From an uncultured Treponema sp. (lineage in GTDB: Bacteria > Bacillota_I > Bacilli_A > Acholeplasmatales > Anaeroplasmataceae): DNA of 52,208 nucleotides. The stretch is taken from NCBI GenBank assembly GCA_963633325.1, contig CAVGYR010000001.1, positions 1 through 52,208 of the forward strand, given 5' to 3'. A model generated the notes under the pieces. It ran no database searches and had not been told where the DNA came from. It saw only the letters and a list, made by a program, of their open reading frames with translations. Positions 1 through 52,208 of this stretch are shown piece after piece. The translations under genes were made by a program, and so were the position numbers. Positions within the stretch are counted from its first letter, which is position 1. Each line of letters starts with the position of its first letter.

Positions 1-12
1 ATATAAGATTAT

Positions 13-678
13 ATGAATACTAATAATAATAGTAATATTGCAGTTGGTACTGTATTTACGTATAATAATTCTAAATATATCGTAACAGAAGTACATAAAA
101 AAAATGTATGTGAAGGATGTGATTTGGAAGATGTTTGTTCAACTTCTACAATTAAACAAAAAGAAATACAAAATATATGTGCTTGTGTTCCTCATTGTAG
201 AGTTGATAGAAAAAATGTTGTATTTAAGAAAGTAATTGAATCTGAATCTGAATCTAAATCTAAATCTAAAGACTTTGTTGAAATTGAAATTCCTGAAAAT
301 AAAGAAATAGATGTAAAAAATAGTGATTTTGAACATGGTATAATTACTTTTAAAAATAAAGCTGTAAATTTAGAATTTATTATTAATAATACAAATAAAG
401 CTAAAATAGTAGACAGATATAGCAAAATATTTGATTTAGCTGCTATTGCTGGATATTATAATAATGGATGGAAACCTACTGAAACTGATTTAGGATTTAG
501 TATCGGTTTTAATATGGCTAAACACCAATATGTTATTTTAAATAATAATGTATCTAAACGTGTAAGACTTGTAGCATTTAAAAATAGAGAAATATGCGAA
601 ATGTTGTTACAAGACAAAGAAGTAATTAAAATACTTAATTATTTGCATAATGTATTGCCTTATGGAGAAGATAAATAG
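13..678 (+). CDS. hypothetical protein (Cys-rich N-terminal half, ESESESKSKSK repeat)
   Basis: 221-aa ATG-initiated ORF, first member of the co-oriented + strand array. No assignable motif. Confidence 0.5.
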   Translation: MNTNNNSNIAVGTVFTYNNSKYIVTEVHKKNVCEGCDLEDVCSTSTIKQKEIQNICACVPHCRVDRKNVVFKKVIESESESKSKSKDFVEIEIPENKEIDVKNSDFEHGIITFKNKAVNLEFIINNTNKAKIVDRYSKIFDLAAIAGYYNNGWKPTETDLGFSIGFNMAKHQYVILNNNVSKRVRLVAFKNREICEMLLQDKEVIKILNYLHNVLPYGEDK

Positions 679-795
679 TTGTCCTGATTATGATGTTGCA
701 GAAGAATCTATAATAGATAATGCAATAGAAGAATATAAGCAATATGGAGAATATGGTAATTTTCCTCCCGATTTAGTATAACAATTAATTAATTA

Positions 796-867
796 ACTCT
801 TAGTAAGTGTAGAAATACGGCTTATGGTGCGAAACCAACTAAGAGTACTATTAGAGATTATCTCTAA
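796..867 (+). promoter_or_regulatory. two stem-loops in the 226-nt intergenic region (9-bp stem 796-804/838-846 with 33-nt loop; 17-nt palindrome TTAGAGAT-T-ATCTCTAA 851-867)
   Basis: ACTCTTAGT at 796-804 is the exact reverse complement of ACTAAGAGT at 838-846. The 851-867 palindrome is followed by a T-rich run. Both lie between the stop of ORF 13..678 and the start at 905. Confidence 0.35.
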
Positions 868-904
868 ATTTATTTAATTTATTAACAATTTAAACTTTTG
901 TAAA

Positions 905-1174
905 ATGGCAAAGAAACATGACGAAAAAAGTGATTTGAAAAGTGTTAGTCGAGTAGCTAGAATTGATGGTAATCATATTATTATCGGAGATAAAAGTGTT
1001 ATCGGTATTCATACTTGGGGTCGTATCGATTATTTAGTGAATTATTGCGGCTATGTAGTTAATTATCAAGCTGGTGCTAAAGCTAATAATATTAAGTTTG
1101 ATGATGATAAAAAATCTATAAGAGAACATAAACGTATTAAAAAGGAACATAAATTGACTGATAAACGTAAATGA
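905..1174 (+). CDS. hypothetical small basic protein
   Basis: 89-aa ORF. Its ATG lies 10 nt downstream of TTAACAATTTAAA (882-894), the same motif and nearly the same spacing (11 nt) as upstream of the 9056 gene. Its stop overlaps the next start (ATGA). Confidence 0.55.
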   Translation: MAKKHDEKSDLKSVSRVARIDGNHIIIGDKSVIGIHTWGRIDYLVNYCGYVVNYQAGAKANNIKFDDDKKSIREHKRIKKEHKLTDKRK

Positions 1175-1716
1175 TAGATTTTTCCAAATTTACATTTAAA
1201 GCTAAAGTCAATAAACCTAAACCTAAATATATTAGTAAAAGGAAATATAATGTTCAATTAACTAAACTAATTAATGGTAAAGTTATATTAGAAAATGGAA
1301 TTTATAAATGTATTATCAGTTATGATGAAATAATCAATAAACTTGGAAAGTTTATTAAAATTGATATGATAACTAAAATTCCATATAAACCTATAACTGT
1401 ATCATTTACTGAAGATAGTTATGATTTACATAATAAACCTGTTATTTTTACAAAATCTCTATTGAGAGGTAATTATATATGTATAATTAGAGATTATACT
1501 CATATGCTTACTTTTCCTGGAGATCCTAATAGATTTATTCCTTTTGCTTTAAATTGGATAGTAAGAGGATGGCTTGTTGAAATTGATGGTGAACAACAAT
1601 TTAAATTTAGAAATTGTGTAACTATTGATGGAATAGACGCCAAAGATTCTGTTTTTAATATTAAAAAACAAATAGAAGATGAGGAAATTAAATGGAAGCT
1701 ATTAAACATAAAATAG
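1171..1716 (+). CDS. hypothetical protein
   Basis: 181-aa ORF, ATGA-coupled to the upstream gene and overlapping the helicase start by 25 nt. Confidence 0.55.
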   Translation: MIDFSKFTFKAKVNKPKPKYISKRKYNVQLTKLINGKVILENGIYKCIISYDEIINKLGKFIKIDMITKIPYKPITVSFTEDSYDLHNKPVIFTKSLLRGNYICIIRDYTHMLTFPGDPNRFIPFALNWIVRGWLVEIDGEQQFKFRNCVTIDGIDAKDSVFNIKKQIEDEEIKWKLLNIK

Positions 1717-3194
1717 ACGATAATCCTACTGTAGTAACAAATAAATATAATTTGAAAGATGCAGTGGATATTTCTAATTTAACTAAAGGTCAATTAGATG
1801 CTTATATAAATATAATAGAATGGATTAAAACTCCTTTTAATCCTTCTGATTTTAAAAGAGCTATAATTGGTTCTGCTGGTGTCGGTAAAACTTTTCTACT
1901 TAAAGCTATTATTAAGAATTGTAATATTTCTTATTCTCAAATAGGAATTTCTGCTCCAACACATAAAGCAGTAAGAGTTATTAGAACTTCATTAAGTAAT
2001 ATAAAAGGAGTTAAAATTAATACTCTTCAATCTGATTTTGGTCTTAGACTTAATTTTAATGTTGAAGATTTTAATATTAATAATCCTCCTTTTGACCCTA
2101 GAGGTAAAATTAAAATTGATAATTATAGTTTATATATAATTGACGAAAGTTCTATGATAAACTTTGGACTTCTAAAGTTTATGGAAAGAGAATTTATTAA
2201 AGAACATTGTAAAGTTATATATGTTGGTGATAATTATCAATTATGCCCCGTAGGAGAGATTACAGTTCCTGCATTTAAATCTATTAAAAGTTTTAGTCTT
2301 ACAGAAATTGTAAGACAAGATAAAGATAACCCTTTACTAGATGTTCTTAATATGCTTAGAAATGATATTAAAAATAAATCTTTTACATTTCTAAATTATA
2401 TAATTAAGAATAAAATTAGTTTAGATGATACTTTAACTAAAGGATATGAAGTTTTAAATGATGAAGAATTTAAGAATAGAGTTAAATTAGAATTTAATAG
2501 TGAAGAAATAACTAAAGATGTAGATCATGTAAGAGTTATTTCTTATACTAATAATACAATTGCCAGTTGGAATGATACTATTAGAAATAATATTATTTAT
2601 AATGCAGATAAATGTGTTTTAACTAAAAATGATTTAGTTACTAGTTATATTACTATAGTTGATGATTTTAATGATATTATTATCAGAAATTCAGAAGATT
2701 ATATAATACATGACATAGTAAATTATACTCATCCAAATACAAAGATTAAAGGATTTATGGTTAAATTTCAAGCTGTATTTGGTGGTGGCATAACTGCTCC
2801 ATTATTTGTATTAGACCATACTGATAAATTTTCTGTAATCCAATATTGTAAATTATCTAAAGAATTAATTGATTCTGCAAAACAAGCCAATAAAGCAAAT
2901 AGAGCTAAAGCCTGGAAAGATTATTATAAATTTAAAGAAGGTTGTCTTTTGCTTAAAAATATAGCTAAAGCTGATGGTACTATATTATATACAAGAAATA
3001 TAGATTATGGTTTTGCTTTGACTTGTCATAAAGCTCAAGGCACTACTTATCATACAGTTTTAGTCGATATTAATGACATTGTTTATGATAAATATGGTAA
3101 ACCATATAAAAATGCAGAAGAAATTAATCGTAGATTATATGTTGCAATTAGTAGAGCAAAATATAAAGTTTATATGAAATATGACCTTCAATAA
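1692..3194 (+). CDS. SF1 DNA helicase (Dda/RecD/Pif1-like)
   Basis: Walker A GSAGVGKT (nt 1869-1892), Walker B YIIDESSM, TEIVRQ motif, and the C-terminal ALTCHKAQGTTY and YVAISRAK motifs typical of RecD/Dda-type helicases. Confidence 0.85.
   Translation: MEAIKHKIDDNPTVVTNKYNLKDAVDISNLTKGQLDAYINIIEWIKTPFNPSDFKRAIIGSAGVGKTFLLKAIIKNCNISYSQIGISAPTHKAVRVIRTSLSNIKGVKINTLQSDFGLRLNFNVEDFNINNPPFDPRGKIKIDNYSLYIIDESSMINFGLLKFMEREFIKEHCKVIYVGDNYQLCPVGEITVPAFKSIKSFSLTEIVRQDKDNPLLDVLNMLRNDIKNKSFTFLNYIIKNKISLDDTLTKGYEVLNDEEFKNRVKLEFNSEEITKDVDHVRVISYTNNTIASWNDTIRNNIIYNADKCVLTKNDLVTSYITIVDDFNDIIIRNSEDYIIHDIVNYTHPNTKIKGFMVKFQAVFGGGITAPLFVLDHTDKFSVIQYCKLSKELIDSAKQANKANRAKAWKDYYKFKEGCLLLKNIAKADGTILYTRNIDYGFALTCHKAQGTTYHTVLVDINDIVYDKYGKPYKNAEEINRRLYVAISRAKYKVYMKYDLQ
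2246..2258 (+). repeat. GC-rich dispersed motif copy 1 (CCCCGTAGGAGAG, 1 mismatch)
   Basis: Read directly. Inside the helicase CDS, translated PVGE. Confidence 0.6.
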
Positions 3195-3339
3195 GCAATT
3201 ATGAATATAAATTTTATCTACAAATGATTTATTTTGATTTATATGACACAATTTGTTGAATATGATGCAATCATATATCAATAAATTTAAACGCTCTATA
3301 AATCAAAATTTAAGTATTAATTATATAATCTTATAAATT

Positions 3340-3771
3340 ATGGATATTAAAGAAATAGTTACAAAATATATCGAAGATAGAAATAAACTTATTAAAGATT
3401 TTAATAATAAAATCAAAGAAAACGATGATAAGTATATAAATGGTATAAAAAATATATGTCCTATAAAAGTTGGAGATATATTTAAATCACCAAAATCTAA
3501 TTCGAACAATAAATCTAAATTATATAGAATAAATGAAGTTCGTGTTCATGTAGATGGAATTATAGAACTTTTTGGAAATCGTCTTACAAATAAAAATGCT
3601 TGGGCGAAAAATACTACATATCTGTTCACCACTACATTGTATAAAGATTTTGTTCCTCAATTTGGATTTAAACAAGTAAGTGATGAAGAATATAAGGATA
3701 TTAATAGGTTGGTAGAAAATACTGAAAACACTAATAATGTTGTTCATGAATTAAAATCAGCTAATGAATAA
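3340..3771 (+). CDS. hypothetical protein
   Basis: 143-aa ORF after a 145-nt AT-rich gap. It overlaps the next start by 8 nt. Confidence 0.55.
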   Translation: MDIKEIVTKYIEDRNKLIKDFNNKIKENDDKYINGIKNICPIKVGDIFKSPKSNSNNKSKLYRINEVRVHVDGIIELFGNRLTNKNAWAKNTTYLFTTTLYKDFVPQFGFKQVSDEEYKDINRLVENTENTNNVVHELKSANE

Positions 3772-4327
3772 TCCATGTGAACAATGCGCTCTTCGTTTAT
3801 TTAATAATAAGTGTCATAATCTAAAAGGTGTAGGTAATCCTATTTATGGTAAAATAATAGTTGTACCTAATGTTGATTATTTGGCTTATAAAAATAAATG
3901 TATGTCATTTAGTAAATATGTGGAAATAATAAATGAAGTTCTACACTCTTCTACGGGGGGGATAGATGATTATTTTATTGTTCCTATTATTCGTTGTAGT
4001 ATTGTTGATAAATGTCCTTTAACAGAAGATATAATTAAACGTTGTCTAATTCATACTATAAAAGATATTAATAATACAAATGCTATTAAAATTCTTTTAT
4101 TAGGTGATGCTGCTCGTTATTATTTAGGAATTAGTGATATTTCCACTTATACTAATACTTTATTTATAAGTAAAGAACGTAATATTCGTGGATATGCAGT
4201 TTCTTATTCACCTTTTGTTAAATATACAGATTCAACAAAATATAATGAATTTTGTGATAATTTACTTAAATGGTATAATGCGTGTAAAGACAATAAATAT
4301 AATGGATATGAAATTAAAGTATTGTGA
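3764..4327 (+). CDS. uracil-DNA glycosylase superfamily protein (family 4-like), tentative
   Basis: N-terminal CEQCALRL...GVGNPIYGKIIVVPNVD resembles the CxxC plus glycine-rich start of family 4 UDGs. It sits immediately upstream of PolB and is translationally coupled to it. The canonical GE.PG and HPS motifs are not clearly present. Confidence 0.4.
   Translation: MNNPCEQCALRLFNNKCHNLKGVGNPIYGKIIVVPNVDYLAYKNKCMSFSKYVEIINEVLHSSTGGIDDYFIVPIIRCSIVDKCPLTEDIIKRCLIHTIKDINNTNAIKILLLGDAARYYLGISDISTYTNTLFISKERNIRGYAVSYSPFVKYTDSTKYNEFCDNLLKWYNACKDNKYNGYEIKVL
3946..3958 (-). repeat. GC-rich dispersed motif copy 2 (exact, reverse orientation: CTCTTCTACGGGG on + strand)
   Basis: Read directly. Inside the UDG-like CDS, translated SSTGG. 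Confidence 0.8.
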
Positions 4328-6597
4328 TACATAGTTTAGCTTATGATATAGAGTGCTTTCCTAATATGATTAGTTTTACTTTTGTAGATATGAATGATTA
4401 TCTACGAACGTTTGCTGATTGTAATGGGAAAGCATTAACAGAATGTCTTACTGTTGAAGAAATTAAATCAAGACTAGATAAAGTTAAATCTTGGGTTTTT
4501 TATGTTAGTGATACTGATGATAGTCAATTATTAAAAATAGTTCAATTTATTCAATCTAAAGAAGCATATTTTGTAGACGATGTTCCTCATAGATATGATA
4601 TGTTTGGATATAATAATCAAGCTTATGATGATATGATGACTAAAGCATATATGATGCTTTTTAATCATATAGATAATAGTAAAGAATTATGCAAGAAACT
4701 CAAATCTATTAACGATAAGATTATTAGTCTTCAAGATGATAAAGATGCACTTTGGAATGATAATGAACTTAAACTAATTAGAAATTATAAACTTCCTTGG
4801 GCAACTGTAGATTTATTTAAAGTATATGCTTTAAATAGTGCTGGAGTAAACGTAGATAAAAATACTGGTGCTCGAAATAAGTTTGGTAAAAGTTTAAAAC
4901 AAGTAAGTATTAATCTTAAATGGTATAATCTTCTTGATTTTACTTTACCTCCTATTGATGATGAAGAAGGAGATATATATAGGAAGAAAGATTCATATAG
5001 AGGTATGTCTAATGAACAACTTGATAGTTTGTTTACAAATGACTTTGAACGTTATGTTTTGCCTAAATATATCGAACCAATGCTTCATTATAATAAAAAT
5101 GATGTCTATTTAGTTTGTGAAATTGCTAGACAAAAACCTGATGAAATCAAACTTAGATATTCATTAAGTAACGCATTTAATCTTAATTTGCTATGTAGTG
5201 CTAGAAGTAATATTGCAGATAAACTTTTATATAAGTTTTATTCTGAAATGAGTGGTTTACATGTAAATGATTTTAAAAATCTTCGTACTAATAGAACTGC
5301 TTTAAGTTTTAATAAAATTATATTTCCTCATATATGTTTCAAAACTAAAGAACTTCAAGATATGCTTGAAGATATGAAAAAGGTTGTAATATATAGAACT
5401 AATAAAGATGCTTTTGTTAAGGAAATAACTTTTTATGGAACTAAATATACTATTGCTACTGGAGGACTACATAGTCAGGATAGACCTGATGTATTAACTA
5501 GTACTGACAAATATACATATATACATTATGATATTAGTTCATTTTACCCTAGTGTAATGGTTGCATATAATATTGCACCAAAACATTTAAATGCTAAAGT
5601 ATTTACTAAAATGGTTGATTATTTTAGAATAACTCGTATTAAATGTAAACATACTGATGATAAAGATGGATTAATTATTACTGGTGTACATAATAAGTTA
5701 GCTGCTGAAGCATTAAAGATTGTAATTAATGCAATTTATGGTAAATTCGGATTTGATTCTTATTATCTTTATGATAGATTTGCACAAATGCAAGTAACTA
5801 TTAATGGACAATTAATGGTAATGATGGTAATAGAATCCCTAGAATTAAATGACATCCATGTTGTTTCAGCAAATACTGATGGTATTATTGTTAAACTTCC
5901 TGTAGATAAAGAAGATAAATTTAAAGAAATTACTGATGAATGGTGTAAACAAAATAAACTAGAAGCAGATTCTGAACGATATAAACTTTTTGTTACGCTC
6001 AATATTAATAATTATTTTGATATTCAAAGTAATAATAAAATTGAATATAAAGGTAGTCTTGACCCTAAACAATATCTTAAAGATTTGAAAAAAGGTTATG
6101 ATATGCCTATTGTTGCAGAAGCTGTTTTTGAATATTTTGCTCATGGAGTTGGTGTAATGGAAACATTACAGAATCATAAAGATATTCTATCTTTTTGTAA
6201 AACTCAAAATGTAGGTAAACAATTTGAAGTAGTATATGATGTTGTAGAAAATGGTAAGGTTAAAACTATAACTTCTCAACGTCATGTTAGATTTTATGTT
6301 TCTACAAAAGGTGTTGTTATATGTAAACGTCATGTTACAACAAATTCTCGTAGTGTTTTAGCATCTGGTAAACCAGTTAAAATTCTTAATCTATTAGACG
6401 ATAAAGATATATCTGAACGTATGATTGATTATAAATATTATTATGAAGAAGCATATAAAATTATTAATCCAATCAAATTAAAGATTAGTCCTAATCAAAA
6501 AGGTGATAGTAATAAGAAACTTTTAAGTGGTAAAGTAATGCTTAAACGTAATTTTGGTTTATATAATTCACTATTTGACGATGAAGATTTTGAATAA
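4324..6597 (+). CDS. family B DNA polymerase with 3'-5' exonuclease domain
   Basis: ExoI YDIECF, ExoII NNQAYDDMM, ExoIII YNKNDVYL. Pol motif A YDISSFYPS, motif B KIVINAIYGKFG, motif C SANTDGII. A GTG start at 4324 (GTGA overlap with the upstream stop) is needed to include ExoI. Confidence 0.9.
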   Translation: MIHSLAYDIECFPNMISFTFVDMNDYLRTFADCNGKALTECLTVEEIKSRLDKVKSWVFYVSDTDDSQLLKIVQFIQSKEAYFVDDVPHRYDMFGYNNQAYDDMMTKAYMMLFNHIDNSKELCKKLKSINDKIISLQDDKDALWNDNELKLIRNYKLPWATVDLFKVYALNSAGVNVDKNTGARNKFGKSLKQVSINLKWYNLLDFTLPPIDDEEGDIYRKKDSYRGMSNEQLDSLFTNDFERYVLPKYIEPMLHYNKNDVYLVCEIARQKPDEIKLRYSLSNAFNLNLLCSARSNIADKLLYKFYSEMSGLHVNDFKNLRTNRTALSFNKIIFPHICFKTKELQDMLEDMKKVVIYRTNKDAFVKEITFYGTKYTIATGGLHSQDRPDVLTSTDKYTYIHYDISSFYPSVMVAYNIAPKHLNAKVFTKMVDYFRITRIKCKHTDDKDGLIITGVHNKLAAEALKIVINAIYGKFGFDSYYLYDRFAQMQVTINGQLMVMMVIESLELNDIHVVSANTDGIIVKLPVDKEDKFKEITDEWCKQNKLEADSERYKLFVTLNINNYFDIQSNNKIEYKGSLDPKQYLKDLKKGYDMPIVAEAVFEYFAHGVGVMETLQNHKDILSFCKTQNVGKQFEVVYDVVENGKVKTITSQRHVRFYVSTKGVVICKRHVTTNSRSVLASGKPVKILNLLDDKDISERMIDYKYYYEEAYKIINPIKLKISPNQKGDSNKKLLSGKVMLKRNFGLYNSLFDDEDFE

Positions 6598-8016
6598 ATG
6601 AAAATGACAGAAGAAGAATTAATTAATAAAGGAGTAGAAGAATGGAAAAATAATAAAGGAATAGGTACATTTATTATATATAAACCTATGAATCCATTAT
6701 TGGTTTTGTCTTCTTCTTTTCCTAGACTTTTTAATAGAAGTCCAACAATGTTTATAGTAATAGTAGTCAATAATTTTGAAGATAGAAATAATATTATTGA
6801 CTATTTAACTAAATCTGAAAATGAAATATATAATAATTCATATAAATCATTATTATCTAAAGGTAATATCAAAATATGGACTAAAGAGTATATTGAAGAT
6901 AAAATAAATCGAATATATCCTCATTTAGTTGTATATTATAATCCGAATAGATTTGATGATATAGACGAATCTTTATGTATAAAAAGTAGATTTAAACTTA
7001 TTATATTAAATAAAATATTGGATAAGGATTCTATGAATACTATTCATGATGTAAGTCCTGTTATACCTATATTTAAGCAAAAAGAACTTGATGAACTACG
7101 TGTAAACCGCCCCGTAGAAGAGTATAGAATTGGTTTGACTATTATAGATGATAAAACTAATAAACTTCTAAAATATTATAATGAGGAGATTAATCGTAGT
7201 ATTTGTATATTTGGTAGTTTAGATAATATAAATATTGCTAGAATAGGAGATAAAAATACAAATATGTCTGCTATTGGATATTGTAATACTATTGCTGAAT
7301 TTAATGGTTGGCGATATGATTTAGATATGACTAGTGAATTTAATCGACAACTTGACGAAATATATAATCCGAATTCTCTTAAAGAAAGAGCTGATAATGT
7401 TTATGATATTATTAGAAAACGTGGAGTTCTTATTGCAAATAATGAAATTAAACTACAATCAATTTTAGATATAGTTAAAGCAAATAATGACAAACGAATT
7501 TTAATTATAAGTAAATATCCAGATTTCGCTACAACTATAACTGAATATTTGAATAGCAATTCTGATACTACTATATGTATGAATTATCATAATAAACTCG
7601 AAAGTATCCCAGCTTGCGATATAGATGGTGATCCTATTTATATCAAAAGCGGAATAAATAAAGGTGAAAGAAAGATGATGGGAGTTATAGGACAAAAGAA
7701 ATTGGCACAACAAATGTTCAATTTAAACAAAATTCATGTTCTATCTGCAAATAATCTTCCTGATGATTCTTTAGATATATATGTAGATATTGTTATTTTA
7801 ACTAGTTCATTTTGCGAAGATATTCAAACTTATTTTTATAGAATGACCCATATAGAGTTTGCCAATAAAGTAAAACTCTATACATTATTTTGTAAAAATA
7901 GCATTGAAGAACGTGCATTTGAAAACAAAAAGCTAAATAGAAATCATATTATTGTTAATTCTAGTGAAATTGAAGTTATAGATGATAAAAATTCTGATAT
8001 TATTCTTGTGGATTAA
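6598..8016 (+). CDS. SF2/SNF2-like helicase C-terminal-domain protein, tentative
   Basis: The C-terminal half (RILIISKYPDFATTITEYLN ... IHVLSANNLPDDSLDIYVDIVILTSSF) resembles the helicase C-terminal lobe. I see no Walker A GxGKT in the N-terminal half. Confidence 0.35.
   Translation: MKMTEEELINKGVEEWKNNKGIGTFIIYKPMNPLLVLSSSFPRLFNRSPTMFIVIVVNNFEDRNNIIDYLTKSENEIYNNSYKSLLSKGNIKIWTKEYIEDKINRIYPHLVVYYNPNRFDDIDESLCIKSRFKLIILNKILDKDSMNTIHDVSPVIPIFKQKELDELRVNRPVEEYRIGLTIIDDKTNKLLKYYNEEINRSICIFGSLDNINIARIGDKNTNMSAIGYCNTIAEFNGWRYDLDMTSEFNRQLDEIYNPNSLKERADNVYDIIRKRGVLIANNEIKLQSILDIVKANNDKRILIISKYPDFATTITEYLNSNSDTTICMNYHNKLESIPACDIDGDPIYIKSGINKGERKMMGVIGQKKLAQQMFNLNKIHVLSANNLPDDSLDIYVDIVILTSSFCEDIQTYFYRMTHIEFANKVKLYTLFCKNSIEERAFENKKLNRNHIIVNSSEIEVIDDKNSDIILVD
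7110..7122 (+). repeat. GC-rich dispersed motif copy 3 (exact CCCCGTAGAAGAG)
   Basis: Read directly. Inside the 6598..8016 CDS, translated PVEE. The extended match AACCGCCCCGTAGAA is shared, in reverse complement, with copy 4. Confidence 0.8.
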
Positions 8017-8021
8017 ATTAA

Positions 8022-8984
8022 ATGTCTTATATTTGCAATGTCAATAATAAAAAGCTCTTTGATATAATGAATGAACAAACTAATAATGGTAATAGTCGTA
8101 GTTTGACTATAAGACATGATGAAATTAATACTCGTCTTTCAAGTTTAAATCTTCTTGATGAGAAACAGCTTAGTCAAGCTGAATTTTTTCTTAAGAAAAT
8201 TTTAACAAGTGATAAAAGTGGTCTTAAAAGTGTTCAAGATGGATTAGCTATAATGATGAGAGCACAAGACTTAAATATGCCTTTTAGCACTGCTATTGAA
8301 CATATTCATGTGATAAATGGTAAGACAGGTATTGATATTCATATTGCTAAGTCGTTGTTATCAAGGGCAGGAGTAACTTGGAAAACTACTAAAGATTATA
8401 CTCCTCTGTATCAATATACAGATGGTAATACGATTTACAATCAAGCACAATTACCTGATTATTGTGTTATATGTCGAAACGAAAAAGAAGCAGAAAGTAA
8501 ATCTATTGATGATACAATAGGTGTATATCCTCTTAAATATTATCAAGATTTAAAAGGTAATATTTTTAGTGAATTTGAAATTAGTTCTAAGTGTGTAAAA
8601 TGTATTAATAAAATACAAGCACTTAAAGTTGCTCAAGAAGGTAATTATCCAGTAATAAGAATACCTTCTACACCTATTGATTATGTTACTGAATATGAAT
8701 TTACTAGATATAGAAATATAAATGGTAAAGAAGTGCTTACTCATACCACAAGTCACTTTAGTTATACGGAAGCAGCAACTGCTGAATTATTTACTAAAGA
8801 TACTTATAAGAAATATGCTAGGATATTAATTAGTCATAGAGCTTGGATGCTTGGTGCTAGAGATATAGCAAGCGATATTCTTATGGGTTGTATGAGTACA
8901 GATGAATTAGACTTAGTAGTTGGAAATACAAATCCTAGTTCCGATTACTTTGAAGAAGTTGACATAGAAGAAGTTCAACAATAA
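8022..8984 (+). CDS. possible RecT-like single-strand annealing protein
   Basis: The segment GLAIMMRAQDLNMPFSTAIEHIHVINGKTGIDIHIAKSLLSRAGV resembles the RecT-family core pattern. It lies within the recombination and replication genes. By-eye similarity only. Confidence 0.35.
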   Translation: MSYICNVNNKKLFDIMNEQTNNGNSRSLTIRHDEINTRLSSLNLLDEKQLSQAEFFLKKILTSDKSGLKSVQDGLAIMMRAQDLNMPFSTAIEHIHVINGKTGIDIHIAKSLLSRAGVTWKTTKDYTPLYQYTDGNTIYNQAQLPDYCVICRNEKEAESKSIDDTIGVYPLKYYQDLKGNIFSEFEISSKCVKCINKIQALKVAQEGNYPVIRIPSTPIDYVTEYEFTRYRNINGKEVLTHTTSHFSYTEAATAELFTKDTYKKYARILISHRAWMLGARDIASDILMGCMSTDELDLVVGNTNPSSDYFEEVDIEEVQQ

Positions 8985-9055
8985 TATAAATAGTAATAAT
9001 ACTATATATTAATTAATTAATTATTTTATTTTTAACAATTTAAATTTCATAAGTT

Positions 9056-9883
9056 ATGAAAACAAATTCAATTAAGTTTGGTGCGAGTGTAGTAGTTAGT
9101 GGTCAGAAGAGTGCAGTAGTTAATGCAAAGCCAGAGTTGATTGCTCTTACAACTAAGGGTGGTTTTATGATTACTTCTCCAGTTTCAAAGCGTCTTGGTA
9201 TTGCTCCTGGTGAGAACATTATGTTTGTTAATACTATTGCATCTGTAGAGCAGGCTATCGCTACTAATCATCCTGATGTTGTTGCTTATGCACAGGAAAA
9301 TGGTATTGATATGGAATCTTATGAGGGTCATAAGCAGTTGGTATCTGATTTGGCTACTTGGTATATCGCTAAGGCTTATGCTAAGAAAGATAAGAATGGT
9401 GAGCCACTTAGTGCAGTAGTTCGTGTTTCTTCTAAGGAGAAAGCTGCTTATTTGGCTGAGCATATTGATGAGTTTGTAGCTGAAAATCGTGAGGAGTTGA
9501 TTGCTGCTCATAAACTTGATGCTACTGCTTCTGATGAGGATATTAAGAAGGTTGTAACTGTAGACGATGTTGCATCTCCTACAACTGTTGCTTATGAGGG
9601 TGCTAAGACTGCTGCAAGTTCTTCTGCTACAGGTGTTGGTTTGAAGTTGACATTCTCTGATTCTTCTACTTGGGATACTCTTAAGGATGGTATTGATGAG
9701 GATAGTCGTCTTAAGGTTAAGCGTGTATTTAAGGTTTGCCTTGATGATGCAGAAGTAATTGAGGTACCTAATGGTAATTCTACTGAAAAGGTAACTATCT
9801 ATCCTATCGAGTTTGTTTCTGATGAAGAAATCTCTTCTAAGACTAAGGATACAGATGTAGAAGCTACTTCAACTGAGGATTAA
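9056..9883 (+). CDS. acidic protein of unknown function, probably highly expressed (possible AbrB/SpoVT-like N-terminus)
   Basis: 275-aa ORF with codon usage visibly different from its neighbours (aag, gag, cag, gct, ggt, gtt, cgt preferred). It has its own upstream TTAACAATTTAAA motif and a strong terminator. ITSPVSKRLGIAPGENIMF resembles the AbrB-type looped-hairpin motif. Confidence 0.6.
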   Translation: MKTNSIKFGASVVVSGQKSAVVNAKPELIALTTKGGFMITSPVSKRLGIAPGENIMFVNTIASVEQAIATNHPDVVAYAQENGIDMESYEGHKQLVSDLATWYIAKAYAKKDKNGEPLSAVVRVSSKEKAAYLAEHIDEFVAENREELIAAHKLDATASDEDIKKVVTVDDVASPTTVAYEGAKTAASSSATGVGLKLTFSDSSTWDTLKDGIDEDSRLKVKRVFKVCLDDAEVIEVPNGNSTEKVTIYPIEFVSDEEISSKTKDTDVEATSTED

Positions 9884-9912
9884 TAAGTTCATTCATTAAC
9901 AAATGCTTTATA

Positions 9913-9941
9913 GGGAGTGATTAGTAATCACTCCCTTTTTT
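9913..9941 (+). terminator. rho-independent terminator
   Basis: Perfect 10-bp stem GGGAGTGATT/AATCACTCCC with a 3-nt loop, followed by TTTTTT, 30 nt after the stop at 9883. Confidence 0.8.
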
Positions 9942-9979
9942 ATCAAAATTAATAACAATATAAAAAATTCAATTGAATT

Positions 9980-10945
9980 ATGGTAAACACTAAAGAAAAT
10001 GCAGTAGTTGCAAATGCTGCTAAGAAACATCGTAGAGGTATTACTAATAACACTGTTGCTGTTAGTCAGCTAAAATTTGATGAAAAAGATGCTGCTCGTA
10101 ATGGTTTGTTTATTGCCACATTGGAAAATGTATCTGTAGAATGGTCACAAAATGCAGAAGCAAAAATGTTTACAGGTTTGCGTATGCCTAGATTGGTATT
10201 TGAATTTACTAGTACTCATAGTAATCCAAAAGAACGTAGACATGTATATCAAACTTTATTCCCAGTAGAAAGCAATGTTGATACTATTCCTGGCGGTAAA
10301 AGTGCATGGCAAGTAGATAATGTTCTTAATTATGCAAAGCATTTCCTTGACGTATTTTATCTTAAAGGTCGAGAATTGACTCCTGAAGAGGAAGATATGT
10401 TGGCTATTGATGTAGATGATTATTCTGAAGACGAGAATGGTAATATTGAATATAAAGCAGTAGATCCAGAAAAGGTTCTTGAAGGATATCGTACATTGTT
10501 TGAGAATGTTGCTATGATGATGAATGGTCAACTTAATCTTGCTGATAATGAGACTGCTAAACCTTGTTATAAAACTTCAGATGGTAAGCCTATTCAGTGT
10601 TGGATTAAACTTATTCGTTGTATTCGTAATAAGGACGGTAAATGGCGTTCTGTTGTAAATAAGAATCAGGATTTAGGATTTCCAACATTCCTTGGTTCAG
10701 GTGTAGTAGAACTTGTAAAGGGAAGTGGTGCTAATCTTCAGATGCCATCTATAGTTAGACTTGATTTGGCTAAAGAATCTATTACTCCAAAGAAGCTTGA
10801 AGAAGCTCCATCTATTGGTATTCCAAATATGAATAATCCTATGGGTGCAGGTGCTATGATTGTTCCTGGTGCAATGAATGGATTCGATAATGGTTCTAAC
10901 GATAATGCAGCATTTGCTGGTGCAGCTGAAGATATGCCATTTTAA
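9980..10945 (+). CDS. ssb: single-stranded DNA-binding protein (atypical, long)
   Basis: The C-terminus is a Gly/Asn/Met/Pro/Ala-rich disordered tail ending in AAEDMPF, matching the acidic D-x-P-F tip of bacterial and phage SSBs. It has expression-type codon usage and its own terminator. Confidence 0.6.
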   Translation: MVNTKENAVVANAAKKHRRGITNNTVAVSQLKFDEKDAARNGLFIATLENVSVEWSQNAEAKMFTGLRMPRLVFEFTSTHSNPKERRHVYQTLFPVESNVDTIPGGKSAWQVDNVLNYAKHFLDVFYLKGRELTPEEEDMLAIDVDDYSEDENGNIEYKAVDPEKVLEGYRTLFENVAMMMNGQLNLADNETAKPCYKTSDGKPIQCWIKLIRCIRNKDGKWRSVVNKNQDLGFPTFLGSGVVELVKGSGANLQMPSIVRLDLAKESITPKKLEEAPSIGIPNMNNPMGAGAMIVPGAMNGFDNGSNDNAAFAGAAEDMPF

Positions 10946-10980
10946 TATGTAATTGTTGTTAGTGCTAATGGTTTATGTAG

Positions 10981-11018
10981 GGGTAACTTTAGATATAAAT
11001 TCTAAGGTTACCCTTTTT
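10981..11018 (+). terminator. rho-independent terminator
   Basis: 10-bp stem GGGTAACTTT/AAGGTTACCC (one G-U pair) with a 13-nt loop, followed by TTTTT. Confidence 0.7.
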
Positions 11019-11030
11019 ATTATATCTATT

Positions 11031-12263
11031 ATGAAACGTAATGTAAATACATCTAAGCTTACTAAAGAGTTTATTGAATCTAGAATTAGTCAAGAACAAA
11101 TTGTAAGTAAATATTTAAATATACCTATAGATACAGTTAAAGACTGTATCGAGTATAATCATTTAATCAAATCTGTATTTAGAGATGATGATACTGATGG
11201 AAGCATGGGCATTACTTATAATAAAAAAGGTAGACTTAAAGTTAGAGATTTTGGTGGTAGTGGTTTCTTTGAAGATGTATATGGAGTTGTTGCTTATGTT
11301 TTAAGTATAATATACGAAAGACCTATTAGTACAAACAATAAACGAGATTTTTATTTTATTCTTACTCATATTTATAGAACATTTAGTGATGCTATTGATA
11401 ATAGAATTTATCAAAATCAACTAGATGTAAATATACAAAATGCTATAAATAAAGGTAAAAATAAGAAATCTATTATAGAAATAGTTCCTAGAAGTTGGAA
11501 TAAAGATGATAAAGAATATTGGAATAAATTAGGTATAGATTTAGGTTATCTTAATACCCATTTTGTAATACCTGTTGAACAATATTACATTAATCGTCTT
11601 GTTTATAATGAACCAAAATATTATTATAAACAATCTGACCCTTGTTATGCCTATATGTTAGGAGTTAATAAAGAAGGTATATATCTTATTAAACTTTATT
11701 TTCCAAAACGTAATAGACATATTGAATTAAAGTTTATAACTAATTGTAATGTTCTAGAAGGACTTCCTAATTTAGAAAGAAATGATTATGATTATATAAT
11801 TATAACTAAATCTAGTAAAGATAGATTAAGCATTGGTAGTCATTTATCATTACAACCTTTCTACGGGGCGGTTGGAAATAAACTTAATATTGGAATTATA
11901 AATCTTCCTAGTGAAAATTATAGATTAAAATCTAATGAATATATATGGTTAAAGAAAAAATTAAATGAAAATGGTTTAATTATAAGTCTATTGGATTTTG
12001 ATGCTACTGGTAGAAATGGAGCAAAATATCTTTTAGAAACATATAATATTCCATATATATTTATTACTAGAGGCGAATTTGGATTAGAAAATTATTCTGA
12101 TTGCAAAGATTTTGCCGAATTACATAATAAGTACACAAAAGAAGAAATTAATCAATTTATTAAAGAAACTATTAAATATGTCGAACTACAATTCAGAAAT
12201 AAAGAAATATGTGATACCAATGCCTATAGTAGATTGCTTTCAGAGTTTGATTTGCCATACTGA
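11031..12263 (+). CDS. DNA primase-like protein with Toprim-type DxD motif
   Basis: LLDFDATGRNGAKYL resembles the Toprim DxD/AG segment of DnaG-type primases. The start is set at the ATG at 11031 (MKRNVNTSKL) because the ORF-track start at 10953 runs through the terminator hairpin. Confidence 0.45.
   Translation: MKRNVNTSKLTKEFIESRISQEQIVSKYLNIPIDTVKDCIEYNHLIKSVFRDDDTDGSMGITYNKKGRLKVRDFGGSGFFEDVYGVVAYVLSIIYERPISTNNKRDFYFILTHIYRTFSDAIDNRIYQNQLDVNIQNAINKGKNKKSIIEIVPRSWNKDDKEYWNKLGIDLGYLNTHFVIPVEQYYINRLVYNEPKYYYKQSDPCYAYMLGVNKEGIYLIKLYFPKRNRHIELKFITNCNVLEGLPNLERNDYDYIIITKSSKDRLSIGSHLSLQPFYGAVGNKLNIGIINLPSENYRLKSNEYIWLKKKLNENGLIISLLDFDATGRNGAKYLLETYNIPYIFITRGEFGLENYSDCKDFAELHNKYTKEEINQFIKETIKYVELQFRNKEICDTNAYSRLLSEFDLPY
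11856..11868 (-). repeat. GC-rich dispersed motif copy 4 (CCTTTCTACGGGG on + strand, 2 mismatches)
   Basis: Read directly. Inside the primase-like CDS, translated FYGA, a different frame from the other copies. Confidence 0.6.
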
Positions 12264-12654
12264 ATATAAAGGTAATCATCAAGATTGTAATCGTATTGTT
12301 ATAGGAGCATTAACAGATAAAGAGGAAAGAAAATTAGACAATAAAGAACCAATAATTGTATATTTTGGTAGTAGAAATATTAAAATTACAAGTGCAAATT
12401 TAATTTGTTATGGAGATGTAGATTTTAGTACAAACAGTTCTGATTATAAACAAGTTGCAAGGCTTATAAAGAACGACGATATAGTAATTCATATTCCAGC
12501 TAATTATAATTATGATTTACATTGTGCATTTAGTCCTATAAAATCATATCAAACTACCGAAACTACAAATATTAGTAAAATAGTTCAATATTTTCATGGT
12601 AGATTAGGTAAACCTAAAAAAATAATAATATTTAAGGAGCATATTGTAATATGA
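12178..12654 (+). CDS. hypothetical protein (start uncertain: 12112, 12178 or 12220)
   Basis: The ORF has no in-frame ATG downstream of the primase stop. All candidate starts lie inside the primase 3' end, in the +1 frame. Confidence 0.45.
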   Translation: MSNYNSEIKKYVIPMPIVDCFQSLICHTEYKGNHQDCNRIVIGALTDKEERKLDNKEPIIVYFGSRNIKITSANLICYGDVDFSTNSSDYKQVARLIKNDDIVIHIPANYNYDLHCAFSPIKSYQTTETTNISKIVQYFHGRLGKPKKIIIFKEHIVI

Positions 12655-13115
12655 GTAAATCTATAATTCCTTCTAAATATACAACACCTCTTGACGAATC
12701 AGATAAGAAAATGTGTATAAATCGAGTTTCACATAAAGATGTACATGATGTTATAAATGATGATTTAAATTTTTTAGATTGTAGTAGAATTATAAATGAT
12801 AAACGTATTATTCAAACGATAGATCATACTTATAAATATACTATAACTAAACTTATATTTATAATTAATCAATTTATACATGATGAATCTGAACGTGAAA
12901 TTTATTTTAATAAAATAAGAGAACTTCATAAACAAAATATAAATTATGAAAAAGAAAATATTCCTATAATATATGATAAGAAAAAAGTTAAAGCAGTTAA
13001 AACTACTACTAAAAAAGTAATTAAAGAAAAAGTGGTAAAAGACAAAGTTAAAAATGATGCTAAAGTTACTAGAGCTGCTTTTCTTAAAACATTGAAATTT
13101 AAAGTAAGTCTATGA
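12651..13115 (+). CDS. hypothetical protein with Lys-rich C-terminal tail
   Basis: 154-aa ORF, ATGA-coupled at both ends. The tail is KKKVKAVKTTTKKVIKEKVVKDKVK. Confidence 0.55.
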   Translation: MSKSIIPSKYTTPLDESDKKMCINRVSHKDVHDVINDDLNFLDCSRIINDKRIIQTIDHTYKYTITKLIFIINQFIHDESEREIYFNKIRELHKQNINYEKENIPIIYDKKKVKAVKTTTKKVIKEKVVKDKVKNDAKVTRAAFLKTLKFKVSL

Positions 13116-14308
13116 TATTATATAAAAGAAACGCTAAAAATTCACCAATATATTGGTCTATTGATGAAATATCAAACGGAGATATAAATATATCATATGG
13201 TGTGTTAGGAGGTAATCCTCACAATGAAACTATTTTAAAACGTTTGATTAAAGCCAATGAAGTAGAATCTAGAATTAAAGCTAAACGTAAGGAAGGTTAT
13301 AAACAATTATCTGAAATTAAAGATAATGCTCCAATGGATATTAGAGATAATCTTAGTTTAATTAATTTTCTTAATAATTATCTTCCTAAAAATAATACAA
13401 CTAGTGATGGATTTGTACTTCCAATGCTTGCTAAAGTTCTCAAAGATAATAAACCATTTATTAAATCTACATATTTTGGACAATATAAAATAAATGGTGT
13501 AAGATGTCTTATAGGTGCTGAACAAAATCTTCAAGATATGTTTACACCTATTAGATTAACTTATCATTCTAGAGAAGGAACAGATTGGACTGATAAACTT
13601 TATTGGATGGATGAAATAATTCTTCCTGCAATTAAATCTGATTTATTAGACGCAATGATAGATGAAGGTGCTCAATTAGATGGAGAACTTTATGTACCTG
13701 GTCAATCAGTTAATAATATTAATTCATTTGTAAAAAATACTACTCTTCCTCAACATACTCAACTTCAATATTGGTGTTATGATATTAGTATTGATAATAT
13801 GAGTTATGAAAGTAGAAAGAAGTTTAAAACTGAAAATATTAGTAGATTAGCTTATACATTTGATACTTATGGACAACACTTGAATAATAAATCTCAATTA
13901 GTTTTATTACCAGATATAGAAGTATCTTCTATTATTGATGCTACTAGGTTTAGAGATAAGTTTATTAATTTAGGATTTGAAGGTCTTATACTAAGAGATG
14001 TTTCTGCTGAATATCAATTTGGTAAACGTAATTCTGCAATGTTTAAATATAAACGTGTAGATGATGCTAAATTTCTAATAATAGACATTGTTCCTGAAGG
14101 AGTTAGAACTAATCTTTGTAAATTCATTTTACAAAATGATATTAATACTGAACAATTTGAATGTACTATAAATGCAGACCATAGCAGACAAGAATATATA
14201 CTTAAAAATAAAGAAAAATATTTAGGTAAATTTGCTTTTGTTGAATTTCGTGAACGTAGTGGAATTAAACAAGTTCCATTTCATGCAAAAGTTATAAAAG
14301 TAGAATAA
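13112..14308 (+). CDS. lig: ATP-dependent DNA ligase
   Basis: Nucleotidyltransferase motif I KINGVR (adenylated Lys), motif III LDGELY, motif IV EGLILR and motif V MFKYKR, plus an OB-like C-terminal region. Confidence 0.85.
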   Translation: MILYKRNAKNSPIYWSIDEISNGDINISYGVLGGNPHNETILKRLIKANEVESRIKAKRKEGYKQLSEIKDNAPMDIRDNLSLINFLNNYLPKNNTTSDGFVLPMLAKVLKDNKPFIKSTYFGQYKINGVRCLIGAEQNLQDMFTPIRLTYHSREGTDWTDKLYWMDEIILPAIKSDLLDAMIDEGAQLDGELYVPGQSVNNINSFVKNTTLPQHTQLQYWCYDISIDNMSYESRKKFKTENISRLAYTFDTYGQHLNNKSQLVLLPDIEVSSIIDATRFRDKFINLGFEGLILRDVSAEYQFGKRNSAMFKYKRVDDAKFLIIDIVPEGVRTNLCKFILQNDINTEQFECTINADHSRQEYILKNKEKYLGKFAFVEFRERSGIKQVPFHAKVIKVE

Positions 14309-14311
14309 TTT

Positions 14312-14668
14312 ATGAATATTGTTGCATATGATACTATAAAAAGAAATATAAATAAAGATAAAACTTGGATTTCTGTTAAATATAAACGTATATTAAGTAA
14401 AGAAATCAAATACAGAAAATATTATACTCTTTTAAAAAAATACAATCTTCAAACAAATAGAGAATATTTTTATTTAGCTTGTTCTGATAATATTTTTCGT
14501 GATAGTAAAACAGAATGTACTAATCTTGATAATTTTGGAAGATGTAGATTTAATATTGGTAGTATATGGAGAAAAAGTTATTTAAGTGATATTGAAAATG
14601 ATATGAATATTCATATTAAACTTGTAAATAAACAAGATGATGGAGAAATATATTGTTTAGATATTTAA
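14312..14668 (+). CDS. hypothetical protein
   Basis: 118-aa ORF, last gene before a hairpin and a 335-nt gap. Confidence 0.5.
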   Translation: MNIVAYDTIKRNINKDKTWISVKYKRILSKEIKYRKYYTLLKKYNLQTNREYFYLACSDNIFRDSKTECTNLDNFGRCRFNIGSIWRKSYLSDIENDMNIHIKLVNKQDDGEIYCLDI

Positions 14669-14672
14669 TAAT

Positions 14673-14700
14673 AAGTCGGCTATTAATTTAGTCGACTTTT
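14673..14700 (+). terminator. probable terminator hairpin
   Basis: 8-bp stem AAGTCGGC/GTCGACTT (one G-U pair) with a 10-nt loop and a short T run, 5 nt after the stop at 14668. Confidence 0.45.
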
Positions 14701-14713
14701 ATTATGTCTCCCT

Positions 14714-14726
14714 TCCTGTAGAAGAG
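14714..14726 (+). repeat. GC-rich dispersed motif copy 5 (TCCTGTAGAAGAG, 2 mismatches; GTAGAAGAGTATA identical to copy 3)
   Basis: Read directly. Intergenic. Confidence 0.5.
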
Positions 14727-15003
14727 TATAATTATCTGTTTATTTGATTTCTGTTGAATTATTTATATATAAACAATTAATTAATCAGTAATCAAATAAA
14801 AATAGTTTATACTCAAAATTTATACATACAAAATATAATCTTATCTGTATATGAATAATTATGATTTTAATCCTGAACCTGATGAGGGTTGCTTTCATTT
14901 TTTAATTAGAATTGTGTTCGCATTGGCTATAATATGTTGGTTTATTATTATATTTGTCGGCGGATGTGACCCGGGTTGTTATTAATGTTTTAAATCTAGA
15001 ATT

Positions 15004-16467
15004 ATGAACAAAACTAAAGTAGTAGGTGATAAACCTAAAAAACGTATTGCTCATGTATTTACTAAGTATGCTGGAATACATGAAGGTATTTATAGAGATG
15101 AACCTGGATGGTTTAATTCTTCTTATAAATCTTATTGTTTTGGCTATGGTTATTTCTTTAGAGGAGATGAATATATAGGCAAACGTCTTTCTCCTGAATA
15201 TATAAATGAAAATTGGAATAAACTTGATTGGAAAGGCGGTCTTAAACAAAGATGTATTGCATATATTGATAGAAAACGTAAAATAGCAGTTATATATAGA
15301 AATAGTGAATATTATTATAGTATTAAATCCAGTTTACCTCATGGATATAAGATATATGCTTTAACTGAACATATATCTATGCCTGATATTACGTCTGCAA
15401 TTAACAAAAGACATCTACTTAAAGCATATACTAGAACTCTTATTAAAGATTATCTTGATACATTCTATTATGATTATAGAATAACTAAAACAGATTGTAA
15501 ATGTAAAATATGTTATAATGATAATAGTTGGCATGTTGTAAATAGAGAAAATCTTAGAATAGAAATACTTGATTTGTATCGAAATAATAAAAATTATATT
15601 CCTTTAAATAAACCATTAGATGATTTTTATTATGTTCGAAATATAAAAGTAGATTTTCCATCTATTAAAACTATAAGTGATAATACATTATTTGATGATA
15701 ATGAAAAACATCTTATAGAAAAAGCTATATTCTATACCAAATATTGCTATAAAAAAGATGTTGCTTGGAAAGAAGTAGATAAACATTTTGATGAAGATAA
15801 ATGGAAAGATGAAATAATTGAATTTGAAAAAAGTGCAAATATAAGATTTGAAAATAAATGTAAAGAATTAGAACAACGTAATAGAAATAAATTCATAGAA
15901 AATTATAAATATGTAGATGAATGGAGAAGAGGTATTACAAGTAATTTAAATAAAGTAGCTACTGTTGTTAAAAATAGTAGTAATAGGACTGTTAAGAATG
16001 TTTATTATCCATATATTAGATATATGTTTCCTACTACTCAATTAAGAATTAAATCTAATAAACCTAATTGGATTGAAACTAGTAGAAATGCTATTGTATA
16101 TCTATATGATGCAATACGTATATTTAATCAATTATATACTGATTACATAATAAATGGAACATTAAATATAACATTTAATAATAAATATTATATTAATAAA
16201 TTTCAAATTACATCTTTAAGTTATTGTGAAAAATATGATGACATATTTAAACAATCATTAGGTGTATATGATTATAAAATTGTTATTGGGTGTCATACTT
16301 TATGGTTTGAAGATATAAAGAATTTTGCTAGATATTATAATCTTCAAAATTTACTTGTTTTTCCTCTTGATAAGGATATTGATACTTGTATAAAAGAAAA
16401 ATTAATATATTTAAATACCAATAAGACTATACAAGCTGTTGGTACAAGTGATGTATTAGATAAATAA
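15004..16467 (+). CDS. hypothetical protein
   Basis: 487-aa ORF, first gene after the 335-nt gap. No NTPase or nuclease motif recognised. Confidence 0.6.
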   Translation: MNKTKVVGDKPKKRIAHVFTKYAGIHEGIYRDEPGWFNSSYKSYCFGYGYFFRGDEYIGKRLSPEYINENWNKLDWKGGLKQRCIAYIDRKRKIAVIYRNSEYYYSIKSSLPHGYKIYALTEHISMPDITSAINKRHLLKAYTRTLIKDYLDTFYYDYRITKTDCKCKICYNDNSWHVVNRENLRIEILDLYRNNKNYIPLNKPLDDFYYVRNIKVDFPSIKTISDNTLFDDNEKHLIEKAIFYTKYCYKKDVAWKEVDKHFDEDKWKDEIIEFEKSANIRFENKCKELEQRNRNKFIENYKYVDEWRRGITSNLNKVATVVKNSSNRTVKNVYYPYIRYMFPTTQLRIKSNKPNWIETSRNAIVYLYDAIRIFNQLYTDYIINGTLNITFNNKYYINKFQITSLSYCEKYDDIFKQSLGVYDYKIVIGCHTLWFEDIKNFARYYNLQNLLVFPLDKDIDTCIKEKLIYLNTNKTIQAVGTSDVLDK

Positions 16468-16486
16468 AATTAAAATTGTAAATATT

Positions 16487-17062
16487 ATGACAACTGTAGA
16501 TTTAAATTATTGGAAACATAAACTTAAGGAAGTAGTTGAAGAAAAATATATTACTTCTGAAGTTGTAGCTCTTAGAGATGAGCAAAACAAATTGCTTAAT
16601 CTTATGGCTAAAAAGAACCATGATTATAACAATGCTTTTAATAAAGGTTGTGATGAATTAGGTATCAAGTATGGTTTAGCAAGATTATATGATAAAATTA
16701 ATAGACTTAATAATTGTATAAAACAAACTTTTATTGGTGACATAGATATAGCTATTAAAGATGAAAGTATGATTGATACAATAAAAGATTTGGCTAATTA
16801 TTGTACTATGATTCTTGCTTGGTTCAATGATTATATTAGTCATAAATACGAAACCATAACAGATAAAGTATTACATTATAATATGAATCTTGTATCAGAG
16901 TATGATCATTCTAATATAACATCAGAAATAGTAGAAGATTATGGAGTCGATTGTTTAGTAAAAGATAAAGATGGTTATGTATATAATCAGAATTCTGATG
17001 GAAATTATATATCTGTTACAGATAGAAAAGGTAATAATGTTATAGTTGAATTTAATAAATAA
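16487..17062 (+). CDS. DUF1599-like / nucleotide-metabolism-associated all-alpha protein, tentative
   Basis: KKNHDYNNAFNKGCDELGIKYGLARLYDKINRL matches my recollection of the KN-DYG...G...R..DK..R signature of DUF1599-type proteins. It sits directly upstream of thyX. Confidence 0.4.
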   Translation: MTTVDLNYWKHKLKEVVEEKYITSEVVALRDEQNKLLNLMAKKNHDYNNAFNKGCDELGIKYGLARLYDKINRLNNCIKQTFIGDIDIAIKDESMIDTIKDLANYCTMILAWFNDYISHKYETITDKVLHYNMNLVSEYDHSNITSEIVEDYGVDCLVKDKDGYVYNQNSDGNYISVTDRKGNNVIVEFNK

Positions 17063-17065
17063 ATT

Positions 17066-17950
17066 ATGATTAATATTGTAAATCCAAATGTAGAAATTTG
17101 GAAGCAAACAGGATTTGATTTAGATTCTATTTGGAAACATATAGCTAGATGTGCTAGAGTTTGTTATCAGAGTACTCCTAAAAATAATAATGAATCAGAT
17201 TATCAATTTTTAGTTAGAACCATATTTAAAGGAGTAGATGTGTTACATGAATCTTATAATGAACATTTTATGCTAAAAGTACATGGAAGTGTACTTGAAC
17301 ATGGGACTGTTCATTTAAGATTTCCATCTATTGTATTTAATAAATATAAAAATAATCATTATTCTGAAGTATATACTGATGAAAAATTTGATTATGTTAC
17401 CACAAATATGAGAGTTCTATTTGAAAATAGATGGTTTGATGATTTAAATTTTATAGATGAAGATGATAGTTTTAAATATTATGATAGAATTACTGTAAGT
17501 TTTATTACGGATATAGGTGTAAGTCGTGAATTAAATCGTCATAGAATTCATAGTATTAGTGAAGAAAGTACTAGATATTGTGCATATGATAAAGATAAAT
17601 TTGGTAATAATATATCTATTGTCAAACTTCCTTGGATTAAAGATGAACAATATCTTGAGTGTTTTCCTGAACATAATCGACTATTTGATTCTTGGAACGA
17701 TATTGATTGGTATTGTTATGCTATGGCTGTAGCCAATACTGTTTATAATAAACTTCGTAATCTTGGATGGACTGCTCAACAAGCTAGACAAGTTTTGCCT
17801 TTAAGTACTAAAACTCAAGTTGTTCATACTGCATTTAAATTTAATTGGCATCAATGGACAAATCTTAGATGTGATGAAGTCAGTGGTAAAGTTCATCCTT
17901 GTATGAAAGAAATAGCGAATAGACTTAAATCTTTATTGGAACATAAATAA
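17066..17950 (+). CDS. thyX: flavin-dependent thymidylate synthase ThyX
   Basis: The ThyX signature RHRxxSxxxxSxRY is present as RHRIHSISEESTRY. Confidence 0.85.
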   Translation: MINIVNPNVEIWKQTGFDLDSIWKHIARCARVCYQSTPKNNNESDYQFLVRTIFKGVDVLHESYNEHFMLKVHGSVLEHGTVHLRFPSIVFNKYKNNHYSEVYTDEKFDYVTTNMRVLFENRWFDDLNFIDEDDSFKYYDRITVSFITDIGVSRELNRHRIHSISEESTRYCAYDKDKFGNNISIVKLPWIKDEQYLECFPEHNRLFDSWNDIDWYCYAMAVANTVYNKLRNLGWTAQQARQVLPLSTKTQVVHTAFKFNWHQWTNLRCDEVSGKVHPCMKEIANRLKSLLEHK

Positions 17951-17956
17951 TATAAT

Positions 17957-18178
17957 ATGTGGATAAGTATATTAAATTATGCTACTGGTCAAATAGAAAT
18001 AGCAAATTTGGACAAGTACGAAAAAGAACATAAACATATCACTGAGCCTGATTATATTGCTTTGAATTGGATATCAGATAATGATATAAGATTATGTGAT
18101 GTTTATTATATGATAACAGATGATACACCTAATGTGTATAATCATAATACACAAACTAATTTAGATATTCCATTATGA
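17957..18178 (+). CDS. hypothetical protein
   Basis: 73-aa ORF, ATGA-coupled to the downstream gene. Confidence 0.45.
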   Translation: MWISILNYATGQIEIANLDKYEKEHKHITEPDYIALNWISDNDIRLCDVYYMITDDTPNVYNHNTQTNLDIPL

Positions 18179-18741
18179 TTGGTAGTCATAATACATTAAG
18201 TTATCTTCCTCCTGTAAATTTATGGGGGAAGATAACTAAACTTTGGGGTAAATGTCAAGATAAAAACATAGAAGAACAATATAATTCTAATGTTAGATAT
18301 TTTGATATTAGAGTTAATTATATAAATGGTGTTTGGCATATAGTTCATAATAGAATTGATTATGGACAATTAACTAATCATCAAGATATACTTAAATATA
18401 TTGGTAATAAACAAATTCCTATTAGACTTATATATGATAAACGTACTAAACCTAAATCATATAGATCATATGGCGTTGGTTATTTTCTTGAATTAATAAC
18501 TGAATTAAGAAATAAATATAATATATTTATAGATTCTGCTATAACATATTGGAATTGGAATGAATATATTTTTACATCTAAATATTCAATTATAGAATAT
18601 CATGCAAGTGTAAGTTCTAAATGGTATCAATATATTTTTGGCACTAAATTGTTTGCTAAAAAATATAATAAACAATATATAGAAAATAATAAATCTCTTG
18701 TAGAATCTAATTTGAAAGTATTATTAATAGATTATATATAA
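18175..18741 (+). CDS. PLC-like phosphodiesterase (PI-PLC X-domain-like), tentative
   Basis: N-terminal GSHNTLSY ... CQDKNIEEQYNSNVRYFDIRV ... WHIVHN follows the PI-PLC X-domain pattern (catalytic His in G-x-H-[DN]-[ST], then Q..QL..G[IV]R[YF][FL]D[IL]R, then a second His). Confidence 0.45.
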   Translation: MIGSHNTLSYLPPVNLWGKITKLWGKCQDKNIEEQYNSNVRYFDIRVNYINGVWHIVHNRIDYGQLTNHQDILKYIGNKQIPIRLIYDKRTKPKSYRSYGVGYFLELITELRNKYNIFIDSAITYWNWNEYIFTSKYSIIEYHASVSSKWYQYIFGTKLFAKKYNKQYIENNKSLVESNLKVLLIDYI

Positions 18742-18745
18742 AAAT

Positions 18746-18949
18746 ATGAATCAATCTACAAAATGTTTTTTTGGTAATCATACTTTTGAAATAAAAGATG
18801 AATTACATGTTTTAGATAAAGATAATGAAACCGATATTGGTATAAATTATGTATCTAGATGTAAATGTTGTGGTAAAATAAAATCAACATTTGTAACAAC
18901 GAATGAAAAATATTTGGAATGTAATTCAAGATTAATTCCAAGTAAGTAA
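18746..18949 (+). CDS. small zinc-ribbon-like protein
   Basis: 67-aa ORF with a Cys at residue 7 followed four residues later by a His (CFFGNH), and a CKCCGK cluster later in the sequence. Confidence 0.45.
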   Translation: MNQSTKCFFGNHTFEIKDELHVLDKDNETDIGINYVSRCKCCGKIKSTFVTTNEKYLECNSRLIPSK

Positions 18950-18973
18950 TATAATCATTTAATTAATTAAATT

Positions 18974-19732
18974 ATGAGTAAAACTATTTTTCAAATCAAT
19001 GATGAATTGATGTCTGTGTTTCAAGAGTTAGAAGATAACGGAGGAGAACTTACTCCTCAGCTTGAAGAAACTCTTAAAAATGGAGGTGAGGCAATTACCT
19101 CTAAAGTTAAATCTATGTGTAATTATATAGAGTATTTGAAATCTGATAAAGAATTAATTGATAAAGAAATTGATAGATTGAAAACATTGAAGAAATCTAA
19201 AGATAATTCTATATCAAATATAACTAAACTTGTTGTTTGGGCTGTTGAATCTTTTGGAATTGAAGATAAAAAAGGGAAACAATGGATTGATTGGTCTACA
19301 GGTAAGGTTTCTGTTCGTCCATCTAAATCTCTTGAAGTTTATCAAGATAAAATTGATGCTATAGCAGATTATGTAAATGCAACGTTGACAGGTGCAGTAT
19401 TTACAAATTGTACTAATAATATTAAATCAATAGATGTTAATTCTATGATTGATTGCTTGGAACATAATCAAGATGAAGATGGTAATTTAAATCCTATTGA
19501 AATCGAAGAATCAGATTTAAGTGCTATAAATGTAGATGTAACTATGACAGTTCCATTAACTGAAATTATGTCAGGTAAAGCTCTTAATACTACTATAAAT
19601 ATTATGGATACTACTAATATTTATAAACTTAAAGCTTATACTGATAAATATCAATTAAAAGAATCTATAGATAATGGTATAGGTACAAATTTAGGAGAAA
19701 TTAAATATAATAAATCACTTAATATAAGATAA
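18974..19732 (+). CDS. Gp157-like protein (siphovirus Gp157 family pattern), tentative
   Basis: The N-terminus INDELMSVFQELEDNGGELTPQLEETL...KVKSMCNYIEYLKSDKELIDKEIDRLKTLKKSKDN follows the characteristic Gp157-family acidic helix and coiled-coil layout. Confidence 0.45.
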   Translation: MSKTIFQINDELMSVFQELEDNGGELTPQLEETLKNGGEAITSKVKSMCNYIEYLKSDKELIDKEIDRLKTLKKSKDNSISNITKLVVWAVESFGIEDKKGKQWIDWSTGKVSVRPSKSLEVYQDKIDAIADYVNATLTGAVFTNCTNNIKSIDVNSMIDCLEHNQDEDGNLNPIEIEESDLSAINVDVTMTVPLTEIMSGKALNTTINIMDTTNIYKLKAYTDKYQLKESIDNGIGTNLGEIKYNKSLNIR

Positions 19733-19734
19733 AT

Positions 19735-19974
19735 ATGAAAAAAATAAATGTTTATAGAATTACAACTGATATCGAAGTCGATAAAACTCATGTAAGTTTT
19801 CTTGTTTCCGCTGAAGATGTTTCTGAAGTTACTCTTAATTTAAGTAATATTACTTATCAAAACGAAAAAGTACAAAATCATATAAATAAGATTGAAAAAC
19901 TAGATGAGACAATGTTGACAGATTTATGGTCATACGACAATAAAGATTTAGATGCAAATTATATAATTAATTAA
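19735..19974 (+). CDS. hypothetical protein
   Basis: 79-aa ORF, tightly packed. Confidence 0.45.
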   Translation: MKKINVYRITTDIEVDKTHVSFLVSAEDVSEVTLNLSNITYQNEKVQNHINKIEKLDETMLTDLWSYDNKDLDANYIIN

Positions 19975-19985
19975 ATAAATAAACT

Positions 19986-21035
19986 ATGAGTAAATTTAAT
20001 AAAGGGGGATTACCCTGGGCTATAGGTGCTGATGTAAGAGATTGTCTTACTGCTGAAGATGTAATCAATAAAGCAGACCTTAATTGGACTGTTGAAAAAT
20101 GTCCTTTAGTTGCTAAAATGCCATTACGTATTGGTACAGAAATATCTAAGAATGAATTTGCGTATAAAGGTTCAGTATTTCATGAATGTAAATCTGCATA
20201 CGCTACATATAGAACTGATATAAATAGACCTTTAGGCATTGTGCAAGATAGATATGAAGTTATTCAAAACAATGATGCGTTTAAGTTTTTCAATACTGTA
20301 ATTGGAGAAGGTAATGGCAATGCTAGATGGGATAAAGCTGGGTGTTTAAATCAAGGTGAAACAGTATTTGTTACTGCAAAACTTCCAGTTAAAACAGAAG
20401 TAAACGGTGACCCTATTGACAATTATCTTATATTTTCAAATGGTCATGCAGGTAATCGTTCTGTTGATATTATGATTAGTCCTGTACGAGTAGCTTGCAC
20501 TAATATGTTAAATGGAGCAATAAATAAATCATATGCTCATATACGTATAAGACATACACAATCTGCTAAAGAAAAACTTGAAATTGGTTCACAAGTCTTA
20601 AAAGTAGCTTGTAAACAAGCTATAGATGTACAAGGTATTTATAATACTCTTTATAATAAAAAGATGAATGATAAAGAAGTTATGGAATATCTTTGTAGAC
20701 AACAACTTACTCAAGAAGAAATAGAGTTTCTTTTATCATTTGATAAAGAACATGGTTTTGAGAGAGTAATAAATAGACAAGTAAGAGCTTTGGAAAGTGC
20801 TAATATTAGTACTCGTAAAGCAAATGTATTGTATAATATGTTTGATTATTATTGTGATGGTATTGCTCAACAAGACATATATGGTACTGTTTGGGGTGCA
20901 TATAATGCAGTTACTGGATTTTATTGCAATGTTGCTAATCTAGAAGGTGAGAAACGTATGAATAGTTTAGTTTGGGGTAATGCTAATAATAATATGAACA
21001 AAGCATTTAGTGAAGCAGTTGCGTATGCTAGTTGA
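19986..21035 (+). CDS. DUF932 (phage/plasmid-like protein) family member
   Basis: ADLNWTVEKCPLV...GIVQDRYEVIQNNDAFKFF...GETVFVTAKL...GDPIDNYLIFSNGHAGNRSV...PVRVACTNML follows the DUF932 / TIGR03299-type pattern as I recall it. Confidence 0.55.
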   Translation: MSKFNKGGLPWAIGADVRDCLTAEDVINKADLNWTVEKCPLVAKMPLRIGTEISKNEFAYKGSVFHECKSAYATYRTDINRPLGIVQDRYEVIQNNDAFKFFNTVIGEGNGNARWDKAGCLNQGETVFVTAKLPVKTEVNGDPIDNYLIFSNGHAGNRSVDIMISPVRVACTNMLNGAINKSYAHIRIRHTQSAKEKLEIGSQVLKVACKQAIDVQGIYNTLYNKKMNDKEVMEYLCRQQLTQEEIEFLLSFDKEHGFERVINRQVRALESANISTRKANVLYNMFDYYCDGIAQQDIYGTVWGAYNAVTGFYCNVANLEGEKRMNSLVWGNANNNMNKAFSEAVAYAS

Positions 21036-21036
21036 G

Positions 21037-21294
21037 ATGTCAAAACATACAATCGACCAACCTAAACATGATATAGGAAATGTAGTTTTATTCTTTAATC
21101 ATGTTGATGGTTGGTTTGATTATGGTGAAGTTGTACAACTTCAAGTCATAAAAACAAATACTTATCAGACTATAGCTTATGCTATAAAAGTTGGCGATAA
21201 CACTATACCTTGTGTTCCTGATAAACTTGTATTTGACGATAAAGATGATGCTAATGAATGGATAGATAGAATTAAAACAGAATTAAATCAATAG
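21037..21294 (+). CDS. hypothetical protein
   Basis: I prefer the ATG at 21037 (MSKHTIDQ), 1 nt after the upstream stop, over the ORF-track start at 21010. Confidence 0.5.
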   Translation: MSKHTIDQPKHDIGNVVLFFNHVDGWFDYGEVVQLQVIKTNTYQTIAYAIKVGDNTIPCVPDKLVFDDKDDANEWIDRIKTELNQ

Positions 21295-21295
21295 A

Positions 21296-21308
21296 CTCTT
21301 CTACGGGG
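21296..21308 (-). repeat. GC-rich dispersed motif copy 6 (exact, reverse orientation)
   Basis: Read directly. Starts 2 nt after the stop at 21294. Left arm of the hairpin. Confidence 0.85.
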
Positions 21309-21337
21309 AGGATAAAATTAAGCCGCCCCGTAGAAGA
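21297..21337 (+). promoter_or_regulatory. 12-bp GC-rich hairpin made of two inverted motif copies
   Basis: TCTTCTACGGGG (21297-21308) pairs perfectly with CCCCGTAGAAGA (21326-21337) across a 17-nt loop. It is intergenic, between the 21037..21294 gene and dut. No immediate T tract follows. Confidence 0.6.
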
Positions 21338-21338
21338 A
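21326..21338 (+). repeat. GC-rich dispersed motif copy 7 (CCCCGTAGAAGAA, 1 mismatch)
   Basis: Read directly. Right arm of the hairpin. Confidence 0.85.
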
Positions 21339-21415
21339 ACTTTGATTAAAATTTTGTAGTAATCTATTTAATGGTACATTTGCAAATAAGTAATATTAAT
21401 TTTAAACATTAAGTT

Positions 21416-21844
21416 ATGAAAGTAAAGATTAAAAAACTAGTAAAGGAAGCTGTTATTCCTAAGTATGCTCATCCTGGAGAAGATGCAGGTCTTGATTTAA
21501 CTGCAACAAGTATTTCATATAAAAATGGATGTTGGGTTTATGGAACAGGTCTAGCATTTGAAATTCCAAAAGGTTATGTTGGTCTTTTGTTTCCAAGAAG
21601 TAGTAATCGTAAAACAGAAGCTTATCTTACAAATTCTGTAGGTGTTGTAGATTCTGGTTATAGAGGAGAAGTAATGCTTTGCTACAAAAATAGAGATATG
21701 AGAATAGACGAACAACCTTATAATGTATCTGAGAAGATTGCTCAAATTGTAATTATGCCTTATCCTCAAATTGAATTAGAAGAAGTAGAAGAACTTTCAG
21801 ATTCATCTAGAGCTGATGGAGCATATGGAAGTACAGGAAAATGA
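21416..21844 (+). CDS. dut: dUTP pyrophosphatase (trimeric dUTPase)
   Basis: dUTPase motifs AGLDL, PRSS and GVVDSGYRGE, plus the C-terminal RADGAYGSTGK. Confidence 0.9.
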   Translation: MKVKIKKLVKEAVIPKYAHPGEDAGLDLTATSISYKNGCWVYGTGLAFEIPKGYVGLLFPRSSNRKTEAYLTNSVGVVDSGYRGEVMLCYKNRDMRIDEQPYNVSEKIAQIVIMPYPQIELEEVEELSDSSRADGAYGSTGK

Positions 21845-22119
21845 AAAGAATATTAGTAATTACAACAATCAATTGTATTGCTTGTAAAGTTCAAATTAAT
21901 AATTTGAATAAAGCGATAGAAGATACCAATAGTTCTAATATAAAATTAGAAATTAGGGATTTTTCTGAAATAAGTCCTAGATTTCTTACTAATTTAAATA
22001 TAGATGATTTTCCTGCTACTATATTTTATGGAAAACATAATTCTTTTGAATATGTAATTAAAGGTAGTAAAACAGTAGTAGACATAATAAATACGATGAA
22101 AGAAATACATTGGCTGTAA
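21841..22119 (+). CDS. thioredoxin/glutaredoxin-fold protein
   Basis: 92 aa with an N-terminal beta-strand followed by CxxC (ILVITTINCIACK), as in NrdH/glutaredoxin-like proteins. ATGA-coupled to dut. Confidence 0.5.
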   Translation: MKRILVITTINCIACKVQINNLNKAIEDTNSSNIKLEIRDFSEISPRFLTNLNIDDFPATIFYGKHNSFEYVIKGSKTVVDIINTMKEIHWL

Positions 22120-22136
22120 TGTATATCTTTAATTAT

Positions 22137-22169
22137 AGTCTGACGGTTAGTGATAATAGTCAGACTTTT
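22137..22169 (+). terminator. probable rho-independent terminator
   Basis: 8-bp stem AGTCTGAC/GTCAGACT with a 14-nt loop, followed by TTTTATT, 18 nt after the stop at 22119. Confidence 0.55.
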
Positions 22170-22188
22170 ATTAAATAAATCAATTGTC

Positions 22189-22395
22189 ATGAAAATAAAA
22201 ATAAGTTTTATAGCTATAATATTGATTATTATATTATCAATAATAGTAGAAGAGAATAATTCTATTAAGAATACAACTAATAAAGAACAAGATACAATTT
22301 ATCCTTGTTATATAAATGATAGTTATGCTGATAGTATAGATAACGATACAATATTAAAAACCGATATAAACGGAAACGTTTATTATACGAAATGA
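22189..22395 (+). CDS. small membrane-anchored or secreted protein
   Basis: 68 aa from the ATG at 22189 (MKIKISFIAIILIIILSIIVEE...), with an N-terminal hydrophobic helix. The ORF-track GTG start at 22150 lies inside the terminator stem. Confidence 0.45.
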   Translation: MKIKISFIAIILIIILSIIVEENNSIKNTTNKEQDTIYPCYINDSYADSIDNDTILKTDINGNVYYTK

Positions 22396-22519
22396 AATTT
22401 TGTCTATTTATGGATTTAATTCATTTTTAAGACGTTTTTATCTCATTGCTGAATAATTAATCAGTTAGAAGCAAATAATCGAATTAAATTAGTTATTTAC
22501 CATATTAGTATGTGGTTTG

Positions 22520-22558
22520 GGTGGGACTTGACTGTGAAGTTAGGTTTCACCTTTTTTT
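22520..22558 (+). terminator. probable terminator closing the + strand module
   Basis: GGTGGGA/TTTCACC stem (two G-U pairs) with an 18-nt loop, followed by TTTTTTT. Confidence 0.45.
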
Positions 22559-22607
22559 ATTTTTTATTTGATGGCGACACTAAGTAACAGATAGAGTTTA
22601 AAACAAT

Positions 22608-22646
22608 AAATGGTTAGTAATACTATTTCTAGCATACTAACCATTT
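22608..22646 (-). terminator. probable terminator hairpin for the - strand module
   Basis: Perfect 12-bp stem AAATGGTTAGTA/TACTAACCATTT with a 15-nt loop, 30 nt downstream (- sense) of the stop of the 4,680-aa ORF. On the - strand the following sequence is ATTGTTTT. Confidence 0.5.
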
Positions 22647-22675
22647 ACTATTTAATTATTTATAAGAATTGTTTC

Positions 22676-25600
22676 TTATCTAAGATCTTCAGCAATAGAT
22701 TTAACAGGAATAACACTAAGAATATGTTCTCCCATATTATAATAACTATTACTTTTGCTTAAACCTGTCATATTACTCCACTGTCGATATATTGGTATTT
22801 GTCGTTTAATTCTAACTGCAAATTTATTTTCGCCTTTATATCTACCAGTACTATAATTCCAATCAAAATCATCGTCCATAATAGATTGACTTATAACGTT
22901 AAGAGCATCATAAATATCTTTTGGACCATTGAGACCAGCTATAGGACTACTCCAAAGTGTTTTAGCTTGACTAGGTAAAAATAGAGGATTAAACATCATA
23001 GATTGTGTAGCTAAACCATCAGCTTCTCTAAGCATAAGATTTGCAAACATATTCTCTTTAAGTTCATCATCATCCCATATAATTCTAGTACCAATAGCTA
23101 TACATATTGCAGCTAAAGCTCCAAATATATCTCCTGTTGCTCTAAGAATTGCAGCTCTTTGATAACCCGGAAGAGTATTCCAATTTAATCTTAAGTTTTC
23201 AGCAAAATTTATATATGCTTTAAATAAACTTTGTGTACCTTCAAGAGCATTTAATTCTTCATCGGTCAACATTTTCTTACGGTCATTGTATTGACGAATA
23301 GGCATTGTAATAAAATCATAAAGAGCAGGTCCACAACCTATTTCATTTGCTCCTAATTCTTCATTAAAATAACCTTTCTTTCTCCAATGTTTAAGAATAC
23401 CAGGATATATATGCTTATGATATTGTGTAATTAGACTACCAAACCAATATTTTTCTAGTTGAGCAGCACCTAATCTATCATAAACACCGTGAATCTCTTT
23501 ATTTGTTGCAATAACTCTACCTTTAAATTCGCCTAAAAGAGCATAAGCATCATTAAGTTCTCCAAATGTTGAAGTTGTACTTAATTCTTGCATTTTAGAA
23601 CCATTTTTAAAACCAAGTTTACCGTCAACTAAATCTAATTGTTCCATTATAGACGGAAGTGTATCAAACTTTTCTTTAGCTTTAGTTTCTAGTTCTTTAC
23701 GTTTAGCATAAAACTCTTTCTTTTTGCTATTATTAAGATAAATGTTAGCAAATTCTGTCGCTATATCTTTTCTATTTCTAGCATAATCTTTAAGTTTATT
23801 TTCATCAGATTTTATAGATTCAATAAACTTCTCAAATTTAATTGCAAGTGGAGTTCCAGCAAGTAACTCTTTCATAGCCTGTTCATGAAGTTGTTCAGTA
23901 TATTGAAACAAATTCATAATTCTATATGGAAGCCTTCCTTTAGATTTATAATCTTCTACTTCTATAAGTTTACAATCATATAACATAGCGAACATCATAC
24001 CGTTTTGCATCATATGTTCACCCATAGCATTAGGAGAATACATAAAATCTCTAAGACGTTCTATAGCGTTATGACTATCAAAATTACCTTTTGGTCTACC
24101 TGTAACTTCATCAAAATCTACAACATTCATTGCTTTAATTATAGCATCTGCCAGTGTTGTGCTTGTTTCAGAGTATAATCCTCTAATAAAACTAAGAGAA
24201 TTTTTATACCACATTGATTTGCCTTTTTCCCAATTTGCATTACCTACAAATTGTTTAGCAATATGTTCTCCAAATATAGCACTTCTACCAACAGTTATAT
24301 TTTCTATACCTCCAATGATATTTAACATCATAAATTTAGCACTAGTAAGAGATTGTACAATATTCATACCTTTAGTTATTTTTGCATTAGGCATTTTATA
24401 ACTATCGAATAGTAATCTACTTCCCCAATTACTTAATTGCTTATATAATCGTTCATCGATTTCTTTATGATATGCTGTAACATCTTTAGTACTTTTAGAT
24501 GTATCTTTACGAAGTCCTTTATAACCAAGATTACTTTCTAGTACTTCTTGAGTTCCAACCATATCTTGAAGATAATAGAATAAATATTTATTATCTTGAA
24601 CTGCATTGAAATGCCCAGCAAGAGAAATAAATGTAGCTATATTTTCAACAAAGTTTCTATTAAGATTTTCAACATGAATTTGTTCATTTATTTTTTCTGC
24701 TTCTTCAAGTCTCTTTTTATGTTCTTCAAAAGCTTTATTAAATTCTTCATCGGTAGAATAATCCTCTTTACGGGGAGTATTTCTTTTTATTTCTTCTACA
24801 TCAATAGAAGCTTTAGTTTTAAGTTGCTTTATTAACATAGGCATAGCTGGAGTAAAATCAGTAGTATAATTCATATGGTCTAATAAATCTTTATTTCCAA
24901 TTTTATTTCCATAATCACTCCAACCAAAAAATTCTCCTACCTGTTTAACAAACCATTTAAGATCTTGTTGAGCAAGAGCTTGAGCATTAGGCAGATAACC
25001 TTCATCTATGTATCGTTTACTTCTTTGATCATGTACTAATTTATTTAAAGTAGTTTTTACATATTCAAGTGTTTCTTTTTCTGCATCATTAAGTTCTGTT
25101 TTATTTGTATAAGTATCATCTACTGCATCGGTTTTATAATTACTTAAATTGCTAGAACCTGTTCCTTTATATGCGCTATTTTCATACTCTTTTTTTGGAG
25201 TTTTAACTTGTTGAGCATAATTAGGTTTCCATTTCCCATTAGCATAATCAGGAACTACACTTGTTTTTTGCCATATACCTGTAGGTTCATATGAATGTTT
25301 ATATGGATTCCATATATGATTTCTTTCGTACCATTCTTTAAAATAATCTTCTCCTTTACTTCTAGCTTCTTTCATAGCTTTTACATAATATGGAGTTCGA
25401 GTTTGTTCAAGATACTCATTAATTATTCGTAATGCTCTATTTTTATCACGCATTTCTTGTTCTAATTCTTTTCTTTTTGTTTTACTTTTTATTAAACCAA
25501 AGAATTTATCTTCATCTAAAACAAGATTACCATATAAAAATCTATTAGGATGACGTTTAGTTAAATCATATAACATATTACCATCACTATCTTTTACTAC

Positions 25601-28600
25601 AAATCCTTCACTATCAAGTAATGGTTCATACTCCATATTAACTTCTTCCCAAAGTCTAAGATATTCTCCACCTATATTTTTAGCAAGAGCATAATCTGCA
25701 TCAAACTTTTCTTTATTATATGCACGGTCATCATGAATCATAAAGTTTTTAATAAATGAAGCAACAGATTTTCCTTTACCAGGCATACCTTCAGGAACTA
25801 TAGTCTTTTTAGTTTCTCTAAGTTTATCATAAAGTTTAGCTAGTTTGCGTAAATCATCTTCACTAATTCTATCGCTCTCAGTTACCATATTTACTTTCTT
25901 TTGAATAGTATCATAATATGGTCTTAGAATGTTATTTATTTCTTCTACTAACTTTAGATATTCTGTATTTGGAATAGCATTATTAGTAGTGAGCATATTG
26001 TATACAATTCTAGGATAAACTTTTCTATTTTCAGGAGCATTACTTATAAGATATTGTTCATTTCCAGCAGCATACATAGTATTTTTATATCTACCTTGTT
26101 CATCTTCTTGAATTGACTTTTGTTCTTCTTCAGTAAATATATCTCCTATAATTCTACCTTCTTCATCATATACTTTTACTCCATCTGCAAGTTTCTTCTG
26201 AATCAATAATGATTTACGTGTAACTATTCTACTATTCTGCTTAGGTTTTCCATTAGCTAAAATATTATATGCCCAAGATATAGCATCTGATACTTTTTTA
26301 TCTACTTTCCAAATAGCATTAGAAGCTAACCACGCTTTTGCTCTTTGATACTTTTCATCATTATTTAATACAGTATCTGAAACAGTTTTATAACCTGAAT
26401 CGTCTCGTTGTTCTGCATCGTTTATTATATCTAACATTCTATCCAAAGTTTCTTCAAATTCATCTTTGGCTTTTATATCAATGTATTCTGCATTAATTTC
26501 ATTTAATTTATTAATATAACTACGTAACGCATTTGCACAATGACGACTATTTAAAATTGCAGATATAAATTTTTCTTTATCTTCAATTTTTTCTGAACCA
26601 TCAGGATAATATTTTATTCCAGGCATTGGATTTTCTGGCGAATAAGTTTGTTTTAGTTCAAAAGTATCAAAATCATAATCACTTTTTAATGAATTGATTT
26701 TTTTAGATATTTCTTTATATTCTTTAGCTAATTCGTCATCAAGTTTTCCATTATCTCTACGTTTATTTATATCATTAAGTTTTTCTCTAAGTTTTATATA
26801 TTCAGCTAATATGTATTTATATGAAGCATGATTCATCATTTCATCATCTAATTCATATAATTTTTTATAATATTCATCTACAATAGGTCTATTTATATAG
26901 TTAAGTTTAAATAAATCATATTTGTGCTTTGCTTCTAAATAACCTAATGGGTCTGAATCTATATTTTTTCTAGCTATTTCTACATTTGTTTTTAATTCTT
27001 TTAAATCATTTTCAAATTTATCATTATATGGTCTAATCAATTTACCATATTTATCTACTAATTTATTCCAATCTACAGTTCCTTTTTTAGCAATGCTTTG
27101 AATATGCTTAACAAAATCATCAGCATTTTTCTTAGCCATCATTTCTTTACCTCTAATATCTGACATAATATGTTTCGTTATAATTTGAACCATACTATTG
27201 CCTGAATCTTGAAGATCACCTATCCAAGCATCTGCCCAACTAGTAGCATGATAACCGTTTAAAACATCAACAAGTCCATTTTGTATCTTTGGGTCATCTG
27301 ACCATTTAGCTACAACTTCTCTAGCAAATTTGGCATTAAGTTCACTTACATTTATATTATCATTTAAATTTTTAAGACTATCTTTTATAGATTTAATATA
27401 ATCTTTAACTTCGACAGGAGTATCAGAATCTTCGATAACATCATAAATCGCACTATATTTCTGTTGTATTGCTTTAACGTCAAGAAGTAGTTTATTAAAT
27501 CTTCTTTGTTGAACTGGATCTAATTTAATTATATCAATAGCTTTTGGATCAAATATACTAATCCAATGACCATCTTCTCCTTTAATAAATTGATTAGCTG
27601 TGTCTATTAATTGATTAACTTTAGCTTTAGTATATCTTGCTATAGAATCATATGTGTCATTTTGATATTTGCTAAAATCTTCTTTTAATTCAGTAAAACC
27701 TAATTCTTTAAGATGATTAATTTCTCTATACGCTAAAACATCACCTTCCTTACTTCTTCTACTAATATCTTTATAAGTATCAAATTCATATTCTGTTGTA
27801 GAAGAGTTTAAAACTTCAGCTTTAGAATTAGAATTTGTATTCTTATTTTTAGAAGATGTATCTTTAGGTTCGTAAGGAATAGCCTCTATTGAAGTAGAAG
27901 TCCATCCGGTACGTTTTCCATTAAATTCTGTATGCAATTTATGGAAACGGTATTGTTTAGTTATTTCTTGTGTAACTTCGTTACCATTAATATCTGTTGT
28001 TTTTACAACAGTTGTAATAGTTTGTGGAGCACTTAAATGGTATCCTAATTTATCTGCAAGATAAATATTGTTAAATTGAATATTATGATTATTACCTTGC
28101 ATAATAGCATTAGTTATTTTTTCAATAACTTTATTAGCACCATATATACCTTTCTTTGCATCTTCTTGAATATTAAATTGATTAACCTTTTTAGCTTTAG
28201 CGATATGAACATCTGAACGATAATATTGTTTCATATTATCATTATCCTCATCTGTTATTGTAGGTGTAATGTTAAATTTATCATCAATTATAGCTTTATA
28301 ATAAACTGGTGATGGGAATTTAAGTTCATCGTTTGTTGGATTTATACTAAATAAACTATGTTCATTTGAATCAAGTTTATTTAACGGATAAGCAAATAAT
28401 TTATTTCCACGTCTTTCAGTTTTAAATAAAGCAGAATATGATTTTTTACCTATTTTAAAATTGAAAACTACATATGGGGTATCATGTTCAGTATTGATAT
28501 CAAATAATCCATATTTTTTAGCTAATTTAGTATCATTTTTTTGTTTTGCAAGAAGATTCTTTTCTTCTTCCTGTTTAGCCGCATCTTCTTTATTTTCTTC

Positions 28601-31600
28601 TTTATTTTCGATATTTTCTTCTTCTGTTTCTACATCTTCATTTATTTCTGAATCATTTAACGAATCTTCATATGCTTGTGCAGCTTCTGCTTCTGACATA
28701 TTTACAGGAACATCAAGTTCTATTAAATAACCATGAACTGCATCCATATTAAGTTGATTAACCCAAATTCTACCTTTTCTTTCTTTTTTAATTTCTTTAT
28801 GAGGTATAAATTTAGCATCTGAATGACTTCTTACGTAATCTTCTGTTAAGTCTCTATCAGTAATCACATTCATGTTACTTCTTATTTGAGACATTAAACT
28901 AAGAGGATTACCTATTTCGTCTGTAAACATATCGTCGTTCCGAAGAATACTATTTTTAATTAGTTTATTAATAGCTCCTCTTCTAATTTTATTTCCTTCA
29001 ATAACAAATGCGTATTTAATTAAATCCATTGCAGTTAATTTAATCAAAGGATTAGATGATGTAGCTATATCTTCAAATAAAGTATATGCAGTCTCTGTAT
29101 CAATACTATCTTCTTTAAACCTAATAGATTGTGCAGGATATTCTTTATTTCCTACTTTATAATTATCATAAAGATCTACAGCAATAAAATCAAAAATACC
29201 TCTTTCTTCTGTGTTTGCTTGTAACCATGCAACTTTTTGAGCAGGACTAAGATTACTCCAAGCATCAATTTCTGCTTGAGTAGGATGTACAATATCTTTT
29301 ACTTTAAAAGATACAACTTGGGGTCTATTATAACCATAAATTCTAATACGTTCTTGTGTATCAGTTCTATTTATAAATTCAACCCGCCCCGTAAGAGAGC
29401 TTATGGTATAAGCTTTTTGCATAGCTATTGTATTAACAGCGGCATCAGCAATTATATAGTTTTCAAAATCATTATATTCATCTTCTGTAATATCTCTATT
29501 AACACCAAATGCTTTTTGAAGTCCAAGTACTTCATTTATAAAATCTGTACGTTGAGTATCAAATATCATGCTATTTATAAATGTAGATGTAACAGAAGAC
29601 CATTTTAAAAATGAATTAAGAGATCCATATGCTCCTTGTTCTATATTTTTTAAATATCCTATTTTATCTATTCTACCACGGTCATCAATCAGTCCCGGAT
29701 ACATTGCTTTAAGAAATGGTTGACCATTTATTGTAAGCATTTTAGCAGATTTAGTTTGACTATATTTTGCAATTTTTCTAAATACATTATTAGTAGCAAA
29801 TATAGTTTGTTTTGCACCAAATCTATCAGGATTACATACAGTTACTAATTTCTGAATATTTTGACTTACTCTATTTATATCATTATAAGCCATTATAATG
29901 TCATATTGTCTGTCTAAAGAAACATCTTCTCCTAATTTAACTTCATATGCTAATTCGGTTGCATCTAATATAATTTTATTATTCTTAGAAATACTATAAT
30001 TTCTAGAAAACTTTTCGTTAAGAGCTTTTATCAATGATTTAGTAGTATATATTCCACTAGTATCAATACCTGCATCTTCAGCTAAAGTTCTTAATGCTTC
30101 TTGTATAGGTTTAACACTTTCTTCTGTATAAAGAGATTTTCCTTTATTATATTCTCTAACTATTCTAGTAATAGCTGGATGCATTATAAATGCAACAGAA
30201 GTTTTATAATTGCTACCTATATCAACTAAAGTTTTATATACTCCAAAAGTAAAATCATTTACATTAGGAATAGCACCTTCCTTAACAGCATCAAGAATAT
30301 GAGCAGTTGTTTCAGAACTATAAGATGTTAATATATTTCCATCTACTTGTTTATTATCATTAGTCCATCCAATAGTTAAATGACATACAACATTATCATC
30401 GTTTACATTAGATATACCTTCTTCTTCAAAATCAAAACGTTTGTGCAATTCTTCATTTGAATAGTTAGAATATCTAATATATATTCCATTATCAGAATCT
30501 ATTTTTGGTTTAGCAATATTACATACAGAACAGAACGTATCACGAGTAACACTAAATGCTTTAAGTTTTGCACCACTCATAACATCTTCTTGATATTCTG
30601 CTTGATTAAGAAAATCAAAGCAACTTCTATTCTTACGAGCATTTTTGGTTTTACTATCAATAATACTGTCACGAGCTTCAATAATATCTGTAAATTTAGA
30701 TTGACCTGTATTTTCTTCAAATGCCTCATCTGAAGACAAAATTTGAATCATTATGTCAGCAATCTTATTACTTCTTTGCTTAGTTGAATTTATATCAAGT
30801 GGGTCAGATTGTATAAATTCATCATAAGTCATTAATCCTAATTCTTTAGCTTTATTATTAAATCTGTCAATTCTATCTTGCAGAATTTCTTTAGCTTTAA
30901 TATTTCTGTAATTACGTTTATCTGTATATTCATTAGAAATAGCGTCTACTAAATCGCTATGCACATCTATAAAGTTTTTATCTGCATCATCTAATTCTTT
31001 TTTATTTTTACTTAAATAATTAGCAACAAACTCTAACTGTTCTAGATATCCATCTTTCGTTAGTTTTCCAGTTTTAGCATTAACACTATTTGTTTTAAAT
31101 TTAGTGTGTGCTTCTTTAATAATTGCTTTACTTTCATCAGAAAGTTTATCGTATGCAGCACTTTCTTCATCAGATAATTCTTGACGAAGTTCATTAAATT
31201 TATCATCTAATTCTTTTTGTAATGCTTCAAATTTTGATTTAACAGATTTATCTTTAATTTTATTTATTTTGTCAAGATGTTTATTTATATAATTTGCATA
31301 ATCATAAATATCTGGTTTTTCAGAATATTTTATCTTTCTTATTTTTCCTGTATTATCAATATAAGTAGAATGTTGAATTCCATATACTGAATCAATATCG
31401 AAGTCAGAACCAGTTTGAGATACCCAGTTATCAGGTACTACAATAGTACTTCCTAGAGCATCATCAATAAAGCCAACAACTTTCATTAAACAAATAGATT
31501 GTTTACCTTCAGTAGGAATACGATAACCTATAAATTGATCTAACCCTTCATCTTGAAGTTCTTTCAATAATTCATCATCGGATTTATCATATGTTCCATC

Positions 31601-34600
31601 TTCATTTCTTTTAAATCCAAAATTAGATTTCGGAAGCATAACTTCAACATATGGATGAACTTGATTCGTCTTACCTTCTACAGCTGGATGATATTTAAGA
31701 TTTTTAGATATACCAATTTGACCTTTAGTTTGAATATAATATATTTGATTCTTTTTAGGAAGTTTATTAAATTCATCTTTTGTCAAATTGTCTTTTAAAT
31801 TTCTTCCTTTACCTGCATCAGTAAGTTTATATACAATATTGTTGTTAGATGCAGAAAAACCTACATTAGTAATCTGAGCAGCATGAAAACCAGGAAGAGT
31901 TTGGCGAGTAACAGCACTATTAAATAATGCTTGACAAACACTTTGTGCTTTAGTCATAACATTACTCATATAAGTATCCATTACAGTATTTGGTCGTCCG
32001 TCAAGTTTTAATGGTGTTGTAGAATCAAGAGTAAAATACTCCATCATATTACTATCTAAACCTTGACGCATACATTCTTTACGAAGTCTATTCATAAAGA
32101 AATTCATATCTATTCCTTGAATGTTACCATCAGCATCAAGTTGAATAGATCCATCTTCGTTTAATGGAATACTAAGTTCTTCAGCTACAACTTTAAATGA
32201 TTCTTGTATATTTTTACTATAAAGTGATTGGAATAAATCTTTAGTTTTTTCATCTTTAATATTATCGAGAATTTTTTTCATAATTTGAATACCTGCTTTA
32301 TTAGCAGCATTCATATGCTGAGGAGTTTCTTGTTGAGTATAAAGAAATTCATAGTAATAAGTTTCATTAAAACTTCCAGCATTTTGATTAAAATCATCTA
32401 AATGTTCTTGAGTAACTTCTCCTGTAGTTTCGTCAAACAATTCAAGTATTCTTGCTTTACCTGCTTTAGATGTTTCTACAGTGTTAAGCTGATCAATGTT
32501 ATTAGCTTTCATTGCATTATATACATCTTCAAGTTGTGTACCCTTTATAAATCTTGGAACAAGAACAAATTCAGCGTTTTTAATTTGTCTAGGTACATGA
32601 GTATTAGTTTCAGCATCGTAATGAATATCATAATAGAAGTTCTTTTGAACTTGTACAAACTTTTTAAGTAGACCTATAGGAATAGGTTTATTTGTTTGTA
32701 TAGCTTCAATAAGAGGCATATACTCATCAAGCTGACCACGTGAAGCAATTCGTCTAATCCATTCTTCAAATGTAATATAAGACTGAGCATCATTGACAGT
32801 AGTATTTTCAAAACCAGACATATGATTATTTGCAGCTTCAATTGCCTCATCTTTAGTCATACCTTCTTTTTGATATATTTTAGAAAGATGTTGGGCGATA
32901 GGACCATTTTTAGCTACTTCAGCTGTAGTTTTAACTGTGTTTTTAACAGTAACACCAATAAATCCTGTACGTTGTTGTACATTTAAACCTAATTTTGTAA
33001 GTTTATCTTGAACAGCATCGCTATTTAATTTAGATTCATTTGGATTTAAATTAACAGGACGAGCTGTAAGGTCTTGATAAAGATTAAATGTGCCATAACT
33101 CATACCTCCAGCTTGACCTTCTTTTGCTCGTTTAAGAAAATCTTGAGATGATTTATAAAATTTAGCATCACCTTCAAATAAATCATTAAAATTAATATAA
33201 GCAAGTCTGTAATTGAGAACAAATTCTACTACATTATTATCATTTATTATATTGGCTACATCAAGATTTTTAAATTTATCCATTTTACGGATATTGTCAT
33301 TCATATAGTCAACAATAAATTTACTAATTTCTTCGTCAATTTTATCTCTTTGCTCATCGGTATAATCTATAACAATATTTCCATTTACGTCTTTTCTATA
33401 TCTTAAATCATTATCGATATTTTCTCCATATAAACCATTAAATACAGTATCTAATATTCTTTGACCGTAATTTATAGAATTTCCATTATCATCAATTATA
33501 GTAAATTTATCACTAGTAAATAAATTACCAGTAAATTTCCATTTTCCATTTACTTTTTCGATATGAGACTTACTACCATTTCCAATATGATACAATCTAT
33601 ATAATGTTCTATTCATTGTTTCCTCATCAAATCCAGGTTTAAGTATAGGTTTACCTTTATCTTTACCTTCGAGTTGACGAGTCATATGCGTTCTAAGAGT
33701 TGGGTCACTTTCATCCTCAGCAGTTTCATAATATCTATCGATAAATGAAGCCATATTTGTAAGTTCTTGTTCAAATACATTTCTAAATTGCTGATAAATC
33801 GGATGACTTTTGTTTATAGACCTATTTACAACTACTCCTCCAATATGTCCTTCTCTGTATGTGGTTTTAGATACATCATCTCTAACAATAGGAGTTACAA
33901 AATCAATATCTTTTTCTGATTCAATAAGAGTAGCTTTACCATTTGTTATTGTTATTTTATCTCCATTTACAGCAGAAAGATCTCCTTTAATTACATATTT
34001 ACTTGTACGTCCTTCTTCGTCTGTAATTTCATATCCAAAATATGCTACTTTATTGACTCTATCTGTTTTGAATACTTGGTTATTCCATACAGTTCTTTTT
34101 ATACCATAAGTACTAAAATCATTTAATATTTGTGTTTTAGTATTTTTATCATTTAAATCTATACGTATAAATTTAGGTGTACTTACTCCTATTTCTTTTT
34201 TGAAATCATCATAACTAATTTTATTTATTTTTTGATTTGTATATGCATCTATGGCTAAATCTACATCGCTTTTATTAGAAATAGAAAACAAACCTTTAAT
34301 TGTATATTTTGGTGCACGAACAATAAATGTTTTAGGTGCATCAGATGGTGTACGCATAAAATAATTAGCAAGTGGAATATTTTCCCAACGTCCTAATTTA
34401 GTATGTTTACGGTCACTATCTATATTCTCATCAGAATTAAAGAAATTGCTAAATGCAGTATATACATAATCACCTAAAGCCATTTCTGAATAAAGAAGAT
34501 TATCTGATGTATTAGGGTCACTTAAACCATTAAATAAAGCAATATTTAAAAGTTGGTCTGCATATTCTGTAGGTTTGTATGTACCATCATCATCTTTATA

Positions 34601-36718
34601 AAATAATCCATAATTTATAGTATTTCCTTTTTCATCAGTTTTTTCAACTAATATATTACTTAAACTATATTGATTTCCCTTAAATTTAAATTTACCAAAA
34701 TTAACAAGAGATTCTTTATTGCCATCATCATCTATTCTAGAACCATTTAATATATTAGTCAAGTAAGTAAGCATAGAAGAATTAATCAAATCTGATTGTA
34801 GATTGCCAGCAGCATTACGACTATTAAGTTCAAGTTTAACTATAGAATATTTATAAAGAATATTTGCTAAAGCAGATGTAGCCGAAACCATTGATGTATC
34901 TCTTACATCAATTGCATATGTTTCTGTAATAGCATTATTTATAATATTCAATTTATCTTCTAGTTCTTTTATTTTCTTTTTATTTTCTTGTTCTGGAATT
35001 TGATATATTTCTCTTAATGCTGTTTCAACTTCTTTTTTAGCTTTTTTTAATTCTGAAAGTTTATTATTTTTAGCTTCATATTTTTCTCTACATTTTTTAG
35101 ATGCATTAGCAATAGTTATTAAAGTATTATTAAAACCGCTCATATTAGATATTATAGTTCTACCATTATCAATACCATTACATCTAATAGCAGCTTCTAT
35201 AGAATTTTTATCAATACTAGGATAATATAATGCAAATCTAGAAGCTAAATCATTACAAATTTCATTATATAATTTAGCAGATTTTAAATTGTCATTTTTA
35301 TCAATCGCATCCCTATATTCTTTTATTTTTCCACTGATGGTCTCTACTGTTTTAATAGTATCATCTGATTCAATTTGAACAGAAGTGTATTTTGCATCAT
35401 TCAAGAAACTTAAAGATAAAACTTGTTCTGCATTATTATTTTTATTACTTTTTGTCATATATACAGAATCGTTATCTTTACGTGTTTCATATTTAGTTAT
35501 TACATTTTTAAATTCACGTTTAATTTGTTGTGCAAAATCAGGATTGTCTTTAATATCATTATAGACTTTAATTAAACCTTCCATTCCAGGAATATTTGCA
35601 GCATTTTTGATAGATTCAATAAAGTCAGTTAATGTTTCTCTATTTGCAGCAGAAGTAATAACAGCAATTACATTTTTTAAATCAATATAATCAACAAATC
35701 CTAAAGGATTAGACCTATCATACTGATATTTATAACTAATTTTATTGTTCTCTGTATTAATATCATAATTCACAGAAGTAAGTTTTGGAACAAGAGCAAG
35801 ATAAGTTCTTATTTTAGAACTAAATCCTTTCATAAAATTATTAGTAAGAGCAGTAGAATCTTCCCAATGATTTTGCTCATAATCTCCTCTTGTTAAACCT
35901 TCTTCATCTTCAGCATTATTTTTTGTTGAATCTTCAGTATCATCTATAGAAGATTTGATATCTTCCATTTCTTCATCTATAGATTCATCTTTATATGCAA
36001 TTTCACCAATAAGAGGATTACTAAGTTGAACTTCTGTAAAGAATTTAACTTTATCAGCAAGAATTTCTTTAAGAACAGCAAATCTATTACGATCCTGATA
36101 ATCAGCCTTTTTAAGAGATTTTTCAATGGCTTCTATATATGATTCTTTATTTTCATCTCCAACAAGAATAGATTTAAACATTTTATTCTTTTCTGCTTTA
36201 TCCTCTTTTAGTTTTGCATTTTTAAAATAATCAGTTAATACTTGAACAGTAAGCCATTTAGTAGTTCTATTAGCAAGGTCATTAAGAATACGTTCTTTAT
36301 TTATATCTATACCTTTCTGTACATCATTAATATAAAAAGTACGCATACGATTACCGATATTTTTCATAGCAAATACCTTGTCATGAGTATTACGATAACC
36401 AAATTTTTTTACAGATTCTTCAAAATAAGTATTATTACTTTGAGCACTGACATTAAAATGTTTACTCAAATAATAATTTGTTATTGTACGAGCTAAATTA
36501 CCTCTTTCGCTATCATCAAATTTAGGCATGTTTTCCTCACCAAATAAACTTTGATAATAGTCAACAAATCCTTTAGTAAATTGAAGACGTTCTTCACCAT
36601 TACTATCAGTAACAGTATTAACTACTAAACTTTGAAGTGCATTAAAATAACTAGCATCTGAACCAGTTATGTACTTAAGGCTAGTGCCAGCCTTTGTTGC
36701 TTTAAAATTACAGCTCAT
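22676..36718 (-). CDS. giant virion protein carrying the crAss-type two-barrel (DPBB) RNA polymerase signature
   Basis: An uninterrupted 14,043-nt ORF in AT-rich DNA. TGSDFDIDS contains a DFDID metal-binding-type motif at nt 31391-31405 (residues 1772-1776). This is the signature reported for virion RNA polymerases of crAss-like phages. The position next to other giant virion ORFs fits that synteny. Confidence 0.7.
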   Translation of the reverse strand: MSCNFKATKAGTSLKYITGSDASYFNALQSLVVNTVTDSNGEERLQFTKGFVDYYQSLFGEENMPKFDDSERGNLARTITNYYLSKHFNVSAQSNNTYFEESVKKFGYRNTHDKVFAMKNIGNRMRTFYINDVQKGIDINKERILNDLANRTTKWLTVQVLTDYFKNAKLKEDKAEKNKMFKSILVGDENKESYIEAIEKSLKKADYQDRNRFAVLKEILADKVKFFTEVQLSNPLIGEIAYKDESIDEEMEDIKSSIDDTEDSTKNNAEDEEGLTRGDYEQNHWEDSTALTNNFMKGFSSKIRTYLALVPKLTSVNYDINTENNKISYKYQYDRSNPLGFVDYIDLKNVIAVITSAANRETLTDFIESIKNAANIPGMEGLIKVYNDIKDNPDFAQQIKREFKNVITKYETRKDNDSVYMTKSNKNNNAEQVLSLSFLNDAKYTSVQIESDDTIKTVETISGKIKEYRDAIDKNDNLKSAKLYNEICNDLASRFALYYPSIDKNSIEAAIRCNGIDNGRTIISNMSGFNNTLITIANASKKCREKYEAKNNKLSELKKAKKEVETALREIYQIPEQENKKKIKELEDKLNIINNAITETYAIDVRDTSMVSATSALANILYKYSIVKLELNSRNAAGNLQSDLINSSMLTYLTNILNGSRIDDDGNKESLVNFGKFKFKGNQYSLSNILVEKTDEKGNTINYGLFYKDDDGTYKPTEYADQLLNIALFNGLSDPNTSDNLLYSEMALGDYVYTAFSNFFNSDENIDSDRKHTKLGRWENIPLANYFMRTPSDAPKTFIVRAPKYTIKGLFSISNKSDVDLAIDAYTNQKINKISYDDFKKEIGVSTPKFIRIDLNDKNTKTQILNDFSTYGIKRTVWNNQVFKTDRVNKVAYFGYEITDEEGRTSKYVIKGDLSAVNGDKITITNGKATLIESEKDIDFVTPIVRDDVSKTTYREGHIGGVVVNRSINKSHPIYQQFRNVFEQELTNMASFIDRYYETAEDESDPTLRTHMTRQLEGKDKGKPILKPGFDEETMNRTLYRLYHIGNGSKSHIEKVNGKWKFTGNLFTSDKFTIIDDNGNSINYGQRILDTVFNGLYGENIDNDLRYRKDVNGNIVIDYTDEQRDKIDEEISKFIVDYMNDNIRKMDKFKNLDVANIINDNNVVEFVLNYRLAYINFNDLFEGDAKFYKSSQDFLKRAKEGQAGGMSYGTFNLYQDLTARPVNLNPNESKLNSDAVQDKLTKLGLNVQQRTGFIGVTVKNTVKTTAEVAKNGPIAQHLSKIYQKEGMTKDEAIEAANNHMSGFENTTVNDAQSYITFEEWIRRIASRGQLDEYMPLIEAIQTNKPIPIGLLKKFVQVQKNFYYDIHYDAETNTHVPRQIKNAEFVLVPRFIKGTQLEDVYNAMKANNIDQLNTVETSKAGKARILELFDETTGEVTQEHLDDFNQNAGSFNETYYYEFLYTQQETPQHMNAANKAGIQIMKKILDNIKDEKTKDLFQSLYSKNIQESFKVVAEELSIPLNEDGSIQLDADGNIQGIDMNFFMNRLRKECMRQGLDSNMMEYFTLDSTTPLKLDGRPNTVMDTYMSNVMTKAQSVCQALFNSAVTRQTLPGFHAAQITNVGFSASNNNIVYKLTDAGKGRNLKDNLTKDEFNKLPKKNQIYYIQTKGQIGISKNLKYHPAVEGKTNQVHPYVEVMLPKSNFGFKRNEDGTYDKSDDELLKELQDEGLDQFIGYRIPTEGKQSICLMKVVGFIDDALGSTIVVPDNWVSQTGSDFDIDSVYGIQHSTYIDNTGKIRKIKYSEKPDIYDYANYINKHLDKINKIKDKSVKSKFEALQKELDDKFNELRQELSDEESAAYDKLSDESKAIIKEAHTKFKTNSVNAKTGKLTKDGYLEQLEFVANYLSKNKKELDDADKNFIDVHSDLVDAISNEYTDKRNYRNIKAKEILQDRIDRFNNKAKELGLMTYDEFIQSDPLDINSTKQRSNKIADIMIQILSSDEAFEENTGQSKFTDIIEARDSIIDSKTKNARKNRSCFDFLNQAEYQEDVMSGAKLKAFSVTRDTFCSVCNIAKPKIDSDNGIYIRYSNYSNEELHKRFDFEEEGISNVNDDNVVCHLTIGWTNDNKQVDGNILTSYSSETTAHILDAVKEGAIPNVNDFTFGVYKTLVDIGSNYKTSVAFIMHPAITRIVREYNKGKSLYTEESVKPIQEALRTLAEDAGIDTSGIYTTKSLIKALNEKFSRNYSISKNNKIILDATELAYEVKLGEDVSLDRQYDIIMAYNDINRVSQNIQKLVTVCNPDRFGAKQTIFATNNVFRKIAKYSQTKSAKMLTINGQPFLKAMYPGLIDDRGRIDKIGYLKNIEQGAYGSLNSFLKWSSVTSTFINSMIFDTQRTDFINEVLGLQKAFGVNRDITEDEYNDFENYIIADAAVNTIAMQKAYTISSLTGRVEFINRTDTQERIRIYGYNRPQVVSFKVKDIVHPTQAEIDAWSNLSPAQKVAWLQANTEERGIFDFIAVDLYDNYKVGNKEYPAQSIRFKEDSIDTETAYTLFEDIATSSNPLIKLTAMDLIKYAFVIEGNKIRRGAINKLIKNSILRNDDMFTDEIGNPLSLMSQIRSNMNVITDRDLTEDYVRSHSDAKFIPHKEIKKERKGRIWVNQLNMDAVHGYLIELDVPVNMSEAEAAQAYEDSLNDSEINEDVETEEENIENKEENKEDAAKQEEEKNLLAKQKNDTKLAKKYGLFDINTEHDTPYVVFNFKIGKKSYSALFKTERRGNKLFAYPLNKLDSNEHSLFSINPTNDELKFPSPVYYKAIIDDKFNITPTITDEDNDNMKQYYRSDVHIAKAKKVNQFNIQEDAKKGIYGANKVIEKITNAIMQGNNHNIQFNNIYLADKLGYHLSAPQTITTVVKTTDINGNEVTQEITKQYRFHKLHTEFNGKRTGWTSTSIEAIPYEPKDTSSKNKNTNSNSKAEVLNSSTTEYEFDTYKDISRRSKEGDVLAYREINHLKELGFTELKEDFSKYQNDTYDSIARYTKAKVNQLIDTANQFIKGEDGHWISIFDPKAIDIIKLDPVQQRRFNKLLLDVKAIQQKYSAIYDVIEDSDTPVEVKDYIKSIKDSLKNLNDNINVSELNAKFAREVVAKWSDDPKIQNGLVDVLNGYHATSWADAWIGDLQDSGNSMVQIITKHIMSDIRGKEMMAKKNADDFVKHIQSIAKKGTVDWNKLVDKYGKLIRPYNDKFENDLKELKTNVEIARKNIDSDPLGYLEAKHKYDLFKLNYINRPIVDEYYKKLYELDDEMMNHASYKYILAEYIKLREKLNDINKRRDNGKLDDELAKEYKEISKKINSLKSDYDFDTFELKQTYSPENPMPGIKYYPDGSEKIEDKEKFISAILNSRHCANALRSYINKLNEINAEYIDIKAKDEFEETLDRMLDIINDAEQRDDSGYKTVSDTVLNNDEKYQRAKAWLASNAIWKVDKKVSDAISWAYNILANGKPKQNSRIVTRKSLLIQKKLADGVKVYDEEGRIIGDIFTEEEQKSIQEDEQGRYKNTMYAAGNEQYLISNAPENRKVYPRIVYNMLTTNNAIPNTEYLKLVEEINNILRPYYDTIQKKVNMVTESDRISEDDLRKLAKLYDKLRETKKTIVPEGMPGKGKSVASFIKNFMIHDDRAYNKEKFDADYALAKNIGGEYLRLWEEVNMEYEPLLDSEGFVVKDSDGNMLYDLTKRHPNRFLYGNLVLDEDKFFGLIKSKTKRKELEQEMRDKNRALRIINEYLEQTRTPYYVKAMKEARSKGEDYFKEWYERNHIWNPYKHSYEPTGIWQKTSVVPDYANGKWKPNYAQQVKTPKKEYENSAYKGTGSSNLSNYKTDAVDDTYTNKTELNDAEKETLEYVKTTLNKLVHDQRSKRYIDEGYLPNAQALAQQDLKWFVKQVGEFFGWSDYGNKIGNKDLLDHMNYTTDFTPAMPMLIKQLKTKASIDVEEIKRNTPRKEDYSTDEEFNKAFEEHKKRLEEAEKINEQIHVENLNRNFVENIATFISLAGHFNAVQDNKYLFYYLQDMVGTQEVLESNLGYKGLRKDTSKSTKDVTAYHKEIDERLYKQLSNWGSRLLFDSYKMPNAKITKGMNIVQSLTSAKFMMLNIIGGIENITVGRSAIFGEHIAKQFVGNANWEKGKSMWYKNSLSFIRGLYSETSTTLADAIIKAMNVVDFDEVTGRPKGNFDSHNAIERLRDFMYSPNAMGEHMMQNGMMFAMLYDCKLIEVEDYKSKGRLPYRIMNLFQYTEQLHEQAMKELLAGTPLAIKFEKFIESIKSDENKLKDYARNRKDIATEFANIYLNNSKKKEFYAKRKELETKAKEKFDTLPSIMEQLDLVDGKLGFKNGSKMQELSTTSTFGELNDAYALLGEFKGRVIATNKEIHGVYDRLGAAQLEKYWFGSLITQYHKHIYPGILKHWRKKGYFNEELGANEIGCGPALYDFITMPIRQYNDRKKMLTDEELNALEGTQSLFKAYINFAENLRLNWNTLPGYQRAAILRATGDIFGALAAICIAIGTRIIWDDDELKENMFANLMLREADGLATQSMMFNPLFLPSQAKTLWSSPIAGLNGPKDIYDALNVISQSIMDDDFDWNYSTGRYKGENKFAVRIKRQIPIYRQWSNMTGLSKSNSYYNMGEHILSVIPVKSIAEDLR
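24764..24775 (-). repeat. GC-rich dispersed motif copy 8 (CTCTTTACGGGG on + strand, 1-nt deletion)
   Basis: Read directly. Inside the giant ORF, sense translation TPRKE. Confidence 0.55.
29387..29399 (+). repeat. GC-rich dispersed motif copy 9 (CCCCGTAAGAGAG, 2 mismatches; preceded by CCG as in copies 3, 4 and 7)
   Basis: Read directly. Inside the giant ORF, sense translation SLTGR. Confidence 0.55.
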
Positions 36719-36748
36719 AATTAAATATATTATTAAAAATAAAATTTA

Positions 36749-36778
36749 GCTTAGAGAGATGAAATTTTCTCTCTAAGC
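36749..36778 (-). terminator. hairpin (terminator or attenuator) between the two giant ORFs
   Basis: Perfect 11-bp stem GCTTAGAGAGA/TCTCTCTAAGC with an 8-nt loop. On the - strand it is followed directly by TAAATTTTATTTTT. Confidence 0.5.
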
Positions 36779-36803
36779 CATTTAAAAATCATTTATGAAT
36801 AAT

Positions 36804-39800
36804 TTATCGACAAGACACTGAAATATCAGCAGAATTGATTAAATCTATAAATTTTGACCTTTCTGACATTGGTAAGTCGCTAACTGCATCATATAATGTT
36901 GGATATGTATTAAATTCCTCATATTCTGTTGTAGCAGAATCCATATTTTCAAAATCATCGCAATTATAATCATCATTTGAATCAAAACCTGGTTTATAAT
37001 CATCATCTTTTGTATCAGTTATATCTGTATTACCGATTTCTTCTTCTTGATTATTATCTGTATTATTGTCGATATTTGTTTGATTATTATTTGAATCATT
37101 TGTATCATCATTTCCAAATAAATCTCCTTCTTTAGGTAAATTACTTGAATCAGATTCAGTATTATTTATTTTCTTTTCTGTTTTTTTAGTTTCTTTTTTA
37201 GTTGGTTTTACATTATTATTTAATACTTCACTTAAAGAAATAAGTTCTTTTTCTCTAAGAGAACCTTTACGAATAGTAACATCAAATAGTTTTCCAATAA
37301 AATCAAGAATTTTCTGCCAAGCATTTTTATGATTTGCTGAATTAGAAGTTTTAGCATCAATTCCATTAAGATACCTCATAAGATCAATTCCAGTAAAACT
37401 TTCAACAATAAATTCTTCAAGTGCTTCATATGTTGTATTGGATTGACCCTTATTTTCATATGATTCTTTTCTAAATTGTTTTAATTGTTTAAATAATTCA
37501 GGAATATTTGCATATATAGAAGTATCTATATGACGTCTATTTATTACTTCATCTATATTACCTTTTTCAATACTTGCAATATCTTCATCTAAAGCTTCAA
37601 TAAAGTCATCATAAATATCTTGCATACTTCTATAAAGTTTTTCTCTATTTTCTCGTTTAGAAGCATGTATTGCTCTATGGATATTTTCGTGTAGTAATAT
37701 ACGTATAGCTCTATTATTACTACCTTGTTTATCACTATCTACTATATCCATAAATTTTTGACCTATAATAATTTTTTTATCTTTAAGTCTATATGCAGCA
37801 TTTGCATCATTGGTATTTGATTTTAAATATTCATCGTCAAATATAATATTTCCGCTAAACAATCTACTCAATATATCATTATCGTTAAGTTTATTTAGTA
37901 AATCAATACCTGTTTTATTTGTAATTAACAGTTTGGCAATATCTAAAGTCTTACGATTTGATTTATTTTTTAATATATCAAGTATTTGAGTTGAATAAGG
38001 AACATTAACAGGAAGACTCTCTTCTACGGGGTGGCTTTCTGCATTATCATTATTTGTATTATCGTTATTGTCATCATTTGTATCATTTATTAATTCAAAT
38101 GATGCAGTTGGAGCAGCTCCTTGTTTAATTAAATTTATAGTTCTATAATTACTTCCGTGTTCATCTTTTGCTAAATCTACTCGAACAAGATTATTTTTAA
38201 ACATAAAATCATCAAATGAATTATAGTCTAAATGAATTCCATTTTTACCATTAAATTCATCTATGTTTACAATAAATCTTCCTTTAAATTTATAGAAAGC
38301 ATTAGCATTTGATGTTCTTCTATTAGTTCTAGGATTTGCAAGAGAAATATTAATACTAAATTTACCATATTCATCAATCATTTTTAATAATGTATCTGAT
38401 AATTTAGTTCTATCTGTATTTGCCAACATATTTAAATTTTTTCCTATGCCTGCAATCTTAACTCCTGGAAGACCTCCTTTATTAGAATTTCTATAGAAAG
38501 TTACTTGTAAATCATCGTTTACTTTAAAATGTAAGTTATTATTACTATCTGTAAATGTATTTATTCCATCAAATATACTATCATTTCTTCTATTAAATAT
38601 TTTATTTATAAAATCTATAAGATTATAATAATCTTCTACAGTTTTTATATTATTTAATCTATCTTTTATTTGTTCTTTTACTGCATTTACTATATTATTA
38701 AAATCTTCTCCAATTTTAACTTTTTGAGTTTTGCCGTCTCTAGTATATAACGTTTCTTTGATTTTGACAGGATAACAAACAACTAAGTCTACAGTACCAT
38801 TTTCTCTAAATACAGCAAGTCTGGTTTGACCATATTCTTGAGCATTATCAACAGCTCTAGTATATCGTTCTGTACCTTTTCCTTTAACTGTCAATCCATT
38901 ACCATCATTTACTGCAATAGTCCAATTCTCTAAATCAGTACCAATAGCTTCTTGTATAGGTAACGCACATACATCAGGAGTAGTATTTTGAGTATCTTTT
39001 GCTCTAATAAGTTCGCCTCTAGACACATTTACTGCCTTAGCTTTTATTTCTTCTCCAGATTCTAATCTATTTTGCAAATCTAAAGTTTGGTTGTAACTAT
39101 CTCTAAGTTTATCATAAAATAAATCAATACTATCTGATAAAGCATTACTAGTTTTATTTTTATAATTCCAAGCCCAAAGCTTAGCTAAACCTTTTAATGT
39201 TACATCTAGTTTTGATTCATCTACAATTATACCCTGTTTAATTAAATTTTTAATTAATTCATTATTTTGTATATCTTTTACAGCATCAGCAATAGAATAG
39301 TTATCAAATGCAATTTTATGAATAATTTCATTTAATAATCTATGATTATCAGTCGCATTGTTAATTATGTCTTTAAGAATTTCTTTTAATCCTTTAGTTC
39401 CATTATCATCATGACTTGCATCTTTACCAACTCTAAATCTTAAATTATTATTTACTTGAACAAATGCTCCAGTATGAGGATCTATATCAGGAATACCTAA
39501 ATATCCAACTACACCATCTTTAGAATTAACAGTTATTATTAGAGTTTGTTTGTGATTTTTAGCTGTTAAATTTAATGTAAGTTCATCATTATTTCTAAGT
39601 TTATATTGAGCTTCTAATGCTGCATTTACATCATCTGCGTCATCAGTTATGTTTTCTACGTCTAAACTAAAAGATTTAACTAAATTTGCAGCTTTCTTTT
39701 CAATAGCACGTTCAGATGGTTTTTTAGCAACATTTTTGAGCATCAATTCTTCATTCATAGCTTCAGCAGAATCGGTCATATAAAAAGTATTTTTACCTTC

Positions 39801-42800
39801 TTCTGTACTAAAATAAGCTAATAATGAATTATAAACAAATTCTGCATTATGTTCGTTAGGTATAGTATCTTCTATATATCTAAGTAAATCTTCAAAATTA
39901 CCATAATATTTACCATTAAGTGTTGGAAGATTTACGGTTTTAGCATATTCTGTAAGAAAAGACTTAACTGTTTCTGCAAAACCATCTACAAATTTAGTAT
40001 AATTTCCTTCAAGTTCTTGTGTGGCACATTCAAGTGTCAAGTTACCAACAGCACTTTGTCTTTTATTTTTAGATGATATATATAAAATTCTTTTTTTCCA
40101 AGAGTTTAATAAAGGTTCTATATCACTTTTTTCATATCCATCACTAAGTAATTTATTAAATATGTTATTAAATTCTTCATCAATATTTACATCTTCTCCT
40201 TTTTTAACTCTTCTACCAATATCACCAACATATGATAACAATACTTCATTATCTAAAACTTTTTTATTATCATCTTGTTGTACAGTAGGTCCGGTAGTAG
40301 GCGTTGTAGTGGTAGTTGGAGGTGTTGTAGTTGTTGTAGGAGGAATTATAGCTGGAGGCACTGTTACAGGAGAAGTTTGTTGTGTTGTGTTAGTTGTTGA
40401 CACACCCCCCGTAGAAGAGTCTGCATTTTGATTTACACCAATTTCTCCTTTACTTATTATTTTAAATCCTCCTTTATCATCAACTTCGATTATAGGATTA
40501 GATATAACTACACCTCCGTTAGTAATTTTCTCTGTACCATTATACAGTTCATCGTCATTAATATCAGTATTAGAATATGGTTCAATTCTATATTGACCAT
40601 CAGGTAAAACACTACCATCAACAGCTCTATTACTTGCTTTATATTCAGCTTTATCTTCTTTCGATTCATTAGTAAATGTTTTTTTATCCATGTTTAATTT
40701 AATAAACATTTCAGACGGATGATTGCCGCCGTTTGATTGTGTAAGATTCGTATTTTGCTGAATTGTTTGCGTTACGGCTTGCTCGGGTGTTGTTGGTGTA
40801 GGATTGGTCGGTTGGGTTAAAGAAAGTGGCTTAGAGGGCTTTATTTCCTTTTGTTTTGACGGTTGAGTATTTGTTGATTGAGTATTAGATTCATCATCTT
40901 CATCATCATTTTTATTTCTAGCAGGAGAAATAGTTTTTATAAGTGATTCATCAAAATTGATAGCATCTTCTATTTGTAAACCGAGTCTATAATTTAATTG
41001 AGAACTAAGATTAAGACACTCTACTGCATCTTTAAAAGCAGTTCTATCAACTGGTTCTAGAATACTTATAAGTTTATCAAATTCAGCAGCGTTTCCTTCA
41101 TAAGCTGCACCAATAGATCTACTAAGTTCACTTCTGTTATCTTTATATTTTCTTACTATATCACTAATAGTCTTATAACTTTTTTCTATAACTTTTTTTC
41201 TAGCATCTTGCATAGTTTGATTCATAAATGAAATTTCACTAGCAAGTTCATCTCTATTTGTTACAATTTCTTTTCTCTTGAAATCAATGTTCATTTCTGT
41301 TGCAGTTTTATCCAACAGCAAATCCATTAATGATTTTTTAGTACCAGCTATACCTATACCATTAACTTCATCTAAAACTGAAGCTAGTTTAGTATCATTC
41401 GATAAAGCTTCACTATTTTGTTCAAAAATAGTTTTATCTTCAAGATAATCTGTAAATCTACCGCTTATACCATATTTTATTACATATTCGTCTAATTTCT
41501 TTAAATATTCTTTTCGTTTAGTATCAATTTCGTTACCTTCTATATCAAGTAAATTCATTTTAAGAATATCATCTAATTCTTTAGCTGCTCCTGTAAAAGC
41601 ATCACCTAATTTCGGAACTACAAGTGTTCCATTTTTGTCATGTTTTGCAGTAATTGCTAATTTGACTGCTCTACGAAGATTTTGTGGAGTTAGCATATTT
41701 TCTATAACTGCTATATTTTTATTTATTCTATCTATAGCAATTAAAGAACTTAATGTTCCAGCAGTATTTGGATTTGATTTTAAATCATTTCTTTGAGCAT
41801 ATAATTCAGCTAAATTTTGTTGTAGTAAACTTTGACTAGCAAATTGTTGTAAATCATCTATAGATACATCATTTAATTTACTTGCTATATTTTCGTCAGA
41901 TAAAGCTGAATTTATAAGTTGCTCTGTTCTACTTAAATTATTTCGAAGTTGATTTACTGTTTGATTATATTTTACATTTTGAGTAGCAATCGACTGAAGA
42001 AATTCAAAAGGAACTATTTCTTTATCTTTTCTTGTAACTTTGTAATTGTTTGCTATATTTATAACCTTTTCTAGTTCTTGGTTATAATTTTCCATTACTT
42101 GGTCGATTTTTCCTAATAATCTTTGTTGATGTAATTTAGAATCAGATTCTGAAATAACTCCTTGTTTGACAAGTGCGTCTCTTACTTCATCACTTTTTAT
42201 AAATTCTCTAAGATATCCTAGATTACCTCTATGAGCAGCTTGAATTGCCATATCTGTAATTAAATCATCTTCGCTTTTAGATGCAGCTGCACTTCGTTCT
42301 TCGTCGGTATTTAGAAGTTTATCATCTTCTGCTATAGAATATGGATTTTTTCCATCTTTTATTTGTTTAGCCCTATCAAAAAATGTACTAAATGTAGCAG
42401 ACCAAGATTCCATATTTGATTTACGAATCTTTGTTTCAGTAGTTTCAGCTAAACTAAAAGGAGAACGTTTAGCAGTTTCTCCAGTCTTATCATTTTTCTT
42501 TTTTTCTTCATTAGCTCTATCGTTAAATGTAGCTTTTACTTTACCAAATGCACTTCCTAGATGATGAAATACTACACCTCCCATAACACCCCAAAATGCG
42601 CTATCCCATAAGCCACCGCTTTGCATATATTTTGCAAGTCTATTATCGAATCCAGATTTATCTCCTTCTTTATCGTCAAGCAGAACTCTTCCTAGATTCA
42701 TACCTTCCATTTGCGAAATATAGTTTACAGATTCTTCTACACCTTCACTTAATTCACCAGCAATAATAAGTTTCTCATTCTTTGCTCTATCTACAATTGA

Positions 42801-43976
42801 ATTACGTATTTTAGATAAAGTACTAATATTTTTTTCAGCTTCAGCAATTTCTTCAGCAGTTTTACCAACTTTAAGTTTTTGTTCTCTTAATGTTTTGTTA
42901 AGATTATAACTTCCACTTCTATCTTTTAAACCTTTCCAAAATCCTCTTAAACCATAAAGCTGAATTACATCAAAACCTATATTTGCAAAATTATCTACAA
43001 AATCTTCATCTGCTGATTTTTTAGCTACATATCTAGCTATTTTATCTTTATCGGTACTACCTGCTTCTTTTGATAAATTTGGATTATTATTTAAAAATTG
43101 TTGATATTCTGAATCATTCATGTTATTAAATTTATCAAGAGCTTCTGAATACATATCTTTGTATACACCTTGAGCCTCTTGATAATTTTCCATAGTACGT
43201 TGGAGCAAAGCATTAGTTCCGACTTCACCAAAAGTAGCAAGTTTACTTCCTTCCATACCTGCATTTGAAAGTTTAGCTAAACTCATTTGTAGTTTACTAA
43301 GTTTTTCTCCTGATTCGATAGTTTTATCTATTTGTCCGGCAGCACGAATTGCATTACGAGTTAATGCTCCTACTTTAGTTGCTTTTGCAATTAATCCTAT
43401 ACTTTTAGTTACAGCCATAGAAGGAACCAATAGTGTAAGAGAACTCAAAACACTTGGTGCATTACTGCACCACCATCCCCAATTAGTAAGTCCTCCATTC
43501 AAAATATCATTACGAGTTGGATCACTATAAATAGGAGCAACCTCATTTCTAAATGTTTCTTGCCATTCTTCTATCTTATTACTAATAGGGTTTTGATAAT
43601 CTCCATCACTATTGAAGAAACCATTAACTACTGCATCGAACATATCAGGAAATGCCTTTAAAGTTCCTAATGCAGTTTCGCTCCAAACAGCTTGAGCAAG
43701 ACTATTAAAAGTCTTGCTCCAATTACTTTGCCTATTAGCTATTTCTACATCCAAATTACCTATATCGTTAGGTGTTATACCCATTTCTGCATATTTCGTT
43801 GTATTTGTATAAACACTAGGTTTTCTTATATTTGCAGAATAAAAAGCATCAACCATATCATTACTAGTTGGATTACTAGTATTTATGAATTTAGGTTCTT
43901 TATTTTTTTTAGATTTAGTCCATTTAGGATTTAATGTAGTAAATCCACTATGTGTAATTAATTGATTTGTATCCAT
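36804..43976 (-). CDS. giant virion protein with HExxH zincin-type motif
   Basis: 2,390-aa ORF. LLHENIHRAIH gives HENIH at nt 37677-37691 (residues 2096-2100). It also has a Thr/Pro-rich linker (TTTTTPPTTTTTPTTGPT, about nt 40285-40375), Asn/Asp-rich tracts and hydrophobic segments near the N-terminus. Confidence 0.6.
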   Translation of the reverse strand: MDTNQLITHSGFTTLNPKWTKSKKNKEPKFINTSNPTSNDMVDAFYSANIRKPSVYTNTTKYAEMGITPNDIGNLDVEIANRQSNWSKTFNSLAQAVWSETALGTLKAFPDMFDAVVNGFFNSDGDYQNPISNKIEEWQETFRNEVAPIYSDPTRNDILNGGLTNWGWWCSNAPSVLSSLTLLVPSMAVTKSIGLIAKATKVGALTRNAIRAAGQIDKTIESGEKLSKLQMSLAKLSNAGMEGSKLATFGEVGTNALLQRTMENYQEAQGVYKDMYSEALDKFNNMNDSEYQQFLNNNPNLSKEAGSTDKDKIARYVAKKSADEDFVDNFANIGFDVIQLYGLRGFWKGLKDRSGSYNLNKTLREQKLKVGKTAEEIAEAEKNISTLSKIRNSIVDRAKNEKLIIAGELSEGVEESVNYISQMEGMNLGRVLLDDKEGDKSGFDNRLAKYMQSGGLWDSAFWGVMGGVVFHHLGSAFGKVKATFNDRANEEKKKNDKTGETAKRSPFSLAETTETKIRKSNMESWSATFSTFFDRAKQIKDGKNPYSIAEDDKLLNTDEERSAAASKSEDDLITDMAIQAAHRGNLGYLREFIKSDEVRDALVKQGVISESDSKLHQQRLLGKIDQVMENYNQELEKVINIANNYKVTRKDKEIVPFEFLQSIATQNVKYNQTVNQLRNNLSRTEQLINSALSDENIASKLNDVSIDDLQQFASQSLLQQNLAELYAQRNDLKSNPNTAGTLSSLIAIDRINKNIAVIENMLTPQNLRRAVKLAITAKHDKNGTLVVPKLGDAFTGAAKELDDILKMNLLDIEGNEIDTKRKEYLKKLDEYVIKYGISGRFTDYLEDKTIFEQNSEALSNDTKLASVLDEVNGIGIAGTKKSLMDLLLDKTATEMNIDFKRKEIVTNRDELASEISFMNQTMQDARKKVIEKSYKTISDIVRKYKDNRSELSRSIGAAYEGNAAEFDKLISILEPVDRTAFKDAVECLNLSSQLNYRLGLQIEDAINFDESLIKTISPARNKNDDEDDESNTQSTNTQPSKQKEIKPSKPLSLTQPTNPTPTTPEQAVTQTIQQNTNLTQSNGGNHPSEMFIKLNMDKKTFTNESKEDKAEYKASNRAVDGSVLPDGQYRIEPYSNTDINDDELYNGTEKITNGGVVISNPIIEVDDKGGFKIISKGEIGVNQNADSSTGGVSTTNTTQQTSPVTVPPAIIPPTTTTTPPTTTTTPTTGPTVQQDDNKKVLDNEVLLSYVGDIGRRVKKGEDVNIDEEFNNIFNKLLSDGYEKSDIEPLLNSWKKRILYISSKNKRQSAVGNLTLECATQELEGNYTKFVDGFAETVKSFLTEYAKTVNLPTLNGKYYGNFEDLLRYIEDTIPNEHNAEFVYNSLLAYFSTEEGKNTFYMTDSAEAMNEELMLKNVAKKPSERAIEKKAANLVKSFSLDVENITDDADDVNAALEAQYKLRNNDELTLNLTAKNHKQTLIITVNSKDGVVGYLGIPDIDPHTGAFVQVNNNLRFRVGKDASHDDNGTKGLKEILKDIINNATDNHRLLNEIIHKIAFDNYSIADAVKDIQNNELIKNLIKQGIIVDESKLDVTLKGLAKLWAWNYKNKTSNALSDSIDLFYDKLRDSYNQTLDLQNRLESGEEIKAKAVNVSRGELIRAKDTQNTTPDVCALPIQEAIGTDLENWTIAVNDGNGLTVKGKGTERYTRAVDNAQEYGQTRLAVFRENGTVDLVVCYPVKIKETLYTRDGKTQKVKIGEDFNNIVNAVKEQIKDRLNNIKTVEDYYNLIDFINKIFNRRNDSIFDGINTFTDSNNNLHFKVNDDLQVTFYRNSNKGGLPGVKIAGIGKNLNMLANTDRTKLSDTLLKMIDEYGKFSINISLANPRTNRRTSNANAFYKFKGRFIVNIDEFNGKNGIHLDYNSFDDFMFKNNLVRVDLAKDEHGSNYRTINLIKQGAAPTASFELINDTNDDNNDNTNNDNAESHPVEESLPVNVPYSTQILDILKNKSNRKTLDIAKLLITNKTGIDLLNKLNDNDILSRLFSGNIIFDDEYLKSNTNDANAAYRLKDKKIIIGQKFMDIVDSDKQGSNNRAIRILLHENIHRAIHASKRENREKLYRSMQDIYDDFIEALDEDIASIEKGNIDEVINRRHIDTSIYANIPELFKQLKQFRKESYENKGQSNTTYEALEEFIVESFTGIDLMRYLNGIDAKTSNSANHKNAWQKILDFIGKLFDVTIRKGSLREKELISLSEVLNNNVKPTKKETKKTEKKINNTESDSSNLPKEGDLFGNDDTNDSNNNQTNIDNNTDNNQEEEIGNTDITDTKDDDYKPGFDSNDDYNCDDFENMDSATTEYEEFNTYPTLYDAVSDLPMSERSKFIDLINSADISVSCR
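38019..38031 (-). repeat. GC-rich dispersed motif copy 10 (exact, reverse orientation)
   Basis: Read directly. Inside the 2,390-aa ORF, sense translation PVEE. Confidence 0.8.
40407..40419 (+). repeat. GC-rich dispersed motif copy 11 (exact)
   Basis: Read directly. Inside the 2,390-aa ORF, sense translation SSTGG. Confidence 0.8.
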
Positions 43977-43978
43977 AT

Positions 43979-45895
43979 TTATTTCTGTGAATTAAAATAA
44001 CCTATAGCATTTAATATATAATCATATACAAGTCCTTGTTTATTTTTCAAGAAACTTATTTCCTGAGATGGGTCACCACCTTGTGCCGCAAGCATTGTTG
44101 CTCTTTGTAATGTAGCTGGATAAAATTCTTTAATTGCAGATTCTGCCCAATTACCTACTTCAAGTTCAATATTTTTATTTTTTACAAAGTTACCATCTTC
44201 ATCAAAAAAAGTTTGATTTGCACCGTCAATTAAATCTTGAAGAACAAGAGCTTTATTGATTCTCGATTGAGCATCTGCTCTAGTAATATCTTCTCTTTCA
44301 CCTTTACTATTTATTATATAAGGATTTTGATCTGGGTCACAAAATAATTCTCCACCTTTATCATCACCTAATGAGGGAACATACATAGAATAACCATAAT
44401 ATTCCATACCATTAAGTTCTTTTACAGCTCTAGTCTTAGTGTCTCTATTTAAACTATCTTCAACAGAACCTTGAAATAGATTTTCAACAAAACATTTAAT
44501 CGTTTTACCTATCGGATTACCTTCTTTATCAGTTTTTGGTAAAATAGTTATTTGAGTTCCACTCATATTACCCATTATAGCTGCGCTAAATTGAATCCTA
44601 TTATCATGAAGTGCAGCTTTAATATACGTATCTAATTCTGTTCTATCAGCAGTTTCTAATTGATGTTCTGTTTCATCAGTCTCTTCGTCATTCTTAAAAT
44701 TACTAAATACATTATATTGACTTAATGAAGCACCTGAAAGTAAATTTTCATAATGGTCATTAATTATATTTTTATATTTAGTATAAGTTTCACCATCTAT
44801 TTTACCGGCTGTATAATCACTTTCTAACTTAGCATCGCCTGCACCTAGAAAACCTACAACTTGAGTTTTCATCATTCTATCTTTTAATAATTCTCTTCTA
44901 GATTCAAGTACATCGTTTTCTGTGTCTTCTACTTCATCTATTAAATCAGCTATTTCGGAAAAACTATTTAATGATTTTCTTATATCACTATTAAAAACAA
45001 ATCTATCACCATAATCTGGATTTATAAATTTACCATCATTTTTAGAACGTTCATTTATTGTAAGCTGTTCATTCATAAAAGGAATCCATCTTGCTATAGG
45101 ATGATTCTTTTTATAAGCATCAGAAGCAGCTATATCTATGGTTGAATCTTCATCTGCAAAGTTAATTATATTTCCGTCTTTATCTACACCTGCTAGTTTA
45201 AATCTTTTTTCTCCACGAATATTATCGTTTAATTTATGGTTACCTGAACCAATTACATGATTTGTATCAGTATTATACAAAGCTTGCATTATTTTATATA
45301 TTTGTGGATGAGATTTTGGAACAATCAACCTATATTTACCGTTGACCATTTGAGGTTTAAGTCCAAGTTTAGCAAATGCAGTTTCTTGGTCAACTCCTCC
45401 AAAACCCATATTTGCAAGAAATTGTTTACATGCATCAGATGAATATTTCTCATCTTTAACTAGAAAATCTATATTTCCTGCTTCTTTAAATCCTATAATA
45501 TTTCCAATACCATCCATAATATTAGAAATAATTGGAATACGACCCCATTGCTTATTTTCAGCAGTATCAAACTCTGCGGCAATACCAGTAGCTTCCATAC
45601 CAAACATATTATTTATTGCATCTTGAAAACGTTTAGTATATTGATTATCTTTTGGCAAATCTGTGCCATTATCCATCGCATACTTAAAAGTTATTGCTTG
45701 TTTTTGAGTGTCATTAGCTTGATTCATAATTCCAGATTGTGTTCTAGATTTATTTCTTAATATTTTAATATTTTCAAGCATAGACTGCTTTTGATTGTTA
45801 TCTTTAAAATAAGAATGTGCTGCATAATTTGCGGCACTATTATAATCATTCTTATTAAGATATTCATTATATGTTTCAAAATCAAATAAAGCCAT
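43979..45895 (-). CDS. hypothetical virion-module protein
   Basis: 638-aa ORF. Its stop is 2 nt from the start of the 2,390-aa ORF. No recognisable motif. Confidence 0.6.
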   Translation of the reverse strand: MALFDFETYNEYLNKNDYNSAANYAAHSYFKDNNQKQSMLENIKILRNKSRTQSGIMNQANDTQKQAITFKYAMDNGTDLPKDNQYTKRFQDAINNMFGMEATGIAAEFDTAENKQWGRIPIISNIMDGIGNIIGFKEAGNIDFLVKDEKYSSDACKQFLANMGFGGVDQETAFAKLGLKPQMVNGKYRLIVPKSHPQIYKIMQALYNTDTNHVIGSGNHKLNDNIRGEKRFKLAGVDKDGNIINFADEDSTIDIAASDAYKKNHPIARWIPFMNEQLTINERSKNDGKFINPDYGDRFVFNSDIRKSLNSFSEIADLIDEVEDTENDVLESRRELLKDRMMKTQVVGFLGAGDAKLESDYTAGKIDGETYTKYKNIINDHYENLLSGASLSQYNVFSNFKNDEETDETEHQLETADRTELDTYIKAALHDNRIQFSAAIMGNMSGTQITILPKTDKEGNPIGKTIKCFVENLFQGSVEDSLNRDTKTRAVKELNGMEYYGYSMYVPSLGDDKGGELFCDPDQNPYIINSKGEREDITRADAQSRINKALVLQDLIDGANQTFFDEDGNFVKNKNIELEVGNWAESAIKEFYPATLQRATMLAAQGGDPSQEISFLKNKQGLVYDYILNAIGYFNSQK

Positions 45896-45907
45896 AATAT
45901 ATATTAT

Positions 45908-47059
45908 TTAATTAAAGATATTTTCTCTTTTCTTTTGTTCTTCTAAACTTAAGACATAACTTAAATCTACTTTTTCTTTAGTATTATCTGGTTGACCAGG
46001 TGATCCATATACACTGTCAGTACCTGTTCCTCTTGCTCCAGGTTCATATCCTCCATTTGAACCATTTCCATTAGAACCAGTAGATTTAACATAGTCATCG
46101 GTATTATTTATATCAGTCATAGATGAAGTTTTATTATTATATGCAAAATTCTTTATTACATCAGGATATTTTGCAAATAATATATCAACATAATCAGAAG
46201 TGACTATACCATCTTTATTTTTTAATGCAGAACCATATAGAGTCATATCTGCTTCATAACGTTTTTTCTCCTCTTCTGTTGTAGCATTATCATATTTAGC
46301 TTTTGCATCATTATATAAAGTTAAATTACTAAAATAGGATTGTTGAAGAGAACTACGCCATTTATCATCTTTATCTATTATATTGGTAAGTTGTTTTTTA
46401 ATTCTATCATAAGTTAATCTTTCATATCCTCCACCTCTTTCGTGTTGACCGCCTGAACTAGTTCCGTCTGCTTTTGTTGTACTATCGCCCCAAGTTTTAG
46501 TTGATTTATTTGATTCAGGAGCAATCATTTGAACTGCTTTATACATCATTTGCAAATCATCTACATCTTCTACAGGTCTCCAATTTTCTTTCCAATTAGT
46601 TCCACCTATAAATTTACCATTACCATCAAATTCATCTTCATAATCATATTTGTTGGTTAATGCCCAAGCTTTTTTAGTAATATCATTAATGTCGTTTCTA
46701 CTTTCTACTTCTTTTTTAGCTTGTTTATATTCTGCATTATATCTAATTCTTGGTGCTAATTCTTTAGTTACATCACTAGCCATAGTAATAGCTGCCCTAA
46801 AATTAGAACTTATATCATCGTATGGGTCTGAAAGAAGAGTTTTAATTTGTTCTCTTTTTTTATCTAACCACGGATTTTCTGATTCATCTAAATCAGCTTG
46901 ACTTAATGCTAAATCTATTTCACTAGCTTTTTGTGTAACTTGGTCAGCACGTTGAGTTATTTGATTAAGAGCATTAGTAAAAGTTTGAATATCTGCTCTT
47001 ACAGGTATTCTATCAGGTACATTACCTCCGATTGTAATATTATTATTATACTCTGCCAT
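45908..47059 (-). CDS. hypothetical virion-module protein
   Basis: 383-aa ORF with a Gly/Ser/Asn-rich C-terminal part. No recognisable motif. Confidence 0.6.
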   Translation of the reverse strand: MAEYNNNITIGGNVPDRIPVRADIQTFTNALNQITQRADQVTQKASEIDLALSQADLDESENPWLDKKREQIKTLLSDPYDDISSNFRAAITMASDVTKELAPRIRYNAEYKQAKKEVESRNDINDITKKAWALTNKYDYEDEFDGNGKFIGGTNWKENWRPVEDVDDLQMMYKAVQMIAPESNKSTKTWGDSTTKADGTSSGGQHERGGGYERLTYDRIKKQLTNIIDKDDKWRSSLQQSYFSNLTLYNDAKAKYDNATTEEEKKRYEADMTLYGSALKNKDGIVTSDYVDILFAKYPDVIKNFAYNNKTSSMTDINNTDDYVKSTGSNGNGSNGGYEPGARGTGTDSVYGSPGQPDNTKEKVDLSYVLSLEEQKKRENIFN

Positions 47060-47100
47060 AATTATATAGTTATAGATTAATAATGCTACAAAACTAATAA

Positions 47101-47130
47101 ACTTCTAGTAAGAATATTCTTACTAGAAGT
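47101..47130. promoter_or_regulatory. 30-nt perfect palindrome (possible hairpin terminator or operator)
   Basis: ACTTCTAGTAAGAAT and ATTCTTACTAGAAGT are exact reverse complements with no spacer. The palindrome lies in the 83-nt gap between the 1,207-aa and 383-aa ORFs. Confidence 0.45.
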
Positions 47131-47142
47131 ATTAATTAAGTA

Positions 47143-50100
47143 TTATTTAAAAATGATTCTTTTTTTATAACTAGGTGACATTCTAGAAAGTATTAATCGT
47201 TTTGTATTTGGATTAGTTTCTCCATTATAAAATTTAGCTAATTGACTATCATCAAATGTATAACCCATATTTAACATTCTAGCAAGAGAACCCTTATCGC
47301 TAGCAGCAATTGCTGCAATTCTAGATTGATTATCTTCAAATGCACTTCTACCAGCAGTATAGAAATTAGTCCATGCTTTACTTAATCCACTAAGATTTGT
47401 TGAAATGTTTTGTGCTTTAGCCATAGAATTTGCATTTTGAGCAGCAATAGCAGCATTTTTAATTTGAGCAACTTGATTAAAGTAATTATTCTTAGCAGCA
47501 GCATTTCTAGCGCGAACATTCTGTTCATTTGCAGCAGCTTGATTTCTAAGTTCTACCTCTTTATTACTCTTTTCATCAAACAATTTATTAGTTTCAGTCA
47601 AAGCATCAACATCTGCTTTTTGCATACGACTTAAACTAGTTTGAGCACTAGAAGTATTTCCTTTAATTAAATTTCTTGTATTCAATCTATTTCTTTCTAC
47701 AGCAGCTCGTTGCGCTTCATTATGATATGTAGTATCGAATGCTACAGGACTTTCATCTACATAACTAGGTAAAGCATAATTGTAGTTTAAATTGTCATAT
47801 GCTGAGTTACCTATAATCATACTTCCTAATGCACTTAATGTATCAATTCCTAAGCCTACATAATCTCCAGGTTTAAATATAGTATTTGAATTATTATTTA
47901 CATTAAATGAGCCATTTACATCATAATCATTATCTATTAAACTAGGTCCTTTATATACAATAGGATTACTTATTGTAGGAGTAAAGCCAGTAATAGGATT
48001 ATTCATCATCGAATTATAATGTATATTTGCTAAAGATTGAAGATTTGCATTAGTTTTATTGTATGGAGGATTTATTTGGTCATTAAGATAATAAGTATTA
48101 GTACCAATAAGTGCTTTAGGTCTCATACCTCTTATAGGGAGGCTATAACCACCAAAACGTTTAGCTATTCTACGGGAACCGTATCTTCTATTCTGTGCTT
48201 CTTTTTTTTCGTCAGTTTCTTTATCGGTAGTATATCTATTATACTTACCTGCATTATATTTAAATGTCTTAGCACCATTACCTCTAGCTTCATCAAATGC
48301 GTCATTAAAATTATCACCTACACGAGAATAATCTCCTTCACCATATATTTTATTACCTTTATATTTACCATTTTCATCATAATCGTATCTTATTTTTAAT
48401 GTAGTATCAAATATGGAATTACCTCTTCTAACATAAACCCTATTGTTAATATTTTTAGTTTGATTATCGTGAAATCCACTAATAATGTCAGATTTATTAC
48501 TTTGTTTACTATTAGTGTTAGGTTTAGAATTATTATTTTGTTTATTCTTACTATTAGTATTATTACTTTGTTTATTATTGCTATTAGAAGTTTCTGTAGG
48601 TTTAGCTATATATTGAGATATAGGTTTGCCGTGAGCATCTAATTGAGTATTAGATTTAGTTTTATTATTTGATTTAGATTTATTTGTTGGAATAAATTCT
48701 GTTGCAAGTTTAAATCCACTTGCTGCTGTTCCAGCTCCAGTAGTCCAAAACAAAGCCTTTTTTAATTTATCGTTTATAGATTGATTAGGATTAGGAATAA
48801 AATTCTTATAATTATTAGCATTATTACTTGACTTAAACTTATTTTTTATTCCTTCTTTAATACCATCTTTAGTTGTATTTATTTTTTCTTTAATAGTATT
48901 TCTAACATCATTTCCTTTTGCTTTAATATTAGCTATACCTCTACTTAAACCAGATTTAAGTTGTTCACTAGTTTTGAAATTTGTATCAGGAAGCACATTA
49001 GTTAATTTTTGTCTAGAAACATCCATGGAACGTTTAATAGTATTTATAACACGATTTCCAACAGAAGAAGAAGTATATAAAAATGGATTTGCCCCATTAG
49101 TCATATTTTTAGCTAATATAGGAGTCATTAATTCTTCACTTTTATAAGTTGGATTATAAAGTGCTTTACTTTTACCTACAGGAACTTTAATTCCTAAATT
49201 ATTATAATAATCTTTGATAGATTTAATAGTATGTTTTGCTACTTCTCTATTTTGAGAGTTAATAGCTGTTTGTCTAACCTCACTAGCGTCCTTAACAAAT
49301 TGCTCAATTTTTGCTGGAGATGTTCCTCTAAACATAGGAAGAGCTACTGCATCTACATTATTTTCTGTATTGTCTGGATCACTTCCCATACCAGTAAGTT
49401 GATAAATATCTCTAAGCATCGGTTTATATGCAGATGGATCAACTAAACCACTTTCATATAAAATAGATGCTAAAATGTTATTCTTTCTATTTTTTGCTGA
49501 CCAATTCGATATTGGAGTTAAAAAACTTTTATCACTTTCATATATATGATATGGATTATCTACACTTTCGACTTTAGTTCCAATTTTAGCTTTCTTTCTA
49601 AGTTCAGGATATTTGTTATAAATTTTACTTCTAATATCGCTTCTTCCATGAAGTCCTGCTAATCGTAAAGCATCAATAGCATCAGATTTAGTTGGAATAG
49701 GATAAGTACGATTAGCACCTGCAAAATCATCAACTGATACATTAGGATATGGATGAATAGAAGAGCCTCTATCTTTAGATGTTAATCCTCCATAACGTTT
49801 TGATTTATCAATAAAATTTTGTATCACATTATCTGCCCCAGGAACTAAAGTAGAATATACTTTAGATTTATCGTATGCATTTTTAGCATTAATCATTTTA
49901 CGAGCATTAATTATATTTTTATTAACTTCGTATGCACGTTTAGCATTTCTAAATAATTTTGCTCCTCTAATTATACTTCCAGCACCAGCTAAATCCCCCA
50001 TTGCTCTAAGAACGGTCCAAGCCCCTTGTTCGATACTAGGATGTTTATAAAATTCATAAGCATCTTGTATAGTACCAATAACAGGTAAATAAGAACTTAC

Positions 50101-50766
50101 AGTTTTAGCAGCATTAATATAATCGTTGGTTCCTAATTCTGCTTTTCTTCCATCGTCTTTAATTCCATTAACTTTCTTAAATCTTTGTTGAGCATTAAAC
50201 ACAGCATCTTTATTATAACCTCTCATTACAGCTTGAGCAGGGCTTACACCGCCAAGTATAGGTTGAGCTGAATATATACGTAGAGAGTTGCCCTTACGTT
50301 GAGCAACTTCACCACCTTCAGCTTCTATTTGATTACCACCCACATTGATACCTATACCAGTCTGACCAGTTTCATTAATATCCTCGTGAGAACCTCCCCG
50401 TAGAAGGTATGTGTTGTTTCCTATTTTTTTAGCGTTACCACCATCAGTTATTGAAATATTATTATTACCTAGATGTTTAACTCCGCCAATTCTATATTTA
50501 AGGTCATAATTTTCAGAATTAGCATAAGAATCATTTGCGCTAGCTGCATTATTTAATGTACTAGCTAATTGATTATCTCTTGTAATTTGTGCCTGTTGCC
50601 TAGCTAATTCTTGTTGCTGTTCTAAAGCTCGTTTTTGTGCTCTAGCTTGAGCACTAGTTGTGATTAAACCTCCAACAGTAGATATTGTTGAACTAATCAA
50701 TGAAGGAATAACAGAACCCCAAAATGCTTGAGGTCTATTACTAATTCTTATTCTTTGTTTATTCAT
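47143..50766 (-). CDS. large hypothetical virion-module protein
   Basis: 1,207-aa ORF with an N-terminal hydrophobic segment (VIPSLISSTISTVGGLITT), an Asn/Lys/Ser low-complexity tract (about nt 48490-48690) and a Gln/Ala/Asn-rich, probably coiled, C-terminus. Confidence 0.6.
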   Translation of the reverse strand: MNKQRIRISNRPQAFWGSVIPSLISSTISTVGGLITTSAQARAQKRALEQQQELARQQAQITRDNQLASTLNNAASANDSYANSENYDLKYRIGGVKHLGNNNISITDGGNAKKIGNNTYLLRGGSHEDINETGQTGIGINVGGNQIEAEGGEVAQRKGNSLRIYSAQPILGGVSPAQAVMRGYNKDAVFNAQQRFKKVNGIKDDGRKAELGTNDYINAAKTVSSYLPVIGTIQDAYEFYKHPSIEQGAWTVLRAMGDLAGAGSIIRGAKLFRNAKRAYEVNKNIINARKMINAKNAYDKSKVYSTLVPGADNVIQNFIDKSKRYGGLTSKDRGSSIHPYPNVSVDDFAGANRTYPIPTKSDAIDALRLAGLHGRSDIRSKIYNKYPELRKKAKIGTKVESVDNPYHIYESDKSFLTPISNWSAKNRKNNILASILYESGLVDPSAYKPMLRDIYQLTGMGSDPDNTENNVDAVALPMFRGTSPAKIEQFVKDASEVRQTAINSQNREVAKHTIKSIKDYYNNLGIKVPVGKSKALYNPTYKSEELMTPILAKNMTNGANPFLYTSSSVGNRVINTIKRSMDVSRQKLTNVLPDTNFKTSEQLKSGLSRGIANIKAKGNDVRNTIKEKINTTKDGIKEGIKNKFKSSNNANNYKNFIPNPNQSINDKLKKALFWTTGAGTAASGFKLATEFIPTNKSKSNNKTKSNTQLDAHGKPISQYIAKPTETSNSNNKQSNNTNSKNKQNNNSKPNTNSKQSNKSDIISGFHDNQTKNINNRVYVRRGNSIFDTTLKIRYDYDENGKYKGNKIYGEGDYSRVGDNFNDAFDEARGNGAKTFKYNAGKYNRYTTDKETDEKKEAQNRRYGSRRIAKRFGGYSLPIRGMRPKALIGTNTYYLNDQINPPYNKTNANLQSLANIHYNSMMNNPITGFTPTISNPIVYKGPSLIDNDYDVNGSFNVNNNSNTIFKPGDYVGLGIDTLSALGSMIIGNSAYDNLNYNYALPSYVDESPVAFDTTYHNEAQRAAVERNRLNTRNLIKGNTSSAQTSLSRMQKADVDALTETNKLFDEKSNKEVELRNQAAANEQNVRARNAAAKNNYFNQVAQIKNAAIAAQNANSMAKAQNISTNLSGLSKAWTNFYTAGRSAFEDNQSRIAAIAASDKGSLARMLNMGYTFDDSQLAKFYNGETNPNTKRLILSRMSPSYKKRIIFK
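48165..48177 (-). repeat. GC-rich dispersed motif copy 12 (CTATTCTACGGGA on + strand, 2 mismatches)
   Basis: Read directly. Inside the 1,207-aa ORF, sense translation GSRRI. Confidence 0.45.
50396..50408 (+). repeat. GC-rich dispersed motif copy 13 (CCCCGTAGAAGGT, 11/13)
   Basis: Read directly. Inside the 1,207-aa ORF, sense translation LLRGG. Confidence 0.7.
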
Positions 50767-50769
50767 AAT

Positions 50770-52208
50770 TTAATAGGGATTTGTTATAAATGTTACATCT
50801 TCGAGTTTAACTCTGTCTTCATTTTCACTATTATCAAATATAAATCTAGCAACAATATATTTTCCATAAATTAAACTTTTATTGTCACCAGGATTATTTT
50901 CAAATCTTTTTCTTAATGTTTCGTCATCTATTTCTTTAGTCATATAAGTATTAGTAGTTGAATCATAATAAACTGCTATGAATTTACCATTTTCAATTAC
51001 TCTATCGACATCATTTCTAAAATAATTAAAACTCCAATATCCTTTTTGAAATGAAGGTAACTTATAATTATTTAATAAATTAGTATCACCTTTATCGTTA
51101 ATATTAATCGCTCCACTATAAGTTTCGTCACTATACAAAATTATACTATTACCACTAAATCGTCTATTAAGTAGTTGTTCAGCTGGATTATTAATATTAA
51201 ATTTATCTTTAATTTTACTCAAGATATAATGTATACTTTCTAATACCTTTGTATCTTGAGAATTTATAGAATAAATAATATCTATATAGTTTTTATAAAT
51301 AGCATCACTTAATGATTTAGTAATATAAATAAATCCATCAATAGGATTTTTACCTGCATTATAAGCAAATGTAGATATGTTTGAAACATATATATGATCG
51401 TTTATCAAATAAACATTCATAGCTTGAATCCTATCTTTATCTTGTAATTTAAGTTTGGATGTATATTCTTTACCAGATTCATATGTTATTTCTTCATTTA
51501 TTGAATACAGTGTTTTAGTAATGGTTGTATCCGCATTAACTATAGTAACTTCATTTTCTATATGTTTTATTGTAGGAGTTTCAATATTTGGCTTTAGAGT
51601 TACTTCATATTTTTCTGACCATGTTTTATTTTCTATATATAAAGTTATAGATACTTGTGAAGTAACTTTGGATTCAATAATAAGTTTATAATCATTTTCA
51701 TTACTTCTATCTGTTATCTTTTTATCAGTAATTTTAGAACCATCTATAGGAATACTAAATAATTCTACTTCATATTGAATATAAATTCCTTTAGTATTTA
51801 TATTGTTTTTTATAACAATATTATCTCCTTCTCTAAATACATCAGGTATAGCATAAACAACTTCGCTAGGGTCAACAGGAGGTTCTGGATAATGTTCTAC
51901 ATTTATCGTTCTTTTATTACCTAAACTATATAAATCAATGCTATATCTAAAAGCAGCAAAGCCGATGGTTCTATGGTCAAAACATAATGTTTTACCATCA
52001 TCATCGTAATTATCAGGATTGAAATATCTAATATAAGGTACAAATTCATTTTCAAAAATACTTAAATCTATAACATCATTTATAGATTGATGTTTATCTT
52101 TATCATGATTTATTTCTATTTTATTTATAGCGTCTTTATTGTATCTTAATTTATTTGTAGTAAATACTATTTCATCGTTTTCAATCACATTAGCATATAA
52201 AACTACAT
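50770..52208 (-). CDS. hypothetical virion-module protein, probably 5'-truncated by the window edge
   Basis: The ORF track starts at a GTG at 52188, but the frame stays open (..VVLYAN-VIEND..) up to position 52208. The true start may lie outside the window. Confidence 0.55.
   Translation of the reverse strand, partial: VVLYANVIENDEIVFTTNKLRYNKDAINKIEINHDKDKHQSINDVIDLSIFENEFVPYIRYFNPDNYDDDGKTLCFDHRTIGFAAFRYSIDLYSLGNKRTINVEHYPEPPVDPSEVVYAIPDVFREGDNIVIKNNINTKGIYIQYEVELFSIPIDGSKITDKKITDRSNENDYKLIIESKVTSQVSITLYIENKTWSEKYEVTLKPNIETPTIKHIENEVTIVNADTTITKTLYSINEEITYESGKEYTSKLKLQDKDRIQAMNVYLINDHIYVSNISTFAYNAGKNPIDGFIYITKSLSDAIYKNYIDIIYSINSQDTKVLESIHYILSKIKDKFNINNPAEQLLNRRFSGNSIILYSDETYSGAININDKGDTNLLNNYKLPSFQKGYWSFNYFRNDVDRVIENGKFIAVYYDSTTNTYMTKEIDDETLRKRFENNPGDNKSLIYGKYIVARFIFDNSENEDRVKLEDVTFITNPY

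Follow-up and report, generated by a model that had tools for sequence, protein, structure and literature searches.

Dispersed or strand-specific DNA signals are known from several systems. T7 promoters all point in one direction and lie upstream of genes, while G4-type single-strand initiation signals are folded and about 100 nt long. Chi sites, read by RecBCD or AddAB, are words of 5–8 nt, defined by the host and co-oriented with replication. The stoperators of Cluster A mycobacteriophages and the C1 operators of P1, which also has paired (“bivalent”) sites, are read by a phage protein. The USS of Pasteurellaceae and the DUS of Neisseriaceae arise by uptake bias in competent bacteria, and their spacing is reported to be significantly even (PMC1939737). 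In BIMEs, successive REP units face opposite ways (PMC2817692).

The window analysed here, the whole stretch of 52,208 nucleotides, belongs to a crAss-like phage (Intestiviridae, near Obtuvirinae) and covers the part of its genome devoted to replication and the virion RNA polymerase. The crAss-like phages are the dominant human gut viruses; few are culturable, and their replication, regulation and persistence are poorly understood. Genes for PolB, an SF1 helicase, an SNF2 ATPase, a primase and a ligase were identified. Among the replication genes of the window, where several neighbouring ORFs have no family match, no helicase of the DnaB type was recognised. A sequence search of the primase against solved structures gave no match, and its type could not be assigned.

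The original prediction listed 13 copies of a GC-rich 13-mer, with five exact 13-mers and seven exact 11-mers, the latter expected less than once by chance. All 13 positions were borne out and the repeat is real: CCCCGTAGAAGAG occurs five times exactly versus 0.00 expected from shuffles, and CCCCGTAGAAG seven times exactly plus twice with one mismatch versus 0.09 expected. A scan allowing at most two mismatches returned 12 of the 13 listed sites and no extra one; the thirteenth, 24764(-), lacks one base of the motif (TCCCCGTA-AAGAG). All 11 CCCCG pentamers of the window lie within motif copies. The longer flank CCGCCCCGTA, attributed to four copies, was indeed counted four times, and the 15-nt complementarity between the third and fourth copies (AACCGCCCCGTAGAA) is correct. 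A fourteenth, degenerate copy, absent from the list, lies at 48129–48141(-); it has the same orientation as 48165(-) and thus leaves the orientation pattern unchanged. The copies were said to occupy at least eight genes and two intergenic regions; the intergenic regions stand, and hold three copies, but the genes are seven ORFs. Overall 11 of the 14 copies are intragenic (10 of the 13 listed).

At the left end, the copy at 2246..2258(+) (CCCCGTAGGAGAG, one mismatch) lies in sense in the SF1 helicase ORF (1692–3194), where it encodes PVGE, and has no conserved counterpart in the two nearest relatives (L133 and L135). The exact copy at 3946..3958(-), antisense in ORF 3764–4327 (UDG by synteny), has orthologous copies in these two relatives, cr8_1 and MH552500. 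The exact copy at 7110..7122(+), in the extended form CCGCCCCGTAGAAGAG, is in sense in the SNF2 ATPase ORF (6598–8016) and encodes RPVEE; its orthologues are found in Obtuvirinae genomes, prototype crAssphage and L133/L135. The primase ORF (10953–12263) carries in antisense the copy at 11856..11868(-) (CCCCGTAGAAAGG, two mismatches), which has orthologues in cr8_1, MH552500, p-crAss, L133 and L135; the MH552500 counterpart is degenerate, and was predicted first and found afterwards. The degenerate copy at 14714..14726(+) (TCCTGTAGAAGAG) is intergenic, 16 nt past a terminator hairpin (14673–14698), and at its position L133 and L135 both have a perfect CGCCCCGTAGAAGAG amid diverged flanks. Upstream of the dUTPase operon an intergenic exact copy at 21296..21308(-) and a one-mismatch copy at 21326..21338(+) (CCCCGTAGAAGAA) form the left and right arms of a tight inverted pair; an equivalent pair is present near the module junction in cr8_1, MH552500, p-crAss and crAss002.

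The remaining copies lie in three long ORFs. In the 4680-aa ORF, the deletion variant at 24764..24776(-) (TCCCCGTAAAGAG) is in sense and the copy at 29387..29399(+) (CCCCGTAAGAGAG, two mismatches, CCG flank) in antisense. The 2390-aa ORF contains two exact copies, at 38019..38031(-) in sense, encoding HPVEE, and at 40407..40419(+) in antisense. In the 1207-aa ORF the degenerate copy at 48129..48141(-), CTCCCTATAAGAG(GTATG), is the true orthologue of the cr8_1 site 27567(-). A second degenerate copy (TCCCGTAGAATAG) follows 36 nt away in the same orientation, at 48165..48177(-), and the antisense copy at 50396..50408(+), CCCCGTAGAAGGT(ATG), is the orthologue of the cr8_1 site 29626(+).

The translations PVEE (twice), PVGE, SSTG (twice), FYGA, LLRG, TPRKE, SLTG and SRRI are correct, and the codons that the original prediction called rare are so: CCC accounts for 10 of 429 Pro, GGG for 20 of 818 Gly, ACG for 27 of 985 Thr and CGG for 3 of 652 Arg codons. 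When synonymous codons were resampled with the proteins kept fixed, essentially all nine intragenic copies were lost and only the three intergenic ones remained. Translations and resampling together back the claim that the constraint is nucleotide-level and not peptide-level, and the resampling rules out a peptide-level or codon-usage artefact. At four orthologous sites, compared with relatives at 60–69% amino-acid identity, no change is seen in 54 of 64 motif columns versus 275 of 494 flank columns. Between strains of prototype crAssphage, 3.0% of motif columns differ versus 4.5% in the flanks (P=0.02); the changes within motifs are at degenerate positions, and the first purine is seen to switch between A and G within this one species. 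The word is maintained by selection on the nucleotides themselves, within genes in either sense and between genes. The motif is a warning that synonymous sites in Intestiviridae genomes are not neutral.

Seven Intestiviridae genomes were compared (the window's phage, cr8_1, MH552500, cr271_1, Carjivirus communis, crAss002 and cr11_1). All seven carry a word of this type, in 19–32 copies per ~93 kb, both genic and intergenic. The motif is conserved in all Intestiviridae examined, often at orthologous positions, and copies keep such positions across 30–69% amino-acid identity. The consensus over 145 sites is T-A-N-C-Y-C-CCCC-G-T-A-R-A-R-G-R, i.e. a C-run and an invariant T followed by six positions that are 100% purine; the core is constant across genomes and the purine half lineage-specific. 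The motif is absent from crAss001 (Steigviridae, outside Intestiviridae). Searches of INPHARED, IMG/VR and JGI metagenomes gave no close relatives suitable for microevolution, the nearest material being one 5.6-kb contig at 99.98% identity and otherwise relatives at 60–69% amino-acid identity. A literature search, literal sequences included, found no description of the motif, and the papers on C. communis, crAss002 and phi14:2 do not mention it; the statement that no described element matches thus holds in the literature searched. The motif can serve as a lineage-specific signature for classifying Intestiviridae contigs, and it offers a concrete and cheap experimental handle on crAss-like phages.

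The original prediction also reported a strict alternation of orientation along the window. It is exact (12 of 12 neighbours, label-permutation P=0.0006), but the 2^-12 probability attached to it presumes independent sites and does not stand: given even same-strand spacing, P is ~0.10. Nor is alternation supported as an organising principle: in relatives, 12/19, 22/32 and 8/16 neighbours alternate. Their full range is 8/16 to 26/31, with same-orientation runs of up to four copies, and L133 and L135 both contain adjacent “- -” copies. When one strand's series was rotated against the other's, the expected numbers of alternations were 10.0, 22.2, 17.8, 11.7, 23.8 and 23.1, and those observed, in the same order, 12, 22, 18, 12, 22 and 26 (P 0.11–0.99). 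Alternation is never above the level produced by two independent, evenly spaced per-strand series, and the perfect + - + - pattern follows from the even spacing that each orientation class has. More generally, “alternating orientation” of dispersed repeats can result from per-strand spacing alone.

The regularity thus lies in the spacing of each orientation class. The coefficient of variation (CV) of same-strand gaps is 0.25–0.50, except in the partial “+” series of cr271_1 (CV 0.70), versus about 0.8–0.9 for random placement (P≤0.002 in every genome). Copy density is ~1 per 5–9 kb per strand. Among 126 pooled same-strand gaps none is below 0.25 times the mean (27.9 expected) and none above 2.5 times the mean (10.3 expected). 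Exclusion of short gaps alone, through instability of close direct repeats, was considered as the cause of the evenness and rejected because long gaps are depleted too; a hard-core null is beaten individually by five of nine series, and the Fisher combination of the nine P values is ~3e-5, the statistical tests in general coming from related genomes and not being independent replicates. With the gaps permuted and the order of orientations kept, the per-strand CV is still too low (P≤0.009 for cr8_1, MH552500, p-crAss, crAss002 and the 50-kb piece of cr11_1). The series of the two strands are mutually independent, their relation ranging from interleaved in the window to co-localised in cr11_1. 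In cr271_1 the copies are split 13 to 6 between the strands, an imbalance that speaks against an initiation signal, and four consecutive copies have one form.

Sorting the copies by sense and antisense gives series just as even as sorting them by DNA strand. These two alternatives are inseparable, which leaves room for a role linked to RNA or transcription. The window has roughly as many sense as antisense copies. In crAss002 a CG/CA variant is tied to orientation relative to genes (P=0.009), CG being kept mainly where the mRNA carries the G-form.

The best reading, we infer, is a cis signal specific to strand or direction, of which each strand must have copies at bounded intervals. Such a signal would have a polar readout, from one strand or by a machinery moving one way, and would be required along both strands irrespective of the direction of transcription. 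As to its mechanism, the architecture and distribution of the motif suggest that it marks where synthesis of the complementary or lagging DNA strand starts or is primed, a mechanism to which we give a probability of roughly one in three. The constant block (..CYCCCCCGT) would be the recognition element, and copying would begin at the purine that follows (A; A/G in prototype crAssphage) and proceed first through the purine run. The reader of the G-rich strand could be a phage DnaG-like primase or another phage RNA-synthesising enzyme; with no DnaB-type helicase recognised in the window, non-specific recruitment of a primase by one would not be evident. Known DnaG-type primases, against this mechanism, recognise trinucleotides and not ~18-nt words, and intervals of ~7 kb exceed typical bacterial Okazaki fragments. 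The dependence of the CG/CA variant on gene orientation in crAss002 is likewise not predicted by a purely DNA-level role. A link to replication comes from prototype crAssphage, where two of the three tight inverted pairs (28077/28177 and 95745/95869) are situated 270–540 bp upstream of the two repL genes, and one of these regions is a published predicted origin (PMC10983915). Among the candidate roles first put forward, a site at which a phage protein would bind or initiate is the live one.

An element that overrides codon choice ~30 times per genome, with regular per-strand spacing, must serve a core process. It is quite possible, at somewhat short of even odds, that the Intestiviridae, among them the most abundant phage of the human gut, carry an undescribed genome-wide lattice: a strand-specific signal of ~18–25 nt, running through coding sequences at fixed intervals per strand, that sets where a polar DNA transaction begins or stops. 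We know of no element class that works as such a per-strand lattice. The most interesting case, if true, would be sequence-specified starts of discontinuous DNA synthesis, with fixed “Okazaki units” of ~5–9 kb.

The even coverage that each orientation has for itself would also suit a Chi-like “self-tag”, a word that, when correctly oriented, attenuates or switches a one-way helicase-nuclease or resection machine. This could be the phage SF1 helicase with a PD-(D/E)XK nuclease and RecT, or a host enzyme, and copies in both directions would be needed all along the genome, a requirement relevant to circularly permuted, headful-packaged DNA. Known Chi sequences have one G-rich strand, as does the motif, and the relatives' records include RecT, a Gam-like inhibitor and a PD-(D/E)XK nuclease. 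Packaging in crAss002 is of the pac-type headful kind (PMC8042965), which also counts for a Chi-like signal. Such a role is nevertheless unlikely: a word of 18–25 nt, half of it lineage-specific, contrasts with the shortness and host specificity of Chi sites, and a phage-encoded Gam-like inhibitor would make host Chi unnecessary. The 28 breakpoints between three prototype strains lie at a median of 1388 bp from sites versus 972 bp expected (P=0.94), a weak test as Chi acts over kilobases; from the same breakpoints, the sites were rejected as recombination hotspots or module linkers. Quite unlikely, to our judgement, are polar roadblocks or operators, in which a phage DNA-binding protein would sit asymmetrically on each copy and block or regulate one-sided transcription, silencing or insulating the genome, e.g. 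in the proposed plasmid-like state of prototype crAssphage. An asymmetric word in roughly 30 dispersed copies, with a lineage-specific half as if co-evolving with a phage protein, would fit this, as would the phage-plasmid lifestyle proposed for C. communis (PMC10983915) and the copies located between a terminator and the next gene. Most copies, however, are within long essential genes in both senses, sense-oriented blocks would carry a high cost in 14-kb ORFs, and no repressor candidate was found. Stoperators lie in intergenic gaps and are aligned with the direction of transcription, and the motif copies do neither.

At the RNA level, C-forms and G-forms of a single long transcript could pair over kilobases as processing sites, or a small G-form hairpin (pyrimidine run, UACG/ACG loop, G run) could stabilise or process mRNA. 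The pyrimidine run of the G-form can always pair with its own G run through G.U pairs, and the tight pair (21296–21338) folds into a stem of 12–13 bp on either strand (-36 to -39 kcal/mol versus a background of -18 ± 6). The retention of CG in crAss002 mainly where the G-form is in mRNA, and the evenness of sense and antisense series, point the same way. An RNA-level role is all the same improbable, because neighbouring copies are no more alike than random copy pairs (P=0.32–0.91), hairpins show no covariation, the paired fraction equals that of the shuffled control in six of six genomes, and the four consecutive same-form copies of cr271_1 lack a partner. Long-range pairing, among the roles originally put forward, likewise finds no partner-specific similarity between partner copies. 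The tight pair has no T-run, a terminator scan there found no hairpin followed by one, and single copies have no local partner; the true terminator adjoining the 14714 copy is a separate element. Rfam gave no matches at gathering score, and no tRNAs were found. Scarcely credible, finally, is a target for site-specific recombination (inversion or shufflon-like) or the end of a mobile element (MITE, REP/BIME-like). On our own reasoning alternating orientation would survive recombination between such sites, but recombination between copies, by inversion or deletion, would disrupt the genes for the helicase, primase, UDG and RNA polymerase, and gene order is collinear in all relatives. The inversion originally envisaged is thus not sustained: it would break essential genes, and the strain breakpoints of prototype crAssphage are not clustered at sites. 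Tight pairs occur in both polarities, leaving no fixed terminal-repeat geometry for a MITE; single units are not palindromic as REP/BIME would require, and copies occupy orthologous positions across genera and not variable insertion points.

Set beside the known systems, the motif shares with REP/BIME the repeated GC-rich units, but REPs are palindromic, extragenic and tandem-clustered whereas the present units are non-palindromic, mostly intragenic and kilobases apart. Stoperators and C1 operators resemble it as asymmetric words of 13–17 bp or more in tens of dispersed copies; they are intergenic or at promoters and run with transcription, while the motif is mostly genic, in both senses, and even per strand. 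With Chi it has in common polarity, one G-rich strand and the importance of orientation. Judged from the phage genomes, it differs by its length of ~18–25 nt and its lineage-specific 3' half, and Chi is not evenly spaced on both strands. Like T7-type promoters, primase sites and G4-type signals, it has a conserved block, then a purine that would be the initiating one and a purine-rich stretch behind it, all strand-specific, and a primase is encoded near motif copies, as fits the comparison with RNA-synthesis start sites; to our knowledge, none of these start sites recurs as a regular lattice along both strands. In genomic distribution the motif comes nearest to USS/DUS: a highly over-represented oriented word with an extended flank, present in both orientations, mostly in ORFs, with some intergenic inverted pairs. 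The carrier here is a lytic or plasmid-like phage of the crAss-like group with ~30 copies, to which uptake bias is not applicable; unlike in USS/DUS, the evenness belongs to each orientation class and not to all copies together, and half of the word varies between lineages.

The exact 13-mer CCCCGTAGAAGAG occurs five times in the window, as originally predicted, and 0.00 times in 100 dinucleotide-preserving shuffles. The 11-mer CCCCGTAGAAG is present in the seven exact copies predicted, and two further occurrences carry one mismatch, for 0.09 expected. A scan of the window with up to two mismatches recovers 12 of the 13 predicted sites and no others; the 13th, at 24764(-), is a variant with a one-base deletion. 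The window has 27% GC, and its 11 CCCCG pentamers all fall within copies. The flanks and translations had been read correctly, and two intergenic regions do carry copies (three in all), but the intragenic copies occupy seven ORFs instead of at least eight genes. A 14th copy, degenerate, lies at 48129(-), 36 nt from the copy at 48165(-); comparison with the Intestiviridae relative cr8_1 shows that 48129(-), and not 48165(-), is the orthologous one.

The codons used in the copies are rare in the window (CCC for 10 of 429 Pro, CGG for 3 of 652 Arg). In the codon control proposed with the original prediction, synonymous resampling from the window's own codon usage, keeping the proteins, loses essentially all nine intragenic copies. 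Thus the constraint acts on nucleotides, as had been suggested.

The window comes from a crAss-like phage. The closest database genomes belong to the Intestiviridae, subfamily Obtuvirinae, with about 75% nucleotide identity over the conserved replication genes but only 44% amino-acid identity for the SNF2 protein; SRR13434624 yielded a 5.6-kb contig of 99.98% identity, and further relatives whose SNF2 proteins are 69% and 60% identical were obtained with 10-kb flanks. The + strand ORFs up to about 22.4 kb form a replication module (SF1 helicase, UDG by synteny, PolB, SNF2 ATPase, primase, ligase and dUTPase); no DnaB-type helicase was recognised among the window's replication genes, several ORFs having no family match. 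Minus-strand ORFs of 4680, 2390 and 1207 aa are the counterparts of the relatives' giant virion RNA-polymerase block. Those of 4680 aa (22676-36718) and 2390 aa (36804-43976) each correspond to a crAssphage virion RNA-polymerase fusion protein and contain one sense and one antisense copy.

In all the Intestiviridae genomes examined, the most over-represented k-mer is a related word. It reads CTCTAGCC[G/C]CCCCGTAAAAGGTATGTA in cr8_1 (28 sites), (TAGCTC or GACCTC)CCCCGTAGAAGGTATG in MH552500 (22-24 sites, according to the score cut-off), TAGCTCCCCCGTAGAAGAGATG in cr271_1 (19 sites), (GACC or TACT)CCCCGT[A/G]GAGGATGGA in the prototype crAssphage Carjivirus communis (32 sites), TTCCCCC[G/A]TAAAGGAG in crAss002 (31 sites) and GACCCCCCGTAGAGGA in cr11_1 (17 sites in 50 kb). 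In the deposited record of cr8_1 a terminal direct repeat of 55 bp splits one motif copy, so the copies at 92659 and 46 are a single site, and this genome was trimmed to 92,613 bp for the statistics. The 145 sites of six genomes, i.e. the window and the five complete relatives, without cr11_1, give the consensus T-A-N-C-Y-C-CCCC-G-T-A-R-A-R-G-R, in which the T is invariant and the next six positions are purines without exception. The CCCCGT motif is absent from the first 50 kb of crAss001 (Steigviridae). The same 50 kb contain CTTCTGGA/TCCAGAAG 20 times, for about one expected, in the loose context (A/C)TCCAGAAG(R)GA and without even spacing; this word may reflect a peptide.

Many positions are orthologous between relatives, and the copies are better kept than their flanks. 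Orthologous sites lie in sense orientation some 500 nt inside the SNF2 gene, in antisense orientation some 900 nt inside the primase gene, in UDG (Obtuvirinae only) and in the gap behind the ligase operon; others are the pair in the 1207-aa ORF and a tight inverted pair close to where the two gene modules meet. Across the four sites that the window shares with the 60-69% relatives, 54 of 64 motif columns are unchanged, versus 275 of 494 in the flanks, and all that survives at the intergenic site is the motif and a terminator stem that covaries. This canonical intrinsic terminator (14673-14698) follows the ligase operon and the copy at 14714(+) comes directly after it; its stem covaries in the two nearest relatives, L133 and L135 (AAGTCGGCT/AGTCGACTT, AAGCCGATT/AGTCGGCTT, GTCCAACTG/CAGTTGGAC). 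Between three strains of prototype crAssphage, 3.0% of motif columns differ versus 4.5% of flanking columns (P=0.02), the motif changes falling at degenerate positions, among them A/G switches of the first purine. Strain LMMB of prototype crAssphage has an annotated reverse transcriptase (MT006214, 61203-62498) that adjoins the tail-collar fibre gene, none being annotated at this position in the reference strain; this gene may be a diversity-generating retroelement.

Strict alternation of orientation, as first noted, holds in the window (12 of 12 neighbours) but not as a general rule. In the relatives the alternating neighbours are 22/28, 18/22, 12/19, 22/32, 26/31 and 8/16; cr271_1 and prototype crAssphage each have four same-orientation copies in a row, and two adjacent minus copies appear in the two nearest relatives because the 2246(+) site is missing there. 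Common to all the genomes examined is an even spacing within each orientation class. The coefficient of variation (CV) of same-orientation gaps is 0.25-0.50, except for the partial plus series of cr271_1 (0.70), for 0.8-0.9 under random placement (P<=0.002 in every genome, these genomes being related and not independent replicates). With orientation ignored, the CV is 0.51-0.88, and successive gaps show a negative correlation (-0.42 to -0.65). A rotation control, which retains both strand series and shifts one by a random offset, reproduces the observed alternation (expected/observed 10.0/12, 22.2/22, 17.8/18, 11.7/12, 23.8/22 and 23.1/26; P between 0.11 and 0.99). Shuffling the gaps with the orientation order fixed fails to give the low per-strand CV (P<=0.009 in cr8_1, MH552500, prototype crAssphage, crAss002 and the cr11_1 piece). 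Alternation is thus a by-product of per-strand even spacing.

Short and long gaps are both depleted: when the 126 same-strand gaps are pooled, no gap falls under 0.25x the mean, where 27.9 are expected, or exceeds 2.5x the mean, where 10.3 are expected. Five of the nine series remain significant on their own under a hard-core null that takes the minimum gap from the series itself, and our Fisher combination of the nine P values is about 3e-5. These results indicate that the distance tolerated on each strand is bounded from below and from above. The phase between the two series is free and varies between genera, from interleaved in the window to co-localised in the first 50 kb of cr11_1, where plus and minus copies are mostly paired 40-400 bp apart, in both polarities, so that only 8 of 16 neighbours alternate. 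In four of the five complete genomes, the replication genes have the C-rich form of the fuller series on their coding strand; in the fifth the two series are equal. In cr271_1, 13 evenly spaced copies run around the whole genome on one strand, and the other has only six, within 31.9-86.4 kb (about 59% of the genome).

The tight pair of the window (21296-21338) has its copies 17 nt apart and folds, on either strand, into a stem of 12-13 bp (-36 to -39 kcal/mol). The terminator scan found no hairpin-plus-T-run there, and we rejected a terminator. Equivalent pairs, close to where the replication module meets the RNA-polymerase module, are at 46/113 in cr8_1, 16535/16635 in MH552500, 28077/28177 in prototype crAssphage and 64741/64780 in crAss002. 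Two of the three tight pairs of the prototype (BK010471), 28077/28177 and 95745/95869, lie 270-540 bp upstream of its two repL genes, and the origin predicted in this phage coincides with one of these regions (PMC10983915).

The spacing data show a signal with polarity, each polarity requiring genome-wide coverage of its own at bounded intervals, whatever the direction of the genes. From this we infer a reader that follows one strand or acts in a single direction. Given the motif architecture, the gene set of the phage and the proximity of repL and the predicted origin in the prototype, our preferred reading, to which we give about one chance in three, is that the copies mark where complementary or lagging-strand synthesis starts. 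The constant block would be the recognition element, the purine (A or G) after the T the initiating base, and the lineage-specific purine-only run the first-copied stretch. The trinucleotide on the G-rich template would then be 5'-CTA, TTA or CCA; some bacterial DnaG primases start at CTA or TTA. The layout of cr271_1 would fit use in one direction over the whole genome and in the opposite direction over about half of it. A directional reader could also be a helicase-nuclease, with the motif as a Chi-like or self-tag signal, or the copies could form a lattice of polar roadblocks or operators. A role at the RNA level owes its place among the rivals to one observation: which variant a crAss002 site carries depends on how it is oriented to the local genes, with CCCCC[A]TA at 11 of 15 sense sites and CCCCC[G]TA at 11 of 16 antisense sites (P=0.009). 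For cr8_1, 12 of 14 sense sites have G in the position 5' of CCCC, and 11 of 14 antisense sites have C/T there (P=0.002); this puts G on the coding strand and fits GC skew.

Two roles originally considered, long-range pairing of partner copies and an inversion target, found no support. For pairing, neighbours are no more alike than random copy pairs. For a folded element, the pyrimidine run of the G strand can always pair with the G run, but the paired fraction equals that of the shuffled control; neither Rfam nor tRNA matches were found. An inversion target, a MITE and a REP element were rejected on the tight pairs in both polarities, the non-palindromic units, the copies that cut essential genes and the collinear genomes, and a recombination hotspot at the site itself because 28 breakpoints inferred in three prototype strains are no nearer to sites than expected.

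Full-text literature, queried also with literal motif sequences, gave no description of the motif, in agreement with the original remark that no matching described element was known, and it goes unmentioned in publications on C. communis, on crAss002 and on the virion polymerase of phi14:2. Among known patterns, bacterial uptake sequences come closest: they are oriented, mostly in ORFs and sometimes in inverted pairs, and their spacing is reported as significantly even (PMC1939737). Uptake sequences nevertheless arise by uptake bias, a cause that cannot apply here. We place the motif among the dispersed oriented genomic signals, with a substantial chance that its mechanism is new.
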